Assembly: GCF_054482525.1 (NCBI RefSeq)
Contig: NZ_CM137006.1
Reading direction: 5' to 3' (one strand)
Length of the DNA stretch: 64,000 nucleotides
A program made the position numbers and the translations under genes. The notes under the pieces were generated by a model. It had not been told where the DNA came from. It did no database searches and saw only the letters and a list, made by a program, of their open reading frames with translations. Positions 1-64,000 of the stretch are shown here, one piece after another (positions within the stretch are counted from its first letter, which is position 1; each line of letters starts with the position of its first letter).

Positions 1-1
1 T

Positions 2-67
2 CTGCTGGAGCTGGTCAACTCCGTGGTTGGGCTGATTATTGTGTTGATTATCAGCATGGTAGCGTAA
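2..67 (+). CDS. gntP: 3' end of a gluconate permease-like gene (partial; hydrophobic C-terminus ...LLELVNSVVGLIIVLIISMVA, stop at 65-67)
   Basis: Open frame running off the left window edge; position downstream of fimH matches the K-12 gene order; identity from synteny recall only. Confidence 0.45.
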   Translation: MLELVNSVVGLIIVLIISMVA

Positions 68-143
68 AAGAGCACCAGAGCCTGCCATTGGCAGGCTCTG
101 ACTGATGACAAAGTCTAAAAATGTGCCCGGCCAGTCCCCTCGA

Positions 144-176
144 CCCTCCGGGGAGAGGGTTAGGGTGAGGGGAACA
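144..176. repeat. Short GC-rich interspersed repeat (core GGGAGAGGGTTAGGGTGAGGG); an inverted second copy lies at 45069-45101
   Basis: Direct comparison of the two copies in this window (reverse-complement match). Confidence 0.5.
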
Positions 177-202
177 GACCAGCAAAGTGCGCTTTGTTTA
201 TG

Positions 203-238
203 CCAGATGCGACGCTGACGCGTCTTATCTGGCCTACA
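203..238. repeat. REP (palindromic unit) element
   Basis: GCCAGATGCGACGCT...GCGTCTTATCTGGCCTAC imperfect palindrome typical of E. coli REP sequences. Confidence 0.55.
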
Positions 239-309
239 AAGGGCTAACGTGCAGGTTTTTAGCTTCAGGTAATATTGCGTACCAGCATTAGCAATGTCCT
301 GTGATTTCT

Positions 310-1212
310 TTATTGATAAACAAAAGTCACGCCAATAATCGATTGCACATTCCCTGCAGTCACCTGCCCTCCGGTACGTGCGTAATTTGCCGTTAATCCC
401 AGACTTACCGCCGAAGTCCCTACTGCTCCTAACGATACCGTGTTATTCGCTGGAATAATCGTACCGTTGCGCGTCAACTGTACGCCGACGCCCTGCGCTG
501 GTGAAAACGAGGCGGTATTGGTGAAAATCGAGTTGCCCGCATCTGCGGTTGTGCCGGAGAGGTAATACCCCAGGTTTTGGCTTTTCGCACAATAAACGGT
601 AAGAGGAATTGGCACTGAACCAGGGTAGTCCGGCAGAGTAACGGTGACATCACGAGCAGAAACATCGCAGCCACCAGTGGGCACCACCACATCATTATTG
701 GCGTAAATATTCCACACAAACTGAAAATCATCGCTGTTATAATTGTTGGTCTGTCGCAAAATAAGCACGGCAATTAATGAACCAGCTTTAATCGCCACCC
801 CGCCCGCACTGCTCACAGGCGTCAAATAAAGCGCCACCGGCCACGGCTTATCCGTTCTCGAATTATAAACAACGCGCGGCGTTTCGCTGGTGGTCGGAAA
901 TGGATAGCTACTGCCACTATATTTTACGGTCCCGGAAAAATTAGATAACACGACGCCGTAAGCCGAGCCTCGTTGCAGTGTGACATAGTCTGTAATGGTT
1001 TCCGGATAATCGTTATGGCAAAAGATTTGCGTCGAAAGATCCACGACCAGGTTTTGCCCCACATTCACGGCGGGCGCAAGGTTTACATAAACATTGGCGC
1101 TGCCACCGCCAATAGGGATAGCTGTACCATTGGCGGTTTTACAGGCGAATGACCAGGCATTTACCGACCAGCCCATCAGCAGTACAGCAAACAGGGTAAT
1201 AACTCGTTTCAT
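310..1212 (-). CDS. fimH: Type 1 fimbrial adhesin FimH (mannose-binding tip adhesin)
   Basis: ORF track 310..1221; start trimmed to MKRVITLFAVLLMGW; protein recognised as FimH; operon context. Confidence 0.95.
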   Translation of the reverse strand: MKRVITLFAVLLMGWSVNAWSFACKTANGTAIPIGGGSANVYVNLAPAVNVGQNLVVDLSTQIFCHNDYPETITDYVTLQRGSAYGVVLSNFSGTVKYSGSSYPFPTTSETPRVVYNSRTDKPWPVALYLTPVSSAGGVAIKAGSLIAVLILRQTNNYNSDDFQFVWNIYANNDVVVPTGGCDVSARDVTVTLPDYPGSVPIPLTVYCAKSQNLGYYLSGTTADAGNSIFTNTASFSPAQGVGVQLTRNGTIIPANNTVSLGAVGTSAVSLGLTANYARTGGQVTAGNVQSIIGVTFVYQ

Positions 1213-1231
1213 TACAATCATCTCTTCGGGT

Positions 1232-1735
1232 TCAGCTGTAGGTATAGGTGATGCTAATCACTGCCTGAATGGTTCCCTGAGTGGCTCCGCCATTTACTGT
1301 CAATGCTCTGACCTGTAACGGGAAGTGCGCTGATTGTGAGGAATCATCCACCTGAACTGTTTTGGTTGCGCCACTATTCAATGTGTTGCCACTGTCATCC
1401 TGTAGCTCTAACTGGATGTTTTGCGCGGTCCCCTGGTTTTTATAATATCCGGTACTGTCGGCTGCCCCGCTGAAGCTGGCAGTGACCCTCGACGTTCCCA
1501 CCGGACAATTAGTCAACTCAAGCGCAACATCATGCCAGGCCGATGCCGCCCCGGCAGACATCAGACTGAAAGAATAAAGATCGCCGAGATCTACCGTGGC
1601 ATTGGTGGTGGAAACCGTGCACGGTTTGGCGACGACCTTACCGTTCACCGTGATGGTGACATCGGCTGCCTGTATCGTCGCACTTGCGAGCGCCAACATT
1701 GCCGCCAATAAATACCCACGTTTGCGCCATTTCAT
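1232..1735 (-). CDS. fimG: Type 1 fimbrial minor subunit FimG
   Basis: ORF 1232..1741, start at MKWRKRGYLL; signal peptide plus pilin fold; operon position. Confidence 0.9.
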   Translation of the reverse strand: MKWRKRGYLLAAMLALASATIQAADVTITVNGKVVAKPCTVSTTNATVDLGDLYSFSLMSAGAASAWHDVALELTNCPVGTSRVTASFSGAADSTGYYKNQGTAQNIQLELQDDSGNTLNSGATKTVQVDDSSQSAHFPLQVRALTVNGGATQGTIQAVISITYTYS

Positions 1736-1747
1736 GAGCATCTCCAG

Positions 1748-2278
1748 TTACTGATATTCAAGAGTGAAGGTAGCCGTGGCATTGATATGCCCCGCAGTGA
1801 CAGGCACCTGTGTCGCCATTAGCCGGGCGTAAAAATTCAGCGTATTTGGTTTACCCGGCGTCAGGGTCGTCCACGAAATCGCGGACGATGGGGCATTAAG
1901 GGGTATCTGATTTTGTTGCTCATTCAGAAGCTGTATTCCCAGTCCCGCAGCCGCTGACACCGTATTTTCAAGTGCAAGCAGGTTGGCATTGTGGCTATCT
2001 GCAACACCGGTAAACCCAACTTTTACGGCAGAAACGGCATTACCACAGGGTGACAGCAAAATACGAAATGGAACGACAGGAGTCGTCGCGCCAATGTTGT
2101 TAAATTGCTTCGCCGCGTTTTCCATCAGATCAACAGTAAAATTGGTTGATTCAGCGGCCACACTACAGCCGTTATCTCTGACATAGCCGCGGATAGTAAT
2201 CGTGCTATCCGCAGCCAAAGCGTGACTTACCGCCAGCCACAAAAAAGCGCACAGAAGATAAAAAGGTTTGTTTCTCAT
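1748..2278 (-). CDS. fimF: Type 1 fimbrial minor subunit FimF
   Basis: ORF 1748..2281, start at MRNKPFYLL; operon position. Confidence 0.9.
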
Positions 2279-2287
2279 CACGCCCCC

Positions 2288-4924
2288 TTAACGACATTCA
2301 GCTGATAGCTGGGTTAATAACTGCTGCTGACTCTCTGGTGGCAGTTGATAATTGGCGACACAGTGAGCATTTTCCTCTTCTCCCCATTTCACCTGAACTT
2401 TTCCCGCTAAAGGCATTCCGCTGAGGTAAACCTGACCATTATCCGCAACAATGCCGCTACTCTGGCTACTCTCTGATGTCACCATCGCCCCAAACGGCAG
2501 CGGCTTATTATTGTGGGTTAGCGTCATGAGCAGTTTTATCCCAACGCGCGCTTTAAACTCTGCTCGCACTATCGCCCCACGAGTGGGAACAACGTTAGCG
2601 ACCGCGTTATCTAAATCGACGTTATCAGCCAGGGTATTGGTATCCAGCGCTACTCTGTTTTCCCGATATTCAGTGGCATAAGGCAGCACGGCATAACCGC
2701 GCCAGTCGGTACGCACCCCCGTCTGGTTTTCGACTTTTGCATCTTTTGCGCCAGGCGCTTTAACAAGCACTACCGTATCGTTTAACGGCTGCCCCAGCGT
2801 TACGCCATTGGCATGAGCCAGTACCCCACCGCTGACTCCGTAATAGAGCTGCTTAATATCATCGCTATGGCTGTAACCGATGTTGGCATTGCCGTAACCA
2901 CCGCGATAATTCAGCGTGGCGTAGCCTGTACTTCCGCTATTACCATCACCTCCCCCGGCGTAACCGGTTTGCACGCTATAGCTGAGGTTGTTGTCTTCCA
3001 GCAACGTACCGTATACACCGGCCAGATTGGTCATCCGACCGTTGAGATCGTGTGACATGCTGTAACTGGCACTGGCATGTCGCCACTGAGATTTACTGTC
3101 AGAACGCAGCCAGTGGCTGAAAGGAATATTGACGTTAAGCGCTAACATCTGATCCCGTCCTTTTTGCCAGGCGTTTTTCGTCAGGCTATAGCTGAGCGTC
3201 CAGTTGATATCTTCGAATGCAGTATTTAAACCAGCCTGGAATTGCTCATCGACATTATTCGTTCCCCAATAAGTTTGATGGCTACCACTCAAATACAGTG
3301 TTGATGAGCGCCCGAGTTGCTGAGTAACGGTGAGCTGTAATTTCCCGCGTTTGTTATAAGCGAGGTTGTAATAGTCGGTGAATTTCGGCTTAACCTGAAT
3401 AACTCCGTCCTGTGTTTCGATGTTGTAGCCATTCATTCGACTGTATGTTGTATCAGCGAAATTAAAATATCCGCTGGTCGAATAACGGTAACCCACTAAC
3501 TGAATATTCGTGCCTGACTCATTGAGCGATTTGTTATAGAGAAAACGCACCGATTGTCCGTCATGCTGACTGTCATCGGGAAGTGTGGAATTAGCCTGCG
3601 TCATATCCACAGACAGAGCACCCAGTGCCCCCATGTTTTTCCCGATACCGAAATTAAAAGCACGATAACGATCCGCCAGTTGCGTTCCACCATATATTGT
3701 CCAGCCAGCCGGAAGGCCGTGGAGTAATGTACTCTGGAAAAAGCGGGGTTTTTCCTGTTGCGCATTTCCACTACGGTATTCTCCTGCCGTAATGGAATAA
3801 CGAGTATGCCCTTCACGTTGCAAAAGCGGGACTGACGAATAGGGTACGGTAAAAATCTGCGTGCTGCCGTCAGCCTCTTTGATCGTTACCTGCAAGTCAC
3901 CACTATTACCTGCGGCATAGATATCGTTGATGGTAAAAGGCCCCGGTGGCACCGTACTATTATAAATGTCATACCCATTTTGTTTAATAGTGACCTGTGC
4001 AGTACCACGAGCAATACCGTGGATCACCGGGGCAAATCCTCTTTGGCTATCGGGTAACATATTGTCATCTGAGGCCAATTGTGCGCCGCGAAAGTTAATA
4101 CCATCGAAAATATCGCCCTGAGTATAACCATCACCCAGCGTCAGCCGGGAACGTAACGGAATTATGTCTCGCTCAAGCCAGGTATTGATATGCTGCCATT
4201 TATTTTTGCTACCTGATGAACTGTCGCTACTGTTATAACTCCAGGTGGTATTGTCGCGTAAACGCCACGCACCAATATTTAACCCACTCTGTAGGTTTAA
4301 ATATGCATAATGGCTGTTACCCCCAATCCGATTCTGTACACTATTTCCGCTAAAATTATAATTGAGCAATCCGGCATTAATACCGGGATCCCATAACTCA
4401 GGAGGAATATAACCACGCGCGCGATTACTCATAAATGCCTGAGGGATCGTCAGGTTGAGTCGCTGCTGACCAACATCTAAATGCGCAGTAGCGTCATGGA
4501 TCATTGAGGTTAATGGCACGCAGGCATCATCCGCCAGCAGATTCATACCGGAGACAGAAGCCGTATTCAGCCCCATACCGGCAAGTTGCGCGCGTGTCAG
4601 GCAGGGAACAATCCCTTGTTCACTGTCGCCCGTATTAAATGTGACATCACGCGTTGCCATATAACCATTATTCAAATAGATATCGACACGATACGTCCCT
4701 GGCGGTAATTCTTGCCCATTCTCAAAACGCGATAAATCAGCCACAGCCTGGGGATCATCCGCTAAAAAACGCGGGTTAAAATAGAGTTCGGCAGATGACA
4801 AAGGTGCCTGTGCGGCAAAAGCACAAGCAACAAAGAACCGGACAAAAAAACCAGCCAAACGATGCTTACGAATATGCAAGCATTGTGTGTTTCGCTGGTA
4901 AAGTCTTAAATTCAGATATGACAT
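2288..4924 (-). CDS. fimD: Outer membrane usher FimD
   Basis: 878-aa ORF, usher family size and sequence; operon position. Confidence 0.95.
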   Translation of the reverse strand: MSYLNLRLYQRNTQCLHIRKHRLAGFFVRFFVACAFAAQAPLSSAELYFNPRFLADDPQAVADLSRFENGQELPPGTYRVDIYLNNGYMATRDVTFNTGDSEQGIVPCLTRAQLAGMGLNTASVSGMNLLADDACVPLTSMIHDATAHLDVGQQRLNLTIPQAFMSNRARGYIPPELWDPGINAGLLNYNFSGNSVQNRIGGNSHYAYLNLQSGLNIGAWRLRDNTTWSYNSSDSSSGSKNKWQHINTWLERDIIPLRSRLTLGDGYTQGDIFDGINFRGAQLASDDNMLPDSQRGFAPVIHGIARGTAQVTIKQNGYDIYNSTVPPGPFTINDIYAAGNSGDLQVTIKEADGSTQIFTVPYSSVPLLQREGHTRYSITAGEYRSGNAQQEKPRFFQSTLLHGLPAGWTIYGGTQLADRYRAFNFGIGKNMGALGALSVDMTQANSTLPDDSQHDGQSVRFLYNKSLNESGTNIQLVGYRYSTSGYFNFADTTYSRMNGYNIETQDGVIQVKPKFTDYYNLAYNKRGKLQLTVTQQLGRSSTLYLSGSHQTYWGTNNVDEQFQAGLNTAFEDINWTLSYSLTKNAWQKGRDQMLALNVNIPFSHWLRSDSKSQWRHASASYSMSHDLNGRMTNLAGVYGTLLEDNNLSYSVQTGYAGGGDGNSGSTGYATLNYRGGYGNANIGYSHSDDIKQLYYGVSGGVLAHANGVTLGQPLNDTVVLVKAPGAKDAKVENQTGVRTDWRGYAVLPYATEYRENRVALDTNTLADNVDLDNAVANVVPTRGAIVRAEFKARVGIKLLMTLTHNNKPLPFGAMVTSESSQSSGIVADNGQVYLSGMPLAGKVQVKWGEEENAHCVANYQLPPESQQQLLTQLSAECR

Positions 4925-4990
4925 TATTCCTCCGGTTTAAAATCACCCGGCAGTCAATTCTTTTTATTCAGGCGAAAAATTCCCCCTGCG

Positions 4991-5716
4991 TTATTCCATT
5001 ACGCCCGTCATTTTGGGGGTAAGTGCGCCATAATCATTTATTGTTCGGTAAGTAATATTGCTTCCTGCATCAGAAGGCAATTTAACCGTGCTTTCGCCCA
5101 TTGGAGGCACCAATGCATTTTCAAGAACCCGGGTTCCGGCATTCAACTCTGTTACCGTCAGGTAATAGGGTGTCGGGTTAATCAGCGTCAGAGAATTCGC
5201 GCTACGACGAAATCTTAATTTTTCTGCGGCCTGATCGGGTGGCAACGCTAATTTAGCCGGGCGATAGTACAGTTTAATGCGGCTGATAATTGCGAGCTGT
5301 AGCGTATTCTCAGTCAATTTTGATTTATCCATTGACGGAATCGCTTTAACGTTCATCCAGAATAAACTTTCCCGATCCTGTGGCAATTGGTTATTTGTTG
5401 CATCAAGAATACGTAAGGTATTCTCTTTTTTTCCCTTCATCGCAAACAGAGGTGGCGTCACGATAAAACGACCATCCTTTACACCATCGGCATTTTCCAC
5501 CCATGATTGAATTAAATAGGTGCTATTTTCATCATTATTTGTCACGGCAAGTTGCACTTGTTTTTGCCCTGCCGGATAAATTACGCGGGTCGCACCTAAG
5601 GCCACTCCCGCTTCAGCGCGTCCGGCAACCATCATTGCCATGAACATCAGGATACCTGCCAGCAAGCAGAATGTTATTTCCTGCGATTTCCTTACATTGA
5701 CGTTTTTATTACTCAC
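4991..5716 (-). CDS. fimC: Periplasmic pilus chaperone FimC
   Basis: 241-aa ORF with signal peptide; PapD-like chaperone; operon position. Confidence 0.95.
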   Translation of the reverse strand: MSNKNVNVRKSQEITFCLLAGILMFMAMMVAGRAEAGVALGATRVIYPAGQKQVQLAVTNNDENSTYLIQSWVENADGVKDGRFIVTPPLFAMKGKKENTLRILDATNNQLPQDRESLFWMNVKAIPSMDKSKLTENTLQLAIISRIKLYYRPAKLALPPDQAAEKLRFRRSANSLTLINPTPYYLTVTELNAGTRVLENALVPPMGESTVKLPSDAGSNITYRTINDYGALTPKMTGVME

Positions 5717-5752
5717 TGTCCTGTTCCTGTTATCACATTATCTGCTGAACAA

Positions 5753-6292
5753 TTACTGATAGGTTAAAGAGAACCAGGCCTGGGCATTGGCGATGCCGCC
5801 AGTAACCCGACGCCCGGTAGCACGATATTTGGCGATGAAATGTAGCGAAGTAGAGCCTGAGTAAAGCCGTTTCCAGTTTGCAGGAGGACGATTAATCGGT
5901 ACGAGGTTTCCTTCATCATCAAACAACGCTACGCCAATATTGGCGGCTATCCCTGGCCCCTCTCCCACGGAAAGCACATCCGGATTTTTACCATCCGCGA
6001 CACCGTGAAACGCCACACCCACACGTTCACTCACCACCGTGCTACATTCCCGTAAATGAATAACAAAAGGCACCGGTGCGCTATCTTCCCCTACCGCATG
6101 AAACCGGTTACTGCTGATTTGCCCCATATTGACCGTCATTTGTTTATCACCGGCTTCAATCCGGCAAGTTTCCGCAATAATGACGCCCTGAAATTGCATA
6201 TTTCCGCCGGGCAGCGTGGTATTCCATTTATTTCCGGCCAGAGCAAACATTGGCAGTAACGACGCTAATAGAAATAATCTCTTCCTTTTCAT
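5753..6292 (-). CDS. fimI: Fimbrin-like protein FimI
   Basis: ORF 5753..6424 trimmed to [19 protein letters not shown]; pilin-like; between fimA and fimC. Confidence 0.85.
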
Positions 6293-6356
6293 CGTTATTT
6301 TTATCGCACAAGGGTGGGCATCCCTGCCCGTAATGACGTCCCTGAACCTGGGTAGG

Positions 6357-6905
6357 TTATTGATACTGAACCTTGAAGGTCGCATCCGCATTAGCAGCAC
6401 CCGGGGTTGCAGCAGCGGTTGCAAAATAACGCGCCTGGAACGGAATGGTGTTAGTACCGTTATTCAGGGTTGTTTCTGCACTAAATGTCGCACCGTCCAG
6501 CGCCAGCGCAGCACCGGTTCTGTCCAGAATTTGCACACCAACGTTTGTTGCGCTACCTGCAGCAGAACTCTGCAGAGCCAGTACATCAGTATGCGTAGCA
6601 TCAATTGCCGTACCTAAGAAGGCAACAGCGGCTTTTGTGGCAACAGTGGTATCGCAATCATTCAGCTGAATGTTAAAACCAACAGCAGAGCTGGTTGCTC
6701 CAGCCTGCTTCAGGCTAGCGGTACGAACCTGTCCTAACTGAACGGTTTGATCAACAGAGCCTGCATCAACTGCGCAAGCGGCATTAACAACTTCCCCTTT
6801 AAAGTGAACGGTCCCACCATTTACCGTCGTAGTATCAGCCAGAGCCGCTGCGGAACTGAGGGACAGAGCCGACAAAACAACGATTGCCAGAGTTTTAATT
6901 TTCAT
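6357..6905 (-). CDS. fimA: Type 1 fimbrial major subunit FimA
   Basis: ORF 6357..7064 trimmed to [23 protein letters not shown]; recognised as FimA. Confidence 0.95.
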
Positions 6906-7023
6906 GCTGCTTTCCTTTAAAAAACTATTTCTAAATCGACATGGGCAGTCGTTCTGTACACTTTGTTTTGTCAACGAGTTTGACTGCCAACACTGCACAG
7001 TTTTCCCCCAAAAGATGAAACAT

Positions 7024-7337
7024 TTGGGGCCATTTTGACTCATAGAGGAAAGCATCGCGCACAAACTTTTTCAGTTTATTTGTTGGCTTGATATTCTACC
7101 GTTATCTTTATTTATAGATTTTTATATTGCATGAGGTGGTTTTTGGAGAGAAGAATGAGGAAGTTGCTTCGAGACACAGAAACGTTAGCTTTACATTTAG
7201 CGGAGGTGATGTGAAATTAATTTACAAGAGAAATAATTTACATATCAAACAGTTAGATGCTTTTTGTCGTTTTTTAATATTTTTATGCTTGAGAAAAAAT
7301 ACGTAACTTATTTATGATATGGACAGTTTGGCCCCAA
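7024..7337. promoter_or_regulatory. fimS: fimS invertible switch, 314 bp, bounded by 9-bp inverted repeats TTGGGGCCA (7024-7032) and TGGCCCCAA (7329-7337)
   Basis: Both inverted repeats are visible in the sequence at the expected spacing between fimA and fimE. Confidence 0.9.
7289..7318 (+). promoter_or_regulatory. sigma70-like promoter inside fimS (-35 TTGAGA at 7289-7294, -10 TATGAT at 7313-7318), firing rightward toward fimE (switch OFF)
   Basis: Hexamers read from the sequence with an 18-bp spacer; orientation is relative to fimA on the minus strand to the left. Confidence 0.6.
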
Positions 7338-7384
7338 TTGTCTTGTATTTATTTGTTTTTTAACTTTATTATCAATGAGTTAAA

Positions 7385-7981
7385 TCAAACCTCTTCTCTT
7401 TTTAATTTTTCGTTTATGAGATTATTTCTTTCCCATAATCCGGCAAAACGAGCAGCATTACTGGCGGTATAACGCACAGTATGGCGAATATTTCGATGCC
7501 CGAGATAATCCTGAATTAAACGGGTATCGGCACCACGCTCCGCCAGTTCATAACCACAAGCATGCCTTAACATATGAGGATGAGTCTGCGTTACGGTTCC
7601 AGCTTCAATACCGGCATCGCGAATAATGCGATAGGCCTGCTGGCGAGAAAGCCGACTCCCGCGGCGAGAAATAAATATAGCGTCGGTCCGGTCAGCGCCT
7701 TTCCAGTTAGCACGTTCCTGGGTCCAGCGTTCCACGGCTTCACGCTCATCAAAACGTAACGGGTGAACGGTAGAAAATCCGTTCTTCAGTCGGCGAATAT
7801 TTATTCGACCTTCATTAAGGTCAAGGTCCTGATAATGCAGATCAAGCAGTTCACTAATACGCATCCCATGCCGATATGCCAACAGAATAAGACAATAATC
7901 TCTGGCTCCCGTTGCCCCGTAACAAACCGCCTGCATCATGGCCTGAACTTCTTTACCGGTAAGATAACGACGTTTACTCAC
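7385..7981 (-). CDS. fimE: Tyrosine recombinase FimE (ON-to-OFF switching)
   Basis: 198-aa ORF; integrase-family C-terminal motifs (HxxR...Y); position next to fimS. Confidence 0.95.
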   Translation of the reverse strand: MSKRRYLTGKEVQAMMQAVCYGATGARDYCLILLAYRHGMRISELLDLHYQDLDLNEGRINIRRLKNGFSTVHPLRFDEREAVERWTQERANWKGADRTDAIFISRRGSRLSRQQAYRIIRDAGIEAGTVTQTHPHMLRHACGYELAERGADTRLIQDYLGHRNIRHTVRYTASNAARFAGLWERNNLINEKLKREEV

Positions 7982-8459
7982 AATAGTAGTACTCCTAACT
8001 GAGATATATTTGAATGAATACCTATAGGAAACCTCAATCGGTCAAAATTAGCCCAATAGATAAAAAGATAACCACACACGAAGTGATGTGGCTATCAGTC
8101 AATTACATTAAATATCATACAAAAATAAAATATCACTGATGTGACAACATCTATTTTCATTGATTTGATTCAATATAACAATAGATTGCAGTGGATTAAC
8201 TTCCCAGTTGCTTAAAAAATAAAGAAAAAAGTATGAAAACAGGAGAATTTAAGTGATGTGTAAATTTATGAATGATTTTGTTTATTTATTTTGAAGAACA
8301 CAAACCATTGTATTTTGTATGGATATGGTTAACTTAATGTTTATTATGATAATTAAGAATCACACTTACAATAACATCAATTAATAAATGGTTAATCATT
8401 TTTGATATATCGTAAGAATAATGTGTTTTTTAACACCATCCCTGGTATCCCATCTATCT

Positions 8460-9062
8460 CTATAAAACAGCGTGACGCTGTCTCCCTCTAGCTCTATCCC
8501 AGATGCCGTAAAAACGCCCTGCATTGCTGGCGGTATACCAGACTGTATGACGAATATTGCGATGCCCAAGATAATCCTGGATAAGTCGCGTATCTATTCC
8601 CATATTCGCCAAAGCAAAACCACACGAATGGCGTAACATGTGCGGATGAATCTCCAGTGATAACCCAGCATTACCACCAGAAGTCGAGATAATATGGTAA
8701 AACTGTTGCCGAGAAAGCGGATTCCCCTTACGTGATAAAAATACCCACTCGCTCTCAGCATGCGGATACGAAGTACGGATACTCAACCAGTTTTTTAAAG
8801 CCTGAACTTCTTTGTTCAATAGCGGGTGCGTTGTTGAAAAGCCTTTTTTTAATCGATGGATATATATACACTTTGCCTTAAGATCAATATCCGAAATCCT
8901 CAATCGACAAATTTCACTCGCCCGGAAACCATGAATAAAACAAAGCAAAGTCAGACAATAATTACGTGCTGCATGAGGCCCGGTATTTGCTGCTTTAAGG
9001 AGTGACTCGATTTCACTATGGGTCAGGAAGTTCCTTTTTTTGTTATCAGCCTTATTCTTCAT
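8460..9062 (-). CDS. fimB: Tyrosine recombinase FimB
   Basis: ORF 8460..9092 trimmed to MKNKADNKKRNFLTHSE; paralogue of FimE. Confidence 0.93.
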   Translation of the reverse strand: MKNKADNKKRNFLTHSEIESLLKAANTGPHAARNYCLTLLCFIHGFRASEICRLRISDIDLKAKCIYIHRLKKGFSTTHPLLNKEVQALKNWLSIRTSYPHAESEWVFLSRKGNPLSRQQFYHIISTSGGNAGLSLEIHPHMLRHSCGFALANMGIDTRLIQDYLGHRNIRHTVWYTASNAGRFYGIWDRARGRQRHAVL

Positions 9063-10077
9063 CGTTTTTCCCTTATAATTACAGACGCGCACTAGCTGTG
9101 CTGGGTTAGCAATAATCCAACATTTTAATCCTGATTATGTTTATAAAAGCGAACGTTTGCTTAATAACTAACGTAAGTGGACCAGTTCTTCAGAGTGAAC
9201 TTAAATGGAGTGGCAACAGTTACTTATAATAACGTTGCCATACAAACGCTATGCTCCTGCATGCTATGTACCTTTATATATTTATCAATCTGATACGAAT
9301 CTAATAATAACCCTCATCATTAATGCAACTAATCTTATCTATATATCATGTGATATGTTCTGTAACAAGTAAAATCAACATAAAAAATTCAGCAAAATTT
9401 AATATTCGTTCAACTAGCCGTCTCACATATGACATTATTAGTCAACTCCATTTGCCACAAAATGGCTATTTCATGGAACGCAGTAATTTCTTAGTGGCTA
9501 TTATCATGCTAATGCTTAGGTCCCTAGCGATTATTCCTGGCTGGTTCGTCAGTTTAGGCCATGAGATTGTTACATTCCTTTTTATCATGGAGATATGGGG
9601 GAAAGCAGGAGACGATTTTTTCATCTACATTCGTTGATAAATATGGCTTTGGTCACTAAGACTTAAACCCTCCTCAATCACAGCTGTTCGCCGGGCAATA
9701 CGGCAAACAAACTAAGTGAAACATCATCCTGAAAACACCAACATCAACAAGCCTCTCCAGATCGACTTCAGGAGTGACCAGTTACAAGCCACAAATCAGG
9801 AAACATATTTCATGGTGAGAATTATGATCAGTCTGATGGCGGGTAAACCCTTATTTTCACCCCGCTCACTGAGTTAGCTTGCAAATCTTCCCTTGTTTAG
9901 ACTCTAGATAAATCTCATATAAAACAGGCAATTAAACAAAAACCTTTGGTTTGTGACGGCCTCCACAAATGTTCGTTTAGCTTCACATGGCATCTTCTTC
10001 TTAGAAAAAGATCGACATATTTTGTGACACGAATTGCAAATCTGGTTTTGTTGTATGGATTGCGTGATTTTTGATCT

Positions 10078-10097
10078 GGTATAACAGGTATAAAGGT
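10078..10097. promoter_or_regulatory. Putative NanR operator (GGTATA repeats: GGTATAACAGGTATAAAGGT) beside a GATC site, in the fimB-nanC intergenic region
   Basis: GGTATA-type repeat motif read from the sequence about 420 bp upstream of nanC; NanR consensus recalled from the literature. Confidence 0.55.
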
Positions 10098-10515
10098 GCA
10101 CCACGATAGTCAATGAGACAGGGCATCTCGCAATCTATGGCAAACATCACTTCAGTTCTTTCTCATCGGGTGATGAAAACGCACTTCAGTCTGAAAGGAA
10201 TATGAAAATGAGATCAACAGACACTCTATTTTATGACTCTGGGTAAAATGGATTGAGTAAGTGATATAGCTTACGAACATTCAAATCAATTAAACATCAG
10301 AAGAGATTTTATACTCAGGTATTTAATCTGGCTCTCTGTTTATTTAAATAATGTGGAAGAGAATTTTCACAGGAGACCTTATACAAAAAATATAAAATAC
10401 AGTTACCCGTTGCCAAAGACACTATAAGCCTGGCAAAAAATATTACACAACATAAATGCTAATTGTTTATGCGGGCTTTGTATTGCTTTCTGTATCCTAC
10501 AAATGAGTGAAATTT

Positions 10516-11232
10516 ATGAAAAAGGCAAAAATACTTTCTGGCGTATTATTACTGTGCTTTTCGTCACCATTAATTTCTCAGGCTGCGACACTGGACGTAC
10601 GTGGTGGATATCGTAGCGGAAGCCATGCCTATGAGACTCGACTCAAAGTCAGTGAGGGATGGCAAAATGGATGGTGGGCAAGCATGGAAAGTAATACCTG
10701 GAATACCATTCATGATAATAAAAAGGAAAATGCCGCACTCAATGATGTTCAGGTTGAAGTTAATTACGCGATTAAACTTGATGATCAATGGACGGTGCGC
10801 CCGGGAATGTTAACGCATTTTAGCAGCAACGGCACACGCTACGGACCCTACGTAAAACTGTCCTGGGACGCGACAAAAGATCTTAATTTTGGCATTCGCT
10901 ATCGTTACGACTGGAAAGCTTACCGACAACAAGACTTATCCGGTGATATGTCTCGTGATAACGTTCATCGTTGGGATGGATATGTCACTTACCATATTAA
11001 TAGTGATTTCACCTTCGCATGGCAAACGACGCTATACAGCAAACAGAACGATTATCGCTATGCAAACCACAAGAAATGGGCGACGGAAAATGCATTTGTT
11101 CTACAATACCATATGACGCCCGATATTACGCCATACATAGAATATGACTACCTTGACCGTCAGGGTGTTTACAACGGCAGAGATAATTTATCGGAAAACA
11201 GTTATCGCATTGGTGTGTCATTTAAACTGTAG
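10516..11232 (+). CDS. nanC: N-acetylneuraminic acid outer membrane channel NanC
   Basis: ORF 10507..11232; signal peptide; KdgM-family porin size; synteny. Confidence 0.85.
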   Translation: MKKAKILSGVLLLCFSSPLISQAATLDVRGGYRSGSHAYETRLKVSEGWQNGWWASMESNTWNTIHDNKKENAALNDVQVEVNYAIKLDDQWTVRPGMLTHFSSNGTRYGPYVKLSWDATKDLNFGIRYRYDWKAYRQQDLSGDMSRDNVHRWDGYVTYHINSDFTFAWQTTLYSKQNDYRYANHKKWATENAFVLQYHMTPDITPYIEYDYLDRQGVYNGRDNLSENSYRIGVSFKL

Positions 11233-11251
11233 TAGACAGGAGACAGTCACA

Positions 11252-12358
11252 ATGAATAAAACAATAACGGCGCTTGCTATCATGATGGCTTCATTTGCCG
11301 CAAACGCGTCTGTATTACCGGAAACTCCTGTGCCATTTAAAAGTGGTACCGGGGCAATTGATAACGACACTGTCTACATTGGTTTAGGTAGCGCAGGTAC
11401 AGCATGGTACAAGCTGGATACACAGGCCAAAGATAAAAAATGGACAGCGTTAGCTGCATTCCCTGGCGGACCAAGAGATCAAGCAACCTCTGCATTTATT
11501 GATGGCAATCTGTATGTGTTTGGCGGCATTGGCAAAAACAGCGAGGGCTTGACTCAGGTATTTAATGACGTACACAAATACAACCCCAAAACCAATAGCT
11601 GGGTTAAATTGATGTCGCACGCGCCGATGGGCATGGCGGGCCATGTGACTTTTGTACACAACGGCAAGGCTTATGTTACTGGCGGTGTTAACCAGAATAT
11701 CTTCAATGGCTATTTTGAAGATCTCAACGAGGCTGGAAAAGATTCAACCGCTATAGATAAAATCAACGCCCACTATTTTGACAAAAAAGCAGAAGATTAT
11801 TTCTTCAATAAGTTTCTGTTGTCTTTTGATCCCTCAACACAGCAATGGAGTTACGCTGGCGAATCTCCCTGGTACGGGACGGCTGGTGCGGCGGTTGTGA
11901 GTAAAGGTGATAAAACCTGGCTTATTAATGGCGAAGCCAAACCAGGATTGCGAACGGATGCCGTATTTGAACTTGATTTCACCGGTAATAATTTAAAATG
12001 GAATAAGCTTGCTCCCGTCGCATCACCAGATGGCGTCGCTGGCGGTTTTGCAGGCATGAGCAATGACTCACTGATATTTGCCGGAGGGGCCGGATTCAAA
12101 GGTTCACGGGAAAATTACCAAAACGGTAAGAACTATGCGCATGAAGGCCTGAAAAAATCATATAGCGCTGATATTCATCTTTGGCATAACGGAAAATGGG
12201 ATAAATCTGGTGAATTATCGCGAGGTCGGGCCTACGGAGTATCATTGCCCTGGAATAATAGTTTATTAATTATTGGCGGTGAAACTGCAGGCGGCAAAGC
12301 GGTGACGGATTCAGTTTTAATTTCTGTGAAGGATAATAAAGTCACAGTACAAAACTAA
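11252..12358 (+). CDS. nanM: N-acetylneuraminate mutarotase NanM (Kelch-repeat beta-propeller)
   Basis: ORF 11144..12358 trimmed to MNKTITALAIMMASFAANA; synteny. Confidence 0.85.
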   Translation: MNKTITALAIMMASFAANASVLPETPVPFKSGTGAIDNDTVYIGLGSAGTAWYKLDTQAKDKKWTALAAFPGGPRDQATSAFIDGNLYVFGGIGKNSEGLTQVFNDVHKYNPKTNSWVKLMSHAPMGMAGHVTFVHNGKAYVTGGVNQNIFNGYFEDLNEAGKDSTAIDKINAHYFDKKAEDYFFNKFLLSFDPSTQQWSYAGESPWYGTAGAAVVSKGDKTWLINGEAKPGLRTDAVFELDFTGNNLKWNKLAPVASPDGVAGGFAGMSNDSLIFAGGAGFKGSRENYQNGKNYAHEGLKKSYSADIHLWHNGKWDKSGELSRGRAYGVSLPWNNSLLIIGGETAGGKAVTDSVLISVKDNKVTVQN

Positions 12359-12422
12359 CGCTTCAGGGCCCCGGTAAAGGGGCCTTGCTATCAATTTGTC
12401 ATTTGTATTACGCGAAAATTAT

Positions 12423-13409
12423 ATGAACGCAATAATATCGCCCGATTATTACTATGTTCTTACCGTTGCTGGTCAGTCTAATGCCATGGCGTATGGCGAA
12501 GGACTGCCATTACCGGACAGGGAAGATGCGCCTCATCCCAGAATTAAACAATTAGCGAGATTTGCGCATACGCATCCCGGAGGCCCGTCATGTCACTTTA
12601 ACGACATTATTCCACTGACTCACTGCCCACACGATGTTCAGGATATGCAGGGTTATCACCATCCTCTGGCAACGAATCATCAAACACAGTACGGCACCGT
12701 TGGCCAGGCACTGCATATTGCACGGAAATTACTGCCCTTCATTCCTGATAATGCAGGGATTCTCATCGTTCCGTGTTGCCGTGGCGGATCGGCTTTTACC
12801 GCAGGCAGCGAAGGGACATATTCAGAACGGCACGGAGCCAGCCATGATGCTTGTCGTTGGGGAACGGATACTCCGCTATACCAGGATTTAGTCAGCAGAA
12901 CGCGAGCCGCACTGGCAAAAAATCCGCAGAACAAATTCCTCGGCGTATGCTGGATGCAAGGCGAATTTGACTTAATGACCAGTGACTACGCGTCACACCC
13001 TCAACACTTTAATCATATGGTTGAAGCCTTTCGTAGGGATCTAAAACAATACCATTCTCAGCTTAATAAAATTACTGACGCACCGTGGTTTTGCGGCGAT
13101 ACCACCTGGTACTGGAAAGAAAATTTCCCTCATGCGTATGAAGCTATTTATGGCAATTATCAAAATAATGTTTTAGCCAATATTATTTTCGTCGACTTCC
13201 AGCAACAAGGTGCAAGAGGACTGACGAACGCGCCTGATGAAGATCCGGACGATTTAAGCACGGGATATTACGGTTCAGTGTACCGGTCACCGGAGAACTG
13301 GACGACGGCACTGCGAAGCAGTCATTTCAGCGCGGCAGCCCGTCGGGGGATTATTTCTGACAGGTTTGTAGAAGCAATTTTGCGTTTGTCACATTTTCAC
13401 AAAGAATAG
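12423..13409 (+). CDS. nanS: 9-O-acetyl-N-acetylneuraminate esterase NanS
   Basis: ORF 12396..13409 trimmed to MNAIISPDYYYVLTVAGQSNA (GQSN-type motif); synteny. Confidence 0.85.
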   Translation: MNAIISPDYYYVLTVAGQSNAMAYGEGLPLPDREDAPHPRIKQLARFAHTHPGGPSCHFNDIIPLTHCPHDVQDMQGYHHPLATNHQTQYGTVGQALHIARKLLPFIPDNAGILIVPCCRGGSAFTAGSEGTYSERHGASHDACRWGTDTPLYQDLVSRTRAALAKNPQNKFLGVCWMQGEFDLMTSDYASHPQHFNHMVEAFRRDLKQYHSQLNKITDAPWFCGDTTWYWKENFPHAYEAIYGNYQNNVLANIIFVDFQQQGARGLTNAPDEDPDDLSTGYYGSVYRSPENWTTALRSSHFSAAARRGIISDRFVEAILRLSHFHKE

Positions 13410-14154
13410 TACACGCTATTCCTTGTGCAATCAGGCCAGCTCGCAATAAAGGCAGCAACTATGCTTGAAGCCCCTTTCACCGCCGGATAAATAATATCCT
13501 TACGGCAATTGGTAACCGTATAAAATGCTTGATGTTTTGAACTGCCGTTGACGAAGATGAAGTAATCTGCTTTTTTGGCAGCATCCAATAACGCATCAAT
13601 GGCAACGCGATCATTGTTGAGCTCAATTCATAGCGCCGGATACAATTTCAATAAGGCGTCTTTACCACGTTGCGTGGCATTTTTGTAATACTGTAAAACA
13701 CCCGCTTTTTCCCGCGGAGATTCCGATACAACGGAGACGTTACGCTTGCTGGTATGGTTTCTGTCGGGAGGGTACTACCGATATCCTTACAAACGTAGAG
13801 CTGTTCCATCATGCGTGCCAACAACAGCATACGGATATCCAACCGTTCCCAGCGACGTAGGAACATCTCGCGAATGTTAATCCAGTACTGTAGTCGGCGA
13901 TCGCTATCACCAGATTCACAATCATAAAGAACCTCTGCAATATCAAGAGTATACTTGAGAATTTATGTCGATTCATTTTTCGTGCACAACATTTCGATAG
14001 CTTCGAGGGCATCATGGTATTCTTTGTGACTGAAGGTCCATGAAAGTAACGTATCCAGAATAATCCCTGTAGTTGCCAAAATGAGTTGATCACTACACAA
14101 TGATTTGTTTGTACAGAAGGAACGATTATTATATGTTCTTGTAGGGCAGAGCAC
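13397..14154 (-). pseudogene. Degraded gene remnant: four short minus-strand ORFs in different frames at the left island border
   Basis: Four abutting 60-95 aa ORFs with no intact long frame; could be a yjhR-like remnant but its identity is not determinable by eye. Confidence 0.35.
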
Positions 14155-14271
14155 GTTGCTACGGTAACAGCGTTGAAGATAATTTGGTCGAGACTGTAGT
14201 GGCCCAGTTTAAAAGGTAGCAGAATTTTAAAAGTGTCAGGTGCATAGAATTAAAAAAATGGAACTATAAAA

Positions 14272-16005
14272 ATGGAAATCATGTTACCAAAAAACACCTT
14301 ATATGACAGAGAGCAAAATGTCTTTTTTGAAAAGGTTACGGCCTTAATTGGCGAAAATGGTGCTGGTAAGTCCTCGATTTTACAATCCGTATTTATTAAC
14401 TGTTTAACAAAAAAATATCTACCAGAAACAAAGGTTGTTTGTTTTTCTTCTGGACAAAATGAGAAATACTCAACGTACTTCTCTGATTATCTTTCTCATG
14501 AAAGGCAAGCAAATAGAGGTCTTAACTTAGATTGTTGTTATTACGATAAATCATGGTCAAAGTTACTAATATTCATATCCACAATTTGTAAATCAAATGG
14601 TCTTGTTAGAAATTTTTTATGTGAGAAAGGCTATATTGATGTATCAGATGATAAAAATGATGATATATCAAGCAAGCTTACATTGACGGTCCGAGTAAAT
14701 TCGGCTTACGTTAATCGAGTAAAAATGGCATTAGCACAAGAAGAACAAGGTATTGAAAATACTTTAAGGTATTCAGCTTATCATAGGACTTTAGAAAGTT
14801 TCATTAATAATATTGTTAATGCTGATTATGATTTCGAGTCTCCACTTGAAGCTCAAGAGATCTTGCTAACTCATTCAAATTTTTTCAATCCATCATTTGA
14901 GGAAGCAGAAGATTCCTTTTTTGATCCTATCATAACATTTTTCACTCAAGCAGCAGATAATGATTACTTTATAATAAAACCATCATTACAGCTAGAGTTT
15001 AAAAATAATATCGAACTGAATGATATTAGTGATGGGGAATATCAAGTACTCTTTTTATACTCTCTGCTTGATATTTTTGATAGTCCTAATACTTTATTCT
15101 TATTAGATGAGATAGATTCCCATTTACATTACAAGAATATTGAGCTCTTATGGCATCGACTACATAGTATTAATGGTTATGCGATAACAACCACCCATCT
15201 ATTAGACTCAATTACAGCTACTGATAATGATTTTAAAAACTTAAAGATTGTTGATAAAGGAAAAATAAAAGAAGATGATAAAATAAAAACTATAATAGAA
15301 CGTTTATCTGTCTTGACAAGAATATCAGACGTACAGTTCGAAGTGTGTCGTAAACTAGAAAACATAGTATTGATGGATGATTATAATGATTGGACTATTT
15401 TTTATGCCTTAGCAAAGAAAAAAGGACTTGATGTATCAAAGTTAGATGGCCTCCATGCAATAAAACAGTCCTCTGGTTACGATAATTTAAATCAAGAGTT
15501 CGCAAAACCAAAAATAGAGTGGATTAATTCGCTTTCAAATGTAAATACTGATAAGAAAGTCAAAAAAATATTCATGATCTGCGACAAAGATGAGGCTCCA
15601 ATTACCTATCAGAAAGATGGAGTTCAAGTCAATGGAAGTGAATATTCAAAACATATAGCGAAGTTAGAAAATAAAAACAAAAATAAAATATATCTCCTTG
15701 CTTGGAAAAGAAGAGAAATAAAAAACTACTTATTATCTTATACGGCATTGTCTCATCATGGATTTATCGGGCAAATAAACAATGGTGATCTGCCGGCTAA
15801 CAGTTATTTAAAAGAAAACAATCCTGGAGATAATTCAGCAATTAGCCGGCTTAATGTAAAACATTGCATCACAAAAATAATTGATTCTGATGGTATAGGA
15901 TTAGATATCTCAAAACTTTACTCATATATAGAACTTATACCACCTGCTGAGATCAGTGAAGATATAGTGAACATGTACAATTTTTTGGTGGAGAAATTAA
16001 AATGA
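14272..16005 (+). CDS. OLD-family-like ABC ATPase (577 aa) with a possible C-terminal TOPRIM/DUF4435-like region; candidate restriction component
   Basis: Walker A GENGAGKSS, ABC signature-like ISDGEYQ, Walker B LFLLDEID, H-loop TTTHLL, C-terminal DxD-like ICDKDE; about 30% GC; stop overlaps the next start (ATGA). Confidence 0.7.
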   Translation: MEIMLPKNTLYDREQNVFFEKVTALIGENGAGKSSILQSVFINCLTKKYLPETKVVCFSSGQNEKYSTYFSDYLSHERQANRGLNLDCCYYDKSWSKLLIFISTICKSNGLVRNFLCEKGYIDVSDDKNDDISSKLTLTVRVNSAYVNRVKMALAQEEQGIENTLRYSAYHRTLESFINNIVNADYDFESPLEAQEILLTHSNFFNPSFEEAEDSFFDPIITFFTQAADNDYFIIKPSLQLEFKNNIELNDISDGEYQVLFLYSLLDIFDSPNTLFLLDEIDSHLHYKNIELLWHRLHSINGYAITTTHLLDSITATDNDFKNLKIVDKGKIKEDDKIKTIIERLSVLTRISDVQFEVCRKLENIVLMDDYNDWTIFYALAKKKGLDVSKLDGLHAIKQSSGYDNLNQEFAKPKIEWINSLSNVNTDKKVKKIFMICDKDEAPITYQKDGVQVNGSEYSKHIAKLENKNKNKIYLLAWKRREIKNYLLSYTALSHHGFIGQINNGDLPANSYLKENNPGDNSAISRLNVKHCITKIIDSDGIGLDISKLYSYIELIPPAEISEDIVNMYNFLVEKLK

Positions 16006-17909
16006 ACACCTCTTTATTTGAAGATCTACTTACACTAATCAAGAAAAAGAGTTCGATAAGAAATACAGAGCAAGCAGTAGAGTTAATTTCATTATTTATT
16101 TTTTTACATTATATAAAATTATATCTTTATGAAAATGATAAAAGATTTTCAGATATAAAAAACATATCAAGCAACAACATTAATGAAATTAAATATTATT
16201 ACCAGCAACTATATGAAAGTTTTATTTTCTCGATAGATATAAAAAATATAAACCACGACATGCTTGAAAACCTCAGGAGTAAGATAGGTTTTTTAATTAA
16301 TAACATCAATGACCATGAAATAATTAAATATATAGATTATTCTATTTCGCAGATACATTCACTTACAGAATTCCATCAATATGCAAATTCTTATCAATCT
16401 TTAATTCTTAGGATGGTTAATGAATCGGGTCGTTCAGGTGAATATGTTACTCCATCTGCTTTAGTTCAGCTCATGGTTGAAATGTTATCACCTACAGATG
16501 GCACATCAATCTACGACCCAGCATGTGGAACTGGGGGTTTATTAATAGAGTCAGCACGATATATTAAAGGCAACAGTTTAAACAAAAACTTAAATTTAAA
16601 TTATTCCCTTATTGGTAATGACACATCATCATTTGCCTGTCTAATCTCAATTGTTAACCTTTTAATCAATAAAGAATTTAATTTTGAAATAATACTAAAA
16701 GATAGCTTAGATATAAATTATAAGAATAAAAAATATGACTTTGTTTTAACTAACCCACCATTTGGGAAAAAGAGCTGTTGGGATAATATTCATATTGACA
16801 CACATTATAAAGGACCTAATCTAGACTATTACTTCCTGGAGCATGTTATTGACTCTCTCGCTGTTAATGGCAAAGCAGCCATGATATTACCAGAGCGTTT
16901 TTTATATGATGTGAGTGAAGAGTGCATCACTCTTAAAGATAAGATCTTCCAAAATTATAATTTAGATTGTATTTTATCTATACCGTCAGGTGCATTGCTT
17001 CCTTACACTGCAGTAAAATTATGTATTCTTTTTATAAGTAATTCTGGCCCAACAGATAGAATATTTTTCTACAATTTAAATAATGGTGAAAAATACTCAC
17101 GTACAAATATTATAAAATTCGATGATTTTATAGATTTTTTAGAGTCAGCAAAAAATAGAACAATAACTGAACACTCCTGGATTATCAATATTAGTGATAC
17201 ACCTTCATCTTATAACTTACTCTTAAAAGATAAAGAGCGAAACTCATATGAGTTTCTTAGTGATTCTATAGTTAACATTGAACAGACAATACGTAATAAT
17301 GAATTATTACTAACAGAGTTGTCTTTATTAAGAGAAAAAATAGCAATCTTAGAGTCAACAATAAAAAATCATTCGCATGAATATGAATTTGAGAGACTTA
17401 AAGTTGGAAATATTGCAATAGTAAAATCCGGAAATTTATTACAAAAAAACAGGCTGTTACCCACTGGACCAATTCCTGTATACGGTGGAAATGGAGTTAT
17501 TGGATATAATAATGAAGCAATGGAAAATGGTGAAAATATTATTATTGGTAAGGTCGGAGCTCTTTGCGGAAACGTTCGGTATGTTCAAGGTGATATTTGG
17601 GTGACAAATAACTCATTAATTATTAAGAATTATTCACCAAATAAAGTTTTAACACCCTACCTTGCAAAATTATTATCTACTTTAAACTTAAGAAGGCTCG
17701 CCGTTGGTACCGCTCAGCAATATTTAACCACGACACAAATAAAAAATGTAGAAGTTAGTATTCCACCTTTAACGACCCAGTATAAATTAAATATTTGGCT
17801 TGATGAGTTAGATAATACGCTTGAACAATATAATAATCTCATTGAAAAAATAATGAATGATAAGCGAGAACTTAAAGAGAATTTGTATAAAGGTCTTTTA
17901 ATAGAATAG
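16002..17909 (+). CDS. Gamma-class N6-adenine DNA methyltransferase fused to an HsdS-like target-recognition domain (635 aa)
   Basis: Motif I DPACGTGGLL followed by motif IV NPPFG; C-terminal region resembles type I specificity-subunit TRDs; AT-rich; coupled to the upstream ATPase. Confidence 0.75.
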   Translation: MNTSLFEDLLTLIKKKSSIRNTEQAVELISLFIFLHYIKLYLYENDKRFSDIKNISSNNINEIKYYYQQLYESFIFSIDIKNINHDMLENLRSKIGFLINNINDHEIIKYIDYSISQIHSLTEFHQYANSYQSLILRMVNESGRSGEYVTPSALVQLMVEMLSPTDGTSIYDPACGTGGLLIESARYIKGNSLNKNLNLNYSLIGNDTSSFACLISIVNLLINKEFNFEIILKDSLDINYKNKKYDFVLTNPPFGKKSCWDNIHIDTHYKGPNLDYYFLEHVIDSLAVNGKAAMILPERFLYDVSEECITLKDKIFQNYNLDCILSIPSGALLPYTAVKLCILFISNSGPTDRIFFYNLNNGEKYSRTNIIKFDDFIDFLESAKNRTITEHSWIINISDTPSSYNLLLKDKERNSYEFLSDSIVNIEQTIRNNELLLTELSLLREKIAILESTIKNHSHEYEFERLKVGNIAIVKSGNLLQKNRLLPTGPIPVYGGNGVIGYNNEAMENGENIIIGKVGALCGNVRYVQGDIWVTNNSLIIKNYSPNKVLTPYLAKLLSTLNLRRLAVGTAQQYLTTTQIKNVEVSIPPLTTQYKLNIWLDELDNTLEQYNNLIEKIMNDKRELKENLYKGLLIE

Positions 17910-17989
17910 ATCACAGTAGCAGGGTGTCCACAATACACCCTGCTACTGGTTGCAAGTAAGTTGCAATATCTGTACTGCTGAAGCTACGA

Positions 17990-20900
17990 TTAATAATGCT
18001 CCTCAATATACCCATACGCCTTCTGGAACAACTCTTTATCTTTCCCTAGTCCAAACTGGGCCAAGGTCAGCAAAAGCGCCTTTTGGATTTCGCGCGGGCC
18101 ACTGTTAGAATTTTGCCAGCCATCAAAGCGGGTAGCTTTCACAATTTTATCAATTTGCTCTACAACATCACCGATTAACTTAGGGGTAGTTTCCGGACGT
18201 GTTTCGAGGAAAAGCTTAGTCAACGCCTGTTTATTATCAGCTTCAGTTACTGGACGCTCGCCCGTTTCGCGCTCGGCTTGAACGGTATCTTTCGCTGCAT
18301 CCAACAGGCCTTTCAACCAGTCAATGGCCTTGATAACACCAGCTTCATAGTCCTGACGCAGTTTTTCAAGGCGCTCGCCCAATGCCACAAATTTAGGATC
18401 ATGACTGCCGCGCAAACGTCCCATAAGATCAATCTCCAGGCGTTTAGCACGTTGTTCCTGCTCTTTAGCGGTCAGGGTAAAAATAGCGTGCTCGTCCATG
18501 ACCAACTCGTCAATATCATCGCGAATACGATTGATATCAGTATGCTCATGGATCATCTTGATTGTTTCGGGGCCAAGGGCAGCCCAAACAAGCGCACCTG
18601 TCTGCCCTACCGGACGCACCGATTCATAAATTTGCGCCAGCCATTTATAGTCCTGACGATAAGGGGTCAAAAAAGGGTCTGGGTTGATAGCTGACCATAA
18701 CTTGGATAACACACCAAAGCTGGCAGCGAATTCATCGCGCTTCTCGTTGGTCGGCAGGCATTCCTGCGCGGCCATAATACCTTCAAAACCAGCTATGGAC
18801 CGATCCACACCAGGGAAGAAGGACAAACATTTATTCAGTTGTAACGGCAATAGCTCTTTAAATGCCTCAATTCCCTCTACAACTCCTTCAATTTCTTCAG
18901 GGTTATAGGCCAGAGCGGTACGCAGATTTTCGAAAACGCCGAGGTAGTCGATAATTAATCCCATGTCCTTGCGTACAGTATCGGTTTCGTACAGCCGGTT
19001 AGTTCGGCACATGGCCTGCAGAAGGGTATGATCGCGTAGAGGCTTATCGAGGTACATGCAGTAGCAAATCGGGGCATCAAAGCCCGTAAGCAGCTTGGCG
19101 GTTACGATAATAAGCTGTAATGGATATTCAGGATCTTTAAAGCACTCAATTAGATCCTTTTGCACCTGCTCTTCGGCATCGATGTGCTGCCAGCGTTCAA
19201 AATCGACTTGTTTGACAGGCAGCTCCAACTCATCATGCCATTTAAGCCAATCCTTGTTGAGCTTGTCTTTTTTGCCACCCTCTTCAACTTTAATCGGAGC
19301 CTGGTCAACGTTCATAACCACTTCAACTGCATCAAAACCAAGCTTTTCACCGAGCAAATAATACATCTGCACACAGGCTTCGCGATCGTATACCACAACC
19401 ATGCCTTTCATCTTTTTCGGCATAACATGGTTGGTAAAATGCTCAGCAATATCATTACTCACCGCAGCCATACGTCTGGGAGATTTCAGCATAATAGCCA
19501 GCTTGCCGGCACGTCTGGACAATGCTGCTTTTTCTTCTTCATCCAGGTTGTTTTCGGTAGCCAGTTGCTCGAACTCTTCATTGATGGCATCACGATCCAC
19601 TCGGAGTTCAGCCAGCCGAGGTTCGAACTTCACCGGGTTAGTTGCGCCATCCCGGATCGACTGCTTATAGCTATAGCGGCTCATATAGCGACCTGGATCT
19701 TCTTCGGCACCGAACAATTTGAACGTATTACGATCAATGCCAGAAATCGGAGTACCAGTCAGGCCATAGAAGTGGGCATTGGGCAACGCCCAGCGCATTT
19801 TCTCGCCTAATCCCCCTTCCTGTGTACGGTGAGCTTCGTCAACCAACACAATGATATTGTCCCGGTTGTTCAGGCCATTAGGGTTGCTATCGTCAATTTC
19901 GATATCTTTAAATTTAAAGATGGTGGTGATTAAAATGCCACGGCTGTCTTGTTCAATGTATTCACCCAACTTTTTGCAGCTTTGCACTTTAATCAGATTC
20001 TTAACGTCGGCTCCACCAAAGGTCTCGTTAATTTGGCTGTCCAGATCTCGCCGGTCCACAACGATAAGTACCGTCGGGTTTTTTAACGCATTATCGGCAC
20101 GTAGCATTTTGGCGGCGTAAAGCATCAACAAGGATTTACCCGATCCCTGGAAATGCCAAATAAGACCTTTTTTTGGATAGCCTCTGCGAACACGCTCAAC
20201 AATTTGTTTTGCAGCTTCAAATTGCGGATAACGCGGCAAGATTTTAACGCGTTTAGGTGGAGTATTTTTGCCCGTTTTGACGGTTGAAAATAATGCAAAA
20301 GATTCCAGTAACTGCAATAAGGTTTGCGGATTTAACAAACTCTCACAGCTATTGAGTACCGATGCCAGACCCGGCAAAATTTCATCACGAAGCTCAGTAT
20401 TATGCCAGGGTCCCCAGTCTTTAACTCGGGCATTAATGGCTCCATAGGCAAAGGTTTTACCTTCGCTGGCAAAGCACAGCAAGTTAGGTACAAAGAAAGA
20501 TTCAACATTTTTCCAGTAGTACTTTTTGCCACCCATGAAATCGGCAGCACCGTCTTGCCAGGTCACGCTGGGGCGTGTTGCGGTTTTAACTTCGCCTACT
20601 ACCAGTGGCATGCCGTTCACATAAAGAACAATATCAAAATAGACTTCAGTGGCCGCGATATAGTGAACCTGCTGCGCCACTACAAAGTGGTTGTTCTCTA
20701 TATTGTCAAAATCAATCAGATTGATGGTGATATGGTCGCCATTCTTACCAAAAGGCAAGGTTTTGTCGGCCATCAACCATTCCTGGAAGTTTTCATTGGC
20801 CTTTACCAAGCCGGTATGGCGGGCTTCTAAAACCACTCCTCGCAGTTTGTAAATGACCTCATCGGCATAGTCAGGCTGTCTGCCGATATCAGGGTTTAAC

Positions 20901-21070
20901 GAACAAAGCGCGTCTTTTAGCCACTCATCAACGAATATATCCTGCGCTTGTTTAGGCAGGTTTTCACCGTGGCAGTAAGTCCACTTGACTCCGCTTAAAC
21001 CTTTTAAACGGTCGATAATTCCATTTTCTGTGACGGTTTGTTCGTTAAACATTTTATATTTCCTTATCAA
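17990..21070 (-). CDS. hsdR: Type I restriction enzyme R subunit HsdR (alternative start at 21052)
   Basis: 1026 aa; Walker A GSGKS and DEAH box (VDEAHRTQ); recognisable HsdR N-terminal nuclease region; operon with hsdM/hsdS. Confidence 0.9.
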   Translation of the reverse strand: MIRKYKMFNEQTVTENGIIDRLKGLSGVKWTYCHGENLPKQAQDIFVDEWLKDALCSLNPDIGRQPDYADEVIYKLRGVVLEARHTGLVKANENFQEWLMADKTLPFGKNGDHITINLIDFDNIENNHFVVAQQVHYIAATEVYFDIVLYVNGMPLVVGEVKTATRPSVTWQDGAADFMGGKKYYWKNVESFFVPNLLCFASEGKTFAYGAINARVKDWGPWHNTELRDEILPGLASVLNSCESLLNPQTLLQLLESFALFSTVKTGKNTPPKRVKILPRYPQFEAAKQIVERVRRGYPKKGLIWHFQGSGKSLLMLYAAKMLRADNALKNPTVLIVVDRRDLDSQINETFGGADVKNLIKVQSCKKLGEYIEQDSRGILITTIFKFKDIEIDDSNPNGLNNRDNIIVLVDEAHRTQEGGLGEKMRWALPNAHFYGLTGTPISGIDRNTFKLFGAEEDPGRYMSRYSYKQSIRDGATNPVKFEPRLAELRVDRDAINEEFEQLATENNLDEEEKAALSRRAGKLAIMLKSPRRMAAVSNDIAEHFTNHVMPKKMKGMVVVYDREACVQMYYLLGEKLGFDAVEVVMNVDQAPIKVEEGGKKDKLNKDWLKWHDELELPVKQVDFERWQHIDAEEQVQKDLIECFKDPEYPLQLIIVTAKLLTGFDAPICYCMYLDKPLRDHTLLQAMCRTNRLYETDTVRKDMGLIIDYLGVFENLRTALAYNPEEIEGVVEGIEAFKELLPLQLNKCLSFFPGVDRSIAGFEGIMAAQECLPTNEKRDEFAASFGVLSKLWSAINPDPFLTPYRQDYKWLAQIYESVRPVGQTGALVWAALGPETIKMIHEHTDINRIRDDIDELVMDEHAIFTLTAKEQEQRAKRLEIDLMGRLRGSHDPKFVALGERLEKLRQDYEAGVIKAIDWLKGLLDAAKDTVQAERETGERPVTEADNKQALTKLFLETRPETTPKLIGDVVEQIDKIVKATRFDGWQNSNSGPREIQKALLLTLAQFGLGKDKELFQKAYGYIEEHY

Positions 21071-22241
21071 TCATAGCTTGGCGCAGTTGAATAATTTTCC
21101 CCAAGGATTCATTGTGCCTATAAATATTCTCATACGAACACTTAAACGTATTAATGATTGATGCTTGAATATCGAAGGGAGGAATAGGAATTTGAATTTT
21201 TAAAAAGTTATCTTTATTTATTTTCTTCATACTTCCGCTAGTTCCAGCAGCAATACCTTGAATAGCTCGACGGCCATATGGAGACATCAGATAGTACATT
21301 AAAAACTCTTTTTTAATAAATTTTTCGTCAACAGCCAATCTCCACATCGTGTCTGGGAAAATCGTATTCCCATTGCCAGTCGATCCTTTATATTTTCCAA
21401 CTAAACCAACCAACTCCGCTGTATTAGAACGAGAGATTAACAAATCACCATCATTGCATGTTTTTCCTTTTAAAAAATGATCTTCTGTAATATTTTTTAA
21501 AGTAGTTTCTCTGAATCCTGATTTCGACAAACTATTTAGGTTCAGGACATAGTACCCAGTCCCGACTGCGGTTTCAACAGGAGAATATCCCCCTTCTGGA
21601 GAATCAATTAAAACATCTTTAATAGAACCAAAAGTCCATCCAACCGGAAGAGGAACACATTTATTCTCCCTCGAATCAAAGTAGTTATCAAAAGTCCGTA
21701 GACCAATAGCATATAATAATCTTTTAGCTGCTTTGAGAGCACTTAAATATAGAAGTTCTTTCTTTGCTAACGAATCAAAGATTATTAATGACGAGTATTG
21801 CTGTTCAATGCTCGGTATATTAACTTCTAGTTTATTTAAATCACTCCATTTTATTCGCGATGATAGCGAGCCGGCGGAATTTGCAATCACCTTTTCCATA
21901 AAAGAGGTTGATTGCATCAAGTGGGGTAAGTACCCATCCAATAAGTAGTTGTTTTTCCTTGGTTTAATTACCATTGCATCAGCAGAGCAAATACCATTAA
22001 TAGGGCTCACCGACACCCTTTTTAAATATGTATTTCGTCTACTAAAAATTATTTCGCCACACTTTACCTTAAAGGCTTGTGTTTTCAATTCAACGTCAGC
22101 CCCCCAATCATGAACATAAAAATAACCAGATTTCAAATGTTCCAACCCAATAAAATGCTTAGCATCGTCGCTTGTTGGGGAGATTCTAACCATAACCTGT
22201 TCAGCAAGATCACCAAATGTAACATTTCTTTTATTATTCAT
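21054..22241 (-). CDS. hsdS: Type I restriction-modification specificity subunit HsdS (start uncertain; ORF extends to 22292)
   Basis: About 400 aa, consistent with a two-TRD specificity subunit; lies between hsdM and hsdR with overlapping ends. Confidence 0.8.
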   Translation of the reverse strand: MNNKRNVTFGDLAEQVMVRISPTSDDAKHFIGLEHLKSGYFYVHDWGADVELKTQAFKVKCGEIIFSRRNTYLKRVSVSPINGICSADAMVIKPRKNNYLLDGYLPHLMQSTSFMEKVIANSAGSLSSRIKWSDLNKLEVNIPSIEQQYSSLIIFDSLAKKELLYLSALKAAKRLLYAIGLRTFDNYFDSRENKCVPLPVGWTFGSIKDVLIDSPEGGYSPVETAVGTGYYVLNLNSLSKSGFRETTLKNITEDHFLKGKTCNDGDLLISRSNTAELVGLVGKYKGSTGNGNTIFPDTMWRLAVDEKFIKKEFLMYYLMSPYGRRAIQGIAAGTSGSMKKINKDNFLKIQIPIPPFDIQASIINTFKCSYENIYRHNESLGKIIQLRQAMIDKEI

Positions 22242-23739
22242 TATTATATTTCTCTCTATCAATTTCATAGCCAATGCTATCCAAGCTATCAAACAATACC
22301 TTGATATTTCTTTTGAGTTTTACGCTACTGACTTTCCATGATTCGATAGCATGCTGAATATCATTCATTTTGACATTGTTTTGAGATTTCACATAAAGTG
22401 AAATCGATAAATTATAGAAATTTTCTTTAATAGCTTCGATATCCACTAAAGCGGTTATGTCGTTTTTTTTCTCCGGATTAAAATAAGCCTCGCATAATAC
22501 TTCCAAATCATCATCAGATAGGCGACTATGGGCACGTTCACGGGTAACATACTCAACCCCGTTGATAAACAAAACCTTATTTTTGCGTTCAGCAGGTTTA
22601 TTGCAATTAAGCACCACCAAGCAAGATTCCATCGGCGAGTTGTAAAACAGATTTGGTCCCAAACCAATCACCGCTTCGATTATGTCGGATTCAATCACCT
22701 GTTTACGAATGGCTTGTTCAGAATCACGGAACAGTACACCATGCGGCCAGAGCATGGCAGCACGACCGGTGTCGGGTTTTAAACTTTTGATTATATGGGT
22801 ATAAAACGCATAATCAGCACAACCTTGTGGAGGCACGCCATAGAGATTACGCCCATAGGGATCGGCTGCAAACTTGTCACGATTCCATTTCTTAATGGAG
22901 TATGGTGGGTTAGCAAAAATCACATCAAACTGCTTGAGCCGATCGTTTTCAATAAACTTTGGCTCAGCCAAAGTATCACCACGCAGCACATCAAACTCTT
23001 CAATATCATGCAGGAACATATTCATACGAGCAATAGCGGAAGTCAGCAGGTTCACTTCCTGACCATAAAGGTGCACAGAGCGCCACTCTTCTCCTCTTGC
23101 ACGAAGATCCATCACTGCATTTAGCAACATCCCTCCAGTGCCACACGTTGGATCATAGGCTGTTTCACCCGGTTTTAAGCCCATAATGCGCGTCATTAAA
23201 TGCACGACTGTTCGGTTGGTGTAGAACTCTGCTGCCGTATGACCGGAATCATCAGCGAACTTTTTAATCAGGTATTCGTAGGCCTCACCAAGATCATCCT
23301 GAGCGACAGATTTAATACCGAGCGGTATTTTACTGAAATGTTCAATCAGATCAGCCAGCAGATGATCGGGCAGGCGCTCTTTATTGGTCCACTGCGCATC
23401 ACCGAAGACGCCATGTAAACGCGGATTATTGGCTTCAATTAGTCGAAGCGCATTCTGGATCGCTTCACCAATGTTTTTACTGGTATTGCGTACCTTTTCC
23501 CAACTGGCTTCAGAGGGAATATTGAAACGGTGAAACATCGGCATGGCGGCATATTCAGCATCACCTTCATGGAGTTCCAGCGCTTCGTTATATTCTTCCA
23601 GATAGACATCTGACAGGCGTTTGTAAAACAGCAACGGGAAGATATACTGCTTGTAGTCTGATGCGTCAATTTGGCCACGAAGAAATTCGGCGGCTCCCCA
23701 GAGCAGCTCTTCCAGCTTTTTATTACTCATAGTACTCAT
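22234..23739 (-). CDS. hsdM: Type I R-M methyltransferase subunit HsdM (copy 1, 501 aa)
   Basis: Motifs DPTCGTGGML and ANPPYS; HsdM-like N-terminal domain. Confidence 0.9.
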   Translation of the reverse strand: MSTMSNKKLEELLWGAAEFLRGQIDASDYKQYIFPLLFYKRLSDVYLEEYNEALELHEGDAEYAAMPMFHRFNIPSEASWEKVRNTSKNIGEAIQNALRLIEANNPRLHGVFGDAQWTNKERLPDHLLADLIEHFSKIPLGIKSVAQDDLGEAYEYLIKKFADDSGHTAAEFYTNRTVVHLMTRIMGLKPGETAYDPTCGTGGMLLNAVMDLRARGEEWRSVHLYGQEVNLLTSAIARMNMFLHDIEEFDVLRGDTLAEPKFIENDRLKQFDVIFANPPYSIKKWNRDKFAADPYGRNLYGVPPQGCADYAFYTHIIKSLKPDTGRAAMLWPHGVLFRDSEQAIRKQVIESDIIEAVIGLGPNLFYNSPMESCLVVLNCNKPAERKNKVLFINGVEYVTRERAHSRLSDDDLEVLCEAYFNPEKKNDITALVDIEAIKENFYNLSISLYVKSQNNVKMNDIQHAIESWKVSSVKLKRNIKVLFDSLDSIGYEIDREKYNNE

Positions 23740-25235
23740 ACCTCGAACCCTTCTTTGATAAGCAGGGCCTCCAGCTCCTCTTCTGCTTTTTCCAGCTCAG
23801 CCAGCTTCCGTTGAAAATCTTTGAGCGCCTCTTCCACAGTGATGGTTTCTTCTTCGAGTGGCTTTTGCACATAACGAGCAATATTTAGATTGAAGTCATT
23901 TTCTTCAATCTCCTTCAGAGGAACCCAGCGTGCAACGCCTTCGATTTCTTTTGCATCTGGCCCTTGTTGCGCCTGGTCATGATAGATTTGGTATATTTCA
24001 TCGGCCTGCTTGTTGGACAGCGTATTCTGCGCACGTCCCTTGGTATAGATTTCTTCAGCATTGATGATCAATACATGATCTTTATGCGCGGCCGGACGTG
24101 ATTTACGCAGCACCAAAATACACGCAGGAATCCCAGTTCCATAGAACAGGTTGGAAGCAACACCAATAATCGCCACAATGCGATTCTCTTGCAGTAATTT
24201 GGTTCGAATTGCCCCCTCTGCGCCGCCACGAAACAGCACACCATGAGGTAATACGACTGCCATACGTCCATTGTCGTTAAGTGAAGCAAACATATGCTGC
24301 ACCCAGGCAAAATCACCATTTGTTTTAGGCGCCAGGCCATATTGCTTACGGCCATAGGGATCGTTCGACCACAGATCGTATCCCCATTCTTTTAAGCTAA
24401 ACGGTGGGTTGGCAACAACGCAGTCAAAGGTTTCTAAACGATCGCTTTTTAAAAATTTAGGTTCGCGTAAAGTATCCCCTCGGACAATATCGAAATCTTC
24501 CTGTCCATGCAGGAACAGATTCATACGCGCAATAGCTTCCGTCGTTAAGTTCTTTTCCTGACCCTTGATTTTTAGTAAACGCGGATCACCACCATTTTCT
24601 TTTACATGGTGGATGGTCTCAAGCAGCATACCACCGGTACCACAGGCGGGATCGTAGACACTCTCACCGGCTTTTGGATCAAGAATGTTAACCATCAAAC
24701 GAACGATAGTTCGTGGGGTATAGAACTCACCTGCTTTCTTATTGGCTTTGTCTGCAAAGCGTTTGATCAGATACTCGTATGCGCGCCCCATATCATCGTC
24801 ACGGACACTAGAAACGCCAAGGTTCACCTTATTGAAGTGATTGAGTAACGTAGCCAGTAACTCATCAGAAAGGCGTTCTTTATTGGTCCAGCTGGCATCG
24901 CCAAAAATGCCATGCAGTTTAGGGTTTGCCAGTTCTATACCACGGAAGGACTCTTTTAAAGCCTGACCGATGTCCTTGGTCTCAGCGAAAACATCGCGCC
25001 AGTGGCAATTTTCAGGTATCTGAATACGGTGAAACATCTTGCCCTTGGCAAGCTCTGCATCCCCAACGCTCTCCATCGCATCAGCAAATTCTTCGTCATA
25101 CACGTCACAAATGCGCTTGAAGAACAAGATGGGGAAAATGTACGTTTTGTAATCTGACGCATCAATGGGCCCTGTAATAATATGGGCTGCATGCCATAGA
25201 TGGGCCTCGAGATCTTTTAGGTTAATCAGTGTCAT
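23736..25235 (-). CDS. Second, divergent HsdM-like N6-adenine methyltransferase (copy 2; extended ORF reaches 25337)
   Basis: Motifs DPACGTGGML and ANPPFS; about half of residues identical to copy 1 by eye; ATGA overlap with copy 1. Confidence 0.85.
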   Translation of the reverse strand: MTLINLKDLEAHLWHAAHIITGPIDASDYKTYIFPILFFKRICDVYDEEFADAMESVGDAELAKGKMFHRIQIPENCHWRDVFAETKDIGQALKESFRGIELANPKLHGIFGDASWTNKERLSDELLATLLNHFNKVNLGVSSVRDDDMGRAYEYLIKRFADKANKKAGEFYTPRTIVRLMVNILDPKAGESVYDPACGTGGMLLETIHHVKENGGDPRLLKIKGQEKNLTTEAIARMNLFLHGQEDFDIVRGDTLREPKFLKSDRLETFDCVVANPPFSLKEWGYDLWSNDPYGRKQYGLAPKTNGDFAWVQHMFASLNDNGRMAVVLPHGVLFRGGAEGAIRTKLLQENRIVAIIGVASNLFYGTGIPACILVLRKSRPAAHKDHVLIINAEEIYTKGRAQNTLSNKQADEIYQIYHDQAQQGPDAKEIEGVARWVPLKEIEENDFNLNIARYVQKPLEEETITVEEALKDFQRKLAELEKAEEELEALLIKEGFEV

Positions 25236-25478
25236 TGTTGTCTCTTTTCGATCCTGCAGTGCTTGAACTCTCAGCAACTCATGGATTTCACAGTAAAAAA
25301 GCAAGCAAAGCGATTCCACAACCACCTGAGCGTTCAATACGTATGACGCCTTTACCCAAGTTGCTTAAATCAAGGAAATTGCCAGAGATAATACTCTGGC
25401 ATCAGAATGATACCAAGTTGAAGGGCTGATTTCCGCATCAATACCTTGTGGTAATAGGGGATTACTCTTTTACCCTTA

Positions 25479-26046
25479 TTGGCGCAAAATGGCGGCATTT
25501 ACTCATTTCTCCATCGGAGCATCTTACGCGCTATAACCACTCTCGTTTTTTCCTATTCCCATGCAGATGAAGCACTACGCAATGAACTTGAGAAGCATCT
25601 CTCCCCGCTGAAGCGAACCGGGAAGATCACAACATGGCACGATCGCCGCATCGTTCCTGGTCAGGAGTTCGAACGTCAGATCGACCACTATTTTTCGCAA
25701 GCAGATATCATCCTGATCCTGATCCTGATCCTGATCAGCAGTGACTTTATTGCTTCTGATTACTGCTATCAGGTAGAGATGAAAAACGCACTGGAACGGC
25801 ATGACCGGGGCGAGGCGGTGGTCATTCCGGTAATTTTAAGAAACTGTGCATGGCATCAGTTATAATTCGGCAGCATTATGGCGGCGACTATCGACGGTAA
25901 ACCCATCACTAAGTTTGCCACCCACGATGAAGGCTACGTTCAGGTCGTCGAGGCCGTCTCGCGTGCCATTGCCCGGATGGAAGCCAAAAAACTACAGCAA
26001 ACCATACATATCCCTTCACCGGCTCCGGCGAATCCGATCTTTTAGG
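25479..26046 (+). pseudogene. TIR-domain gene interrupted by an in-frame TAA stop at 25863-25865; the same frame continues to TAG at 26044-26046
   Basis: TIR-like signature ...VFSYSHADEAL...SSDFIASDYCYQVEM...VIPVILRNCAW, then stop, then ...FGSIMAATIDGKPITKF... in the same frame. Confidence 0.6.
25710..25733. repeat. (ATCCTG)4 hexanucleotide repeat inside the TIR gene, encoding an ILILILIL tract
   Basis: Read directly from the sequence. Confidence 0.9.
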
Positions 26047-26445
26047 GAGTAGATTCCGTTTTTACACCGCGTTCAAGCAACCTTACTCTATCTGTTATAG
26101 CCAGGATAATGTTGTTCGAAACAGTATTAACGAAATTGTAAGCCTTGCTGATAACGGCCAGACTCTTGGTTTTCGTGCTCTGATGGGAGGCTTCAGTCGT
26201 GGAACTTCACGAGACGAACTATTGACCAATGAAGGTATGTCGGAACATCTCTGGGAAATGTTCTTCGGGCTAATCAAGCAAAGAATGTCCCGATAATTTG
26301 CCATATCACAGTCGGGCATACTGCCCGATTTTTGTGCTGTCATTATTGGCAATATCTCAATAGGCGTTGAGAAATGGTGCAATTTAATCTTGCCAGAGCG
26401 CTGTTACTTGGGGACGAAATGAATGGGCTCCTGCTGTAGTTACAG

Positions 26446-26475
26446 CAACGCCTGTATATACAAAAACAGGCGTTG
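26446..26475. terminator. 10-bp perfect inverted repeat (CAACGCCTGT / ACAGGCGTTG) just 3' of the Mrr-like gene; hairpin without a clear U-tract
   Basis: Inverted repeat seen in the sequence; no T-run on either strand. Confidence 0.35.
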
Positions 26476-26480
26476 CAAAT

Positions 26481-27476
26481 TCATGCAGGCAAATACGTTT
26501 TCTTAAGCGGCACCAACAGCTTAGTTTCAATATCCACCTGCTCATAGTTTTCCACTAACGCGCGTACCAAATCGTCCAGCGTCCATAGCGTCAACGGGAT
26601 TGTAGAACGATCGGCCTCATAACGCGCATCCTTGCTGAATCCGCCGGTACTAACATACAGCCCGCGATCGTCTTTATGACGGCCACCGATAAAGCTACGG
26701 ATTTGCTGGCTGCTCATCTGTTCCCGCCGGTGCTTCACCTCAACAATAATGCGCGGATTTTCAAACCCAAATCCGTCAGGCGAAGCAATGATGTCTTTCC
26801 CACGGTCAGCACCCGCAGGCGATACCTGAGTTTTATATCCCATGCTGCGTAACACGCCAGCGACCAGATTCTGCATCTCATCCCAGTCGAGACGGTTGAT
26901 ACGATCCTTGATGCCTTCAAAAGCGATCATTTCCATGTCGCGCAGAGGATTAGAAACGACCTCATCCTCTTCACCTGAAACAGGTACTTCCGGCACGATA
27001 TCTGAGACAGGCTTATTGCCCTGCACTAATTCATTCACAGCAAAATCAGGCACCTGAAAAACTGTCAGCGTTGAACCAAGGGTGTTTCTGGTTGCATCAC
27101 TCAGACTATCGCGCTTAATCTCTTCCGCATTCCACTTCACTTTACGGGCGATGCCCATGCCATCTTCAAGCCACTCGGCATGAAACTCAAAATCTGACGC
27201 TATTTTCCCTATTAAATAGGTCCGATTAGAAGGTGAATAAGTGATAGCCCAGTCGCCTTTCTGCATTTCATTCACAAAGCGCCAGACCTGAGAAGCTCCA
27301 GAACGAACTGTGCCTGGCTTAGTCTGTGGCTCAAGCTCCTGATACCGGGTAAACAACTGCTCTCTTGAGCATCCAGGTTTCACATAGGGAGCGAGCTGCG
27401 ACCAACCAATTGCAACAACCTGTTTGTCTCTGAAGTCGTCGTACAATTTTCCGCCATCACCGCGGATCATCCACAT
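26481..27476 (-). CDS. Mrr-like (type IV-like) restriction endonuclease with an uncharacterised N-terminal domain
   Basis: C-terminal PD-(D/E)xK-type signature ...GKDIIA...RIIVEVKHRR...QQIRSFIG typical of Mrr catalytic domains; start chosen at MWMIRGDGG (ORF extends to 27644). Confidence 0.65.
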   Translation of the reverse strand: MWMIRGDGGKLYDDFRDKQVVAIGWSQLAPYVKPGCSREQLFTRYQELEPQTKPGTVRSGASQVWRFVNEMQKGDWAITYSPSNRTYLIGKIASDFEFHAEWLEDGMGIARKVKWNAEEIKRDSLSDATRNTLGSTLTVFQVPDFAVNELVQGNKPVSDIVPEVPVSGEEDEVVSNPLRDMEMIAFEGIKDRINRLDWDEMQNLVAGVLRSMGYKTQVSPAGADRGKDIIASPDGFGFENPRIIVEVKHRREQMSSQQIRSFIGGRHKDDRGLYVSTGGFSKDARYEADRSTIPLTLWTLDDLVRALVENYEQVDIETKLLVPLKKTYLPA

Positions 27477-27597
27477 CTTAGTCGCCACAATAATTCCTTC
27501 TGAAAATACTTCATCGTTATACCGGGACGTGATCATTCCATTCAGCCATCTTATCCAGGGAAAAACACCGATAAGATGGCTAATCAAAATGTCTGTT

Positions 27598-30500
27598 CTA
27601 AACCTGACGCCTCTCAAGACTATTATAAATAGCCTCAATTTCACCTTTCAGGTTATCACCAGAGTAAACCATCGATGTATCGTATCGTTCATATCGCGCT
27701 TCCCGTGTCGCACTAAACCAGTTGAACGATCCCACGCATAGCAAACCATCATCACCAATAACAATTTTGCTATGAACACGGTTTACCAGCTTTGTAGCAA
27801 TACCCAGCGCATTCAGTTTCTCCAGCGCCGCTTTAAGGTTCTGCTGCTTCTCTTTTCGCTTCTCAAAATCTTTATGTTCAGTGTTGTAGCTTCTGTCAGT
27901 GACTATCGTGACGTTAATACCACGTGAACACGCCGCAATCATGGAATCAAGAAAACCCGTTTGCTCCAGCTTTTGCCAGGTCAGCCATGGAGAAACTATC
28001 GTGATGTGTTTATCGGTATTTTCAAACGTCTGATTCAGGAAATTATCATGCTGCTCCACACCATGGAGTGTGTAGATTTTGGTCTCGGAAGTTTTTAAAT
28101 CCTTACGCTCTTTATAATCAAAAGAGAGCGCATTCTTCTCGGACTCAAAGAGATATTTTGCCAGTAATCCCCGCGGAGATGAGGGAGGCTGGATCTCAAA
28201 CAGATCCATATCGCCGAAGACCAGGAAGCTATCCTTCGCACGGGAGACTGCAACATTCAGCATGCTGTTATCGCTATCAATAAACCCGCCATCTTCATGT
28301 TTTGAATAGACTGGCGAGAATATAACAATCGCTCTTTCCGCTCCCTGAAGAGAGTGCACGGTGCCCACGGTGAGCGACTTTTCATTCGCGCCCGTACTGA
28401 TACCTTGTTTACCCAGCGCCTGTTTGATAGTGGATACCTGCGCGCTAAAAGGCGTCACGATACCGACAACTTCATGAAGCGATTTGCCGTAATGCGCTTC
28501 AATATTTTGCTGGTTCTCTGCCAACCAGGCCGCTATCGTTTCAGCCTCAAGCAAATTATATCTACTTCCACTACTTGCCAGCTCTCCTTTACCATCAATA
28601 TGGAGATAACCCATTGCGGGCATTAAATTGCTCTCTTCGCGCCCTCTTTTAGGCAACAACTTACCGTGATAGCAGAGCGTATTACAGTATCCAATAATAT
28701 TATCGAAGCACCGGCGGTGTTCATATAGGTACATACCACGAGCCAGTTCGGGATCATATTGATAGCGCGAAGCAAACTGCGCTATTTTCATAACGCTGCC
28801 AGATGCGGCACTTTTACCAAGGTCTGCGATTGCCGTATATTTCTCGGTAATCTCTTCTTGCGTACTGCCAGACAGAATTTTTTCCGCAAGCATGTTACCG
28901 ACATCAATCGCGGGAGCAATACTCCATATTGGCGGGATCTGCTCCGTATCGCCAATCACTAATGCCTTCTTAGCTAATGCAAACGAGGCAGCAGCCACTT
29001 CAGGAAGCACCTGCCCGGCTTCATCGACAATGAGTAAATCGGCAAAATCATACAAATAACTTTTCTCGAATTTACGTTGTCCTTTGTGCTCACTTATCTG
29101 CATATTGCCGGGCAGCATATAGCATGTCATCACCACACATGGAGTGAGTTTCATTCGACGTTGCCAACGGGCGGTTACCCCTTTAGCGCCTTTTTTCTTC
29201 TTCTCTTCCTGCAGATCATCAATTCTGGCCATATCCATCAGCCAACGACCTTCCCAGTAGTGAGTCGTCAGTAAAAATGCAGGGAAGCGAATCTGCGTAT
29301 CAGCCAGTTCATCGGCCTGTGAGAAGCTCAGTTCCTCGTCGCCCTCATACCCTAAATCAAATGCCAGCCTCTGCCACTCCTGAACCGCCTGCTGTTCTTT
29401 AAGAACGATTTCATGGGCGGAGTCAATCTGCTGCCGGTATGTTGTTTGCTCGCGCTCAGCGGAATTGAGCAGCCCATCAATATTACGTTCGATAGTTTCA
29501 GGATCAGACCACTGATTTCCTGCAATCAGCGCGCCTAATTTATCTTCGAGAAACAACTGTATTTGGTACTGTCGCTTACTACGAACCGCTGGGAGCCAGG
29601 AAAATAATGAATAGATCAGTGATTCACCGGCGCGATATTTTTTCCATTCCGTTTTAGCACTCTTCAGTAGAGTGACTTTTTGTTCTTGTCCGGAAAGTAA
29701 TTTATTTAAATTATCGAGATATTGCTCAATGTCGTTAGCAATAAGCTCACGCGCAGCCCGTACCTGGCTTAACGTTTGCCATGTTGCGTTCAGTCTTATC
29801 AGTTGCTCGGATTTTGCTGCCAACTGACCATGCAGGAGTTCAATGACCTTTTCAGGGGATGAACACTCTTTTTCAGGAAAAGCTGCCTTAGCTTTCTCGA
29901 GATAAAACAGCAGTGCATCCTCTACATACTCTTTTGACTCAACCTGGTTGAAGAAATCTTCAGTTTGATATTTTTTGGCTGCCTCAGCTTTACGAGTGCT
30001 TGAGGGAAAATAAGCGCCGAAGCTTTTCAGCTCTGGCAACCATCGTCCGGCCATCGCACCTGAACCTTGCGAAAAGTCTTTCCCGAATGCCTCAATAATG
30101 TTCGTTACAGCCTGGTTATTCGTTGAAGTCGCGATAATAACCGGAGGCTCAGATTTTTCGAGAGCTGCTCTGGCCCACTGCGTGGCGATGATAGAAAGCA
30201 CCAGCGTGGTTTTTCCGGTTCCCGGAGGTCCATTAACAGCAAGGATATCGCCATGTCTTGCATCCAGAAAATGGCTTAAGGCATCGCGCTGAGCCTTTGC
30301 CAGCGGAAACTTATCTCCGGAGTGTCCAAGCCTGTCGCTGAATTTTGCTCCTGGAGCCAGCAAAGACTCTGCAGCATGAACCTCTCGCGAGGCGAAGCGA
30401 TTGAAGAGCGGCACATCCTTCTTGCAAACAAGCAGGTGATCATAAAGAGAAAGGATATGGAAACTGGCACCGCCAGATTGCGCCGTTTTAACAATATAAC

Positions 30501-31113
30501 CGTGCTCAGCGAGTTCATATTGCTCAGGATTTTTAATCCAGTCGCCGGCAACGTTCTTCAGCAGCCTCTCTGAATCATCCAGATATTGATGCCACTCCTG
30601 CTGCAAGGCTGCATATCGTGCTTCCCGTTCTTCATCCGTTTCGGCAGTCTTATCAATGCTGTCATCAAAGTTGATAGAGAACGAGGTATGGATTGTCTTG
30701 TATTTGTCATACTGCCCAATCTCACCAATCGAAAATGCTCCTTTTGGCAAAGGTTCAAGCAGGTCTCTGGGAATGGAGGTCGCTGGCGTCGGATATAAAA
30801 AACCCTCACGGCTGAGCAAGGCTGGCGTCACTAGCGGGGTAACAATATCAGGTGCGCCTGCGGAACGGTCCTTACCATGCTGCAGTAACCGAAAATAAAC
30901 TTTTGGGCGCAAGACGACATCGACCGTTTCGACATCGTCTTTTTCTCCCTCAAAAAATTTACTGACAATCGCTTCGTCAAGACGTCCCGCCGCTATCCCA
31001 TGCCAGTGAGTGAAATTTTTGGCGTCTTTCCGTTCAAAACTGCCCTTTCCTGACTCAGCATCCGCAAGCGAGTTGCGCCAGTATGAGGCAAACCCTAAAG
31101 CATTTTCATCCAT
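27598..31113 (-). CDS. Upf1-like SF1 helicase fused to a C-terminal phospholipase-D-family nuclease (1171 aa; Mokosh type II-like)
   Basis: Walker [11 protein letters not shown], Walker [21 protein letters not shown] and [16 protein letters not shown] helicase motifs; C-terminal HxK(x)4D motif [19 protein letters not shown]. Confidence 0.7.
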
Positions 31114-31438
31114 TACCAGTCCTATGACTCAATGAAATCCATTGATTTATCGAATATAAAATCACCGTATGGATAACTATTGTCCACGTTGCAAGGCTGG
31201 CTGCAATGTTTTGTTCACGCTTCGATACAAATACTCAGGTTATACGGAGTTCAGAAAACGACCATATCATGTTGCATGGCACATAAAAGCTTTATAACCG
31301 AAGCAGCAAAGGATTACCGGCTGCGCAGCACGCCCCGAAAGCCCGTGAGCCCTGCTGGACAGCGTTCAGTGCAATATTGGAGCCTGTAAGTTCAGAAAAT
31401 ATCGCTGTCGAAGATGGTTCTGTATGTAGGCGCGCCAG

Positions 31439-31816
31439 CTATCGTTTTGTCCGATGCTTGCGAATAAAAGCATTCAAAATGTCGCCTTCACCATGCATGA
31501 CAGAAAAAGAATATTCACATTCTTTCTTTATCAAGATTCCACATAATTCCTTGTGCAAATCAACATTAACTCCCTTTCCTTTCTGCGCTTTCTTCACACC
31601 GAGCTCACATGAACTGATTAATTCAACGGTACAGGGTTTCTTCAGATAATTCACACCATCAATTAAGCCCTGGAGAATGCATCTATTTGCGGTCGTATCA
31701 CTGTAGGAGAAAGTCAGATATTTTATTTTTCCTTCGTATTCCAACACAACCTCCGCCGAACCTTCACGTGTTGCAGCATCACAACCTCCTGTTGAATATA
31801 TTTTTACCATCTTCAT
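31439..31816 (-). CDS. Small hypothetical protein (125 aa) with weak RNase HI-like resemblance; the usual catalytic acidic residues look substituted
   Basis: By-eye similarity of VKIYSTGGC / TANRCILQG to RNase HI VEIFTDGSC / TNNRMEL; speculative. Confidence 0.3.
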   Translation of the reverse strand: MKMVKIYSTGGCDAATREGSAEVVLEYEGKIKYLTFSYSDTTANRCILQGLIDGVNYLKKPCTVELISSCELGVKKAQKGKGVNVDLHKELCGILIKKECEYSFSVMHGEGDILNAFIRKHRTKR

Positions 31817-31884
31817 TTTGTAACTTTCCCCTTACCAAACGAATCGCGACATCCTATATCAAAGGCATTCTCGTCAAAACTTAA

Positions 31885-32664
31885 TTATCTCAGTAAATTC
31901 TTCCGATGCCACTCCAGATAACAATACGATTCAACAGAAAACGCCTTTATTTTCTCCGGCAACAAACATTGCTCTTTAACGCTAATATCCAGCGCCTTAC
32001 TAATTAATAAATGCCCATCGTTCTCAAACGAAATCCATCCCTGATCGAATAGAATATCAATATGCGCAGCCAATATAATTCCATTAAAAGGATCAAGCCG
32101 TTCATTCCCATTCTCGCAGGCAGCCCACGGCTTTATATGGCTGGTACGCAGTAAAGGTGCAAACGTCGTTCCCGTAACAGGACATGCCGGATACAACATA
32201 AGACAATTTTTCCGAAAGGTACCTTGCCCCAGCCGTGCCGCAATCAGCTGCTCGCGTACGGTATCTTCAATACTTTTATCCTGCTGAATAGCAAGACAGT
32301 CACGTTGTGCCTGTTCATCTCCAGCAGAAGATATTAACGAAAGAACGCGCTGCTCAATCGCACTGTCTGAAAGCACACTCATTCGCTGATACACACGCTG
32401 CGCTGAATGAGAAAGCGCAGCAGGAGCGCCCTGCTCGTCAAGCCAGCCGACACGCACATCACTAAGCCAGGAATCAAAACGGTCACGACTATTTTTCAGA
32501 CTATTGTGAAACTCGCTGGCAGTTTTGCCCGCTCCAAATCGAGGATAAAACAAGGCAAAAGCCTCTTTCCATTTCTGAACACCCAGTCCTGCGGGTGGTT
32601 GAGATTTTCCGTACTTCGACAAATACCACGCCACTTCAAGCAAATCGTCTTCAGAGCTATTCAA
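31885..32664 (-). CDS. HNH-motif endonuclease-like protein (259 aa)
   Basis: C-terminal CPVTG...SHIKPW...NG..L...H..FD.GWISF pattern characteristic of HNH nucleases. Confidence 0.5.
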   Translation of the reverse strand: MNSSEDDLLEVAWYLSKYGKSQPPAGLGVQKWKEAFALFYPRFGAGKTASEFHNSLKNSRDRFDSWLSDVRVGWLDEQGAPAALSHSAQRVYQRMSVLSDSAIEQRVLSLISSAGDEQAQRDCLAIQQDKSIEDTVREQLIAARLGQGTFRKNCLMLYPACPVTGTTFAPLLRTSHIKPWAACENGNERLDPFNGIILAAHIDILFDQGWISFENDGHLLISKALDISVKEQCLLPEKIKAFSVESYCYLEWHRKNLLR

Positions 32665-32967
32665 TATTACGTCCTGTTTTTGCAGAGTAAATTATCACCA
32701 GATTATATCTGAAAAGATCGTTTACTAAACTGATCTGCTTACCTGCAAAACGGTACTGCAAACGCTAATACTCAGAACCATTAAGAGGAACAAGCAGGTG
32801 CATTCCGCTGCCATCGGTCAGTTTGTATTGCTTATCCCCTGCCTCTAGGTACAAGCATTTTCGAAACGGAAATACCATTATCTGTTGGTAGATGTACGTT
32901 GAAGTTGGTTCACCTGGAGAGAGTTAATATAGCGGGAAAGGTAGGTAAATACTGGATTTCAGGTATA

Positions 32968-32990
32968 AAAAAAGACCTCAGTTGAGGTCT
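32968..32990 (-). terminator. Rho-independent terminator of leuX (GACCTCAACTGAGGTC hairpin followed by a T-run on the minus strand)
   Basis: Hairpin plus A-run on the plus strand immediately 3' of the tRNA. Confidence 0.7.
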
Positions 32991-33003
32991 ATTTACATAC
33001 TTT

Positions 33004-33088
33004 TGGTGCCGAAGGCCGGACTCGAACCGGCACGTATTTCTACGGTTGATTTTGAATCAACTGCGTCTACCGATTTCGCCACTTCGGC
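33004..33088 (-). tRNA. leuX: tRNA-Leu (anticodon CAA), leuX
   Basis: Reverse complement reads GCCGAAGTGGCGAAATCGGTAGACGCAGTTGATTCAAAATCAACCGTAGAAATACGTGCCGGTTCGAGTCCGGCCTTCGGCACCA, 85 nt with CAA anticodon loop and CCA end. Confidence 0.95.
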
Positions 33089-33283
33089 ACTGAAGAGGTA
33101 TGCGGAAAACGTTGTGGATTATACCTGTCGCACGCCACCATGCAAGCGCCAGCTTGCTCCCACTTCGCTAAGTGCTGAAATTTTCAGCATTGCATACAGC
33201 GATGTGTAACCTTTGTCACACTCCAGGCACCCCGCCCTGCCATGCTCTACACTTCCCAGACAACACCAGAGAAGGACCAAAAA

Positions 33284-34303
33284 ATGTCGATGATAAAAAG
33301 CTATGCCGCAAAAGAAGCTGGCGGCGAACTGGAACTTTATGAGTACGATCCCGGTGAACTGAAGCCACAAGATGTTGAAGTGCAAGTGGATTACTGCGGG
33401 ATCTGCCATTCCGATCTGTCGATGATCGACAACGAATGGGGATTTTCACAATATCCGCTGGTTGCCGGGCATGAGGTGATTGGGCGCGTGGTGGCACTAG
33501 GGAGCGCCGCGCAGGATAAAGGTTTGCAGGTCGGTCAGCGTGTCGGGATTGGCTGGACGGCGCGTAGCTGTGGTCACTGCGATGCCTGTATTAGCGGTAA
33601 TCAGATCAACTGCGAGCAAGGCGCGGTGCCAACAATTATGAATCGCGGCGGCTTTGCCGAGAAGTTGCGTGCGGACTGGCAATGGGTGATTCCGCTGCCA
33701 GAAAATATTGATATCGAGTCTGCCGGACCGCTGTTGTGCGGCGGTATCACGGTCTTTAAGCCACTGTTGATGCACCATATCACTGCCACCAGCCGCGTCG
33801 GCGTGATTGGTATTGGCGGGCTGGGGCATATCGCTATAAAACTTCTGCACGCAATGGGATGCGAGGTGACAGCCTTTAGTTCAAATCCGGCGAAAGAGCA
33901 GGAAGTACTGGCGATGGATGCCGATAAAGTGGTGAATAGCCGCGATCCGCAGGCACTGAAAACTCTGGCGGGGCAGTTTGATCTCATTATCAATACTGTG
34001 AACGTCAGCCTCGACTGGCAGCCTTATTTTGAGGCGCTGACGTATGGCGGTAATTTCCACACCGTCGGTGCGGTTCTCACGCCGTTGCCGGTTCCGGCCT
34101 TTACGCTGATTGCGGGCGATCGCAGTGTCTCTGGCTCTGCTACCGGTACACCTTATGAGTTGCGTAAGCTGATGCGCTTTGCCGCCCGCAGCAAGGTTGC
34201 GCCGACTACCGAACTGTTCCCGATGTCGAAAATTAACGACGCCATCCAGCATGTGCGCGACGGTAAGGCGCGTTACCGCGTGGTGTTGAAAGCCGATTTT
34301 TGA
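33284..34303 (+). CDS. ahr: NADPH-dependent aldehyde reductase Ahr (YjgB), zinc-type alcohol dehydrogenase
   Basis: ORF 33242..34303 trimmed to [14 protein letters not shown]; GHEVIG and GIGGLG motifs; adjacent to leuX as in K-12. Confidence 0.9.
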
Positions 34304-34306
34304 AAA

Positions 34307-34870
34307 TCATTCGCAGCGCTGATCTGAGGCGCTGCCCTCTTTCGCACATATTCTGTTTTGTCGTATCGCCAGCACAGCCTGCCGACATTGTTCGGTGACA
34401 TTGGCAATATCATGGTTGATATCAATGCGCACAATATCCTGTTCATCTGCTTGTGGACGCTCCAGCGCCTCAAACTGACTTTTTAGTAACGCTACCGGCA
34501 TAAAATGCCCAGCCCGACGCTGCATTCGCGCGAGAATAGTTTCATAGTCGCCATCTAACCAGAGGAAATGAACATGGGGGCTACCCTTGCGTAAAATATC
34601 ACGATACTGTTTTTTTAATGATGAACAGACAATAAATCCTGTTTCATTCTTTTTATAAAGACTGTATGAAGCATCATTTAAGCGTTCCAGCCAGGGAAGT
34701 CGATCTTCATCAGATAATGGAATACCCTGCGACATTTTATCTATATTTTTGGCTGGATGAAGATCGTCACCATCAATAAATTTAGCAGATAATAACGCGG
34801 CAACCTTGCTACCAATTAATGTTTTACCACTCCCTGAAACGCCCATCAAAATAAAGCTTTCACCCGCCAT
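34307..34870 (-). CDS. idnK: Gluconate kinase (thermosensitive isozyme) IdnK
   Basis: 187 aa; P-loop GVSGSGKT; idn locus synteny. Confidence 0.9.
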   Translation of the reverse strand: MAGESFILMGVSGSGKTLIGSKVAALLSAKFIDGDDLHPAKNIDKMSQGIPLSDEDRLPWLERLNDASYSLYKKNETGFIVCSSLKKQYRDILRKGSPHVHFLWLDGDYETILARMQRRAGHFMPVALLKSQFEALERPQADEQDIVRIDINHDIANVTEQCRQAVLAIRQNRICAKEGSASDQRCE

Positions 34871-35086
34871 TTAAAATCTCCTGAATCATCTTACCTGCTG
34901 CGATACTACGCCTGGTGGCATAATAATTTCACGTTTTTTTATTTCTGCTGATAAGAATTACAAAGCACATCACGTTATGCGTAACATAGTAATGTAACAA
35001 TTTTCTAACGTGATCTTCATCACAAATAATGACAATTAAAACCGCTTAAATGCTTCCGAGGTGTCTACCTGACCAGTGAGGAATTT

Positions 35087-36118
35087 ATGCAAGTGAAAAC
35101 ACAGTCCTGCGTTGTTGCAGGCAAGAAAACTGTTGCCGTTACCGAGCAGACGATAGATTGGAATAATAATGGAACATTAGTACAAATAACCCGAGGTGGA
35201 ATTTGCGGTTCCGATTTACATTATTATCAGGAAGGAAAAGTAGGTAATTTCATGATAAAGGCACCGATGGTGTTAGGTCATGAAGTTATCGGTAAAGTTA
35301 TTCATAGCGACTCATCAAAATTACATGAAGGGCAAACGGTAGCCATTAATCCGTCTAAACCGTGCGGTCACTGCAAATACTGCATTGAACATAACGAGAA
35401 TCAGTGTACAGAGATGCGTTTTTTTGGCAGTGCCATGTATTTCCCTCATGTTGATGGTGGCTTTACCCGTTATAAAATGGTCGAAACGTCGCAATGTGTC
35501 CCTTATCCGGCCAAAGCTGACGAAAAGGTTATGGCTTTTGCCGAACCTTTAGCCGTCGCGATTCATGCCGCACATCAGGCCGGCGAGTTACAGGGCAAGC
35601 GAGTATTTATTTCTGGTGTTGGGCCCATTGGTTGCCTGATTGTCAGTGCTGTGAAAACACTGGGGGCCGCGGAAATTGTCTGTGCCGATGTGAGTCCCCG
35701 TTCCCTTTCGCTGGGCAAAGAGATGGGGGCGGATGTGCTCGTAAACCCACAAAACGACGACATGGATCACTGGAAAGCGGAAAAAGGCTATTTCGATGTC
35801 AGCTTTGAAGTGTCCGGTCATCCTTCATCAGTGAATACCTGTCTGGAGGTCACTCGTGCACGCGGCGTAATGGTGCAGGTAGGTATGGGAGGCGCGATGG
35901 CAGAATTCCCAATGATGACATTGATTGGTAAGGAGATTTCACTCAAAGGCTCTTTCCGTTTTACCAGCGAATTTAATACCGCAGTGTCATGGCTGGCGAA
36001 TGGCGTTATCAATCCACTGCCTTTACTGAGTGCTGAATATCCCTTCACTGACCTGGAAGAGGCGCTACGTTTCGCCGGTGATAAAACCCAGGCAGCAAAA
36101 GTCCAGCTTGTTTTCTAA
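35087..36118 (+). CDS. idnD: L-idonate 5-dehydrogenase IdnD
   Basis: 343-aa zinc-dependent medium-chain dehydrogenase; synteny. Confidence 0.9.
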   Translation: MQVKTQSCVVAGKKTVAVTEQTIDWNNNGTLVQITRGGICGSDLHYYQEGKVGNFMIKAPMVLGHEVIGKVIHSDSSKLHEGQTVAINPSKPCGHCKYCIEHNENQCTEMRFFGSAMYFPHVDGGFTRYKMVETSQCVPYPAKADEKVMAFAEPLAVAIHAAHQAGELQGKRVFISGVGPIGCLIVSAVKTLGAAEIVCADVSPRSLSLGKEMGADVLVNPQNDDMDHWKAEKGYFDVSFEVSGHPSSVNTCLEVTRARGVMVQVGMGGAMAEFPMMTLIGKEISLKGSFRFTSEFNTAVSWLANGVINPLPLLSAEYPFTDLEEALRFAGDKTQAAKVQLVF

Positions 36119-36141
36119 GAGATAAATAAAGGAATAATACA

Positions 36142-36906
36142 ATGAACGATCTATTTTCACTGGCAGGAAAAAATATCTTGATTACCGGTTCAGCACAGGG
36201 CATTGGCTTTTTACTGGCAACCGGCCTGGGTAAATATGGCGCACAAATAATTATTAATGATATTACTGCCGAACGCGCAGAACTTGCTGTAGAAAAACTC
36301 CACCAGGAGGGTATTCAGGCCGTTGCCGCACCTTTTAATGTTACTCATAAACATGAAATTGATGCCGCCGTTGAACATATCGAAAAGAACATCGGCCCCA
36401 TTGATGTGCTGGTGAATAACGCCGGTATCCAGCGCCGTCATCCTTTTACTGAGTTCCCTGAACAAGAGTGGAATGATGTGATCGCAGTAAACCAGACCGC
36501 CGTGTTCCTGGTATCGCAAGCGGTAACTCGTCACATGGTTGAACGCAAGGCAGGTAAAGTTATTAATATTTGCTCGATGCAAAGCGAACTGGGACGTGAC
36601 ACCATCACCCCTTATGCCGCATCGAAAGGGGCGGTAAAAATGCTCACCCGCGGCATGTGCGTCGAGCTGGCGCGCCACAATATTCAGGTCAACGGTATTG
36701 CGCCGGGCTATTTCAAAACAGAAATGACTAAAGCACTGGTTGAGGACGAAGCCTTCACCGCCTGGTTGTGCAAACGGACCCCCGCCGCACGCTGGGGAGA
36801 TCCGCAGGAACTGATTGGTGCTGCGGTGTTCCTTTCTTCAAAAGCCTCTGATTTCGTAAACGGCCACCTGTTGTTTGTTGATGGCGGCATGTTAGTGGCT
36901 GTTTAA
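36142..36906 (+). CDS. idnO: 5-keto-D-gluconate 5-reductase IdnO (short-chain dehydrogenase)
   Basis: 254 aa; TGSAQGIG Rossmann motif; synteny. Confidence 0.9.
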   Translation: MNDLFSLAGKNILITGSAQGIGFLLATGLGKYGAQIIINDITAERAELAVEKLHQEGIQAVAAPFNVTHKHEIDAAVEHIEKNIGPIDVLVNNAGIQRRHPFTEFPEQEWNDVIAVNQTAVFLVSQAVTRHMVERKAGKVINICSMQSELGRDTITPYAASKGAVKMLTRGMCVELARHNIQVNGIAPGYFKTEMTKALVEDEAFTAWLCKRTPAARWGDPQELIGAAVFLSSKASDFVNGHLLFVDGGMLVAV

Positions 36907-36970
36907 CAGCCACCATCCTACGTGCAGCGCGAAAGCGCTGCTTTTCTGGCACTAATAAGAGATAAAGACT

Positions 36971-38290
36971 ATGCCATTAATCATTATTGCGGCAGGCGTC
37001 GCGCTGCTTCTTATCCTGATGATCGGCTTTAAAGTTAACGGCTTTATTGCCCTCGTTCTGGTAGCTGCCGTCGTCGGATTTGCCGAAGGGATGGATGCAC
37101 AGGCCGTCCTGCACTCTATACAAAATGGTATCGGCAGCACGCTCGGCGGGCTGGCAATGATCCTCGGTTTCGGGGCCATGTTAGGCAAGCTGATTTCTGA
37201 TACGGGCGCGGCACAACGTATCGCCACTACGCTGATTGCTACTTTTGGTAAAAAACGCGTGCAATGGGCGCTAGTGATCACCGGTCTGGTTGTGGGCCTC
37301 GCCATGTTTTTTGAAGTGGGTTTTGTCCTGCTGTTGCCGTTGGTATTTACCATCGTAGCATCATCAGGATTACCCCTGTTGTATGTTGGCGTACCAATGG
37401 TAGCAGCGCTCTCTGTAACCCACTGTTTTCTGCCGCCACATCCAGGGCCTACTGCCATCGCGACTATCTTTGAGGCTAATCTCGGAACGACTTTACTGTA
37501 TGGATTTATCATTACCATTCCGACAGTTATTGTCGCAGGACCGCTGTTTTCTAAACTGCTAACTCGCTTTGAGAAAGCACCACCGGAAGGCTTATTTAAT
37601 CCTCATCTGTTTAGCGAAGAGGAGATGCCCTCCTTCTGGAACAGTATTTTCGCTGCCGTGATCCCGGTCATCCTGATGGCTATCGCCGCCGTTTGTGAAA
37701 TTACGTTACCGAAAACTAACACCGTGCGCCTCTTCTTTGAATTTGTCGGTAACCCTGCCGTTGCGCTGTTTATTGCCATTGTTATTGCGATTTTCACACT
37801 GGGCCGACGTAATGGACGCACCATCGAGCAAATCATGGATATCATTGGGGATTCTATAGGCGCTATCGCGATGATTGTGTTTATTATCGCTGGCGGCGGC
37901 GCGTTTAAGCAGGTATTAGTAGATAGCGGTGTCGGGCAGTATATTTCACACTTAATGACCGGAACTACACTTTCGCCGTTATTGATGTGCTGGACTGTTG
38001 CGGCGCTGTTGCGTATCGCTCTGGGCTCTGCCACCGTCGCGGCCATTACCACCGCGGGTGTGGTGTTGCCGATTATCAACGTTACCCATGCCGATCCCGC
38101 TTTAATGGTACTGGCAACCGGTGCGGGCAGCGTGATCGCGTCACACGTAAACGACCCTGGCTTCTGGCTATTTAAAGGGTATTTTAATCTGACGGTTGGT
38201 GAAACGTTGCGTACCTGGACGGTGATGGAAACCCTTATTTCTATTATGGGTTTGCTGGGCGTGTTAGCCATTAACGCCGTATTGCACTGA
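36971..38290 (+). CDS. idnT: GntP-family L-idonate / 5-ketogluconate / gluconate transporter IdnT
   Basis: 439-aa polytopic membrane protein; synteny. Confidence 0.9.
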   Translation: MPLIIIAAGVALLLILMIGFKVNGFIALVLVAAVVGFAEGMDAQAVLHSIQNGIGSTLGGLAMILGFGAMLGKLISDTGAAQRIATTLIATFGKKRVQWALVITGLVVGLAMFFEVGFVLLLPLVFTIVASSGLPLLYVGVPMVAALSVTHCFLPPHPGPTAIATIFEANLGTTLLYGFIITIPTVIVAGPLFSKLLTRFEKAPPEGLFNPHLFSEEEMPSFWNSIFAAVIPVILMAIAAVCEITLPKTNTVRLFFEFVGNPAVALFIAIVIAIFTLGRRNGRTIEQIMDIIGDSIGAIAMIVFIIAGGGAFKQVLVDSGVGQYISHLMTGTTLSPLLMCWTVAALLRIALGSATVAAITTAGVVLPIINVTHADPALMVLATGAGSVIASHVNDPGFWLFKGYFNLTVGETLRTWTVMETLISIMGLLGVLAINAVLH

Positions 38291-38356
38291 AAGAATAAAA
38301 TATTGTGATGTAGTTTCGGGGGAAGATTGAAGATTCCCCCGACGTTGGGAGAAGTT

Positions 38357-39355
38357 ATGCGCAATCACAGAATTTCTTTACAGGATATCGCTACGCTGGC
38401 TGGCGTAACAAAAATGACCGTGAGTCGTTATATCCGCTCGCCGAAAAAGGTGGCAAAGGAAACAGGCGAGCGCATCGCCAAAATTATGGAAGAGATCAAT
38501 TATATCCCTAATCGCGCTCCCGGCATGTTGTTGAATGCACAAAGTTATACCCTCGGTATCTTGATTCCGTCATTTCAAAATCAACTCTTCGCTGACATTC
38601 TCGCGGGAATAGAATCCGTCACCTCTGAGCATAATTATCAGACCCTTATTGCTAATTACAATTACGATCGCGATTCCGAAGAAGAGTCGGTGATTAACCT
38701 GCTCTCTTATAACATTGACGGGATTATACTTTCGGAAAAATATCACACCATCAGGACGGTGAAATTTCTGCGTTCAGCCACCATTCCGGTCGTGGAATTG
38801 ATGGATGTACAGGGAGAACGGCTGGATATGGAGGTCGGTTTTGATAATCGGCAGGCCGCTTTTGACATGGTGTGTACCATGCTGGAGAAGCGAGTCAGGC
38901 ACAAAATTCTGTATCTCGGTTCCAAAGATGACACCCGCGATGAACAGCGTTATCAGGGGTATTGCGATGCGATGATGCTGCATAATCTTTCCCCATTACG
39001 CATGAATCCACGCGCCATCTCATCCATTCATTTAGGAATGCAGTTAATGCGTGATGCCCTTAGCGCAAACCCGGATTTAGACGGTGTATTTTGCACCAAT
39101 GACGATATTGCGATGGGTGCGCTTCTGCTGTGCCGCGAGCGAAACCTCGCCGTGCCAGAACAAATTTCCATTGCGGGTTTTCATGGGCTGGAGATTGGCA
39201 GGCAAATGATCCCAAGCCTCGCCAGCGTAATTACTCCCCGTTTTGATATTGGTCGGATGGCCGCCCAAATGTTGCTGAGCAAAATTAAAAATAACGATCA
39301 CAACCACAACACTGTTGACCTCGGGTATCAGATTTATCACGGCAACACGCTTTAG
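38357..39355 (+). CDS. idnR: LacI-family transcriptional regulator IdnR
   Basis: ORF 38327..39355 trimmed to [26 protein letters not shown] (helix-turn-helix); synteny. Confidence 0.9.
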
Positions 39356-39432
39356 GTTATTTTCTCTTCATTACACGTATTCTCTTTGCCGGACGTTGCC
39401 TATACTCCAGGCAGGAAACTGGAGGATATCTC

Positions 39433-40935
39433 ATGAGCGAACCCCTGTTAATTGCCCGCACGCCAGACACAGAACTGTTTTTACTACCCGCTATGGCTAA
39501 CCGTCATGGGCTGATTACCGGCGCAACGGGGACGGGTAAAACCGTTACGCTGCAAAAACTGGCGGAGTCATTGTCGGAAATCGGCGTTCCGGTGTTTATG
39601 GCCGATGTGAAAGGCGATCTGACCGGCGTCGCGCAGGCAGGAACGGCGTCGGAAAAACTGCTCGCAAGGCTTAAAAATATCGGCGTAAATGACTGGCAAC
39701 CGCATGCTAATCCGGTGGTGGTGTGGGATATCTTTGGCGAGAAAGGCCATCCGGTGCGGGCGACGGTTTCGGATCTGGGGCCGCTGTTGCTGGCGCGACT
39801 GTTGAATCTCAACGATGTGCAATCTGGCGTGCTGAATATTATCTTTCGTATTGCTGATGATCAGGGGCTGTTACTGCTCGACTTTAAAGATTTGCGGGCG
39901 ATTACCCAGTACATCGGCGATAACGCCAAATCCTTCCAGAATCAGTACGGTAATATCAGTAGCGCATCGGTTGGTGCCATCCAGCGCGGGCTGTTGTCGC
40001 TGGAACAGCAAGGCGCAGCACACTTCTTTGGTGAGCCGATGCTGGATATCAAAGACTGGATGCGCACCGATGCCAACGGTAAAGGCGTTATCAATATCCT
40101 CAGCGCCGAGAAACTTTATCAGATGCCGAAACTGTACGCCGCCAGCCTGCTGTGGATGCTTTCAGAGTTGTATGAACAATTGCCTGAAGCGGGCGATCTG
40201 GAGAAACCAAAACTGGTGTTTTTCTTCGACGAAGCACATCTGCTGTTTAACGATGCACCGCAGGTACTGCTGGATAAGATTGAGCAGGTGATAAGGCTTA
40301 TTCGCTCAAAAGGCGTGGGCGTCTGGTTCGTTTCGCAAAACCCGTCAGATATTCCGGATAATGTGCTCGGGCAGCTCGGTAATCGCGTTCAGCACGCTTT
40401 GCGGGCTTTTACGCCAAAAGATCAGAAAGCAGTGAAGGCAGCGGCGCAAACCATGCGGGCCAATCCGGCGTTTGATACCGAAAAGGCAATCCAGGAACTG
40501 GGGACCGGCGAGGCGTTAATCTCGTTTCTCGATGCGAAAGGAAGCCCTTCAGTGGTGGAACGGGCGATGGTGATTGCCCCCTGTTCACGAATGGGGCCGG
40601 TGACGGAAGATGAGCGTAATGGCTTGATTAATCACTCCCCGGTGTATGGCAAGTACGAGGATGACGTGGACCGGGAATCCGCCTATGAGATGTTGCAAAA
40701 AGGCTTTCAGGCCAGTACCGAGCAGCAAAATAATCCTCCCGCGAAAGGGAAAGAGGTGGCGGTGGATGACGGTATTCTTGGTGGATTGAAGGATATTTTG
40801 TTTGGCACTACCGGACCACGCGGCGGGAAGAAAGATGGTGTGGTGCAAACAATGGCGAAAAGCGCCGCTCGCCAGGTGACGAATCAGATTGTACGCGGGA
40901 TGTTGGGGAGTTTGCTGGGGGGGAGAAAAAGATAA
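39433..40935 (+). CDS. yjgR: DUF853-family P-loop ATPase YjgR
   Basis: 500 aa; Walker A GATGTGKT; synteny. Confidence 0.85.
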
Positions 40936-40956
40936 GTCAGGTGCGATTTGTCTTTG

Positions 40957-40993
40957 CCTGATGCGACGCTGGCGCGCTTTATCATGCCTACAC
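40957..40993. repeat. REP (palindromic unit) element downstream of yjgR
   Basis: GCCTGATGCGACGCTGGCGCGCTTTATCATGCCTACA. Confidence 0.55.
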
Positions 40994-41095
40994 TACTGCA
41001 ATATATTGAATTTTCATGATTTTTCAGGCATGAACGAAGCACACTTTGCTAACAATAATAAAGGGAGCTTTCGCTCCCTTTATTCGTTCATCAGG

Positions 41096-42178
41096 TTACG
41101 ATTTTCTCATTAACAGCCACAGGCTGATTAAGAAGAAGCTGGCGCTTGGCAACAGTGCGCCAATGATCGGCGGGATGCCATAAACCAACGTCAGCGGGCC
41201 GAAGATCTGGTCCAGTACGTAGAAAACAAAACCGAAGCTGATACCGGTGACCACACGCACGCCCATCGGTACGCTACGCAGTGGGCCAAAGATGAACGAC
41301 AGCGCCATCAACATCATCACCGCCACGGATAGCGGCTGGAAGATTTTGCTCCACATGTTGAGCTGATAACGTCCGGCATCCTGACCGCTCGACTTCAGAT
41401 ACTTCACATAGTTGTGCAAACCACTGATGGAGAGTGCATCCGGGTCCAGCGCCACCACGCCCAGTTTGTCTGGCGTGAGGTTGGTTTTCCAGGTGCCGCT
41501 CACCGTCTGCGAACCGGTGATCTGTTTCGGATTGGTCAAATCAGATTCATCAACCTGCGACAGACGCCAGACTTTATGTTCCGGGTCAAACTTCGCGGTA
41601 GCGGCATAACGTACGGATTGCAGACGACGATTCTCGTTAAAGGCATAAATACTGATGCCACCTAACTCCTCGTCACCTTTAACCCGCTCAATGTAGACGA
41701 AGTTGTTGCCATCTTTCGCCCATAAGCCTTGCTGGGTAGAGAGCAACGAGCCGCCGTACATCGCCTGCGCACGGTAGTTACGCGCCATCTGTTCGCCCTG
41801 CGGCGCGACCCATTCGCCAATCGCCATCGTCAGCAAGACCAGCGGAATGGCGGTTTTCATCACCGACAGCGCAACCTGCATACGGGTAAAACCAGAAGCC
41901 TGCATCACCACCAGTTCGCTGCGCTGCGCCAGCATCCCAAGACCAAGCAACGCCCCAAGCAGAGCCGCCATCGGGAAGAAGATTTGCACATCTTTCGGCA
42001 CGCTCAGCAAGGTATACATTCCTGCGCCTAACGCGTCGTAACTCCCCTGCCCGGCTTTTTTCAGCTGATCGACAAACTTGATAATGCCCGACAGCGACAC
42101 CAGCATGAACAGCGTCATCATGATGGTGGTGAAAATAGTTTTACCGATATAGCGGTCAAGTACGCCAAAAGGTTGCAT
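41096..42178 (-). CDS. lptG: LPS export ABC transporter permease LptG
   Basis: 360 aa starting MQPFGVLDRYIGK; synteny with lptF. Confidence 0.92.
   Translation of the reverse strand: MQPFGVLDRYIGKTIFTTIMMTLFMLVSLSGIIKFVDQLKKAGQGSYDALGAGMYTLLSVPKDVQIFFPMAALLGALLGLGMLAQRSELVVMQASGFTRMQVALSVMKTAIPLVLLTMAIGEWVAPQGEQMARNYRAQAMYGGSLLSTQQGLWAKDGNNFVYIERVKGDEELGGISIYAFNENRRLQSVRYAATAKFDPEHKVWRLSQVDESDLTNPKQITGSQTVSGTWKTNLTPDKLGVVALDPDALSISGLHNYVKYLKSSGQDAGRYQLNMWSKIFQPLSVAVMMLMALSFIFGPLRSVPMGVRVVTGISFGFVFYVLDQIFGPLTLVYGIPPIIGALLPSASFFLISLWLLMRKS

Positions 42179-64000: not shown

Follow-up and report, generated by a model that had tools for sequence, protein, structure and literature searches.

What is the short GC-rich sequence that lies near gntP and fimH, why does it reappear on the opposite strand between pepA and holC, and what kind of system could have put it there? 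The window, meaning the whole 64,000-nucleotide stretch of DNA analysed here, was searched in full with the 21-mer GGGAGAGGGTTAGGGTGAGGG, which matched exactly at 151–171 (+) and 45069–45089 (−). No third match was present in the window at three or fewer mismatches, degenerate searches of the window returned no copies beyond these two, and the number of matches expected by chance was 0.00 (100 dinucleotide-preserving shuffles). An earlier note had reported that the core recurs as its reverse complement between pepA and holC, and the exact match at the second site bears this out.

Layout and context of the two copies

The features at the two sites are as follows.

74–102, −: terminator-like hairpin followed by a T-run, in the direction of fimH (terminator scan)
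101–181, no strand: presence/absence block of 81 bp carrying copy 1; Nissle 1917 and O157:H7 have the 12 bp TTCGGATTGTCG instead
136–172, +: copy 1, type A, mutated, CCCCTCGACCC-TCC-GGGGAGAGGG-TTA-GGGTGAGGGG
136–146, +: C-rich block of copy 1, CCCCTCGACCC (sequence reading)
147–149, +: loop of copy 1 between the C-rich and first G-rich blocks (TCC)
150–159, +: first G-rich block of copy 1
160–162, +: TTA loop of copy 1
163–172, +: second G-rich block of copy 1
151–171, +: 21-nt core GGGAGAGGGTTAGGGTGAGGG of copy 1, four G3 tracts with 3-nt loops, equal to the HPG1 sequence
203–238, +: neighbouring REP unit, at the position of the type-B partner in K-12 inverted BoxC pairs
45057–45159, no strand: pepA-holC spacer allele with copy 2, found in 1,400 of 5,426 genomes (~26%) at 80% coverage or more
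45069–45101, −: copy 2, type A, perfect, CCCTCTCCC-TTA-GGGAGAGGG-TTA-GGGTGAGGG
45101–45093, −: C-rich block of copy 2
45092–45090, −: first loop of copy 2
45089–45081, −: first G-rich block of copy 2
45080–45078, −: second loop of copy 2
45077–45069, −: second G-rich block of copy 2
45081–45101, no strand: palindrome CCCTCTCCC TAA GGGAGAGGG, perfect over 9 bp with a 3-nt loop, hairpin possible on either strand
45142–45149, +: extra GGGTGAGG block, 40 nt downstream, complementary to 45069–45077

Both copies have the same three-block architecture, in which a C-rich block and a short loop are followed by two G-rich blocks separated by TTA (GGGAGAGGG-TTA-GGGTGAGGG), and the core made up of both G-rich blocks fits the canonical G3N3 G-quadruplex motif. 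The first site had been placed near gntP and fimH at 144–176; the neighbourhood holds, whereas the coordinates were slightly off, as the element occupies 136–172. It sits between the convergent genes gntP (stop 65–67) and fimH (stop 310–312, −), and since the terminator-like hairpin at 74–102 reads toward fimH, copy 1 and the REP unit beside it fall inside the fimH 3′ UTR. The trailer of copy 1, GAACAGACCAGCA, is similar to the spacers of K-12 BoxC pairs. The pepA-holC context given for the second site was correct, with copy 2 starting 13 nt past the pepA stop (45054–45056) and ending 89 nt before the holC start (45190).

Copy 2 had also been described as overlapping a palindrome, and it does: the palindrome at 45081–45101 is built from the C-rich block paired with the first G-rich block and thus belongs to the element itself, not to a separate feature. 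Because the extra GGGTGAGG block complements 45069–45077, the + strand can also be read as a C-rich block, the first G-rich block, a 40-nt loop and the second G-rich block. This extra block may be what is left of an element that was symmetrical or paired, and a fully symmetrical 45-nt version is present in a Pseudomonas locus (L086).

Identity of the repeat family

Both window sites are copies of BoxC, which is the same element as the PIT element, TMECO and HPG1. BoxC was reportedly first described in 1992 by Bergler, with further work by Bachellier in the 1990s. It is known as a 56-bp repeat with 32–33 copies annotated in the original K-12 record (PMC2267715, PMC5172473). For Holder et al. 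2015, TMECO, BoxC and what Hoyne and Maher (2000) had named “potential intrastrand triplex” (PIT) elements are one and the same, and they gave the pattern 5′-CCCTCNCCC-N3-6-GGGNGAGGG-N3-GGGNGAGGG-3′, type A having TTA as its second loop (PMC4666352). Table 1 of that work lists 23 MG1655 copies, no. 23 being the fimH-gntP copy at MG1655 4549848–4549883 (PMC4666352). In Kaplan et al. 2016 this exact 21-mer is the G-quadruplex motif HPG1, with 13 identical copies in MG1655, and the fimH-gntP copy is HPGQ 52 (PMC5100583). The window finding itself was therefore already known, as BoxC is catalogued and its gntP-fimH copy is listed in K-12.

Compared with these definitions, the window 21-mer shows no difference from HPG1, the core dGGGAGAGGGTTAGGGTGAGGG being preceded by a C-rich region. 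Copy 2 matches the published TMECO pattern exactly; it is absent from K-12 and so is missing from the K-12 TMECO table. Copy 1 agrees in both G-rich blocks and the TTA loop and fails the strict pattern at the C-rich block, which reads CCCTCGACCC, so that a strict pattern search misses it. Its K-12 orthologue has CCCTCGCCCC as the C-rich block and is catalogued. A single substitution at position 143 separates the two: C, the base in K-12 and most strains, is A in copy 1. The A variant is rare, being matched at 99% or more in only 13–14 genomes. Judged by its sequence, copy 1 is a member of the family by descent with one substitution, and that same change, while breaking the strict TMECO pattern, favours pairing with the second G-rich block. 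BoxC as a whole consists of a ~35-nt core with one C-rich and two near-identical G-rich blocks, extended to ~56 bp by conserved flanks, and ~56 bp was all that the compared copies have in common. A longer dispersed unit at site 1 was considered and rejected, as the 37-nt leader (96–137) is single-copy in E. coli; this leader, and with it the 81-bp block of site 1, is present in 3,663 of 5,426 genomes (~68%). The stretch 102–121 was likewise rejected as a relative of a REP flank, the likeness to 58939–58958 being weak and the flank low-copy.

REP units have the consensus GCC(G/T)GATGCG(G/A)CG...CG(C/T)CTTATC(C/A)GGCCTAC, and the window units at 203–238, 40957–40993 and 58961–59048 are ordinary members of that family. 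The two BoxC copies have no similarity to any of them, which upholds the view that the repeat is distinct from the REP units. The resemblance to REP/BIME lies elsewhere, in that both are short GC-rich extragenic palindromic repeats, often arranged as inverted pairs, and the two are allelic at pepA-holC; REP is a simple imperfect palindrome, whereas BoxC has three blocks.

Copy number and allelic variation in E. coli

A 39-nt query over site 1 was run against 5,426 complete E. coli genomes and found 83,581 places in 5,418 of them, with a median of 17 per genome (range 1–30); only 58 of the places were plasmid-borne. Both window copies and the 17 K-12 copies that we inspected sit between annotated genes. 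The earlier note had supposed a small interspersed extragenic repeat family and proposed a genome-wide count to classify it, and the count and the intergenic positions of the inspected copies confirm such a family, namely BoxC. That the likeness is due to chance, or is confined to a short GC-rich palindrome, has only the low complexity of the sequence in its favour. With an exact 21-mer expected 0.00 times in the shuffles, a three-block layout common to both copies over 33–37 nt, and tens of thousands of copies across E. coli genomes, this explanation is refuted.

Neither window copy is a fixed part of its spacer. The gntP-fimH spacer occurs in four variants across strains and the pepA-holC spacer in four lengths, with K-12, B and many other strains carrying one to three REP/BIME units at pepA-holC instead of copy 2. 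Because both copies are missing from many strains in which the flanking genes are intact, they are dispensable presence/absence alleles. Both spacers are unusually polymorphic, in agreement with the “intergenic change” category of Holder et al. Alignments of filled and empty alleles revealed no target-site duplication at either site. We accordingly rejected a MITE-type element with clean insertion, as both sites show replacement of one segment by another (81 bp against 12 bp at the first site, a BoxC spacer against a BIME at the second).

Distribution beyond E. coli

An exact 21-mer scan with one genome per species listed at least 120 matches, which are a sample and not a census. No enterobacteria were among the matches listed in this one-genome-per-species scan, which came from ~24 genomes: alpha-, beta- and gammaproteobacteria, Thermodesulfobacteriota and “Deltaproteobacteria” MAGs, a Verrucomicrobiales MAG, a Candidatus Gracilibacteria MAG and a Methanomicrobiaceae MAG. 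The last of these, on one short contig, may be a binning artefact; the Gracilibacteria matches lie on five contigs of up to 488 kb with 24–31% GC. Since Holder et al. had found the motif in 262 proteobacterial genomes (PMC4666352), the non-proteobacterial matches widen its range. A C-rich block and short loop precede the 21-mer in 123 of the 124 copies collected, which means that the whole element is conserved while its flanks are lineage-specific. Azospirillum chromids contain the E. coli 38-mer consensus at 100% identity, with 3–37 copies each among the matches listed. The element is nearly absent from phages (3 of 50,697 records), and phages were rejected as vectors on that count.

In the Gracilibacteria MAG, which uses genetic code 25, all five copies are inside long ORFs, four of which are an isoleucyl-tRNA synthetase (IleRS), a SufS-type cysteine desulfurase, ribosomal protein L10 and one unidentified protein. 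Aligned to solved SufS structures (E = 6e-87), the SufS-like protein is longer by a net 8 residues, inserted exactly where the element encodes the peptide LTLTLSQRERG. Rickettsia palindromic elements (RPE) are comparable in being small structured repeats in frame within conserved genes; their sequence and host range are unrelated, and BoxC in E. coli is intergenic. Clustering of the gene neighbourhoods of 120 fetched loci revealed no transposase, and the recurrent neighbours belonged to large common families (molybdopterin oxidoreductases, histidine kinases, LysR, GGDEF/EAL). Holder et al. also found no mobility genes near the motif (PMC4666352). The clustering missed the DUF559 genes described below, which surfaced in a targeted profile search.

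DUF559 genes beside the element

When every ORF in the fetched element loci (~0.9 Mb) was searched with a profile, three DUF559 ORFs came up, each of them touching elements. In one locus (L107), a PriA gene has an in-frame insertion consisting of an element-encoded peptide followed directly by a DUF559 domain (PF04480, E = 4e-39). In another (L035), a 129-aa DUF559 gene lies between ~65-bp perfect inverted repeats that contain the element, and its ORF runs through the C-rich and first G-rich blocks to stop at a TAG supplied by the TTA loop. A further locus (L118, Asticcacaulis) has an inverted element pair on each side of the DUF559 gene. In E. coli, the first-described BoxC, next to fabI, is intact and lies 168 nt downstream of ycjD, the DUF559 gene of K-12. 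The K-12 ycjD gene ends (…SPSP*) inside a degenerate element, after which a partial duplicate of the ycjD 3′ end follows. We compared the 120 best YcjD homologues, which are ~60% identical to YcjD and come from Enterobacter, Klebsiella, Kluyvera, Lelliottia and others. PSPxPSP, mostly PSPRPSP, forms the C-terminal end of 67 of these 120, and 90 of them have an element-type peptide in the last 30 residues. Reverse-complementing the type-B core gives CCCTCACCCCGGCCCTCTCCC, which translates to PSPRPSP.

A repeat-independent set of 12 distinct DUF559 loci was assembled by protein homology alone, eight of them found by tblastn in the plasmid collection and the remaining four being homologues whose termini have no element-type peptides. 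Across these 12 loci, 29 blocks lie near the ends of the DUF559 genes where 1.5 were expected from composition (Fisher combined p = 5e-12), and the same 29, out of 46 blocks, compare with 9 expected under a uniform distribution. Eight of the 12 loci passed the shuffle test individually (P ≤ 0.004), often with inverted blocks on both sides. No element was found at the Sinorhizobium locus (L144), and three others (L153, L145 and L147) have a variant, weak or distant element only and did not pass the shuffle test, L147 being marginal and L153 having a variant missed by the search pattern. Bracketing by inverted copies recurs across lineages (L035, L118, L150–152, L155, L143, L146 and L148). The block sequence varies by lineage along with the DUF559 gene, the variants including GGGAGAGGG/GGGTGAGGG, GGGGGAGGG/GGGGTGGGG in Azospirillum and at L154, GGGAGGGGG in Deinococcus and Sphingomonas, and GGGGAAGG at L153.

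Among E. coli genomes, 3,377 have ycjD, and in 58 sampled chromosomes the repeat occurs at 15–29 places where ycjD is present and at 1–18 where it is absent. Common descent confounds this correlation, since ycjD is limited to a few sequence types besides phylogroups A, B1 and C (PMC12817139). E. coli O157:H7 is without ycjD yet keeps ~12 copies, so the present copies do not need ycjD. Among the plasmid records, 492 have the element against 35 with a DUF559 gene, and most element-bearing plasmids are without DUF559. The profile search found no DUF559 ORF in the window.

DUF559 has been grouped with the Vsr T/G-mismatch nickase and the group I intron homing endonuclease I-Bth0305I in the PD-(D/E)xK superfamily (PMC3424549). 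DUF559/YcjD has the fold family of the Vsr-type nucleases, whose clade offers precedents for mismatch-specific nicking and for selfish homing; BoxC elements differ from the I-Bth0305I case in that they are not introns, and DUF559 proteins are uncharacterised. The only solved relative of DUF559 is 3hrl, an uncharacterised “endonuclease-like protein”. In the literature on DUF559 or YcjD that we could search we found no link to BoxC, and journals outside the reach of the search may hold one. YcjD is named in the abstract of work on the eef efflux pump.

A proposed origin for BoxC

We consider it probable that the two BoxC copies of the window are non-autonomous or relic selfish repeats of a family generated or maintained together with DUF559 genes. 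The association with DUF559 is the only part of this that may be new. We tentatively extend it to the proposal, about which we are less confident, that BoxC/TM elements are the cognate repeats of DUF559 endonucleases, forming a widespread selfish system like REP/RAYT or the homing endonucleases. REP/RAYT offers the best analogy, as RAYT is a single-copy nuclease gene bracketed by its own repeats; the proteins differ, RAYT being an HUH Y1 transposase and the BoxC-associated protein a Vsr-like PD-(D/E)xK endonuclease.

In such a system the autonomous unit would be a DUF559 gene bracketed by inverted elements, and the ~20 BoxCs of an E. coli genome, whether solo or paired and with the two window copies included, would be non-autonomous or relic copies. 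Both window copies would be tolerated in 3′ untranslated or convergent spacers, and we infer that neither serves as a dedicated regulator of gntP, fimH, pepA or holC; the main effect of the copies would probably be structural, through a strong transcript hairpin and local instability of the spacer. The system would reach well past Proteobacteria and, in a Gracilibacteria genome, could insert in frame into essential genes. Where the C-rich block has the common form CCCTCGCCCC, its pairing with the second G-rich block GGGTGAGGGG contains a G-T mismatch, and mismatches of the T/G type are the class of substrate on which Vsr nickases act. As a speculation, the enzyme could recognise the folded element through the G-T mismatch of this pairing between the C-rich and second G-rich blocks.

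Folding and alternative explanations

As single-stranded DNA, copy 2 forms a predicted hairpin of −10 kcal/mol (z = −3.2 to −3.4), and 0 of 200 shuffles were as stable. In the DNA fold of copy 1 the second G-rich block is the better partner for the mutated C-rich block, and the K-12 version likewise favours the second G-rich block, via a G-T wobble. The element sequence also has the block symmetry for C-G*G, T-A*T and T-A*A triads, and an intrastrand purine-motif triplex has been seen by CD and NMR on consensus oligonucleotides only (PMC4666352). In a covariation test of triplex against hairpin, the two G-rich blocks were almost invariant in all copies collected. Such structures underlie the idea that the repeat is a cis-regulatory switch, the G-rich strand toggling between G-quadruplex, hairpin and duplex or triplex and thereby modulating transcription termination or initiation of the flanking genes (Kaplan et al. 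2016). The canonical G3N3 motif in the 21-mer, the intergenic positions of the inspected copies, often near 3′ ends, and the extreme conservation of the element across phyla are all consistent with this, and isolated strands were observed in vitro to fold stably, either into a triplex or, depending on the ions, into a G-quadruplex or a hairpin; however, the duplex prevails whenever the complementary strand is present (PMC4666352, PMC5100583). We nevertheless regard a switch as quite unlikely. The window copies are missing from large fractions of E. coli whose flanking genes are intact, the element has no consistent orientation to the genes, whether the two sites are compared or the copies of K-12, where no orientation bias was seen, and it lies anywhere from 10 to 310 nt from ORFs with no pattern. 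In Gracilibacteria the element is within coding sequence. Our window scans found no promoter-like site at either element and no intrinsic terminator, that is, no hairpin with a T-run, the hairpins being followed by AACCGATC and AACAGACC. A whole-window scan at the gathering threshold gave no Rfam family at either site. Hoyne and Maher, as far as the summary of their work in PMC4666352 goes, saw no promoter, terminator or polymerase-blocking effect in vivo.

A role at the RNA level, with a 3′-UTR or inter-cistronic hairpin protecting the upstream mRNA from exonucleases or partially uncoupling pepA from holC, as REP/BIME do, we consider rather unlikely as the explanation of the family, and it is compatible with the selfish-repeat explanation. 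BoxC and REP/BIME alleles share their position at pepA-holC, and in the fimH 3′ UTR the terminator-like hairpin comes downstream of copy 1. The spacer RNAs are predicted to fold with far greater stability than their shuffles (z = −4.2 to −5.8, scores that take in the neighbouring REP and terminator hairpins), and in the fold at pepA-holC, 45070–45078 is paired with 45141–45149 around an inner hairpin (z = −4.2). Against such a role, the transcript receives a different strand of the element at each site, and strains without any element at site 1 exist. Holder et al. 2015 instead saw the repeat as an adaptive generator of local genome instability, its triplex stalling replication, and this fits both the high polymorphism of the window sites, with their four variants and four length classes, and the greater variability around TMECO loci than around control regions (PMC4666352). 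Any mobile or decaying repeat would be equally polymorphic, though, and REP/BIME units vary at pepA-holC too; no correlation was found with the changes in the Lenski long-term evolution experiment (PMC4666352), and evolvability is a weak explanation for a 38-mer that is 100% identical between E. coli and Azospirillum. We therefore hold adaptive instability to be very unlikely, and return to the selfish repeat linked with DUF559 genes as our preferred explanation.

Implications

Taken alone, the finding in the window is the rediscovery of a catalogued repeat and changes nothing by itself. BoxC has been without an origin, a spreading mechanism or a function for three decades, and the association with DUF559 may explain how it spreads. 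If this association is true, BoxC would gain a candidate partner enzyme, and the uncharacterised “endonuclease domain-containing” proteins, which form a very large family, would gain a candidate substrate, with both questions open to simple assays of binding and nicking. The presence of one and the same 35-nt sequence in bacteria of distant phyla would be explained as well.

Flanks of the Window Copies and Surrounding Features

The trailer of BoxC copy 1 (window 136-172, + strand, in the gntP-fimH spacer), GAACAGACCAGCA, is similar to the spacers found within inverted BoxC pairs of K-12, and the position of the type-B partner at this site is taken by a REP unit. The motif (A)AACAAAGCNCACTTTG adjoins REP units at both window 182-202 and window 59049-59070. 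On the other side, CTGATGACAAAG..AAAA lies 5′ of BoxC copy 1 (window 102-121) and 5′ of a REP unit (58939-58958), and three K-12 BoxC copies (gcvP, alx and fepB) have similar leaders. The match between the two window segments is weak, being equalled in 1 of 100 shuffles, and the REP flank is low-copy.

E. coli PCN033 matches both the site of copy 1 and that of copy 2 (window 45069-45101, - strand, in the pepA-holC spacer) at 100%. The sites are ~49 kb further apart in PCN033 than in the window, and therefore a segment of ~49 kb is either absent from the window or was gained by PCN033; the difference is possibly located at the tRNA gene at window 33007-33088 (- strand). Matches to two RNA families in the window are listed below, the first of them lying antisense within the pepA coding region.

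RNA family matches in the window
44103-44297, - strand, Ysr276, a Yersinia antisense sRNA (Rfam, 186 bits vs gathering score of 100)
61896-62011, - strand, Magnesium-II riboswitch aptamer family, RF01056 (full-length match, 126 bits)

The Element Within and Beside Genes

In a Candidatus Gracilibacteria MAG (loci L023-L027; GC content 24-31%), the 35-nt element lies within conserved genes with the reading frame kept. These genes encode a SufS-like cysteine desulfurase, IleRS and ribosomal protein L10, and alignment of the SufS-like protein to solved SufS structures gives a net insertion of 8 residues where the element encodes peptide.

Example loci in the Gracilibacteria MAG
L025:1721-2959, + strand, element in frame
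L027:2254-5274, - strand, element in frame

An in-frame insertion also interrupts the PriA helicase gene of uncultured bacterium O72 (L107:1857-4490, - strand), between the 3′-DNA-binding domain and the helicase domain, and is made up of the peptide that the element encodes and, after it, an entire DUF559 endonuclease domain. The K-12 gene of this family, ycjD, has a partial duplicate of its 3′ end (GAGACGGTGCTGGAGAATATTC...) directly downstream (L141:290-560, - strand; K-12 1351190-1351460). A degenerate BoxC terminates both copies of the 3′ end, and an intact BoxC comes after.

In four unrelated lineages the gene directly 3′ of the element encodes a large molybdopterin oxidoreductase, NarG-, NasA- or formate-dehydrogenase-like. 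This adjacency may be due to chance; Kaplan et al. (PMC5100583) found the motif statistically associated with iron-sulfur and anaerobic-respiration genes.

Molybdopterin oxidoreductase genes with the element upstream
L006:4665-7793
L012:4288-7263
L031:699-3326
L072:2822-5452

Phage and Plasmid Records

In each of two 174 kb records labelled 'Campylobacter phage' (MG065686.1 and MG065691.1), the E. coli-type 38-mer is present three times, the best copy at 100% identity. Its presence is unusual for a Campylobacter host and may mean that the records are mislabelled or contaminated. A search of a plasmid collection found the element on 492 records, 103 of them predicted to be conjugative and 153 mobilizable (Klebsiella, Aeromonas, Enterobacter, Citrobacter). 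The 492 records contrast with the published statement that the element is not found on plasmids.

Follow-up and report, generated by a model that had tools for sequence, protein, structure and literature searches.

The fim switch in a 64-kb genomic window is captured in the phase-OFF orientation, probably a reversible majority state

Orientation of the fim switch

The invertible element fimS, at 7024-7337 of the analysed sequence (a 64-kb stretch of DNA, hereafter the window), is almost certainly captured in the phase-OFF orientation, a reversible majority state in which the fimAICDFGH operon would be silent and the fimE mRNA would be shortened by Rho. An orientation read from an assembly is the majority state of the sequenced culture only. 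A reading of the sequence alone had proposed the OFF orientation, and had named comparison with reference sequences and orientation PCR with restriction digestion as ways to check it. We ran the published PCR and restriction assays in silico, which gives a result that is independent of which hexamers form the promoter. These types of assay track phenotype: orientation has been correlated with FimA western blots, agglutination phenotypes were also used for calibration, and locked-ON and locked-OFF controls were included, the locked-OFF controls being without FimA (PMC2978726).

The OL4/OL20 assay with BstUI is published as giving fragments of 539+187 bp for OFF and 433+293 bp for ON (PMC9993118). 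On the window, the 726-bp amplicon was cut into 187+539 bp, the OFF pattern, and inversion of 7024-7337 in silico changed the fragments to 433+293 bp, the ON pattern. The asymmetric marker in this assay is a unique BstUI site (CGCG) at 7056-7059, which lies near the fimA end as sequenced (PMC9993118). The Inv-1/Inv-2 assay with SnaBI, for which 440+161 bp is published for OFF and 403+198 bp for ON (PMC4374849, PMC11724981), gave 161+441 bp on the window, again the OFF pattern, and 405+197 bp, the ON pattern, when 7024-7337 was inverted in silico.

Three genomes that matched a query containing the inverted switch, F070, M8 and EC93, were used as positive controls. These real ON-assembled genomes gave 433/434+293 bp with BstUI and 405+197/198 bp with SnaBI, and MG1655 and SCU-102 gave OFF patterns in silico. 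The OFF orientation claimed from the sequence was thus upheld by both assays, with the inverted control and the real ON genomes reading as ON, and the proposed digestion check came out OFF with BstUI and SnaBI alike. The comparison with references agreed, the switch being collinear with that of MG1655 (OFF) and opposite to those of the ON-assembled genomes. HinfI digestion gave 423+179 bp for the native and 140+462 bp for the inverted arrangement; the published pairs (411+239 or 402+200 bp for OFF, 128+522 or 484+118 bp for ON; PMC6727828, PMC2636892) are reached from these values with one fixed primer offset per assay, which accords with OFF without being an exact replication.

Anatomy and identity of the switch

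The element is the E. coli fim switch proper and not a relative of it, and all of its testable defining features were found. By definition, the fim switch is a 314-bp element within 9-bp inverted repeats, 5'-TTGGGGCCA (PMC8777976, PMC9820224). The fimA-proximal repeat, IRR, is a strand-exchange site at 7024-7032 on the plus strand and matches TTGGGGCCA exactly as published (PMC8777976, PMC9820224); the fimE-proximal repeat, IRL, is its exact reverse complement at 7329-7337 on the minus strand. The pair of exact repeats placed at these positions by the sequence-only reading is therefore real. No further copies of the repeat occur in the 64-kb window, and the span between the outer repeat ends is exactly 314 bp. 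Complementarity also reaches outward in weaker form, with 22 nt at 77% in the arms 7011-7032 and 7329-7350.

By chance, the 33% G+C stretch around fimS holds several further perfect 9-bp inverted repeats; neither the repeats nor the promoter is statistically remarkable as a bare pattern. The identification of fimS is secure because the exact published repeat sequence and spacing occur together with the gene context and with 98% collinear identity to the MG1655 switch, in which the promoter segment is identical.

The gene context is that of a complete fim locus. NCBIfam assignments place fimS directly upstream of fimA and downstream of fimE, in the order fimB-fimE-fimS-fimA with all genes on the minus strand. 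The type 1 fimbrial major subunit gene fimA, first gene of fimAICDFGH, lies at 6357-6905 (NCBIfam equivalog NF011741 FimA; score 184 bits, cutoff 140), and its product is identical to MG1655 FimA at 171/183 positions (182 residues and the stop). On the other side of a non-coding gap of about 480 bp lies fimE at 7385-7981 (NF007371, 451.7 bits), encoding a tyrosine recombinase that acts mainly ON-to-OFF, followed by fimB at 8460-9062 (NF007370, 458.2 bits), which encodes a tyrosine recombinase acting in both directions. The flanking genes had thus been correctly named, with fimA on one side of the switch and fimE on the other.

The entire type 1 fimbrial cluster is present in the window on the minus strand, and its structural ORFs have the expected lengths. 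The remaining genes are fimI (ending at 5753; NCBIfam, FimI 331 bits), fimC (4991-5716), fimD (2288-4924), fimF (1748-2281), fimG (1232-1741) and fimH (310-1221), the last gene of the operon. The 35-nt fimR2 small RNA, known in MG1655 as b4838 just downstream of fimA, has an identical sequence at 6312-6346 (minus strand), between fimA and fimI.

Promoter-like sites and the candidate Rho terminator

The best promoter-like site in the switch is at 7289-7318 on the plus strand and matches the consensus at 10/12 positions, with the -35 hexamer TTGAGA at 7289-7294, an 18-bp spacer and the -10 hexamer TATGAT at 7313-7318. It reads toward fimE and away from fimA, and is located 10 bp inside the fimE-proximal repeat. 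We take this site to be the experimentally mapped fimA promoter (PfimA), which Olsen and Klemm reportedly mapped in the switch in 1994. A full-text literature search for the promoter hexamers or the fimA transcription start yielded nothing usable. The PfimA segment is identical to that of MG1655, and the SnaBI site of the orientation assay (7300-7305) sits in its spacer.

A second, weaker match, TTGATA-18-TAAATT at 7248-7219 on the minus strand (9/12 positions), reads toward fimA. The sequence-only reading had given the correct hexamers, spacing, strand and direction for PfimA and had called it the only good promoter in the switch; it is the best site there, but not the sole one. The scan found 2 matches, compared with 1.9 ± 1.6 expected from shuffled sequences. 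The -35 hexamer of the minus-strand site overlaps the IHF-2 consensus at 7243-7255, and the site has probably arisen by chance, the DNA being AT-rich.

A C-rich, G-poor tract at 7127-7166 (minus strand), with 16 C and 1 G in 40 nt of the fimE-sense strand, is a candidate rut element of the fimE mRNA terminator. In 2005, Hinde et al. reportedly described an element of about 40 bp, rich in C and poor in G, at the centre of the switch. When the switch was inverted, the best 40-nt window on the fimE-sense strand contained only 10 C versus 7 G. The rut-like strand faces the fimE transcript in the as-sequenced orientation only, and the tract therefore gives further support for OFF without any identification of the promoter. 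A Rho-dependent terminator in fimS is reported to shorten the fimE mRNA in the OFF orientation only (PMC2647292, PMC5386303, PMC9993118). A scan for intrinsic terminators in 6850-7450 detected none, so a Rho-dependent mechanism fits, and the composition of the tract suggests that 7127-7166 may be the site at which fimE mRNA is terminated.

Integrity of the switch and its recombinases

The FimB and FimE proteins are 100% identical to those of MG1655. Their catalytic R-H-R-Y tetrads are complete, namely R47/H141/R144/Y176 in FimB and R41/H136/R139/Y171 in FimE, with residue numbering taken from PMC9820224. In E. coli, the IHF-1 site adjoins IRL and the IHF-2 site lies within fimS (PMC9993118). 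A match to the IHF consensus, WATCAANNNNTTR, is present at the expected IHF-2 position inside the switch (7243-7255, plus strand; match TATCAAACAGTTA), and another at the expected IHF-1 position between IRL and the fimE stop codon (7370-7382, plus strand; TATCAATGAGTTA); both are candidate sites, identified by consensus only. Judged from the repeats, the IHF consensus sites, FimB and FimE, the switch appears fully functional; the trans-acting factors that inversion requires (IHF, Lrp and H-NS) are encoded outside the window. With intact repeats and an intact FimB and FimE, the window gives no sign of a locked switch.

Frequency of the two orientations

Two versions of the 601-bp region 6880-7480, one native and one with the switch inverted, were searched against 5426 complete E. 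coli genomes, and orientation was called from a match over at least 80% of the query. As the invertible part makes up 52% of the query, 80% is out of reach for a genome in the wrong orientation, and the native and inverted counts are disjoint. The locus was present in 4719/5426 genomes; among these, the native (OFF) orientation was found in 4456 (94.4%) and the inverted (ON) orientation in 248 (5.3%). Both orientations thus occur among complete E. coli genomes. The OFF orientation was also found in MG1655 and in the nearest relatives SCU-102, FDAARGOS_1277, EC19, 19KM1776 and PCN033.

An OFF majority is expected from the dominance of FimE in inversion from ON to OFF, as well as from published accounts of aerated cultures as essentially all OFF (PMC2647292, PMC2978726). 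The finding is correct but already known and ordinary, OFF being the state of the reference and of most assemblies.

Four ON-assembled genomes were inspected for fim differences. FimE carries R185I in M8 and L146Q in EC93 and is wild-type in F070, and in 13TMH22 an IS3-family element lies between the ON switch and fimA (sequence coordinates 1258-2486). From four genomes, a number without statistics, there is a hint that FimE variants or fim lesions may be overrepresented among assemblies captured ON.

Alternative explanations

The orientation could in principle be OFF for a different reason, with the switch genetically locked and the strain afimbriate by fixed genotype, the situation in O157:H7 or Shigella lineages. 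The orientation itself accords with this, the close relatives SCU-102, 19KM1776 and PCN033 were also assembled OFF, and 129/129 available Shigella genomes were reported OFF in a group with fim lesions (PMC4374849). However, the 9-bp repeats are exact at the full 314-bp length, neither FimB nor FimE differs from its functional K-12 counterpart and both retain the tetrad, IHF consensus sites are present, and no fim structural ORF departs from its expected length. In 94% of genomes OFF is what the assembly shows by default, so that OFF relatives are uninformative. We consider a locked switch very unlikely. An assembly artefact, or an arbitrary consensus drawn from a roughly 50:50 population, is improbable as well. 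Phase variation does give mixed populations of which an assembler reports one orientation, but repeats of 9 bases fall far below the length that would mislead an assembler, and a junction-spanning read represents a real molecule. An OFF consensus is also what would be expected from aerated cultures, for which an essentially all-OFF state is reported (PMC2978726), and the 94:5 split over 4704 assemblies is a strong bias rather than an arbitrary outcome.

The as-sequenced orientation would really be ON if the fimA promoter were another minus-strand element, for example TTGATA-18-TAAATT at 7248-7219. This 9/12 match does read toward fimA, and promoter-like matches occur at chance frequency in AT-rich DNA, so the true promoter cannot be picked from sequence alone. 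Such a reading is nevertheless in effect refuted by the two phenotype-calibrated assays, which classify the orientation as OFF; real ON genomes are arranged oppositely, and locked-OFF controls were without FimA (PMC2978726). The overlap of the minus-strand -35 hexamer with the IHF-2 consensus and the rut-like tract, which fits OFF, argue in the same direction, and we assign this alternative practically no probability. A reversible OFF state with the switch parts intact is thus the reading that we retain.

Proposed mechanism

We infer transcription, termination and inversion in the sequenced strain from the literature; anatomy, orientation, integrity of the parts and frequency were computed. 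In the OFF orientation, transcription from PfimA would start near 7323-7325, cross IRL and enter the 3' end of fimE in antisense. The fimAICDFGH operon would thereby be without a promoter and silent, and the cells would be afimbriate. The fimE mRNA entering the switch would be cut short by Rho, which would lower FimE in OFF cells. FimB, aided by IHF and Lrp, would invert the 314-bp segment to ON via strand exchange in the 9-bp repeats, and the promoter would then occupy roughly 7043-7072 (minus strand), 138 bp upstream of the fimA start codon. FimE would return ON cells to OFF. The OFF orientation would accordingly be a reversible, epigenetic-like state and not a fixed genotype. Aerated laboratory cultures, and hence most assemblies, are OFF because FimE drives ON-to-OFF inversion and dominates FimB.

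Two additions to this scheme may be considered. Antisense RNA from PfimA in the OFF state might reach the last fimE codons (from 7385) and add to Rho in lowering FimE, or the minus-strand site at 7248-7219 might give basal fim transcription. We regard such a contribution as hardly likely; geometry is the sole support for either reading, and neither is specific to the sequenced genome.

Relation to known systems

The closest known system is fimS of MG1655 (NC_000913.3, between fimE b4313 and fimA b4314), which shares with the window the 314-bp length, the 9-bp repeats, the promoter segment and the OFF orientation. FimB and FimE are identical in the two and the switches are 98% identical, but the window differs from MG1655 by 11 substitutions inside the switch, at 12 positions of FimA and in the content of the upstream leuX island. 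The phase-locked-OFF constructs of the uropathogenic strain CFT073 (Gunther et al. 2002; controls in PMC2978726) have the same orientation and belong to the same SnaBI pattern class. In contrast to the window, where the repeats are wild type and inversion should be possible, these constructs carry engineered repeat mutations that block inversion. Klebsiella fimS with FimB-FimE, the ipuS/hyxS switches of uropathogenic E. coli and the Bacteroides invertons (Jiang et al. 2019, cited in PMC9993118) also place a promoter between inverted repeats and are flipped by tyrosine recombinases. Unlike the fimS of the window itself, they belong to other loci or other genera, as analogues or homologues.

The switch, its repeats and its orientation carry no feature in the curated MG1655 record (NC_000913.3 4540500-4544500) or in the PGAP-annotated genomes that we inspected. 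The MG1655 record also lists no promoter there. As fimS is unannotated in RefSeq records, the phase state of deposited assemblies is invisible in annotation. Annotators should record fimS and its orientation, and OFF in an assembly whose repeats and recombinases are intact should not be taken as a fimbriae-negative genotype. The 94:5 ratio of OFF to ON over 4704 complete genomes serves as a baseline; relative to it, an assembly captured ON would tell more. This is a textbook phase-variation system in which a culture grown in broth, like the K-12 reference, is expected to be OFF, and the result has little import beyond annotation.

Other features of the window

The region 13500-33088, between nanS and the tRNA-Leu(CAA) gene leuX (33004-33088, minus strand), forms a variable island dense in defence genes. 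It contains an AAA ATPase together with a methylase/specificity-domain fusion (14272-17909), a type I restriction-modification system that includes two M genes (17990-25337), a candidate PDC-S02 (26481-27644), the Mokosh protein MkoC at full length (27598-31113, 1692 bits) and, adjoining leuX, an HNH protein (31885-32664). SCU-102 carries an integrase in the interval from MkoC to leuX; in the window, no ORF of at least 150 aa was found there besides the HNH protein. The whole island is present in only about 100/5426 complete genomes, with the best matches in 19KM1776 (dog) and PCN033.

Two Rfam matches were also found in the window, and both look ordinary. A member of the 'Ysr276' antisense family is at 44103-44297 (minus strand), inside a 503-aa ORF (43545-45056) that is presumably pepA. 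A magnesium riboswitch leader is at 61896-62011 (minus strand), upstream of an 898-aa ORF (59106-61802) that is presumably mgtA.

Follow-up and report, generated by a model that had tools for sequence, protein, structure and literature searches.

The fimB-nanC intergenic region of an Escherichia coli strain and its very probable NanR operator

Gene organization of the fimB-nanC locus

The DNA analyzed here is a stretch of 64,000 nucleotides from contig NZ_CM137006.1 (RefSeq assembly GCF_054482525.1), referred to below as the window. According to the gene calls, the fim/nan locus in the window lies in reversed orientation compared to K-12. It is composed of the following features:

fimA, then fimE (fimE at 7385-7981), minus strand: gene calls
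8460-9062, minus strand: fimB coding sequence, type 1 fimbrial switch recombinase; the ATG is the complement of 9060-9062
9063-10515, no strand assigned: divergent fimB-nanC intergenic region, 1453 bp
10516-11232, plus strand: nanC coding sequence, N-acetylneuraminate outer-membrane channel, first gene of nanCMS; ATG at 10516
After nanC, plus strand: nanM and nanS, gene calls

The starts of fimB and nanC agree with the RefSeq annotation of K-12 MG1655 and of strain SCU-102. FimB shows no amino-acid difference from K-12 FimB, and the NanC protein is identical to K-12 NanC. An AT-rich spacer of about 1.45 kb between the divergent fimB and nanC genes had been described in the initial annotation, and this description was confirmed: the spacer measures 1453 bp (1455 bp in K-12) and has a G+C content of 36.5%, compared to 46.3% for the whole window. 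The spacer as a whole is 95.3% identical to that of K-12 in a pairwise alignment and 100% identical in strain SCU-102, and 5020 of the 5426 complete E. coli genomes contain at least 80% of it. An Rfam scan of 8900-10700 at E <= 1 returned no known RNA family. One open reading frame of 104 amino acids (9323-9637) was considered and rejected as a gene; K-12 carries a 1-bp deletion within it, and nearly all genomes have no RefSeq annotation at this place.

Beyond nanS follows an island at 13410-25400, to which an AAA ATPase, an N6-methylase and a type I restriction-modification (R-M) system belong; in K-12 the same place is taken by ythB, yjhR and topAI-yjhQ. It had been claimed that the operator arrangement between fimB and nanC is conserved next to a different downstream island, and the comparison with the annotations of K-12 and SCU-102 bears this out. 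The operator circuit is independent of the accessory island next to nanS. Strain SCU-102 is a close relative of the window strain, with only 2 mismatches to the window up to about 21 kb, followed by divergence in the type I R-M specificity (hsdS-like) gene.

The NanR operator upstream of nanC

The central element of the spacer is a group of GGTATA repeats with an adjoining GATC site:

10071-10097, plus strand: 27-bp block TTGATCTGGTATAACAGGTATAAAGGT, common to the K-12 nanA, nanX and nanC promoters; includes the GATC at 10073-10076
10078-10100, plus strand: NanR operator O_NR, GGTATA-ACA-GGTATA-AA-GGTGCA; assigned by K-12 identity, position and literature
10078-10083, 10087-10092 and 10095-10100, plus strand: O_NR repeats GGTATA, GGTATA and GGTGCA, from the sequence

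Two perfect repeats are thus followed by a third, degenerate one, which reads GGTGCA and not GGTATA. The distance from the operator to the nanC ATG is 416 nt, and two -10-like hexamers, TATAAC (10080-10085) and TATAAA (10089-10094), are embedded in the operator repeats. The nanCMS operon is known to carry a GGTATA-repeat NanR operator (Horne 2021, PMC8012715; Vimr 2013, PMC3658417), and the nanC/fimB spacer yielded a peak in genomic SELEX with NanR (Shimada 2018, PMC5934670). Two correctly spaced repeats suffice for high-affinity binding of NanR, with a Kd of about 25 nM versus 20-39 nM for three (Horne 2021, PMC8012715). The nanR gene itself lies outside the window; more than 99% of the E. 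coli isolates surveyed reportedly carry the nanRATEK genes (PMC10088187).

K-12 was searched for GGTATA-N3-GGTATA at the three loci assigned to NanR by the literature. All three NanR-controlled promoters, those of nanA, nanX (yjhB) and nanC, have the block TTGATCTGGTATAACAGGTATAAAGGT in identical form, and the spacing of the GGTATA repeats in the window is the same as at K-12 nanA and nanX. O_NR corresponds to the K-12 nanC copy base for base, the GGTGCA included. The identification of the motif as the NanR operator, proposed earlier from the letters alone, holds up in the alignment with the K-12 region, in which the motif aligns perfectly within a stretch (9999-10103) that is identical in both strains. 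The coordinates given at that time for the GGTATA-repeat element (10078-10097) and for the neighboring GATC (10073-10076) are all correct, with one refinement: position 10097 is the end of the 27-bp block, and the element goes on to 10100 through GGTGCA. The region is very probably the E. coli nanCMS-fimB regulatory spacer, and the motif its NanR operator O_NR, acting as published. A NanR operator between fimB and nanC is already known biology, which is conserved in this strain.

O_NR has both common and distinct features when compared to the operators of nanATEK-yhcH and nanXY (yjhBC), which are of the type (GGTATA)3. The 27-bp core and the GATC are identical, whereas the third repeat is GGTATA at those operators and GGTGCA at O_NR. 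The distance to the start codon is 416 nt at O_NR in contrast to 36 nt at the nanA operator. Unlike the nanATEK-yhcH and nanXY operators, O_NR is described in the literature as also activating a second gene, which is divergent and about 750 bp distant. The base-level footprint limits of O_NR, O_NC1, O_NC2 and the IHF site that are used throughout are presumed ones, based on secondary sources.

As a separate observation, the K-12 nanX and nanC promoters have about 60 bp in common, namely the 27-bp block and about 33 bases upstream of it with 4 mismatches (L004:4580-4650 compared to window 10045-10100), so that the two promoter-operator modules look like paralogous copies of one promoter cassette.

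The fimB promoter and its distal operators

On the fimB side, the spacer could be anchored to published coordinates. The SlyA operator O_SA1 (TTAGCATGATAA) is located at -179 to -168 from the fimB start (McVicker 2011, PMC3173223). Its complement is found at window 9501-9512, which would set the fimB +1 at 9333 and leads to the following assignments:

9063-9333, minus strand: putative fimB 5' UTR, 271 nt, from the O_SA1 anchor
9368-9363 and 9345-9340, minus strand: fimB promoter-like elements TTGTTA and TATATA, separated by 17 nt and followed after 6 nt by A 9333
9501-9512 and 9516-9527, minus strand: SlyA operators O_SA1 and O_SA2, exact matches to the McVicker 2011 sequences
9498-9507 and 9527-9536, minus strand: H-NS2 and H-NS3, exact matches to McVicker 2011, overlapping O_SA1/O_SA2
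9805-9827, no strand assigned: candidate NagC operator O_NC2, ATATTTCATGGTGAGAATTATGA, at -472 to -494; dyad and position
10010-10013, no strand assigned: GATC beside candidate O_NC1, kept in 10 of 11 strains aligned
10017-10039, no strand assigned: candidate NagC operator O_NC1, ATATTTTGTGACACGAATTGCAA, at -684 to -706; identical to K-12

The TTGTTA-17-TATATA arrangement is probably the fimB promoter. It sits exactly at the +1 derived from O_SA1 and thereby provides an independent check on the mapping. The adjoining sequence 9334-9400 has 0 differences from K-12 in 67 positions and zero diversity in 10 strains.

The operators through which NanR and NagC activate fimB are situated at distances of about 760 to 470 bp from the fimB promoter, on its upstream side (McVicker 2011, PMC3173223). 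When the window is mapped on the O_SA1 scale, O_NR falls at -745 to -767, compared to a published 'around 760', and the -472 to -494 of O_NC2 compares to a published 'around 470'. The suggestion that the region matches the published distal control of fimB by NanR and NagC is thus supported by position.

The two candidate NagC sites follow the pattern ATATTT-N8-GAATT, with dyads starting at 9805 and 10017, hence 212 bp apart, in the window as well as in K-12. This pattern was derived from O_NC1 and O_NC2 themselves, so that a chance statistic for it would be circular; its use is limited to showing that K-12 has the same pair with the same spacing. O_NC2 reportedly lies 212 bp closer to fimB than O_NC1. 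Exactly midway between the NagC-like dyads is an IHF-like core, AAACAGGCAATTA (9922-9934), which belongs to the most variable part of the spacer and agrees by eye with the consensus WATCAANNNNTTR at 7 of 9 specified positions, compared to 8 of 9 in K-12. Judged from this match, 9922-9934 may be a binding site for IHF.

Some differences between strains were noticed at and near these sites. The central base of O_NC2, position 9815, is a lineage-specific G in the window and an A in 9 other strains. A GATC beside O_NC2 (9826-9829) is absent in most strains and, among those sampled, is shared by strain 317 only. In turn, the hypervariable patch described below includes a GATC in K-12 that is absent in the window.

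Conserved and hypervariable parts of the spacer

Eleven strains from different allele classes were aligned for an analysis of conservation. Pairwise diversity, which has a mean of 0.04 over the spacer, is about 0 at the fimB promoter (9303-9402), 0.005-0.015 from O_NC1 through the GATC to O_NR (10011-10090) and 0 at 10448-10507. The NanR operator region is a diversity trough among 10 strains of different lineages. On a larger scale, among about 5,100 E. coli genomes, 3490 have the 101-bp operator block (10005-10105) at an identity of 99% or more, and only 30 have it at less than 95%.

The opposite behavior is displayed by one short segment of the spacer:

9905-9980, no strand assigned: hypervariable patch around the IHF-like core, in which 22 of 76 positions (29%) differ from K-12

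The third-codon positions of fimE, fimB, nanC and nanM are 2-6% different from K-12. Of about 4,900 genomes, only 15 carry the patch allele of the window with an identity of at least 99%, among them O166:H15 strains, PCN033 and IMT16316; another 1,403 genomes are 80-90% identical to it and 3,480 are 60-80% identical. The patch exists in several very divergent alleles across E. coli. A literature search retrieved no description of a hotspot at 9905-9980 specifically. Host-source biomarkers that make use of the variable nanCMS-fimB spacer have been described before (PMC11267920).

The comparison with the K-12 nanC(yjhA)-fimB region, on which the Blomfield and Plumbridge laboratories have worked, reflects this partition. 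Both strains have the same genes in the same mutual orientation, the same SlyA and H-NS sequences, the same fimB promoter and the same spacing between the NagC-like dyads, and the segment from O_NC1 through the GATC to O_NR (10010-10100) is 100% identical, with 0 differences in 91 positions. The differences include the divergence of the 76-bp patch, the G in place of the K-12 A in the center of O_NC2 and the extra GATC of the window at 9826.

These data also bear on the question of whether the GGTATA motif could be a chance occurrence in AT-rich DNA. Single GGTATA hexamers are indeed common, with 28 in the window compared to 20.5 expected. However, the 20-nt composite GATCNGGTATAN3GGTATA occurs once in the 64 kb, where the chance expectation is 0.04 even with 2 mismatches allowed. 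Moreover, the motif is base-identical to three K-12 operators and nearly invariant in about 5,000 genomes, yet it adjoins a patch that varies by 29%. Composite uniqueness, K-12 identity and conservation together refute a chance origin, which is extremely improbable, and the motif is treated in the following as the NanR operator.

The divergence of the patch may simply reflect relaxed constraint on a spacer that needs only to bend. The nanCMS-fimB locus lies within a recombination-prone part of the chromosome. An unlikely but conceivable alternative is that the patch is kept as a set of very old divergent alleles, which tune the coupling of type 1 fimbriation to GlcNAc and sialic acid from lineage to lineage. 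If this were true, the rare patch allele, the G at 9815 and the GATC at 9826 would together give the clade a distinct regulatory setting.

O_NR might serve in this strain only as the repressor site of nanCMS, and the long-range control of fimB might be weakened or rewired in the lineage because the IHF-like spacer and the center of O_NC2 have diverged. This we consider very unlikely. The 22 differences in the patch, the fall of the IHF-like core from 8/9 to 7/9 consensus matches together with an altered AT-rich flank, a base at 9815 that is unique among 10 strains and a patch allele restricted to 15 genomes would all fit such a loss. On the other hand, O_NR and O_NC1 are intact, as are the two half-sites of O_NC2 and the 212-bp spacing, and the length of the spacer is unchanged, therefore its helical phasing is preserved. 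Position 9815 lies in the center of the dyad, where there is no symmetry, and the patch differs in all E. coli lineages, the published work being on K-12 only. In addition, IHF reportedly aids NagC and is not required for activation by NanR, which counts against rewiring. The preferred reading thus remains an operator that acts on both nanCMS and fimB as in K-12.

The Dam site at the operator

The GATC at 10073-10076 is separated from the first GGTATA repeat by 1 nt and is kept in all 11 E. coli strains aligned. In K-12, NanR binds within 5 bp of GATC sites at nanA, nanC and yjhB, and methylation at these sites varies and changes with the growth phase (Westphal 2016, PMC5155068). At 80 loci from many Enterobacterales genera, the 20-mer operator core was found in exact form; the nanC-type copy of the operator is present only in E. 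coli-derived contigs among these loci. As the GATC stands at the same offset in 42 of the 80, the Dam site is a frequent but not obligatory part of the operator module.

The absence of the site from the other 38 identical-core operators, which belong to other genera and have GGTCT, GTTCT, CTGTCT and similar sequences instead, leaves room for a more modest role. The GATC could be a passive passenger of the operator module, which may be occluded by NanR and has no regulatory role of its own, and it agrees with this that a block of NanR binding by methylation 'has not been confirmed experimentally' (Westphal 2016, PMC5155068). Against it, the GATC is kept at all three K-12 operators as well as in the E. 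coli alignment. With two free positions, 'GA' should be present at roughly 6% of the loci, which the observed 42 of 80 exceeds by far; the loci are, however, not independent of each other phylogenetically. Moreover, a dam mutant in late stationary phase shows 3- to 5-fold reduced expression of nanC and nanR (Westphal 2016, PMC5155068). A passenger role is a serious possibility, which we hold to be somewhat less likely than not.

The arrangement resembles that of Lrp at pap, of OxyR at agn43 and of the NagC-protected GATC of the same region, in that a GATC edges the site of a regulator. At Dam sites of the pap and agn43 type methylation varies with occupancy, and methylation of the nan GATC sites of K-12 is variable, too (Westphal 2016, PMC5155068). 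By its position, the GATC of O_NR is a candidate for such a site; it is not known to have a heritable ON/OFF methylation pattern, which is a difference.

The nanC leader and Spot 42

Downstream of the operator, two features concern the nanC transcript:

10101-10515, plus strand: probable nanC 5' leader, about 415 nt, deduced from the operator position
10482-10501, plus strand: pairing site for the sRNA Spot 42 (spf), just upstream of the nanC ribosome-binding site; predicted duplex

From the position of the operator, transcription of nanC probably starts near O_NR and gives rise to a long 5' leader. This is in line with nanC being a validated target of Spot 42 with a long 5' UTR (PMC3495738). 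A scan with consensus promoters and terminators found no nanC promoter at O_NR and no terminators; the same scan yielded 4 promoter-like matches compared to 5.9 expected and missed the fimB promoter as well, and is thus uninformative.

Pairing with Spot 42 was evaluated for the seed region in place of full-length duplex folding. For nucleotides 1-18, in the 5' single-stranded region of Spot 42, a duplex of -23.1 kcal/mol with 10482-10501 is predicted. No other site in the 1.5 kb is better than -13.4, and 1 of 100 shuffled seeds attains -23.1 kcal/mol. An unconstrained folding of full-length Spot 42 with the leader was discarded; it produced huge interior loops, and 32% of the shuffles reached the observed energy. 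The translation-initiation region of nanC (10448-10507), in which the site is located, is invariant in 10 strains. With regard to the known repression of nanC mRNA by Spot 42, the same pairing site is present here next to the ribosome-binding site and nothing differs.

Proposed regulatory circuit

Binding of the regulators, their response to effectors, activation of fimB and protection from methylation are taken from the K-12 literature. By analogy, and because the sites agree in sequence with those of K-12, lie at the corresponding positions and are strongly conserved, the strain is expected to behave like K-12. Without sialic acid, NanR dimers would bind cooperatively to the GGTATA repeats, of which two are perfect and one is degenerate. 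Bound NanR would repress nanCMS because the operator overlaps the -10-like hexamers of a far-upstream nanC promoter, which would then be covered. The same NanR complex would raise transcription of fimB from a distance of about 750 bp. NagC would act alongside NanR, looped between O_NC1 and O_NC2 with an IHF-bent spacer in between. Sialic acid (Neu5Ac) would release NanR and GlcNAc-6-P would release NagC, upon which nanCMS would be induced and fimB expression would fall; fewer cells would therefore switch their type 1 fimbriae from OFF to ON. The GATC next to the first repeat would be occluded by bound NanR, so that its methylation state would report, and may reinforce, the occupancy of the operator.

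Type 1 fimbriae are a major colonisation and virulence factor, and the nanC-fimB region is a textbook example of how bacterial genes can be activated over very long distances. Through this region, host sialic acid and GlcNAc, which are released in inflammation, would be tied to the decision for or against type 1 fimbriae. The intact operator described here shows only that the strain has the standard circuit. The combination of an invariant NanR/NagC block with a hypervariable spacer offers a natural allele series for the role of the presumably IHF-bent spacer in the distal activation of fimB.

Natural variants of the region

A few genomes deviate from the common arrangement. Strain 317 has GGTACA in place of GGTATA in the second NanR repeat, at the equivalent of position 10091, a natural operator variant that might weaken binding of NanR. 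In E. coli E69 (CP089930.1, positions 510-560 of locus L093) the nanC-type upstream sequence and the operator core are intact and are followed by unrelated sequence after ...AAAGGT, which points to the third repeat as the place of an insertion or rearrangement. Insertion sequences mark the spacers of HCP4S3_I4, RIVM_C037134 and 702/18, listed in that order as IS3, an IS1-associated deletion and an IS5-family element. The IS3 is inserted within the hypervariable patch (around window position 9924). With the IS1-associated deletion the fim genes are lost up to about 9326 (the fimB start), and the NanR/NagC block and nanC are kept. Finally, two contigs labelled as a Bacteroides MAG (L018) and as Methylobacterium mesophilicum (L084) contain exact E. 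coli nanC-type and nanX-type operator regions; contamination of the two assemblies with E. coli DNA is the most likely explanation.

Follow-up and report, generated by a model that had tools for sequence, protein, structure and literature searches.

The interval between nanS and the tRNA gene leuX raises the question of how a stack of defence genes came to lie beside a tRNA gene with no integrase to account for it, and whether such an island can still move. In the window, by which the whole 64-kb stretch of DNA analysed is meant and which is colinear with the core chromosome from fimH to mgtA, the interval covers 19,594 bp (13410-33003) and starts directly after the nanS open reading frame, which ends at 13409 (Table 1). 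In K-12 the order is leuX-intB-KpLE2...yjhR-nanS, and only three stretches are common to K-12 and the interval, namely nanS itself, ~270 bp adjoining leuX (~77% identity with gaps), and the 3' part of mkoC, which is 70% identical to the pseudogene yjhR. A sequence-only reading of this DNA had described an island absent from K-12 and replacing KpLE2. The borders given by the open reading frames and ARAGORN, together with the K-12 alignment, agree with the first statement; the second is right as to the interval but overstates K-12 as the reference, which itself keeps in yjhR a fragment of an MkoC homologue. KpLE2 (PR-Y) thus resembles the island in its position, in the leuX-proximal and yjhR sequences and in having a P4-type integrase (the intB pseudogene) beside leuX, whereas its ~40 kb consist largely of metabolic genes and IS elements (fec, sgc and yjh genes) and the rest of its sequence is not shared.

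Table 1. Features of the nanS-leuX interval and its tRNA border, with positions in the 64-kb window
Feature	Position	Strand	Evidence
dpdD ghost, last ~210 residues, frameshifted and interrupted by stops	13388..14160	-	NCBIfam NF041061 (DpdD), E 2.7e-40 for the conceptual translation, profile positions 496-704 of 704
OLD-like protein, 577 aa, N-terminal ABC/AAA_21 ATPase and C-terminal Toprim-like domain (the latter placed by fold comparison only)	14272..16005	+	
Single-chain M·S methyltransferase, 635 aa	16002..17909	+	Pfam N6_Mtase E 1.6e-41, Methylase_S E 4.4e-15; PADLOC MTase_I E 1e-63; full-length homologue of PDB 7EEW, E 4e-86
hsdR	17990..21070	-	TIGR00348 475 bits, above cut-off; PADLOC REase_I E 7e-110
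hsdS, two target-recognition domains	21054..22292	-	PADLOC Specificity_I E 4e-68
hsdM2, predicted m4C methylase subunit	22234..23739	-	NPPY motif IV at residue 277
hsdM1, predicted m6A methylase subunit, first gene of M1-M2-S-R operon	23736..25235	-	NPPF motif IV
ThsB-like TIR pseudogene	25533..26296	+	tblastn with the intact ECE313 copy
Mrr-type nuclease, 329 aa, N-terminal DUF8426-type domain and Mrr_cat	26481..27470	-	PADLOC candidate PDC-S02 275 bits, E 1.8e-82; Pfam Mrr_cat E 1.6e-22
mkoC, Mokosh type II single-gene system (SF1 helicase and PLD nuclease)	27598..31113	-	PADLOC MkoC 1692 bits over residues 1-1169, full length; helicase and NucT-like matches
Small RNase H-like protein, 125 aa	31439..31816	-	NCBIfam RNase HI E 3e-11, residues 1-69, below cut-off; PHROG 531 RNase H E 7e-7
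HNH_2-family endonuclease, 259 aa	31885..32664	-	Pfam HNH_2 E 1.5e-10; PADLOC HNH E 7e-20
P4-type tyrosine integrase N-terminus ghost (arm-DNA-binding domain)	32666..32848	-	K-12 intB alignment; tblastn with O104:H4 integrase residues 12-69, E 2.6e-9
leuX, tRNA-Leu(CAA)	33004..33088	-	ARAGORN and Rfam; sole tRNA found by ARAGORN

The flanks, with leuX and ahr on one side and nanS, nanM, nanC and fimB on the other, are those of the published E. coli defence hotspot #37, which, according to the accessible parts of PMC10121019 and PMC12707154, has occupants in 97.3% of genomes, with 31 types of system among them and no detectable mobile element in 68%, Hochhauser et al. 2023 (PMC10121019) leaving the mode of mobilisation open in the part available. 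Since the locus is this hotspot, a defence island without an integrase is expected rather than surprising, and the island is one more, mostly ordinary, occupant. Its leuX-anchored position and its cargo, which includes type I R-M, MkoC and PDC-S02 among the recognised profiles as well as traces of Dpd, are in keeping with those same parts of both reports, and it shares the lack of a recognisable mobile element with the 68% of cases reported in PMC10121019. In contrast, its particular combination of modules is not described in the accessible parts of either report, and its integrase and DpdD ghosts show concretely how an occupant free of mobile elements can arise. Every open reading frame of 250 aa or more has a match to a defence family in PADLOC, NCBIfam or Pfam profiles, as the sequence-only reading had stated for every sizeable gene, and an Rfam scan at the gathering threshold gave the tRNA as its sole hit for the island.

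The type I restriction-modification operon has two paralogous M genes, visible as repeats 1499 nt apart; M1, with NPPF, precedes M2, with NPPY, and hsdS and hsdR follow. Both the gene order and the motifs, the NPPY of M2 included, are those given for the m4C/m6A type I class (M1M2S; Morgan et al. 2016, PMC5100572), whose members methylate a bipartite site with m4C in one strand and m6A in the opposite strand (PMC5100572), and the block is accordingly predicted from its motifs to be a system of this class. A literature search on two hsdM genes returned only the usual M2S1 wording. In relatives, PGAP annotates the hsdM1 product as a 499-aa protein; hsdS is the only type I part not conserved among carriers of the island, with 83% coverage.

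Next to hsdR lie an OLD-like gene and, overlapping its stop codon (ATGA), a gene for an M·S protein that combines N6_Mtase with NPPF at residue 251, one target-recognition domain and a C-terminal helix. The OLD-like protein has an N-terminal ABC ATPase with AAA_21/SMC_N Walker motifs and with profile and fold matches to AriA, AbiLi and GajA; its putative Toprim-like domain found no match in PADLOC, PHROGs or PDB sequence-profile searches, and the first acidic motif is Asp-rich instead of having the canonical Glu. In 33 of 39 species loci the OLD-like gene comes immediately after hsdR, and in every case where the DNA beyond it is present, the next gene is an M gene. Vibrio has all six genes, M1-M2-S-R-OLD-M·S, close together and in one direction, and the low-GC pair keeps its place beside hsdR across gamma-proteobacteria. 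This position suggests that the OLD-like gene is an uncharacterised accessory to type I restriction, and, on the same positional link, the whole pair (14272-17909) might, with a probability below even, be a conserved, so far uncharacterised accessory of that kind and not an independent R-M system. The OLD-like protein could then be a guard nuclease akin to PARIS or PrrC, restrained by or monitoring the methylase core, and could fire once the type I enzyme has been knocked out by anti-restriction proteins of a phage; alternatively, the M·S protein could be a second specificity core using the shared HsdR. Nuclease back-ups associated with type I restriction include PARIS (AriA/AriB), AbiL (RloA/RloB) and PrrC; Toprim proteins of the RloB type occur as established parts of type I loci, and in some cases PARIS is made as one fused polypeptide. 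OLD-family nucleases and PARIS are marked by a Toprim domain with a catalytic Glu and a DxD motif and by a response to anti-restriction proteins such as Ocr. The 577-aa protein is like the back-ups in having an AriA/AbiLi-like ATPase beside hsdR, here with a putative Toprim-like C-terminal domain, but it has no sequence-level match to AriB, DUF4435 or RloB, and, unlike in PARIS, AbiL and PrrC, a methylase gene follows it.

On the leuX side of the type I operon, the ThsB-like TIR gene is dead: 12 nt have been inserted, 231 bp are deleted and two stops lie in frame. The intact copy of ECE313 matches PADLOC ThsB1 with 508 bits. Thoeris is rejected because ThsA is absent, both from the island and from its intact relatives. 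The Mrr-type nuclease, whose Salmonella orthologue (98.5% identical) has the same DUF8426 and Mrr_cat domains, is likely a modification-dependent (type IV-like) restriction enzyme, as judged from its domains. Mokosh type II is represented by a single MkoC with both enzymatic domains, and its 95% identical Salmonella orthologue has AAA_11, AAA_12 and PLDc_2. The transferable mkoC cassette (27534-31259) is 96% identical to a copy in O104:H4 that stands directly beside an integrase at tRNA-Phe. The module closest to leuX is the HNH nuclease with its RNase H-like neighbour, in which, by alignment made by eye, the catalytic residues appear to be replaced. Provided that the modules are active, which is assumed from homology, they would form independent layers of restriction and abortive infection.

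Both borders carry remains of earlier genes. At the leuX end no intact tyrosine integrase gene adjoins the tRNA gene, and the ~60-codon ghost, with its start codon deleted and a stop in frame (core at 32735-32836: DKQYKLTDGSGMHLLVPLNGSEY*RLQYRFAGKQ), is the sole integrase-like tblastn match in the 64 kb; in strain Ec40743 the same stretch is longer, and PGAP calls it a DUF4102 fragment. The sequence-only statement that there is no integrase is therefore correct for an intact gene and incorrect for this P4-type remnant. Its further statements, that neither a transposase nor a tRNA-derived direct repeat is visible and that the element looks immobilised, hold up: no intact transposase lies in the island, the only other recombinases in the window are fimB and fimE, and a search for leuX 3'-end copies allowing up to 3-4 mismatches, extended to all fetched loci, found in the window only leuX itself and thus no partial copy at the nanS border, where one had been proposed to be sought. 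Terminal direct or inverted repeats between 13000 and 33300 amounted to the M1/M2 paralogy and chance matches. With neither an intact integrase nor a pair of att sites, an active integrative element is rejected. The leuX 3' 24 nt (33004-33027) are an attachment core still used by integrating elements. In PCN033 an otherwise 100% identical island departs from the window at 33027, where a 49-kb element with an intact integrase, bounded by a 23-24-nt copy of the leuX 3' end, has inserted and separates the island from leuX, which shows tandem accretion at leuX.

At the opposite border, the decayed open reading frame noticed in the sequence-only reading turns out to be the frameshifted C-terminus of DpdD, which escaped a Pfam search and was identified only via NCBIfam. 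It abuts nanS, provides the last nanS codons and is confined to the 102 island-bearing genomes. It is a remnant of a Dpd cluster for 7-deazaguanine modification and restriction, a kind of cluster known from the leuX locus of Salmonella Montevideo (PMC5699537). A functional Dpd system, with dpdA-C for modification and the restriction genes, is rejected, as only the C-terminal 30% of dpdD is left. An intact dpdD resembling the ghost is absent from all 5426 complete E. coli genomes of the collection, so an earlier Dpd island is deduced from 710 bp only.

The closest counterpart is the hypervariable leuX region of Salmonella enterica, which has an m4C/m6A type I system of the class of Sen483I (PMC5100572, PMC5699537). 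There, the order is OLD-M·S-hsdR-S-M2-M1-thsB-mrr-mkoC-int'-leuX-ahr, the same as here from hsdR through the truncated integrase to ahr, and the array is 87-92% identical in nucleotides and 95-98% (up to 98.5%) in amino acids. Unlike the island, the Salmonella region has an intact thsB, longer integrase remnants (Arm-DNA-bind fragments of 105-155 aa) and, 540 bp upstream of the OLD-like gene, a degenerate leuX 3' copy with the leuX-downstream hairpin; it has neither the HNH/RNase H-like insert nor the dpdD ghost. The copy is short, with 16/18 core bases, and stands where the distal att site should be. Homology to Salmonella begins in the window only at 14098, and the dpdD ghost sits in the place of the distal copy.

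The Salmonella array, with its truncated integrase and degenerate distal leuX copy, supports the reading of the island as an immobilised remnant of successive leuX-integrating elements. In our assessment the interval is very probably what is left of at least one integrative island that entered at the leuX 3' end via P4-type tyrosine integrases and was then remodelled by deletion and cassette exchange. In the order of events that may be reconstructed from few genomes, a Dpd island would have come first, and the OLD/type I/MkoC island would then have integrated at leuX; a deletion would have taken most of the dpd genes together with the distal copy of the att site, and the integrase would have been lost as the HNH module arrived. 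What remains, from nanS to leuX, is the OLD-like and M·S pair, the type I M1-M2-S-R genes, the dead TIR gene, the Mrr-type nuclease, MkoC and the HNH nuclease with its RNase H-like partner, the DpdD and integrase ghosts presumably marking earlier occupants or functions. The island would now spread only vertically or by homologous recombination through its conserved nanS and ahr flanks.

The sharp GC changes between modules noticed in the sequence-only reading are real (ATPase 30.7%, M·S methylase 29.1%, hsdR 46.3%, hsdS 35.1% and mkoC 47.0%, with a window mean of 46.3%), but the stepwise assembly read from them does not follow. As a record of acquisitions in this strain the GC steps are rejected, since the same array lies at Salmonella leuX with the nucleotide identity given above and since the low-GC ATPase-methylase pair is conserved beside hsdR across gamma-proteobacteria. 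The mosaic character is supported, and the modules differ in population frequency: of 5426 genomes, 839 have mkoC, 140 the HNH and 125-aa genes, 109 the type I genes and 102 the ATPase-methylase pair. These differences, along with those in GC, would also suit a chance neighbourhood of unrelated, horizontally acquired and functionally unlinked genes. Such an origin is scarcely credible given the recurrent hsdR-OLD-M order across species, the compact Vibrio operon and the recurrence of the type I-thsB block in Salmonella and Enterobacter, the TIR protein cluster having Klebsiella members too.

Two further explanations retain the array as a unit. An island that still moves in trans through cryptic ends, with an integrase supplied by a second leuX element or a P4-like satellite, would fit with PCN033, where leuX goes on serving as an attachment site, with the 98-100% identity of the island among carriers isolated from humans, dogs, pigs, cattle, birds and wastewater, and with the mode of mobilisation left open in the accessible part of PMC10121019. 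It is nevertheless very unlikely, as no second leuX core was found in the 64 kb with up to 3-4 mismatches allowed, nor any terminal repeats of the island, the distal end present in Salmonella has been lost by deletion in the window, and the PCN033 element inserted beside the island without carrying it along. Vertical inheritance of an array ancestral to Escherichia and Salmonella, with the K-12-type content derived, would explain the common gene order and the yjhR fragment beside nanS in K-12, and the sequence-only reading had itself considered whether this is the ancestral state in most E. coli. The array is, however, found in about 100 of the 5426 complete genomes (~2%), and its identity between the two genera seems high for vertical descent when compared with typical core-gene divergence. 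Moreover, yjhR belongs to another lineage because it is only 70% identical to the island mkoC, only some Salmonella strains carry the OLD-M·S pair, others having a Fic gene in exchange, and in Enterobacter kobei the type I-thsB block is at a different locus, all of which makes common ancestry at the locus highly improbable.

Taken as a whole, the island extends a well-known defence hotspot by one documented occupant. The ghosts, the dead ThsB-like gene, the Salmonella counterpart and the PCN033 insertion together trace a concrete route by which integrative elements turn into defence cargo without an integrase at leuX, a route that Hochhauser et al., in the accessible part of PMC10121019, leave open for 68% of occupants, and the recurrent hsdR-OLD-like-methylase order offers a testable lead on how type I restriction may be backed up against anti-restriction.

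What lies between the end of the nanS reading frame (13409) and leuX, 19,594 bp in all, is best explained as the remains of successive leuX-integrating elements, from which the mobility functions have been deleted and in which stacked restriction and abortive-infection modules persist. The sequence-only reading had described an integrase-less defence mosaic in place of the KpLE2-type element, and that observation was confirmed overall. In the K-12 record, the locus runs leuX-intB-IS2...fec...sgc...yjhR-nanS over about 40 kb, and BLASTN of the window against it gave only three matches, to nanS, to a gapped stretch of about 270 bp adjacent to leuX and, at window 27599-28819, to the yjhR pseudogene with 70% identity, so that the gene content is unlike that of K-12, as had been claimed. 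The yjhR pseudogene itself, which sits beside nanS in K-12 (comparison locus L003, 40812-42031, including upstream sequence), matches the 3' third of mkoC at the nucleotide level and has the appearance of a Mokosh type II homologue that was truncated and left behind where KpLE2 ends. From fimH through mgtA, the window and the chromosome of strain ECE313 are colinear, and the Rfam matches in the core chromosome outside the island are ordinary.

Features of the nanS-leuX interval and of the flanking core chromosome (window positions)
Feature	Position	Strand	Match or remark
Whole interval	13410-33003		
dpdD ghost	13388-14160		NCBIfam DpdD
ABC/AAA_21 ATPase (OLD-like), 577 aa	14272-16005	+	best PADLOC matches AriA, mad3, PtuA, AbiLi
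M·S protein, 635 aa	16002-17909	+	N6_Mtase, NPPF motif, one Methylase_S domain
hsdR, hsdS, two tandem hsdM	17990-25235	-	
TIR gene, decayed	25533-26296	+	
PDC-S02	26481-27470	-	Mrr_cat domain
MkoC	27598-31113	-	1692 bits, full-length match
RNase H-like protein, 125 aa	31439-31816	-	
HNH_2 endonuclease	31885-32664	-	
Integrase ghost	32666-32848	-	tblastn
tRNA-Leu(CAA), leuX	33004-33088	-	sole tRNA in window (ARAGORN)
Ysr276	44103-44297	-	Rfam, 186 bits
mgtA leader Mg2+ riboswitch	61896-62011	-	Rfam, 126 bits

That every sizeable gene is defence-related proved correct, with type I, MkoC, PDC-S02, HNH_2, ATPase and methylase genes and a decayed TIR gene making up the interval along with the small RNase H-like gene, and the type I, Mokosh and PDC-S02 modules belong to described families. 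In the type I module, motif IV reads NPPF in the upstream hsdM and NPPY in the downstream one, followed by S and then R, an organisation that defines the heterodimeric M1M2S systems, which methylate one strand as m6A and the opposite one as m4C and include Sen483I of Salmonella Agona (PMC5100572); on these motifs, the module is a predicted member of this characterised class. The M·S protein shows full-length homology to the solved chain 7EEW (E 4e-86). The small RNase H-like protein, whose gene accompanies that of the HNH nuclease in 140 genomes, has apparently lost the residues matching D10, E48 and D70 of RNase HI, as judged by eye.

The ends expected of an integrated element were searched for. 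The leuX 3' sequence occurs once, at leuX, and terminal repeats of the interval are absent, which upholds the earlier claim that no obvious tRNA-derived direct repeat is visible; no integrase lies immediately outside the interval and no intact one elsewhere in the 64 kb, the fimB and fimE recombinases being part of the fim switch. The claim that the element has no integrase stands for an intact copy and fails for its traces, as a ghost persists on the minus strand between the HNH gene and leuX (DKQYKLTDGSGMHLLVPLNGSEY*RLQYRFAGKQ). It corresponds to the arm-binding N-terminus of P4-type integrases with the first ~14 codons missing, is the sole integrase-like match in the 64 kb when the O104:H4 tRNA-Phe integrase is used as tblastn query (E 2.6e-9), and has an equivalent in strain Ec40743 that PGAP annotates as a DUF4102 fragment. 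The decayed ORF noted at the nanS border is real and is a DpdD C-terminus, its conceptual translation over two frameshifts and two stops matching the C-terminal 209 positions of the family (E 2.7e-40). Dpd clusters occupy the leuX region in Salmonella Montevideo (PMC5699537). The TIR gene is intact in ECE313 (PADLOC ThsB1 match, 508 bits) and is damaged in the window, where 12 nt have been inserted, 231 bp have been deleted and two stop codons have arisen; ThsA is absent from every relative examined. The ThsB-like protein carries a Y4lF-type C-terminal domain, with a 102-aa ORF downstream (loci L014-L018, 10001-11369), and its gene recurs beside hsdM1, again without any ThsA, in Salmonella and in Enterobacter kobei, where the block lies elsewhere, close to miaE and rraB; the protein cluster also includes Klebsiella members.

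Many Salmonella enterica genomes carry the array OLD-like, M·S, hsdR, S, M2, M1, thsB, mrr, mkoC, truncated integrase (105-155 aa, Arm-DNA-bind), leuX, ahr, at 87-92% nucleotide identity to the window and 95-98% amino-acid identity for ThsB, Mrr and MkoC. In Salmonella, the leuX 3' end recurs in degenerate form (TGGTGCAAAGGCCGGACT) some 540 bp upstream of the OLD-like gene, with the hairpin found downstream of leuX ahead of it; an element that had inserted into leuX next to an older occupant would be expected to show this layout at its distal att site. In the window, the stretch homologous to Salmonella does not start until 14098, and where this att copy would be expected there is the dpdD ghost. 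The order of events that we infer is that a Dpd island would have been the first occupant and the OLD/type I/MkoC island would have integrated afterwards, following which a deletion may have taken the inner att copy together with most of dpd, and the integrase would have been lost upon arrival of the HNH module. Strain PCN033 is identical to the island (100.0%) through window 33027, 24 nt into leuX, after which come a leuX 3' copy one base shorter (one G missing) and a ~49-kb element, whose terminal intact integrase adjoins a complete leuX. Because this element was inserted there in tandem, leuX is still an active attachment site, at which newcomers displace older integrase-less cargo towards nanS. 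Genes carried by the PCN033 element (L066, 23691-25227, and L002, 1-40625) include those of a further type I system, with an AAA ATPase beside it, and those of a dGTPase, a thymidylate synthase and a CbtA/YeeU toxin-antitoxin.

Among complete E. coli genomes (n=5426), the whole interval, scored as at least 80% covered, is present in 100, and the island is therefore neither common nor the ancestral state in the species; its carriers may belong mainly to one phylogroup. The dpdD ghost and the ATPase-methylase pair each occur in 102, the type I block (hsdS variable) in 109, the HNH/RNase H-like module in 140 and mkoC in 839. A tyrosine integrase at tRNA-Phe is the immediate neighbour of the mkoC cassette (window 27534-31259; 96% identity) in O104:H4. 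Ec40743 shares the leuX-proximal integrase ghost, HNH, RNase H-like and mkoC genes with the window, on the same leuX-through-mkoC backbone, with other cargo beyond; its nanS-proximal half (L004, 4184-8372) holds fosA7.5, an ISEc52 copy, an HNH gene and a phosphorothioate-sensing nuclease fragment, and its nanS is truncated.

The interpretation given in the sequence-only reading is supported in part: the integrase-less mosaic stands, and sharp GC steps are indeed seen, with 29-31% for the genes at 14272-17909 against 46% for hsdR, 35% for hsdS, 43-50% from hsdM2 to mkoC (22.2-31.1 kb) and a window mean of 46.3%, but their explanation by stepwise assembly does not hold for the low-GC pair. Its ATPase is named OLD-like and assigned to no named class; D369, D373, D438xD440 and E482 are shared by all 38 homologues compared, and the C-terminal Toprim-like domain was matched by none of the sequence-profile methods used. 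When neighbours were typed in one genome per species (39 loci), a same-strand hsdR ended immediately upstream of the OLD-like gene in 33, and an M gene lay directly 3' wherever downstream DNA was present. The order was hsdR(EcoEI-like)-OLD-hsdM-hsdS at 26 loci, co-directional M1-M2-S-R-OLD-M·S at five (Vibrio, Thalassotalea, Oceanospirillaceae) and M-S-R-OLD-M·S with another type I family at two; upstream DNA was missing at two (L027, L040) and hsdR was not detected at four (L049, L061, L064, L065). For M1, M2 and R, identity between Vibrio (L021, L028, L056, L058) and the island is 85-89%, as compared with 40-59% for the OLD-like protein and 31-40% for M·S. Given this conserved context and this difference in identity, the best reading of the GC step is that a cassette whose proper place is beside hsdR underwent allele replacement and inversion, and not that unrelated DNA was acquired. 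The Vibrio identities also indicate that this predicted m4C/m6A system moved between Vibrionaceae and Enterobacteriaceae fairly recently. A conserved protein of ~672 aa, with no Pfam match, lies 3' of hsdS in many of the hsdR-OLD-hsdM-hsdS operons (L008, 12512-14530, and ~10 other loci, e.g. L030, L041, L051-L053). Known analogues are PrrC, the RloA/RloB (AbiL) genes found within type I loci, and PARIS, a sensor of the type I inhibitor Ocr that in some cases is a single fused protein; by analogy, the OLD-like protein might act as a guard or back-up of type I restriction.

In the published survey, the leuX region constitutes defence hotspot #37 of E. coli, which has an occupant in 97.3% of genomes, with a defence system in 97.4% of occupied sites, 31 system types on record and no mobile element detectable in 68% of cases (PMC10121019); a review lists type I systems at 17% and Dpd at 2% among the occupants (PMC12707154). 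Given these occupancy and mobile-element figures, an integrase-less defence-gene mosaic is the expected state at leuX. The gene identities, the ghosts and the layouts seen by comparison come directly from the data, while the present activity of each module is inferred. The value of the island lies mainly in retracing the way in which an island of this kind loses its mobility and in the conserved hsdR-OLD-like-methylase arrangement, which is a testable lead.

Follow-up and report, generated by a model that had tools for sequence, protein, structure and literature searches.

The segment between nanS and the AT-rich defence cargo of this DNA is, with near certainty, the dead remnant of a dpdD gene. 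The remnant occupies positions 13431–14071, perhaps reaching ~14079, on the minus strand of the window, which is the whole 64,000-nucleotide stretch of contig NZ_CM137006.1 (assembly GCF_054482525.1) analysed here. It retains DpdD residues ~505–720, or ~213 codons. The dpd operon ends with dpdD, and Dpd is a 7-deazaguanine (dPreQ0/dADG) DNA modification/restriction system of Salmonella Montevideo and other bacteria. The relic is a real and ordinary pseudogene; it gives no sign of present function and does not represent a novel type of element. The fullest explanation, in which a dpdD stub was left in situ by deletions and then decayed, is assigned a probability of about 0.7. Its practical value lies in annotation and history rather than in new biology. 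RefSeq annotation is blank over the relic in the near-identical strain PCN033, and the PGAP/RefSeq annotation of other strains holds only short hypothetical proteins. A dpdD pseudogene label could now be given to this 860-bp stretch in 102 complete E. coli genomes.

The C-terminal third of dpdD beside nanS

The relic lies between the nanS stop codon (13407–13409) and the start of a 577-aa AAA-ATPase gene (14272). An earlier note on this DNA had described four minus-strand ORFs with no intact frame across them, and all four are present: 13397–13588 (63 aa), 13648–13866 (72 aa), 13809–14093 (94 aa) and 13963–14154 (63 aa). The first has been shifted in frame by a 1-bp deletion. The second and fourth share a frame and are separated by one TAA. 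The note read the four as tiles of one former gene, and three of them are pieces of a single dead gene. The 94-aa ORF, in the third frame, has no family match in a profile search; it is therefore spurious, a chance overlapping frame. The longest stop-free stretch is 114 codons, a length equalled by only 2% of shuffles. Profile searches of the frames upstream (14155–14271) gave no family match. A Pfam scan of the raw fragments, made with a Pfam set that lacks PF28109, was likewise empty, and a plasmid collection held no match to the relic, its sole match being a weak AAA-ATPase similarity in a Vibrio plasmid.

The identity of the gene rests on translated searches. A translation stitched over the stops and one frameshift matches DpdD proteins with E values of 1e-82 to 1e-85. 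Three proteins were matched: the E. coli ORF fragments P0001 and P0002, and the 250-aa protein P0003, with 66% identity and an E value of 2e-82. P0003 is encoded by Logan contig SRR26288043_1005597 (L005). It aligns with positions 460–704 of 704 in the NCBIfam DpdD model NF041061, and with positions 478–727 of 729 in the PADLOC DpdD model PDLC02826. The relic's own fragments match PDLC02826 at positions 515–645 (E 5e-28) and 630–726 (E 6.6e-33) of the same 729. A family HMM made for this analysis from 50 full-length DpdD sequences recovers the fragments at E values of 2.7e-29 and 3.8e-40, its alignment starting at window position ~14079. The likeness to DpdD (NF041061, PF28109 and the PADLOC model) thus spans the C-terminal ~213 residues. 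tblastn with DpdD queries, full-length proteins among them (five relatives including P0003, P0004 and P0005; Pantoea ananatis DpdD; two intact E. coli DpdD proteins, O145/O15), places residues ~505–640 in frame -2, running from 14067 to 13681, and residues ~627–720 in frame -1, from 13711 to 13445, the latter collinear with the first segment. The translated protein search proposed in the note thus returned strong DpdD matches, so random open frames are ruled out.

The former gene was much longer than the ~250 aa that the note had estimated. A HMMER search with P0003 returned 903 DpdD relatives; among the matches listed, most are ~700–790 aa, with similarity confined to the last ~250 residues, or C-terminal third. 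Because full-length relatives are matched only by this third, the gene was ~720 aa long and its 3' third is left, as both the tblastn alignments and the lengths of the relatives indicate. The native TGA stop is still present at 13431–13433. Only ~30% of the gene survives, broken by stops and frameshifts, and coverage runs over profile positions ~500–726, short of the ~700–730 aa of full-length DpdD. Even the intact 250-aa P0003 scores only 244.5 bits against the 300-bit equivalog cut-off of NF041061. In place of an intact ORF there are a truncation, two stops and two 1-bp deletions. No other piece of DpdD, N-terminal part included, was found by tblastn in the whole 64-kb window, and a sequence search for a solved DpdD structure returned none.

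The relic stands apart from any Dpd system, whose genes dpdA, dpdB and dpdE–K are not co-located with it; no other dpd gene was found in the window. Pantoea DpdH, I, J and K gave no tblastn match in the 64 kb. The RefSeq annotation of the near-identical genomes PCN033 and SCU-102, which corresponds to window positions ~1–34280, names no dpd gene, and positions 34300–64000 were covered by the sequence searches alone, those for DpdD, DpdH, DpdI, DpdJ and DpdK.

Lesions and decay

The lesions were placed on a codon-anchored DNA alignment of ten E. coli copies with the intact ORFs of L005 and L008 (Pantoea). All coordinates are those of the window, and the gene reads on the minus strand. The 5' truncation at ~14071 is found in 10 of 10 copies. 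So is a 1-bp deletion between 13684 and 13685, a frameshift that falls where the tblastn frame changes (13681–13711). A TGA nonsense codon at 13628–13630, also universal among the ten, replaces a serine codon (TCA) of the intact relative: the window has CTA TGA ATT GAG where L005 has CTG TCA ATT GAG, and the translation reads 'LYPAL*IELNND'. A further 1-bp deletion, again in every copy, lies between 13444 and 13445, five codons before the native stop; the window has TTTATT-GCGAG at this site and L005 has TTTATTCGCGAG. Through this deletion the native TGA (13431–13433) is read through as far as a new TGA at 13397–13399. The resulting tail of 13 residues, WPDCTRNSVYYSL, falls outside the end of the profile.

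Other lesions differ among strains. A TAA nonsense codon at 13963–13965 is carried by six of the ten copies, this window among them, and the remaining four have CAA. It cuts a 168-aa ORF of other strains into 63 and 72 aa: P0001 and P0002 have 'ESKQILKY' in place of the 'EST*ILKY' of the window. A 1-bp deletion at 13479 is present in 7 of 10 copies, not including this window, and single strains have a private 1-bp deletion at 13571 and a private 1-bp insertion at 13925. The proposal that frameshift or deletion had destroyed a former gene is thus borne out by two stops, two frameshifts and a 5' truncation in this copy.

The substitutions also suggest a gene under no constraint. Parsimony assigns to the E. 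coli branch 25/14/30 changes at codon positions 1/2/3, and polymorphisms among the E. coli copies fall 8/6/8. On the branch to the intact ORF of L005 the figures are 11/7/35, biased to the third position. The contrast is of modest significance only (p = 0.046 in a contingency test), and the E. coli branch compared with a uniform distribution gives p = 0.054. The pattern is that of a gene apparently dead already in the common ancestor of the copies and drifting neutrally since.

Borders of the relic and its neighbours

The left junction lies at 13384–13398. Core E. coli homology ends at 13384–13387, within the last codons of nanS. With positions 12800–13600 as query, 5020 genomes match only to 13387 and 102 alone go further; a base-by-base comparison with the BL21-type sequence puts the divergence after 13384. 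The NanS tail reads AILRLSHFHKE* here and AILQFWRER* in the K-12 type. Since the border falls within nanS, the C-terminus of NanS is island-derived in the relic strains. Between the nanS homology and the dpdD-lineage homology, which resumes at 13399, there are ~11–15 bp that may stem from the 3' end of queD; the assignment of positions 13388–13398 to it was rejected, a 9-of-12 match being not significant. The relic does mark the border between conserved nanS and AT-rich cargo, as the note had it: GC content falls from 0.44 to 0.30.

A hairpin at 13398–13427, bidirectional and terminator-like, follows the 3' end of dpdD, with the nanS stop TAG (13407–13409) in its 5' arm. The same hairpin is found 3' of dpdD in the enterobacterial dpd clusters examined, where it separates dpdD from queD; the motif AA(A/G)GAATAGC...GCTATTC(C/T)TT is kept between the two genes in L005, L008 and an E. 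coli O15:H12 sequence (L023). It folds at -11.6 kcal/mol on the plus strand (z -3.7) and -14.8 kcal/mol on the minus strand (z -4.2). A terminator consensus scan of the segment stayed at background level. The hairpin may serve as the terminator of nanS transcription. Such present-day effects of the relic are likely to be incidental, for example the supply of the last nanS codons and stop; the relic probably also spaces nanS from the AAA-ATPase promoter, an effect that is likely to be just as incidental.

The right junction occupies 14072–14097 and joins the middle of dpdD to the truncated distal flank of a restriction-modification (RM) island, with at most 26 bp of filler. Homology to dpdD stops at 14067–14079 and homology to the RM island starts at 14096–14098. 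From 14098 onward the DNA is 87.5% identical to RM islands of Salmonella and K. aerogenes. Positions 14098–14271 form the upstream (promoter) region of the AAA-ATPase gene on the plus strand; they are RM-island DNA and lie outside the relic. The extent of 13397–14154 that had been proposed for the decayed gene therefore holds for its core and fails at the 5' end, where 14072/14098–14154 consists of the junction and of the upstream region of the RM island. The 63-aa ORF 13963–14154 draws its first 28 codons from the filler and from RM-island DNA, so this ORF is a chimera of the relic and its neighbours. A promoter-like site at 14156–14183 on the plus strand is a consensus match only, and a promoter consensus scan of the segment was at background level. 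GC content is 0.438 in the relic, 0.365 in 14098–14271 (0.37 over 14072–14271) and 0.30 in the cargo module. An extension of dpdD homology beyond 14071 was considered and rejected, the family HMM starting at ~14079; the likeness of 'SLCSDQLIL' to 'SLWPDWLML' and a shared CAATGA at 14098–14103 are too short to establish microhomology.

The cargo comprises the AAA ATPase (AriA/mad3-like), a methylase-specificity-domain fusion (mad2-like), hsdR, hsdS and two hsdM genes. It is 87–92% identical to islands of Salmonella enterica and Klebsiella aerogenes, and 81–91% identical to a Raoultella island. The islands of Salmonella, K. aerogenes and Raoultella contain no trace of dpdD, and those of Salmonella and Klebsiella have ~400 bp more in common on the relic side, which E. 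coli lacks. The joint at 14072–14097 is therefore read as a deletion scar. With that deletion, dpdD appears to have lost its 5' part and the RM island its distal flank. The only repeats at the junctions are imperfect inverted matches of 12 and 20 nt, judged to be chance. No attR-type copy of the leuX 3' end was found near the relic, the sole match being the leuX gene itself. Both island borders are now placed to within ~15–26 bp.

The leuX slot and the origin of the stub

The window is 99.98% identical to PCN033, over 1380–33027 only. A complete tRNA-Leu(CAA) gene, leuX, lies at 33004–33088 and is followed by ahr. Positions 13388–33003 are therefore the leuX-to-nanS variable region, and the relic shares the slot and orientation of intact dpd islands. 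E. coli SCU-102 has in this slot leuX-integrase-HTH-hsdM-hsdM-hsdS-hsdR-methylase-AAA-relic-nanS, an integrase-borne island of the type found in Klebsiella and Raoultella. The relic is present in 102 of 5426 complete E. coli genomes, at the same position every time. The AAA-ATPase module accompanies it in all 102; in none does the relic occur alone.

Intact dpd islands occupy leuX in 47 E. coli genomes, and no genome has both the relic and an intact island. A search with Pantoea dpdD matched 149 E. coli genomes, at one place in each: 47 with full-length annotated dpdD and 102 with partial matches, the latter presumably the relic genomes. E. coli O145:H28 and O15:H12 show the order leuX-integrase-hypothetical-dpdA-dpdB-dpdE-F-G-H-I-J-K-dpdD-<queD, with dpdD reading away from leuX and towards fim. 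In Pantoea ananatis dpdH-I-J-K-D is followed by convergent queD. The dpd cluster of S. Montevideo is also located at leuX (PMC5699537), so that this cluster, the 47 E. coli islands and the relic all lie in the leuX hypervariable region. A published study attributes the restriction phenotype to DpdD–K (PMC10164549). Of the enterobacterial dpd arrangement, dpdK-dpdD-hairpin-convergent queD at leuX, the relic retains the hairpin, the location in the leuX region and the orientation; dpdK and queD are absent.

The relic belongs to a divergent lineage. Its identity to intact E. coli dpdD is 44–64% in amino acids and ~65% in nucleotides, which suggests that E. coli was once host to a dpdD lineage other than the one now intact in 47 genomes. 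The nearest relative found is L005, with 74.5% nucleotide identity over 13399–14067 and 67–68% amino acid identity. Both retain the C-terminal third of dpdD only, with the same downstream hairpin. They differ in other respects: in L005 an internal deletion that starts in the 5' part of dpdK and ends within dpdD has truncated the gene at DpdD residue ~460, the ORF is intact with third-position-biased substitutions, and queD is still there.

From the gene identity, the lesions, both junctions, the distribution and the synteny with intact islands, all of which are shown, an order of events and a tandem-island model may be inferred. (i) The leuX slot of an ancestor would have held a dpd island, leuX-int-dpdA...dpdK-dpdD-hairpin-<queD, with dpdD directed towards nanS and fim. 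(ii) A second leuX-targeting, integrase-borne island would then have come in, carrying the type I R/S/M/M genes, the methylase-S fusion and the AAA ATPase. (iii) A deletion would have joined the distal flank of this RM island to dpdD codon ~505; the integrase and dpdA to dpdK would have been lost, along with two-thirds of dpdD from its 5' end. (iv) A second deletion or illegitimate recombination would have joined the region past the dpdD hairpin to the last nanS codons; queD and everything up to nanS would have been lost, and NanS would have gained an 8-residue tail and a new stop. (v) Neutral decay of the stub would have followed, with three more lesions now in all copies and with strain-specific nonsense mutations and indels. 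The tandem intermediate, an RM island beside a complete dpd island of the relic lineage, was found in no genome. Such a history would make the leuX hot spot a concrete case of defence-island turnover, a Dpd island being displaced by a type I RM and AAA-ATPase/methylase island that circulates among Salmonella, Klebsiella and Raoultella.

The composite might instead have been formed in a donor species, where an RM island gained a dpdD fragment distally, for example on integrating next to a dpd island, and then have been imported ready-made beside nanS. This course of events is unlikely, although two observations speak for it: the relic and the AAA-ATPase module are together in 102 of 102 E. coli genomes, and the relic is nearer to the non-E. 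coli contig L005 (74.5% of nucleotides) than to the resident intact dpdD (~65%). It sits poorly with the island as found in Salmonella, K. aerogenes and Raoultella, whose copies are free of any dpdD trace and have different left flanks. The E. coli island is, moreover, at least 400 bp short exactly at the joint with the relic, as a local deletion predicts, and the slot and orientation agree with those of the intact E. coli dpd islands. Variability among strains argues in the same direction, being similar in the relic (4.0% of columns) and in the flanking nanS (5.1%). Deletion in situ is therefore the preferred account of how the stub arose.

A residual function of this stub is far less probable than the imported composite. 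It might reside in the chimeric 168-aa ORF, which is open in some strains (P0001), in the C-terminal DpdD domain, or in regulatory signals for nanS or the AAA-ATPase operon. The segment is whole in all 102 genomes, a stable and conserved hairpin holds the nanS stop codon, and PADLOC includes a 148-position C-terminal 'DpdD' model. L005, moreover, provides a second C-terminal dpdD fragment, independent of this one, whose 250-aa ORF is intact. All copies aligned, however, have a frameshift between the halves of the domain and a stop in the C-terminal half, and various strains have suffered further, independent disruptions. Substitutions fall almost equally on the three codon positions, Rfam yields no structured RNA match to the segment at E <= 1, and promoter and terminator scans do not rise above background. 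It is a still more speculative thought that the DpdD C-terminal fragment is kept on purpose, as a chimeric small protein expressed from the RM-island promoter region, or as a decoy or regulator against incoming Dpd systems. If this were true, the independent C-terminal-only stubs, here and in L005, would reflect selection and not coincidence. The least credible reading is a yjhR-like relic, which the note had offered, or random AT-rich open frames. It is true that K-12 and BL21-type genomes have the yjhR pseudogene at a few hundred bp past nanS, and that yjhR, with the KpLE2 remnant, resembles the relic in being a decayed mobile-element gene in the leuX-to-nanS region. There is, however, no sequence similarity between yjhR and the relic: yjhR belongs to a helicase family and the relic is DpdD. 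blastn in distant mode found no match to the relic in 5324 non-relic complete E. coli genomes, K-12 included. The neighbours of nanS in K-12 and BL21 are ythB, a restriction-endonuclease pseudogene, yjhR and topAI; alignment with this ythB-yjhR-topAI region of the BL21 type (L007, positions 6590–12589) by blastn and tblastx gave a best E value of 0.12, which is noise. The strong collinear DpdD matches speak against both versions of this reading, and homology with K-12-type genomes ends at 13387. The note's broader suggestion, that the segment is the relic of an earlier element, was sound.

The restriction–modification module beside the relic

The dpdD relic is adjoined by a module of approximately 11 kb (window 14272–25400). 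This comprises an AriA/mad3-like AAA ATPase gene (14272–16005), an additional methylase–specificity fusion gene (16002–17909), and hsdR, hsdS and two tandem hsdM paralogues, which lie on the minus strand within the same interval. Related modules are carried on integrase-borne islands of Salmonella and Klebsiella aerogenes (87–92% identity) and of Raoultella (81–91% identity). The module may be more than a plain type I restriction–modification system, namely a composite of such a system with a MADS-like one. The E. coli and Salmonella/Klebsiella copies do not align in the hsdS region (21050–22600), whereas the flanks on both sides are approximately 88–92% identical. This pattern suggests that target-recognition domains have been exchanged at hsdS. 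Directly past the second hsdM gene, RefSeq annotates a frameshifted TIR-domain pseudogene (approx. 25480–26280). In the Salmonella copies of the module, the TIR gene at the corresponding position is intact and encodes 327 aa. The pseudogene is a further decayed defence gene within the leuX-to-nanS variable region.

The nanS and leuX ends of the variable region

In all relic-bearing strains, the terminal residues of NanS and the stop codon (13384–13409) are supplied by island-derived DNA. The resulting tail, RLSHFHKE*, replaces QFWRER*, and RefSeq still calls nanS of these strains as an intact gene. Positions 13397–13408, in the nanS tail and an arm of the dpdD–queD intergenic hairpin, match positions 14018–14029, the dpdD codons for SHKEY, perfectly over 12 nt in inverted orientation (TCACAAAGAATA). 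With an expectation of approximately 0.04 per kilobase-scale region, this match is probably due to chance. At the opposite end, the match to E. coli PCN033, otherwise 99.98% identical, stops at 33027, corresponding to the 3' 24 nt of leuX; beyond that point (approx. 4852539 of its record) the PCN033 sequence is that of a CP4-like island's distal end. In the window, leuX is complete (33004–33088) and is followed by ahr, idn and yjgR; the source of the window is therefore a close PCN033 relative lacking the CP4-like insertion.

Apparently intact Dpd islands and a second dpdD stub

An apparently intact Dpd island with its own queD lies directly downstream of leuX in 47 of 5426 complete E. coli genomes. 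Examples are O145:H28 RM12761 and O15:H12 2273-PO3 (L022 and L023), as well as L024. In these islands no dpdC is annotated, and dpdA is preceded by an 851-bp 'hypothetical' gene. A second, independent dpdD stub, also retaining only the C-terminal part, is present at 2894–3886 of Logan contig SRR26288043_1005597. It arose by an internal deletion that starts in the 5' portion of dpdK and ends at DpdD residue ~460, and its frame is still open (250 aa). The stub lies next to queD and to genes for a Fic protein and an acetyltransferase. The host of this contig appears to be an enterobacterium, as both QueD and the dpdD region are most similar in sequence to their Pantoea ananatis counterparts.

Follow-up and report, generated by a model that had tools for sequence, protein, structure and literature searches.

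Genomic context of the operon

Two plus-strand genes form an AT-rich operon in the analysed window, a 64,000-nt stretch of contig NZ_CM137006.1 (RefSeq assembly GCF_054482525.1). The operon lies within a defence island with Mokosh II, PDC-S02 and a TIR remnant. Gene 1 (14272..16005) encodes, by ORF and translation, a 577-aa ABC ATPase with a C-terminal Toprim-like domain. Gene 2 (16002..17909) encodes a 635-aa fused methyltransferase-specificity protein (M-S). The ATG of gene 2 (16002-16004) overlaps the TGA of gene 1 (16003-16005), and a GGAG lies 9 nt 5' of the gene 2 start codon. As read from the ATGA overlap, gene 2 is translationally coupled to gene 1. Both ORFs and their overlap had been reported in a preliminary description of the locus and are confirmed at these exact coordinates. 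The AT-richness described there also holds, with a GC content of 0.26-0.33 over 14500-18000 against 0.43-0.52 in the flanks. A candidate promoter region of the operon (14073..14183, plus strand) contains two weak sigma-70-like matches to the consensus (14073-14101 and 14156-14183), and the scan of this region, with 31 matches found against 24.5 expected from shuffles, was not above the shuffles. The 860-bp stretch separating nanS from the ATPase gene is confined to the 102 E. coli genomes that have the pair. Downstream, a perfect hairpin with a 14-bp stem (CAGTAGCAGGGTGT / ACACCCTGCTACTG; 17914..17949, without assigned strand) was read from the sequence between the convergent M-S and hsdR genes, and is likely a bidirectional terminator of both.

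A complete type I restriction-modification (R-M) system, separate but linked, occupies 17990..25337 on the minus strand and converges with the pair. The listed ORFs are hsdR (17990-21070), hsdS (21054-22292), hsdM (22234-23739) and a second hsdM (23736-25337), and RefSeq calls the same genes at 17990-21052, 21054-22241, 22234-23730 and 23736-25235. Motifs I and IV are kept in both HsdM paralogues. The earlier statement that no conventional restriction endonuclease is present is correct inside 14272 to 17909 and fails just beyond, where the full type I system begins with hsdR 80 bp past the methylase stop codon. This hsdR is part of that complete system, which has M and S subunits of its own, and not of the pair. 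The two-HsdM system is found in 109 E. coli genomes. The neighbouring hsdS is the only part of the system differing between strains, and it is unalignable across the E. coli and Salmonella blocks carrying the pair. A terminator-like match on the minus strand overlaps the 17914..17949 hairpin.

A probable OLD-like enzyme with a putative nuclease domain

The gene 1 protein is an ABC/OLD-type ATPase. The ATPase region covers residues 1 to about 335 and carries the motifs GENGAGKSS (27-35), ISDGEYQ (252-258), LFLLDEID (275-282) and TTTHLL (306-311). Walker A, signature, Walker B and H-loop (GENGAGKSS, SDGEYQ, LLDEIDSH and TTTHL) do not vary among 41 relatives. Pfam assigns residues 12-301 to AAA_21/SMC_N, and further matches of the family ATPase are AAA_15 and, weakly, DUF2813. 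The AF2 model of the protein has a pLDDT of 88.8. Foldseek searches of the PDB with the whole protein returned TsOLD (6p74), GajA and the retron-Eco8 OLD as top matches. The nearest solved ATPases are PtuA proteins by sequence, and TsOLD and GajA by fold.

The C-terminal domain (residues about 355-577; 15334..16002, plus strand) is a putative Toprim-type nuclease. The motifs VLMDD (366-370), ICDKDE (436-441) and LAWKRREIKNYL (476-487) place D369-x3-D373-W374 at beta1, D438-x-D440 at beta3 and W478-RRE482-I-K-N-Y486-L at beta4. The invariant acidic residues occupy exactly the positions of the Toprim metal site, with an Asp at the position of the Toprim catalytic Glu after beta1. The longest structural matches of the domain are Toprim nucleases, including AriB. 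Pfam finds neither PF20469 nor any other Toprim profile in the gene 1 protein, and PF20469 is absent in 20 diverse family members as well, while being found in 120 of 120 P2 Old homologues among the matches listed. Alignment of the gene 1 and Old families with hhalign gave a probability of 79%, covering only the stretch from Walker B to Toprim beta1, which is collinear in the two families. The C-terminal domain alone gave 0.4%. A PADLOC search with the domain returned no match at E<=10, and neither AriB nor DUF4435 matched even at this level. The RloB profile produced a single match (E 0.027), in 1 of 20 family members. The domain is without a profile in Pfam, PADLOC or PHROGs. Its family is small. 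At 50% identity, 1.84 billion proteins yielded 137 representatives, and the domain occurred there in the gene 1-type architecture only. Gene 1 probably encodes an OLD-like enzyme that has diverged strongly and joins an ABC ATPase to a putative Toprim-like nuclease.

The weakness of the Toprim assignment would suit a role outside defence, such as restriction alleviation or epigenetic control. The ATPase would then be an assembly, repair or regulatory accessory of type I methylases, and its C-terminal domain no nuclease. Cran1 shows that OLD-family ATPases can serve non-defence functions (PMC12796447). The invariant acidic residues at exact Toprim metal-site positions argue against such a role, as do the low GC content, the defence-island context and the patchy, horizontally transferred distribution of the pair. 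An accessory function thus appears very improbable.

A methyltransferase fused to a single TRD

The gene 2 protein is a gamma-class N6-MTase fused to one HsdS-type TRD. Pfam identifies N6_Mtase at residues 130-399 (E 5.9e-42) and a single Methylase_S at 462-617 (E 2.1e-15), and PADLOC returns MTase_I (9.8e-64) and Specificity_I (3.6e-26). The catalytic core (residues 130-400; 16389..17201, plus strand) contains motif I (DPACGTGGLL, 172-181) and motif IV (NPPFG, 251-255). The single type I TRD and a conserved C-terminal helix follow at residues 461-617 (17382..17852, plus strand). All motifs quoted in the preliminary description were located in the two proteins at the mapped positions. Its domain identities, an ABC/OLD-type ATPase and a gamma-class N6-MTase with one HsdS-type TRD, likewise agree with Pfam (AAA_21/SMC_N, N6_Mtase and Methylase_S). 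A single TRD would imply that the protein dimerises, as (M-S)2, and that its bipartite site is symmetric.

Fused M-S proteins, 620-643 aa long without exception, group into about 54 clusters at 90% identity. The family is discrete, with scores falling from 1e-103 to 1e-44 beyond it. The MTase core is nearest to HsdM of EcoAI-family operons with an embedded ATPase, rather than to the adjoining hsdM genes. The TRD is the best-conserved region: over 1067 pairs its mean identity is 53%, whereas the MTase core reaches 45% and the N-terminus 26%. DPACGTGG and NPPF are intact in 52/52 members of the E. coli subclade, and M-S of this subclade probably remains an active methylase with one conserved target site, itself probably palindromic. 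In subclade A2, six partner proteins have SG[VI]PFG as motif IV and have lost the catalytic Asn, and the ATPase and Toprim motifs of A2 remain intact. The loss of the catalytic Asn in these six proteins means that self-protection by methylation is not the general logic of the family.

The two proteins could together constitute a new R-M-like system, in which (M-S)2 methylates a bipartite host site and the ATPase-nuclease takes the place of HsdR, docking on that methylase core to cut DNA with unmethylated sites. Translational coupling of the genes fits such a system, and so do methylase motifs that stay intact in all 52 E. coli subclade members although core identity is only 45%. Enzymes of the OLD family cleave DNA (PMC10568477). 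The A2 proteins are at odds with this reading because they lack the motif IV catalytic Asn, yet keep an intact ATPase-nuclease. The TRD also behaves unexpectedly for a restriction specificity element. It is the most conserved part of M-S and never swaps, in contrast to the neighbouring hsdS and to clade B hsdS (36.6% mean identity). A conserved TRD suggests one fixed target, which would be compatible with a non-defence role as well. The earlier proposal that the nuclease restricts and the methylase protects is consequently contradicted for part of the family by the A2 motif IV loss and the conserved TRD, and may hold for the E. coli subclade, where NPPF is intact in 52/52.

Linkage, distribution and evolution of the pair

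Of 5426 complete E. coli genomes, 102 carry the pair. It is 100% identical in E. coli PCN033, where the genes are annotated as 'AAA family ATPase' and 'N-6 DNA methylase'. The ATPase family occurs in E. coli, Salmonella, Klebsiella, Vibrio, Acinetobacter and Aeromonas. The distribution of the pair is patchy and horizontally transferred, and the pair is neither phage- nor satellite-borne. A type I-like methylase lies directly downstream of the ATPase in 36/36 related loci with a readable downstream gene, either as fused M-S or as split hsdM and hsdS, usually with a gap of <=4 bp or an overlap. The order hsdR-ATPase-hsdM-hsdS, in EcoAI-family operons, accounts for 25 of 37 GTDB loci and is also found on the Shewanella baltica plasmid pS22302. 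Intact stand-alone pairs occur in Psychrobacter (L041), Pectobacterium (L052) and Cellvibrio (L053), with no hsdR within 10 kb of any of the three. Within the subclade, the tree of the ATPase matches that of M-S. Conservation of the gene pair, raised in the preliminary description, is thus borne out by the 36 readable loci, the agreeing trees and the three stand-alone pairs. ATPase and type I-like methylase genes form an obligate pair. The form embedded in type I operons is ancestral-looking. In the E. coli form, M and S are one fused protein and hsdR has been lost. The hsdR that the E. coli form usually abuts is from an unrelated type I system. Across many bacteria the pair recurs, in nearly every case next to or within classical type I systems. 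It adjoins hsdR in the window and in most relatives, is found beside three unrelated type I families, and also occurs inside McrBC/SymE immigration-control-type regions.

The hsdR-hsdM slot takes other cargo as well, including a 345-aa ORF in L040 that we take from its sequence to be YhcG-like, and it shows replacement of ATPase alleles. Such turnover might indicate that two independent elements travel together, namely an OLD-like single-gene nuclease (class 1 or HEC-04-like) and a type I methylase that is an orphan or a remnant. Autonomy is common among genes embedded in type I operons, as for TgvAB (PMC11411939) and DarTG2 (PMC12255303), and PADLOC HEC/PDC candidates are likewise embedded and autonomous (bioRxiv 10.1101/2024.01.29.577857). 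Independence is improbable though, given that a type I methylase directly follows the ATPase in every readable locus (36/36) and that, outside type I operons, it carries M and S along and not R. The overlapping start and stop codons speak against independence too, as does a fused M-S family that is as small and discrete as its ATPase clade.

ATPase alleles only 45-47% identical fill the same slot in backbones with 96% identical HsdR and 94-97% identical HsdM. In clade B, mean identities are 85.5% for HsdR, 88% for HsdM, 74.5% for the ATPase and 36.6% for HsdS. Judging from these sequences, the ATPase behaves as an arms-race cassette within near-identical type I backbones. Hypervariable alleles would be unexpected for a non-defence accessory. 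Divergence of 45% in 95%-identical backbones is also unexpected for the core catalytic subunit of an R-M-like system, and the clade B operon encodes a real HsdR, which would make a second restriction subunit redundant. In favour of an R-M-like system, the pair also stands alone with no other nuclease nearby, and Pseudoalteromonas L044 combines a broken ATPase with an intact M-S, the usual order of R-M decay. Overall, a self-contained R-M-like system is possible but doubtful.

Comparison with known defence systems

No record of an ATPase paired with a type I methylase was found in PADLOC, NCBIfam or the literature, consistent with the preliminary description, which had not recognised the pairing as a described system. 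The top PADLOC score of the gene 1 protein is 53 bits, for the ATPase only, and no PADLOC-DB v2 model matches over the full length. OLD enzymes are divided into solitary proteins (class 1), those with UvrD-like GajB (class 2), retron-associated forms (class 3), split AriA/AriB (class 4) and those with a Sulfolobales membrane partner (class 5) (PMC10568477, PMC12796447). Gene 1 resembles P2 Old/TsOLD, GajA and retron OLD in having an N-terminal ABC ATPase in one polypeptide of about 580 aa, followed by a four-stranded alpha/beta domain with acidic residues after beta1 and DxD after beta3. It differs in the absence of PF20469 and in the Asp replacing the Toprim Glu, and its obligate type I methylase partner is foreign to all five classes. 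Neither a helicase nor an RT or ncRNA partner was found beside the pair or across related loci. Gabija was rejected, as GajA PADLOC matches cover the P-loop only (about 29 bits) and none of the adjacent genes is UvrD-like, in line with the earlier observation that a Gabija-type helicase partner is missing. MADS was rejected on an NCBIfam MAD2 score of 59 bits against a cut-off of 720 and on partial PADLOC mad2/mad3 matches, and its 8-gene locus is also incompatible with the two-gene size of the pair's locus.

PARIS and its kin AbiLi/AbiLii and RloA/RloB (Campylobacter type I loci) are among the closest known systems. The AriA match of gene 1 in PADLOC is partial (53 bits, residues 22-297), and NCBIfam PARIS models do not match the pair. 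ATPase and effector are fused in gene 1, whereas PARIS splits them into AriA and AriB (DUF4435 Toprim) and lacks a methylase partner of its own. Both PrrC and PARIS act as guardians, with Stp and Ocr as their triggers (PMC12707154). As in PrrC/EcoprrI (type IC), an ABC-type NTPase-effector lies inside a type I operon in clade B (hsdR-ATPase-hsdM-hsdS), where control of the ATPase by the methylase/restriction complex is presumed. This arrangement is the mechanistic template of the guard proposal. In contrast to PrrC, the pair in the window adjoins a type I operon rather than sitting inside one, the effector domain is Toprim-like and unrelated to the PrrC ACNase, and the E. coli form has a private fused M-S with no hsdR of its own. 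PrrC and RloC are absent among the best 25 of 54 PADLOC matches and among 18 NCBIfam matches. HEC-04 (Payne et al. 2024) is an ABC ATPase-TOPRIM fusion embedded in Hma, and its defence requires Walker A and metal-site residues (bioRxiv 10.1101/2024.01.29.577857). Gene 1 shares the single-polypeptide architecture within a larger defence operon, but the host system is type I instead of Hma and the methylase partner is obligate. HEC-04 is absent among the best 25 of 54 PADLOC matches to gene 1. Gene 2 resembles type I cores (M2S1) and half-HsdS or fused M-S proteins in its gamma-class N6_Mtase motifs I and IV, Methylase_S TRD and conserved helix. It holds M and a single TRD in one chain, whereas type I systems have a separate HsdS with two TRDs. 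HsdM_N (PF12161) was not detected in gene 2, the TRD is conserved rather than diversifying, and the partner is an ABC ATPase, with no cognate HsdR (SF2 translocase and PD-(D/E)xK nuclease) in the operon.

A possible guard of type I restriction

The ATPase and type I methylase pair is probably an undescribed anti-phage module. We suggest, with a probability of roughly 45%, that it is a cassette with a methylase-core-dependent sensor and effector that guards or backs up type I restriction. By analogy, its role might resemble that of PrrC within EcoprrI and of PARIS more than that of a self-contained R-M system, a comparison that we hold just as tentatively. The proposal draws on the obligate linkage of ATPase to methylase, the PrrC-like embedding in type I operons, the swapping of ATPase alleles in near-identical backbones, and a conserved TRD that is unlike an R-M specificity element. 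It further draws on the loss of the catalytic Asn in A2, the position beside three type I families, the OLD/Toprim-like fold, and the precedents of PrrC, PARIS and HEC-04. The (M-S)2 dimer would be a platform that keeps the ATPase-nuclease inactive and also serves as its sensor. Phage anti-restriction proteins acting on type I methylase cores (Ocr/ArdA-type DNA mimics or Stp-like peptides) could be the trigger, or alternatively abnormal engagement of the methylase core on invading DNA. Either event might release or activate the ATP-gated Toprim nuclease, and cleavage of DNA or tRNA would then abort the infection. Methylation by M-S in the E. coli subclade may keep the platform quiet on host DNA.

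Several observations count against a guard. Methylase motifs I and IV are intact in 52/52 members of the E. coli subclade, a feature needed by an R-M-like system but not by a pure decoy. The closeness to type I systems might stem from clustering in defence islands or from a preferred insertion site instead of a functional tie, and the two-HsdM type I system also occurs without the pair in strain 19A14. A specific, rather doubtful version of the guard proposal is that M-S is an integrated decoy, a captive type I core whose conserved DNA-binding groove would bait Ocr/ArdA and thereby switch on the ATPase-nuclease. The pair would then represent a new OLD class guarding type I restriction, and full specialisation would have been reached in the catalytically dead A2 partners.

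If the pair is instead an R-M system, a type I-like system with an ABC ATPase-Toprim nuclease in place of HsdR would also be new. If the guard model is true, a widespread gammaproteobacterial family joins the ABC-ATPase/Toprim defence superfamily, as its first member with a type I methyltransferase core as sensor partner. The family provides natural controls in the form of embedded split M and S, fused active M-S, fused dead M-S and swapped divergent ATPase alleles. The family would thereby allow direct tests of how phage anti-restriction is sensed by bacteria and how type I R-M is backed up.

The gene pair and its defence island

The gene pair in the window is real and its observation non-trivial. 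Gene 1 (14272-16005, + strand, 577 aa; RefSeq "AAA family ATPase", WP_000404909.1) and gene 2 (16002-17909, + strand, 635 aa; RefSeq "N-6 DNA methylase", WP_001097954.1) overlap by ATGA at 16002-16005, with a GGAG 9 nt 5' of the gene 2 start. The GC content of the pair is 0.26-0.33 compared to 0.43-0.52 in the flanks. Coordinates, strands and lengths of both open reading frames were reproduced exactly as in the preliminary description, and every motif quoted there is found in the translated proteins. The window is a piece of E. coli chromosome and in this region is 100% identical to strain PCN033. The pair with 860 bp upstream is present at at least 95% identity in 102 of 5426 complete E. coli genomes, chromosomal in every case, and the pair-region DNA is 95-100% identical among strains (mostly 98.8%). 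The 860-bp stretch that separates nanS from the ATPase gene (13410-14271) was seen only in the 102 pair-carrying genomes and contains just short ORFs on the - strand (63-94 aa). It shows no similarity to the ScoMcrA/HNH gene located upstream in Salmonella, and the idea that it derives from that gene was rejected.

The pair follows nanS and constitutes the start of a defence island. A complete type I restriction-modification (R-M) system (17990-25337, - strand) is convergent with the pair 80 bp downstream and comprises hsdR (17990-21070), hsdS and two hsdM paralogues in tandem, each of which retains motifs I and IV. Between the convergent methylase and hsdR genes lies a perfect 14-bp hairpin (17914-17949). 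The earlier claim that a conventional restriction endonuclease is absent hence applies within the two genes only, because a complete type I system including hsdR directly adjoins them. Further along the island are a frameshifted TIR gene (about 25533-26296, + strand), a 329-aa "restriction endonuclease" (26481-27470, - strand; PADLOC candidate system PDC-S02, E 1.5e-80), a 1171-aa protein matching PADLOC MkoC of Mokosh type II over its full length (27598-31113, - strand; E=0) and an HNH gene (31885-32664, - strand). The M-M-S-R layout of the type I system is also found in Vibrio, Aliivibrio, Thalassotalea and Salmonella, in some with an extra gene between the M genes. The remaining island (about 33000-64000, corresponding to PCN033 4821627-4852627) carries CP4-type cargo with an antirestriction protein, RadC and a YeeU/CbtA toxin-antitoxin, in addition to IS2, IS100 and IS3 copies, two inovirus Gp2-type genes, an H-NS paralogue, a dGTPase-family gene and thymidylate synthase. 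The antirestriction gene thus shares one island with several restriction systems.

Domain composition of the two proteins

Protein 2 is unambiguously a methylase with a target-reading domain (TRD). Pfam identifies N6_Mtase at residues 130-399 (E 5.9e-42) and a single Methylase_S TRD at 462-617 (E 2.1e-15), and the protein also matches PADLOC type I methyltransferase and specificity models. Residues 1 to about 335 of protein 1 form an ABC ATPase of the AAA_21/AAA_15/SMC_N kind, with the best defence-model matches to AriA, mad3, PtuA, AbiLi and GajA, each partial. Both the ATPase and the methyltransferase-TRD fusion (M-S) had been read correctly from the sequence. Membership in Gabija, PARIS, Septu, MADS, Menshen or BREX PglX was rejected, with matches being partial and covering the ATPase or methyltransferase only.

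For the C-terminal domain of protein 1 (residues about 355-577), sequence searches gave no identification. No Pfam family was matched in this region by the query, by 13 C-terminal sequences or by 20 diverse full-length members, and the sole profile hint was one RloB match (E 0.027). PADLOC and PHROGs gave no match to the domain even at E<=10, and a PDB profile search recovered no chain. Searching 1.84 billion proteins clustered at 50% identity with a profile of the domain retrieved 137 representatives only; full-length carriers (about 565-747 aa) have the domain at the C-terminus, and many of the remaining matches are short fragments. Confident AlphaFold models were obtained for the full-length protein (pLDDT 88.8) and for the C-terminal domain (pLDDT 87.3). 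In the PDB, the full model best matches Thermus OLD, GajA and retron-Eco8 OLD, with PtuA and AriA next. Foldseek searches of the PDB with the isolated C-terminal domain found nothing significant, the top matches being RadA/Rossmann-like folds.

Residues invariant down to 24% identity lie in three motifs of the domain: D369-x3-D373-W after beta1 (LIDGxxDW in remote members; compare Toprim EGxxD/E), D438-x-D440 after beta3 and W478...RRE482-I-(K/E)-N-Y-L after beta4. The invariant residues appear to occupy the places of the Toprim metal ligands. Using hhalign against P2 Old and a 22-homologue Old alignment, protein 1 is collinear from Walker B to the first motif at 71-79% probability, placing IVLMDDYND on VLLVEGKTE. 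The C-terminal domain alone has no significant hhalign alignment to the P2 Old Toprim; when alignment is forced, CDRD falls on Old D453-x-D455, which carries no statistical weight. Pfam PF20469 is found in all 120 of 120 Old homologues among the matches listed and never in the protein 1 family. Protein 1 is best read as an OLD-like ABC ATPase with a putative Toprim-like nuclease, the latter called from fold and motif geometry only. The nuclease module suggested in the preliminary description is thus plausible but tentative, with fold and motif geometry pointing to it and sequence profiles giving no match.

Conservation and genomic contexts

Relatives were surveyed in 37 loci on GTDB contigs (one genome per species), in a further 15 loci on contigs encoding seven homologues and in one plasmid record. 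The co-occurrence in other genomes on which the proposed pairing hinged was found in every surveyed locus with a readable downstream gene. The gene directly 3' of the ATPase is a type I-like methylase in all 36 GTDB loci with a readable downstream gene, and an ATPase lacking M(+S) was never seen in the survey. Two forms can be distinguished. In clade B (25 GTDB loci, plus Cronobacter and the S. baltica plasmid pS22302), an ATPase of about 598 aa lies within operons of the order hsdR-ATPase-hsdM-hsdS with intergenic gaps of 1-4 bp, followed by variable cargo. RefSeq assigns the pS22302 hsdR to the "EcoAI/FtnUII family", and its product is 96% identical to the HsdR of a clade B locus (L002). No megablast match to the clade B operon was found in complete E. 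coli genomes. The hsdR-hsdM junction of the EcoAI family behaves as a cargo slot. In locus L040 it contains an extra 345-aa ORF (8960-9997) between hsdR and the ATPase, judged by its sequence to be a candidate YhcG-like PD-(D/E)xK protein. Cargo 3' of hsdS varies and includes a 672-aa unknown protein, RhuM, SIR2 and a 380+586-aa pair.

In clade A, which includes the pair in the window, the gene after the ATPase encodes a fused M-S of 620-644 aa. The most common place of clade A is directly 3' of hsdR in a complete, unrelated type I system. Such neighbours include a two-HsdM system in Vibrio, Aliivibrio, Thalassotalea and Oceanospirillaceae, one with an HsdR of a 1086-aa type in Acinetobacter and Pseudoalteromonas and, in Klebsiella and Raoultella, a further type I system flanked by mcrBC and symE. 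E. coli and Salmonella have the pair and type I blocks in convergent orientation. In three cases (Psychrobacter, Pectobacterium and Cellvibrio), an intact pair occurs by itself and no hsdR lies within 10 kb. Conversely, E. coli 19A14 (L047; NZ_CP147046.1 4660645-4681902) carries the two-HsdM system at 92% identity without the pair, in a different island at tRNA-Leu (leuX) that also carries an integrase and a small HTH gene. The type I block and the pair are therefore separable.

The M-S family is discrete, with about 54 clusters before the score drops from 1e-103 to 1e-44. The methyltransferase domain of the fused M-S groups with clade B HsdM, apart from the neighbouring hsdM genes. Within clade A, the tree of the ATPase is consistent with that of the M-S. 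On leaving the type I operon, the ATPase retained M and S in fused form and not R. The pair is an obligate two-gene unit that moves horizontally and is linked in its evolution to type I operons. That we are instead observing independent elements travelling together is improbable, less likely than either a guard or an R-M mechanism. A phage or satellite origin was rejected given the absence of relatives in IMG/VR viral contigs and their presence on only 4 of 72,556 plasmids.

Conserved target reading and variable ATPases

In type I systems, HsdS diversifies. This is apparent in clade B, where mean identity is 85.5% for HsdR, 88.0% for HsdM, 74.5% for the ATPase and 36.6% for HsdS. The fused M-S shows the opposite pattern with the TRD being its most conserved part: among pairs below 60% overall identity (n=1067), mean identity is 53.0% for the TRD, 45.2% for the methyltransferase core, 26.1% for the N-terminus and 20.6% for the linker. 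The neighbouring hsdS (21054-22292, - strand) serves as an internal control. It is the only type I segment that cannot be aligned between E. coli and Salmonella or among E. coli strains, where the alignment falls into two pieces with a query coverage of 83% or 77%. This is classical TRD swapping. The TRD of the pair itself is 83% identical between E. coli and Salmonella.

ATPase alleles are exchanged in otherwise conserved operons. Between loci L002, L040 and L055, HsdR is 96% and HsdM 94-97% identical. Identity between their ATPases is only 45-47%, a divergence similar to that of their HsdS (31-33%). The ATPase is thus a cassette that evolves fast and can be exchanged, as expected of a component meeting phage proteins and unlike a core catalytic subunit.

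The preliminary description had proposed R-M-like logic, in which the nuclease restricts and the methylase protects. Such a mechanism is possible for subclade A1, that of the window, where purifying selection clearly acts on methylase catalysis (motif IV NPPF in 52 of 52 members) and where the ability of the pair to stand alone is also in its favour. However, it fails for subclade A2 (L035, L036, L037, L038, L041 and L044, from Oceanospirillaceae, Vibrio AND4, V. sinaloensis, Thalassotalea, Psychrobacter and Pseudoalteromonas shioyasakiensis). There, motif I is kept as DPAMGTG(R/G), but motif IV reads SG[VI]PFG in 6/6 members with the catalytic Asn and first Pro lost. Losing the Asn of (D/N/S)PP(Y/F) abolishes catalysis in gamma-class N6-methyltransferases, and the A2 partners are probably catalytically dead methyltransferase-TRD proteins. 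If these partners do not methylate, as the lost Asn suggests, methylation cannot make the nuclease tolerable in A2. All ATPase and Toprim motifs are intact in five of the six A2 loci, with the ATPase gene being disrupted in P. shioyasakiensis (L044). R-M logic is also a poor fit with TRD conservation and the replacement of ATPase alleles, and we consider it doubtful overall.

Possible function and relation to known systems

The explanation we prefer, with a probability of roughly 0.45, is a guard or backup mechanism similar to those of PrrC and PARIS. The methylase core would act as a regulatory and sensing platform of the ATPase-nuclease. Perturbation of the core by anti-restriction factors or abnormal DNA engagement might then license ATP-gated cleavage. 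A guard mechanism would account for the embedding in type I operons and the lasting adjacency to unrelated type I systems, as well as for the non-diversifying TRD, the putatively dead partners and the hypervariable ATPase. A role outside defence is very unlikely, and less likely than guard or R-M functions.

PrrC and PARIS are described restriction guardians (PMC12707154). Type I loci embed RloA/RloB-type genes and many other systems (PMC12065111, PMC11411939, PMC12255303), and HEC-04 is an embedded ABC ATPase-TOPRIM fusion able to defend (bioRxiv 10.1101/2024.01.29.577857). OLD proteins of classes 1-5 are solitary or occur with GajB, in retrons, as split AriA/AriB or with a Sulfolobales membrane protein; none has a methylase partner, unlike the pair (PMC10568477, PMC12796447). 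Neither PADLOC-DB v2, which includes HEC and PDC candidates, nor NCBIfam contains a full-length model for protein 1. No mention of WP_000404909 or WP_001097954 was found in the literature. In the literature searched on TOPRIM, ABC ATPases, type I systems and methyltransferases, no description of the pair was found, and an earlier in-silico mention is possible (Krishnan et al.). The pair is best filed as a variant in the ABC-ATPase/Toprim defence superfamily, distinguished by having a type I methylase core as obligate partner and by having arisen within type I operons. It is not categorically new, yet as far as can be told it is undescribed. The pair is widespread in well-studied bacteria, and its natural variants permit a clean experimental test.

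Follow-up and report, generated by a model that had tools for sequence, protein, structure and literature searches.

An Escherichia coli type I restriction-modification locus with two distinct hsdM genes matches the M1M2S m4C/m6A subgroup

Classical type I restriction-modification (R-M) enzymes such as EcoKI and EcoR124I contain two copies of one HsdM (M2S1) and place N6-methyladenine (m6A) on both strands. In contrast, Morgan et al. (2016) described a type I subgroup that has two M genes, arranged M1(NPPF)-M2(NPPY)-S-R, in which M1 generates m6A in one half-site and M2 generates N4-methylcytosine (m4C) in the other, the methyltransferase being an M1M2S heterotrimer (PMC5100572). More than 300 systems of this two-M subgroup were present in REBASE as of 2016. 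Their M1 and M2 proteins share 45–55% identity (PMC5100572) and can be told apart by AGEF versus AAEF and by a G-T-A-I-P versus an N-S-P-M-E loop (PMC5100572, PMC9613975), and the m4C half-sites of the characterised systems are CCC, GCC or TCY. In the ten published systems, some 7 bp separate the two methylated bases. One of them, PacII from Pseudomonas alcaligenes NEB 585, is a type I m4C/m6A enzyme with M1M2S composition which recognises C(m4C)C-N5-RTTGY, and its M1M2S structure was solved by Zhu et al. in 2022 (PDB 7VRU/7VS4; PMC9613975). For these orthologues, function has been demonstrated through methylomes read by SMRT sequencing, catalytic mutants carrying APPA, restriction assays with lambda, and crystal structures (PMC5100572, PMC9613975).

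The locus analysed here is located in Escherichia coli, at the leuX island, unlike PacII with its Pseudomonas alcaligenes host, and lies within a 64,000-nt stretch of DNA (the window; contig NZ_CM137006.1, assembly GCF_054482525.1). ORF calls place four tightly packed genes on the minus strand (25235..17990) in the order hsdM1, hsdM2, hsdS and hsdR (Table 1), with one hsdS and one hsdR contiguous with both HsdM paralogues. The gene with NPPF is 5′ to the one with NPPY, which adjoins hsdS, and hsdR follows 3′ of hsdS. An earlier note on this DNA had read the genes as an operon of two hsdM followed by hsdS and hsdR with overlapping or nearly overlapping junctions, and this order holds: the two hsdM genes share a 4-nt ATGA overlap, hsdM2 and hsdS overlap by 8 nt (ATGAATAA), and a 1-nt gap separates hsdS from hsdR. 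An alternative hsdM2 start at the ATG at 23730, the one used by RefSeq PGAP, yields 498 aa and leaves a 5-nt gap at the first junction, and the open frame of hsdM1 reaches further upstream, to a TTG at 25337. Apart from a weak promoter-like site upstream of hsdM1, a scan for promoters and terminators returned nothing exceeding background.

Table 1. Features of the two-hsdM locus and their positions in the window.
Feature	Position	Strand	Details
hsdM1	23736..25235	-	499 aa from ATG; AGEFYTPR, DPACGTGG, NPPF, loop FYGTGIP
hsdM2	22234..23739	-	501 aa; AAEFYTNR, DPTCGTGG, NPPY, loop FYNSPME, R21
hsdS	21054..22241	-	395 aa; PADLOC Specificity_I 228 bits
TRD1 of hsdS (aa 6–179)	21705..22226	-	38% identical to PacII TRD1
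hsdR restriction/translocase subunit	17990..21052	-	1020 aa, intact
Low-GC allelic cassette (hsdS and last ~100 hsdM2 codons)	21054..22550	-	GC profile 30–38%
Candidate sigma-70 promoter-like site upstream of hsdM1	25388..25416	-	TTGGTA-17-TATTAT; consensus scan, 9/12, weak

Pfam HsdM_N and N6_Mtase together cover the whole length of both HsdM proteins, neither gene carries a frameshift or internal stop, and RefSeq records of E. coli annotate the same two M genes as intact CDS. This agrees with the earlier note, which took both proteins to be full length and quoted the catalytic motifs that we find: DPACGTGG and NPPF (at aa 276) in HsdM1, and DPTCGTGG and NPPY (at aa 274, numbered from the ATG at 23730) in HsdM2. 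The note had further judged the two copies to be about half identical, and in a pairwise alignment of 501 columns they share 46% identity, with 66% positives (BLASTP, E=5e-159). With scores of 228 and 227 bits, both proteins narrowly miss the equivalog cut-off of the NCBIfam hsdM model (242.75), a shortfall which bears on naming and not on homology. HsdR reaches 475 bits with NCBIfam TIGR00348 hsdR (cut-off 284.55) and 366 bits with PADLOC REase_I. The locus has the HsdM_N plus N6_Mtase fold, the bipartite S subunit with two target recognition domains (TRDs) and the HsdR motor-nuclease of classical type I systems, and would follow the same general mechanism, methylation as against translocation with cleavage; the sequence similarity of the M proteins to EcoR124 M (177–197 bits) and EcoKI M (54–93 bits) is much lower than to PacII. 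Matches to MADS (mad2/mad5) or BREX PglX were weak and partial (54–97 bits versus cut-offs of 500–720), and membership of these systems was rejected.

Comparison with PacII shows that each HsdM is the orthologue of a different PacII subunit. HsdM1 is 85.2% identical to M1.PacII (7vru_A; 499 aa, 984 bits) and HsdM2 is 86.2% identical to M2.PacII (7vru_B; 492 aa, 983 bits), whereas the cross pairs reach 47% (HsdM1 versus M2.PacII) and 44% (HsdM2 versus M1.PacII) at 451–475 bits. The like pairs are reciprocal best matches, and by these identities each protein groups with its own subfamily and not with its partner. A recent duplication, which the earlier note had already argued against, is therefore ruled out by the 46% identity of the copies together with their separate 85–86% matches. 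A degraded or frameshifted copy, one of the outcomes that the note had named as contradicting it, is likewise ruled out by the full-length ORFs, the presence of both domains and the end-to-end alignment with crystallised orthologues; nor does the second gene belong to another protein family. Every published discriminating motif is found in the two proteins, the pocket signatures AGEFYTPR/AAEFYTNR and FYGTGIP/FYNSPME being as in the subgroup. The HsdM1 loop has a G at the position of A368 in PacII M1, and R21 of HsdM2 is the counterpart of R29 in PacII M2. PacII and the window have in common all catalytic-pocket motifs, an NPPF M1 gene upstream of an NPPY M2 gene and the TRD family of the S subunit's TRD1, but PacII carries its S and R genes between the two M genes. 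Judged by their published description, Sen483I (Salmonella enterica SL483; CCC-N5-RTAG), which like the window has an enterobacterial host, and the other nine systems characterised by Morgan et al. (2016) share with the window the M1-M2-S-R order and an M1/M2 identity in the 45–55% range.

As the earlier note had proposed, homologous loci were checked for the presence of both M genes. The pair was found in 109 of 5426 complete E. coli genomes (∼2%), at a single matching place per genome, and both genes are kept in all 109. A sample of species genomes comprised at least 120 in which the M2 signature occurs; among the matches listed, the NPPF M1 gene lies upstream on the same strand in 55 of the 56 loci whose upstream sequence extends for 3 kb or more, across phyla, and the motifs are NPPY in every M2 (112/112) and NPPF in every M1 (87/87). 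The gene order seen here occurs in other species too, and the subfamily signatures extend to Exiguobacterium and Streptomyces plasmid systems. A plasmid search with M2 returned three distant two-M systems (∼54% identity) and no close relative. Among six E. coli loci compared, M1 is 98–100% conserved and hsdR is 98–99.8% identical, with 1020 aa in all six.

These data bear on two other explanations of the gene pair. One hsdM could be redundant, decaying or unrelated to S and R, the active enzyme being a classical M2S built from one type of M; partial m6A methylation is indeed obtained from M1 and S alone in published systems. However, both subunits are required for full activity in those systems, and the full-length, motif-intact and translationally coupled genes, the near-invariant M1 of the six loci and the retention of the pair in every one of the 109 E. 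coli genomes and, among the matches listed, in 55 of 56 loci make this very improbable. Even less credible is that two separate type I systems came to lie side by side by chance, with the S and R genes of the upstream M elsewhere. Beyond the bare presence of two M genes we found nothing in favour of such a juxtaposition, and against it stand the 4-nt overlap of the M genes, the one S and one R directly after them, the same gene order in other species and the single matching place per E. coli genome.

Based on the orthology, motifs and gene order, the locus very probably encodes an M1M2S m4C/m6A type I R-M system. Its assembly as a heterotrimer, its m4C/m6A chemistry and its restriction activity, and hence the methylation of this strain, are inferred from the published work on orthologues. 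The first possibility raised in the earlier note, a heteromeric methyltransferase built from two different M subunits, is supported, such an enzyme having been demonstrated experimentally for the PacII orthologues with 85–86% identity. The two-M arrangement is of an already known kind, with a description dating from 2016 and a crystal structure from 2022, and the locus is an ordinary one, since its two hsdM genes correspond to the M1 (adenine) and M2 (cytosine) genes of the described subgroup. A fitting label is thus m4C/m6A (M1M2S) type I R-M system and not type I system with duplicated hsdM, and the finding has little significance beyond annotation. In the proposed mechanism, one HsdS would bind a bipartite, asymmetric target within an M1:M2:S heterotrimer. 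Its N-terminal TRD1 would pair with HsdM2 (NPPY), resulting in m4C in the TRD1 half-site, and its C-terminal TRD2 with HsdM1 (NPPF), resulting in m6A in the other half-site on the opposite strand. With HsdR added, unmethylated sites would trigger ATP-dependent translocation and distant cleavage as in classical type I enzymes. A strain-specific bipartite motif with m4C is predicted for ∼2% of complete E. coli genomes (109/5426), where it would matter for reading methylomes, for barriers to transformation and for the host range of phages. Searching the literature for a two-M system already characterised in E. coli, or in PCN033, which like 19KM1776 is a strain carrying this exact locus, gave nothing specific. 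The division of labour between an NPPY M2 making m4C and an NPPF M1 making m6A, and the existence of the described subgroup, were absent from the earlier note.

The S subunit is the part of the locus that differs most from PacII. Its best PDB match is PacII S, through TRD1 alone (aa 6–179 to 12–180, E=1.9e-27), and TRD2 is unrelated to that of PacII and weakly resembles the BsaXI and EcoKI S subunits. Sequence comparison thus assigns TRD1 to the cytosine-type family and TRD2 to the ordinary adenine-type TRDs, and TRD1 is expected to offer a cytosine half-site to M2. Among the three residues through which PacII contacts CCC, R75 is conserved, whereas R76 is replaced by N and H94 by D. Because TRD1 is 38% identical to its PacII counterpart and two of the three CCC contacts are changed, its target base and sequence are predicted from family membership. 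With an S subunit so unlike that of PacII, the recognition sequence must differ from PacII's.

The divergence of TRD1 raises the possibility that adenine is methylated in both half-sites, with M2 acting as a second, specialised m6A methylase to which TRD1 presents an adenine. M2.PacII can methylate adenine too if presented with one, as Zhu et al. observed on a base-swapped substrate (PMC9613975), and the R-N-D contacts of the window TRD1 are rare, occurring in two of the 83 S subunits among the matches listed, in a domain only 38% identical to a CCC-type TRD. Nevertheless, TRD1 clearly falls into the cytosine-TRD family, and a PacII-like TRD1 is present in all 83 S subunits adjoining M2 among the matches listed (77 from the species sample and six E. 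coli alleles). Moreover, m4C is found in the TRD1 half-site in 10 of 10 characterised systems (PMC5100572), and the pocket of M2 retains NSPME, AAEF and NPPY without change. We therefore regard methylation of adenine on both sides as unlikely, and retain cytosine as the predicted substrate of M2.

In E. coli, the S subunit also varies strongly between strains. Among the six loci, the S alleles are 23–51% identical, in contrast to 98–100% for M1 and R, and a DNA alignment of the six alleles shows that identity decays within the 3′ third of hsdM2 and resumes exactly at the hsdR ATG. This pattern indicates that a cassette of hsdS and the 3′ end of hsdM2 has been exchanged between E. coli strains. 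Because the low-GC allele came with the C-terminal tail of M2, exchange of the M2 tail and S as one specificity module is suggested. A TRD1 with the R-N-D signature, instead of the R-R-H of PacII, might specify an m4C half-site beyond CCC, GCC and TCY, with the M2 tail and S as a co-adapted module; we put this forward tentatively, at slightly less than an even chance, from a comparison that covered the half-site of PacII (CCC) only, the characterised GCC and TCY strains lying outside the sample. The at least six E. coli S alleles, which include several TRD1 types, could add to the few m4C half-sites known so far if methylomes of those strains were sequenced.

The operon in the window comprises four large head-to-tail ORFs for two HsdM proteins (M-a, the hsdM1 product, and M-b, the hsdM2 product), HsdS and HsdR. 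The order hsdM-hsdM-hsdS-hsdR read by the earlier note proved correct in every detail, and its overlapping or nearly overlapping junctions were confirmed: in the sequence, M-a and M-b share an ATGA overlap, M-b and hsdS overlap by 8 nt, and hsdS and hsdR are separated by a 1-nt gap. RefSeq PGAP starts M-b at an ATG three codons downstream, which leaves a 5-nt gap after M-a and no overlap. Both M proteins contain HsdM_N and N6_Mtase domains and the catalytic motifs that had been quoted (DPACGTGG and NPPF in M-a, DPTCGTGG and NPPY in M-b), and their pairwise identity, estimated earlier at about half, is 46% over the full length. HsdR scores above the NCBIfam hsdR cut-off.

Features of the operon and its surroundings in the window
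Feature	Position	Strand	Product
AAA ATPase and N6-adenine methylase gene pair	14272-17909	plus	577 aa; 635 aa
hsdR	21052..17990	minus	1020 aa ORF
Variable cassette (hsdS and 3′ end of hsdM2)	~21054-22550		
hsdS	22241..21054	minus	395 aa ORF
hsdM2 (M-b)	23739..22234	minus	501 aa ORF
hsdM1 (M-a)	25235..23736	minus	499 aa ORF
TIR-domain gene	~25480-26400	plus	
PDC-S02 family gene	26481-27470	minus	
Helicase and PLD-nuclease gene (MkoC)	27598-31113	minus	1171 aa
HNH endonuclease gene	31885-32664	minus	
tRNA-Leu(CAA) (leuX)	33004-33088	minus	

A type I subgroup with two M genes was defined by Morgan et al. in 2016: M1 carries NPPF and generates m6A, M2 carries NPPY and generates m4C, the gene order is M1-M2-S-R, M1 and M2 share 45–55% identity, and the unusually conserved N-terminal target recognition domain (TRD1) of S reads the cytosine half-site (PMC5100572). 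Its function was demonstrated by SMRT methylomes, APPA catalytic mutants and phage lambda restriction assays, and REBASE contained >300 such m4C/m6A systems in 2016 (PMC5100572). Zhu et al. (2022) solved the DNA-bound M1M2S structure of PacII from Pseudomonas alcaligenes and added the pocket signatures AGEF in M1 and AAEF in M2 (PMC9613975). The two-M architecture is already known, having been described in 2016 and structurally solved in 2022.

Comparison of M-a, M-b and HsdS with all PDB sequences identified PacII M1 (7vru_A) as the best match of M-a (984 bits; PacII M2, 475 bits) and PacII M2 (7vru_B) as that of M-b (983 bits; PacII M1, 451 bits). The computed identities are 85.2% for M-a/PacII M1, 86.2% for M-b/PacII M2 and 44–47% for the cross pairs. 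M-a carries AGEFYTPR, NPPF and FYGTGIP, and M-b carries AAEFYTNR, NPPY and FYNSPME together with an arginine matching R29 of PacII M2. HsdS best matched PacII S, over TRD1 only (E=1.9e-27). At the level of sequence, the window locus has every defining feature of the m4C/m6A subgroup, and the heteromeric methyltransferase proposed in the earlier note appears right by analogy with the crystallised M1M2S enzyme. From this orthologue we infer both the chemistry and the assembly of the window enzyme. HsdS would bind an asymmetric bipartite site, where TRD1 and M2 would methylate a cytosine at N4 and the C-terminal TRD2 and M1 an adenine at N6 of the other strand; the M1M2S trimer with HsdR would restrict unmethylated DNA, translocating along it and cutting at a distance. 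Gene content, orthology, motifs and conservation are observed for the window locus itself, and heterotrimer formation, m4C/m6A methylation and restriction are expected from the published enzymes (PMC5100572, PMC9613975).

Homologous loci keep both hsdM genes, a point the earlier note had proposed to check. The two-M segment is matched in 109 of 5426 complete E. coli genomes, each time as a single chromosomal copy with at least 80% covered; both M genes are annotated in all records listed (30 of the 109), and a few loci are broken by insertion sequences (e.g., H11 and H37). A cross-species scan with a DNA pattern for the M2 signature G-H-T-A-x-E-F-Y-[TS]-N-R-T, using one genome per species, gave at least 120 matches, and those listed come from Proteobacteria, Firmicutes, Actinobacteria, Bacteroidota, Chloroflexi, Cyanobacteria, Planctomycetes, Verrucomicrobia, Patescibacteria and archaea. 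Among the matches listed, where at least 3 kb of upstream sequence is available, a same-strand M1-type gene precedes M2 in 55 of 56 loci; NPPY is present in 112/112 M2 and NPPF in 87/87 M1 proteins, and 61 of the 66 loci with at least 1.5 kb downstream have S after M2. Of 26 loci with at least 5 kb downstream, 25 contain S there and 25 contain R. A PacII-like TRD1 is present in all 83 S subunits examined (six E. coli alleles, the rest from the matches listed). Two distant systems, on Exiguobacterium and Streptomyces plasmids, share the M1-M2-S-R order and the subfamily signatures.

Comparison of six E. coli loci gives identities of 98–100% for M1 and R, 79–95% for M2, which differs in its C-terminal part, and only 23–51% for S. 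In the DNA alignment of these loci, identity fades within the last third of hsdM2 and returns precisely with the start codon of hsdR. In the window, this cassette has a G/C content of 30–38% compared to 44–48% in the flanking genes. Among E. coli strains, the M2 C-terminal tail varies together with the S allele, with M1 and R nearly invariant.

TRD1 of the window HsdS shares 38% identity with its PacII counterpart. In the PacII S crystal, CCC is contacted by R75, R76 and H94 (PMC9613975); the window TRD1 keeps R75 and has N for R76 and D for H94. Given these substitutions, the cytosine half-site read by the window HsdS is unlikely to be CCC. Within the 83-sequence sample, the contact signatures are R-R-H (31), R-R-D (30), R-R-T (10) and R-N-x (10, including two R-N-D). 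Two other E. coli alleles (L003 and L005), whose TRD1 is 88% identical to that of PacII, probably read CCC. The main remaining alternative, which we consider improbable, is that M2 methylates adenine at the divergent TRD1 of the window, as M2.PacII is able to do on a swapped substrate (PMC9613975).

Two loci elsewhere have unusual S subunits. In a Bacteroidota MAG (L045; JAIBAE010000011.1, 2334-4951), an M2-type (NPPY) hsdM precedes an hsdS with two cytosine-type TRDs, whose identities to PacII TRD1 are 55% and 33%. The 8.8 kb upstream contain an MFS transporter gene and lpxB but no M1-type gene, and the 2.3 kb downstream contain a macro-domain gene and an AAA ATPase gene but no hsdR. This locus is a candidate for a natural M2-only, all-m4C type I system, stated in 2016 never to have been observed (Morgan et al., PMC5100572). 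The hsdS of the Exiguobacterium aurantiacum plasmid pCXA (L007; 8469-9650) also appears, by eye, to have two cytosine-type TRDs (FGKRRSYQKK...CSGD and FGKLRPYLRK...CATE), despite which the locus encodes both M1 (NPPF) and M2 (NPPY).

The chromosomes of E. coli 19KM1776 and PCN033 carry the 7.6-kb operon at 100% identity. In the window, the operon lies between leuX and, going by the PCN033 annotation, nan/fim genes, and therefore within the leuX island. The HNH gene adjoins leuX, the edge of the defence island. In strain A33, an integrase gene and a small HTH gene are located between leuX and hsdM1. The helicase and PLD-nuclease protein is a full-length PADLOC match to MkoC of Mokosh type II defence (1692 bits, E=0). 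The neighbouring RefSeq “restriction endonuclease”, without a match among NCBIfam profiles, matches PDC-S02, a candidate defence family of PADLOC (269 bits). In the spacer between this gene and hsdM1 lies the TIR-domain gene; the PCN033 annotation gives it a frameshift and an internal stop, and it is intact in other E. coli strains (CDS of 651–714 nt). Convergent with hsdR is a gene pair of very low G/C content (29–33%), encoding an AAA ATPase with weak AriA/mad3/PtuA-like matches and an N6-adenine methylase to which a single S-like TRD is fused; most E. coli loci retain the pair beside hsdR, and it may represent a separate defence or modification module.

Follow-up and report, generated by a model that had tools for sequence, protein, structure and literature searches.

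A Putative Decayed SDIC1-Type TIR Gene in a Defense Island of Escherichia coli

Gene Content of the Locus

The window (the whole stretch of DNA analyzed, 64,000 nucleotides) contains a disrupted TIR-domain gene located between a type I restriction-modification (R-M) operon and a gene for a restriction endonuclease with an Mrr catalytic domain. The leuX tRNA-Leu(CAA) gene (33004-33088, - strand) forms the edge of this defense island, and lptG and lptF are found at 41096-43278, as in the lptG-side defense hotspot. The features of the locus are the following:

23736-25235, - strand: second of two tandem type I R-M hsdM genes, divergent from the TIR gene (annotation, PADLOC)
25236-25532, no strand assigned: intergenic region separating the divergent hsdM and TIR genes, in which 25379-25408 (+) gives a weak sigma-70-like match
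25479-25532, + strand: upstream in-frame extension starting at a TTG, its frame broken by a 1-nt indel in Salmonella, Enterobacter, and Klebsiella
25533-26296, + strand: putative SDIC1A-type TIR-Y4lF pseudogene, ancestrally 327 aa (PGAP annotation, alignment to AR_0077 WP_024179470.1, family alignment)
25533-25535, + strand: ATA at the position of the family ATG start (G>A at 25535; comparison across genera)
25710-25733, + strand: (ATCCTG)4, a 12-bp in-frame tandem duplication of (ATCCTG)2 (TRF)
25863-25865, + strand: nonsense codon TAA (GAA, Glu107, in relatives), inside the conserved TIR motif CAWHQL(E/P)FG
26043-26045, + strand: a further nonsense codon, TAG in place of the CAG (Gln) of relatives, within the linker between the two domains (DNA alignment)
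26088-26089, + strand: junction of a frameshifting 232-bp deletion with 2-bp TA microhomology, which removed the first part of the Y4lF domain and is found in ~39 other E. coli genomes, EcPF15 among them
26090-26296, + strand: last 68 ancestral codons (C-terminal part of Y4lF), out of frame with the TIR part, ending in the ancestral TAA at 26294-26296
26310-26340, + strand: terminator-like hairpin and T-run between the SDIC1A stop and the SDIC1B start, kept in Salmonella (L031, ~6000-6030)
26374-26439, + strand: SDIC1B stub, MVQFNLARALLLGDEMNG (18 homologous codons, 26374-26427) followed by LLL*, with the 336-bp deletion junction at 26427/26428
26481-27470, - strand: restriction endonuclease with an Mrr catalytic domain, matching the PADLOC candidate PDC-S02, convergent with the SDIC1 remnant
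27598-31113, - strand: Mokosh type II MkoC (helicase and PLD nuclease, 1171 aa; PADLOC MkoC, E 0, full length)

An open reading frame (ORF) of 128 codons extends from a TTG at 25479 to a TAA at 25863-25865 (span 25479-25865), in agreement with the in-frame stop reported in a preliminary description of this DNA. That description had set the limits of the gene at 25479-26046; alignments with relatives place the family start at 25533 and carry the gene to 26296. Its statement that the frame continues for about 60 codons past the TAA stands (59 codons), but the TAG at 26043-26045 that closes this stretch is a second nonsense codon and not a natural end. The segment between the TTG and the family start is probably a 5' untranslated region and not coding, as comparison with relatives suggests. 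The TTG is missing or altered in Salmonella, Enterobacter, and Klebsiella, a C>A change at 25501 within this segment is lineage-specific, and the PADLOC ThsB1 profile begins at residue 20 of the TTG-extended protein. A GGAG lies ~13 nt upstream of 25533, and a promoter scan of the hsdM-TIR intergenic region gave no result above chance.

The segment is 100% identical in two complete E. coli genomes, PCN033, isolated from a pig, and 19KM1776, isolated from a dog in Switzerland. In both, RefSeq flags the gene as a pseudogene (PPECC33_RS29570 and AACG32_RS11160, 'TIR domain-containing protein; frameshifted; internal stop'). By BLAST, the window shows 8 mismatches over 32.6 kb to PCN033 and 1 mismatch over 13.1 kb to 19KM1776, and its genome is a third member of the PCN033/19KM1776 clone, distinct from both. 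Since all lesions are common to these three assemblies, a sequencing error is excluded for practical purposes; an artifact of sequencing or assembly at 25863 or at the repeat, a general possibility with nothing specific in its favor, has a negligible probability.

Domain Architecture of the TIR Protein

The preliminary description had recognized a TIR gene, and the intact allele bears this out, with a match to Pfam TIR_2 (i-E 9e-14), a full-length match to PADLOC ThsB1, and TIR domains as structural neighbors of its AF2 model. All of the best PDB matches of this model (Foldseek) are TIR domains, including that of MAL/TIRAP (5UZB), the top structural match outside plant TIRs, which agrees with the available text of the SDIC1 preprint (bioRxiv 10.1101/2024.01.28.577318). 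The model, with a pLDDT of 88.9 overall and of 89.5 for the C-terminal domain, predicts an architecture consisting of an N-terminal TIR domain, a disordered linker, and a C-terminal Y4lF domain (Pfam PF27176) formed by a long helix, an antiparallel sheet, and a C-terminal helix. Intact proteins are 327 aa long in E. coli and Salmonella and 323 aa in Serratia. The family has the TIR fold with a conserved glutamate after the beta-C strand. This residue, E78, does not vary among 29 close sequences, and its conservation in a wider family of 64 sequences is 90% or more; it aligns with the SDWCWDELE motif of Cat1 in a PDB sequence search, and its codon is kept in the window. The same search returned TIR domains only (Cat1, 7UXR) and no match for the C-terminal domain, and NCBIfam gave no real match for the TIR protein or for SDIC1B.

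In every case the Y4lF domain occupies the C-terminus, fused to varied partners, which suggests a portable module that is not part of the TIR fold. Its other fusions include a CHAT protease, GGDEF, DUF2513, and a CAP12/Pycsar-type TIR (e.g., P0137, L023 1208-2860), and it can also be encoded by a gene of its own that overlaps one for a 147-aa TIR protein. A literature search found no publication mentioning 'Y4lF'. Genes for TIR-Y4lF proteins are often located beside or within R-M and BREX loci. Distant homologues lie within three BREX loci (L024 7001-7975, L021 713-1690, and L022 7001-7990): the first sits between pglX and pglZ, the second immediately 5' of a gene encoding a product similar to the N-terminus of the L024 PglZ, and the third adjoins brxR. 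As these three loci have no SDIC1B-like gene, the family also occurs as a single gene embedded in DNA-modification defense systems.

The Partner Gene and Probable Assignment to SDIC1

SDIC1 (Serratia Defence Island Candidate 1) was described in a 2024 preprint as a pair of genes, SDIC1A and SDIC1B (bioRxiv 10.1101/2024.01.28.577318). [quoted passage not shown] SDIC1A alone was reported to protect against phages while impairing growth, both domains being needed; the protein self-associates and binds SDIC1B, which relieves its toxicity. Removal of the C-terminal part abolished toxicity, in a truncation that also cut into the TIR fold. Protection was ascribed to an abortive-infection or population-level mechanism with membrane depolarization, and the same parts of the preprint report no significant drop in NAD+ (10.1101/2024.01.28.577318).

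The identification of the present family with SDIC1 rests on primers, length, domain layout, and gene order. Primers in Table S29 of the preprint encode the SDIC1A peptides MATLVF..., ...EAIVIPV/ILRNCAW..., and ...SIKQRMT*, and the SDIC1B peptides MVQLNL... and ...EKFCSER* (10.1101/2024.01.28.577318). These peptides match family members P0112 and P0105 as well as the gene pair of E. coli XJ23PTE1, which encodes a 323-aa TIR protein and a 107-aa protein (MVQLNL...QEKLCSDR*). Over their full length, P0105 and P0112 are 64-65% identical to the 327-aa protein of E. coli. By homology, the ancestral gene of the window encoded an SDIC1A-type protein (TIR plus Y4lF, ~323 aa), the copy in the window being disrupted.

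Gene order was compared across genera. In the Salmonella island, the genes are arranged as in the window (hsdR-S-M-M, a TIR gene of 327 aa, a 102-aa gene, an Mrr-type endonuclease, and MkoC), and its TIR gene has an ATG start and a complete SDIC1B downstream. The homologues of Enterobacter and Klebsiella are followed by a 102-106-aa MxQLNL protein. Full-length SDIC1B (102-107 aa) is found in Salmonella, Enterobacter, Klebsiella, and 7 E. coli genomes. The gene had been described as solitary, which does not hold for the family, as this partner adjoins it on the 3' side in Salmonella, Enterobacter, Klebsiella, and some E. coli; in the window, no intact SDIC1B is found directly downstream, and the 336-bp deletion has left 18 codons. 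The hairpin between the two genes is kept in Salmonella together with an intact SDIC1B, and could attenuate SDIC1B relative to SDIC1A, or SDIC1B could have its own promoter.

The ancestral gene thus resembles SDIC1 in its N-terminal TIR and C-terminal domain of unknown function (323-327 aa), in its small downstream MVQLNL partner, and in its location at a hotspot that has lptG as one boundary (lptG-yjiA in Serratia). There are two differences: the copy in the window is non-functional (ATA, 12-bp insertion, two stops, 232-bp deletion, and 18-codon SDIC1B), and identity between the E. coli/Salmonella allele and the SDIC1A-like subgroup amounts to only ~65%. From these sequence comparisons, we estimate a probability of about 80% that the locus is a multiply inactivated TIR gene of the two-gene SDIC1 anti-phage system.

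Lesions in the Putative SDIC1A Gene

Lesions were called from a three-way DNA alignment of the window, the intact AR_0077 allele (327 aa, WP_024179470.1), and the deletion-type EcPF15 allele, and from an alignment to the Salmonella island copy, which has an ATG start and a full SDIC1B. The start codon is ATG in Salmonella, Serratia, Enterobacter, and Klebsiella and ATA in AR_0077, EcPF15, E700025, and PCN033/window, that is, in four of the four allele classes read among E. coli of the SDIC1B-less type. The comparison with intact homologues called for in the preliminary description confirmed both the stop position and the repeat number as deviations from relatives: the aligned intact and deletion-type alleles have GAA at the position of 25863 and two repeat copies. 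The TAA accordingly arose by a nonsense substitution (GAA>TAA), as had been proposed. In the family alignment and the AF2 model, this stop at family residue 107 removes F108-G109...D117-G118-K119 and the helix 127-148, and beta-C strand carries four extra residues, which leaves the encoded product with an incomplete TIR fold. Beyond the 232-bp deletion, the translation of 26090-26296 (ICYSQDNVVRNS...LIKQRMSR*) matches the family C-terminus in the family alignment. The window therefore has neither a canonical start nor an uninterrupted SDIC1A frame (ATA, +12 bp, TAA, TAG, and the 232-bp frameshifting deletion).

These lesions bear on the proposal that one nonsense substitution recently interrupted an otherwise intact, solitary TIR gene that could still give a working 128-aa product or be rescued by read-through. 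The change from GAA to TAA is indeed a single base and is followed by 59 more open codons, but at least five further lesions are present when the loss of the partner is counted, the start codon being ATA. Moreover, read-through would meet the second stop at 26043 and then the frameshift, and the product ends inside the CAWHQL|FG motif, ahead of the last conserved TIR elements. A single nonsense event of this kind is consequently very improbable. The broader statement that the gene is inactivated agrees with the multiple lesions and with the PGAP pseudogene flags. The 128-codon ORF would be expected to yield nothing functional, with the last part of the TIR fold missing and four residues added to a core strand.

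The Hexanucleotide Repeat

The ATCCTG array is perfect over 4.5 copies (25710-25736, TRF score 54) and is the top-scoring short-period repeat of the 64-kb window, exceeded by one array of 15.9 copies of an 18-bp unit. TRF supports the four perfect copies inside the TIR domain reported at 25710-25733, and the suggestion that the repeat grew in frame was correct, from two to four copies against the aligned relatives. The expansion inserts LILI in the TIR strand beta-C (residues 59-64 form a strand in the AF2 model), and the four-residue insertion is present in none of 27 homologues in the family alignment of 29 sequences. The two-copy repeat was itself made by the substitution L62I (CTC>ATC relative to Salmonella), and one 12-bp duplication is enough to explain the step from (ATCCTG)2 to (ATCCTG)4.

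The preliminary description left room for a gene that is truncated and variable, and asked for the copy number across related isolates. Among 106 complete E. coli genomes with the locus, four copies were matched in PCN033 and 19KM1776 only, and the alleles among the records listed below them are all 12 bp shorter. As an allele of three or five copies would rank above these 12-bp-shorter records, its absence among the matches listed argues against a variable tract: in the records listed there are solely two-copy and four-copy states, the latter limited to the PCN033 clone, and the census gave no sign of phase variation at the repeat. A contingency tract, phase- or length-variable and tuning the TIR protein, would fit a perfect tandem repeat within a coding region. 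Against it stand the two observed states, the sufficiency of a single duplication of a repeat that originated by one substitution, and the confinement of the expansion to an allele already broken; furthermore, a repeat whose unit is in frame cannot switch expression. We consider a contingency role highly implausible. On the reverse strand, the repeat falls within a 75-aa ORF (25575-25802, - strand) with a DQDQDQDQDD tract, a mirror image with no support as a gene.

Comparison with Thoeris and Other TIR Systems

The intact protein matches the PADLOC ThsB1 profile at E 2e-153 over positions 2-317 of 319, and would be classified by this profile as the TIR-domain ThsB of Thoeris. The preliminary description had noted that a ThsA-like partner is absent, and this was confirmed: no ThsA-like gene (SIR2-SLOG or Macro/TM) is found near the gene in the window or in the annotated neighborhoods of PCN033 (64-kb) and 19KM1776, nor beside the homologues examined in E. 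coli, Salmonella, Enterobacter, Klebsiella, Serratia, and metagenomes. The SIR2_2 genes near homologues belong to a SIR2-HerA pair or lie inside an hsd operon. Since ThsA is absent in every context examined, membership in Thoeris was rejected.

An orphan ThsB that signals to a distant ThsA would still account for the end-to-end profile match and for the TIR_2 domain with its conserved glutamate. However, the sole recurring partner of the family is SDIC1B, the family has an additional C-terminal Y4lF domain, and its characterized relative works without a separate effector, SDIC1A being sufficient for defense according to the available text of the preprint (10.1101/2024.01.28.577318). The copy in the window is in any case dead, and a role as orphan ThsB appears most unlikely. 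Another point of comparison is provided by the systems TIR-I to TIR-IX of Wang et al. 2024 (Nat Commun, PMC11350192), which are likewise single- or two-gene TIR systems in defense islands of the E. coli chromosome. The family described here is probably a cluster of ~100 members among the 64 clusters of that study. In contrast to the N-terminal TIR domain found here, TIR-V and TIR-IX appear, from the available part of that source, to share a C-terminal region (PMC11350192).

Allele Census and Proposed Decay History

The census covered 5,426 complete E. coli genomes, of which 106-108 carry the locus. The full-length ORF allele, with ATA, was found in 50 genomes, a 1-bp frameshift (C4>C3) in the C-terminal domain in 8, and the 232-bp deletion in ~41; both stops together with four repeat copies occur in two (PCN033 and 19KM1776), to which the window is added. 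With SDIC1B as the query region, its first 57 nt alone matched in 100 genomes, which carry the stub, and the complete, divergent SDIC1 pair is present in 7 (for example, XJ23PTE1). In about half of the ~100 SDIC1B-less alleles, the C-terminal domain is broken, through two independent lesions, in a clade that diverges by ~2% or less.

The lesions common to different alleles suggest an order of events. An SDIC1 pair would have resided between the type I R-M operon and the Mrr-like endonuclease, in the island bounded by leuX and a few kb from lptG. The ancestor of ~100 sequenced E. coli would then have undergone the 336-bp deletion in SDIC1B and the change of the SDIC1A start to ATA, both present in all four allele classes. 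The C-terminal domain was apparently broken twice independently afterwards, by the 1-bp deletion (8 genomes) and by the 232-bp deletion (~41 genomes). Finally, the PCN033 clone would have acquired, in a gene already broken, the two stops and the 12-bp duplication of the repeat made by L62I.

With the safety provided by SDIC1B lost, SDIC1A may have become a liability, so that its silencing was favored. We infer this from one E. coli lineage, from the toxicity that the available text of the preprint reports upon over-expression (10.1101/2024.01.28.577318), and from the copies that accompany SDIC1B, since every examined copy with an intact SDIC1B is itself intact and has an ATG start. The allele series of E. 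coli (partner lost, start weakened, independent knock-outs) fits the toxicity reported there for SDIC1A without SDIC1B. A more ambitious reading would regard these alleles as a natural experiment, in which the loss of SDIC1B left SDIC1A self-toxic, its expression was then lowered (ATG>ATA, found in all carriers), and several independent knock-outs followed; we advance it tentatively and consider it rather doubtful. If true, population genetics would supply evidence for SDIC1B as an essential restraint acting in cis and for the active purging of immune effectors once they are orphaned. In the PCN033 clone, both of the clone-specific substitutions in the ORF are nonsense, while 3.6% of possible substitutions give stops (P ~0.0013, post hoc), which under the same reading would hint that a free-standing TIR domain without Y4lF is still costly.

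Neutral decay alone would have a dispensable defense gene drifting, with the SDIC1B deletion, the ATA, and the later lesions as unrelated accidents. Defense genes are frequently lost, the full-length ORF is kept in 50 genomes, and all events fall within one shallow lineage. In addition, removal of the C-terminal part abolishes toxicity in the available text of the preprint (10.1101/2024.01.28.577318), so selection need not be invoked for the later hits: anything acquired after the 232-bp deletion would be expected to be neutral, and the two nonsense changes out of two then lack an explanation. The truncation used there also cut into the TIR fold and thus does not settle the cost of a complete free TIR domain. 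Neutral drift sits less easily with repeated independent inactivation (start codon, 1-bp frameshift, 232-bp deletion, two stops, and duplication) in a clade of ~2% divergence or less, with the two nonsense substitutions of the PCN033 clone, and with the intact, ATG-started state of the copies examined that retain SDIC1B. Drift as the full account is possible, although we would not expect it. The proposed sequence of partner loss and silencing resembles that of an orphaned toxin of a toxin-antitoxin-like pair, in which the neutralizing partner is lost first and the toxic partner is then attenuated and inactivated by independent hits. It differs in that SDIC1B is not known to be a classical antitoxin, and in that the reported toxicity, in the available text of the preprint, comes from plasmid expression of the Serratia homologue.

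The feature is an ordinary pseudogene of a described defense family, already flagged by automatic annotation. Returning to the reading as a decayed SDIC1 locus, the gain lies in corrections: the gene now spans 25533-26296, its lesions are listed in full, a stub of SDIC1B is recognized, and 'decayed SDIC1' replaces the label 'solitary TIR / ThsB-like'. The locus would best be annotated as a dead SDIC1A gene with an SDIC1B stub, neither as a possibly active solitary truncated TIR gene nor as a component of Thoeris, and a PADLOC-style ThsB hit to a member of this family is better read as SDIC1A. The E. coli alleles could serve as natural mutants for studying the restraint of the SDIC1 TIR system, and their stepwise decay once the partner was gone is of modest evolutionary interest.

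Other Observations in the Island

The two tandem hsdM genes (22234-23739 and 23736-25235, - strand) overlap, encode ~500 aa each, and belong to one hsdR-S-M-M operon; the doubled arrangement is also found in the Salmonella island (L031). Elsewhere, inserted genes are found in hsd operons neighboring SDIC1A homologues, namely SIR2_2 in Klebsiella and DUF4268 in Enterobacter. Upstream in the window, an overlapping pair on the + strand (14272-16005 and 16002-17909) encodes an AAA ATPase with weak AriA/PtuA/GajA-like matches and a 635-aa methyltransferase with a fused type I specificity (S) domain, and may represent an unclassified defense or R-M-like module. At the leuX-proximal end, the genes for an HNH endonuclease (PADLOC HNH model, E 7e-20) and for a 125-aa protein without a family match adjoin each other (31439-31816 and 31885-32664, - strand), and this gene pair is kept in all E. 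coli loci fetched. Collinearity with PCN033 and 19KM1776 ends at ~33027, inside the leuX tRNA gene, where these two genomes have a further CP4-like element (CbtA/CbeA, antirestriction, RadC, and others) that the genome of the window does not carry. The strongest tandem array in the window by far is the 18-bp repeat CCTGAGAATTATTTAACT (15.9 copies, 90% matches, 53150-53435), which lies within the span of a 623-aa ORF (52119-53990, - strand).
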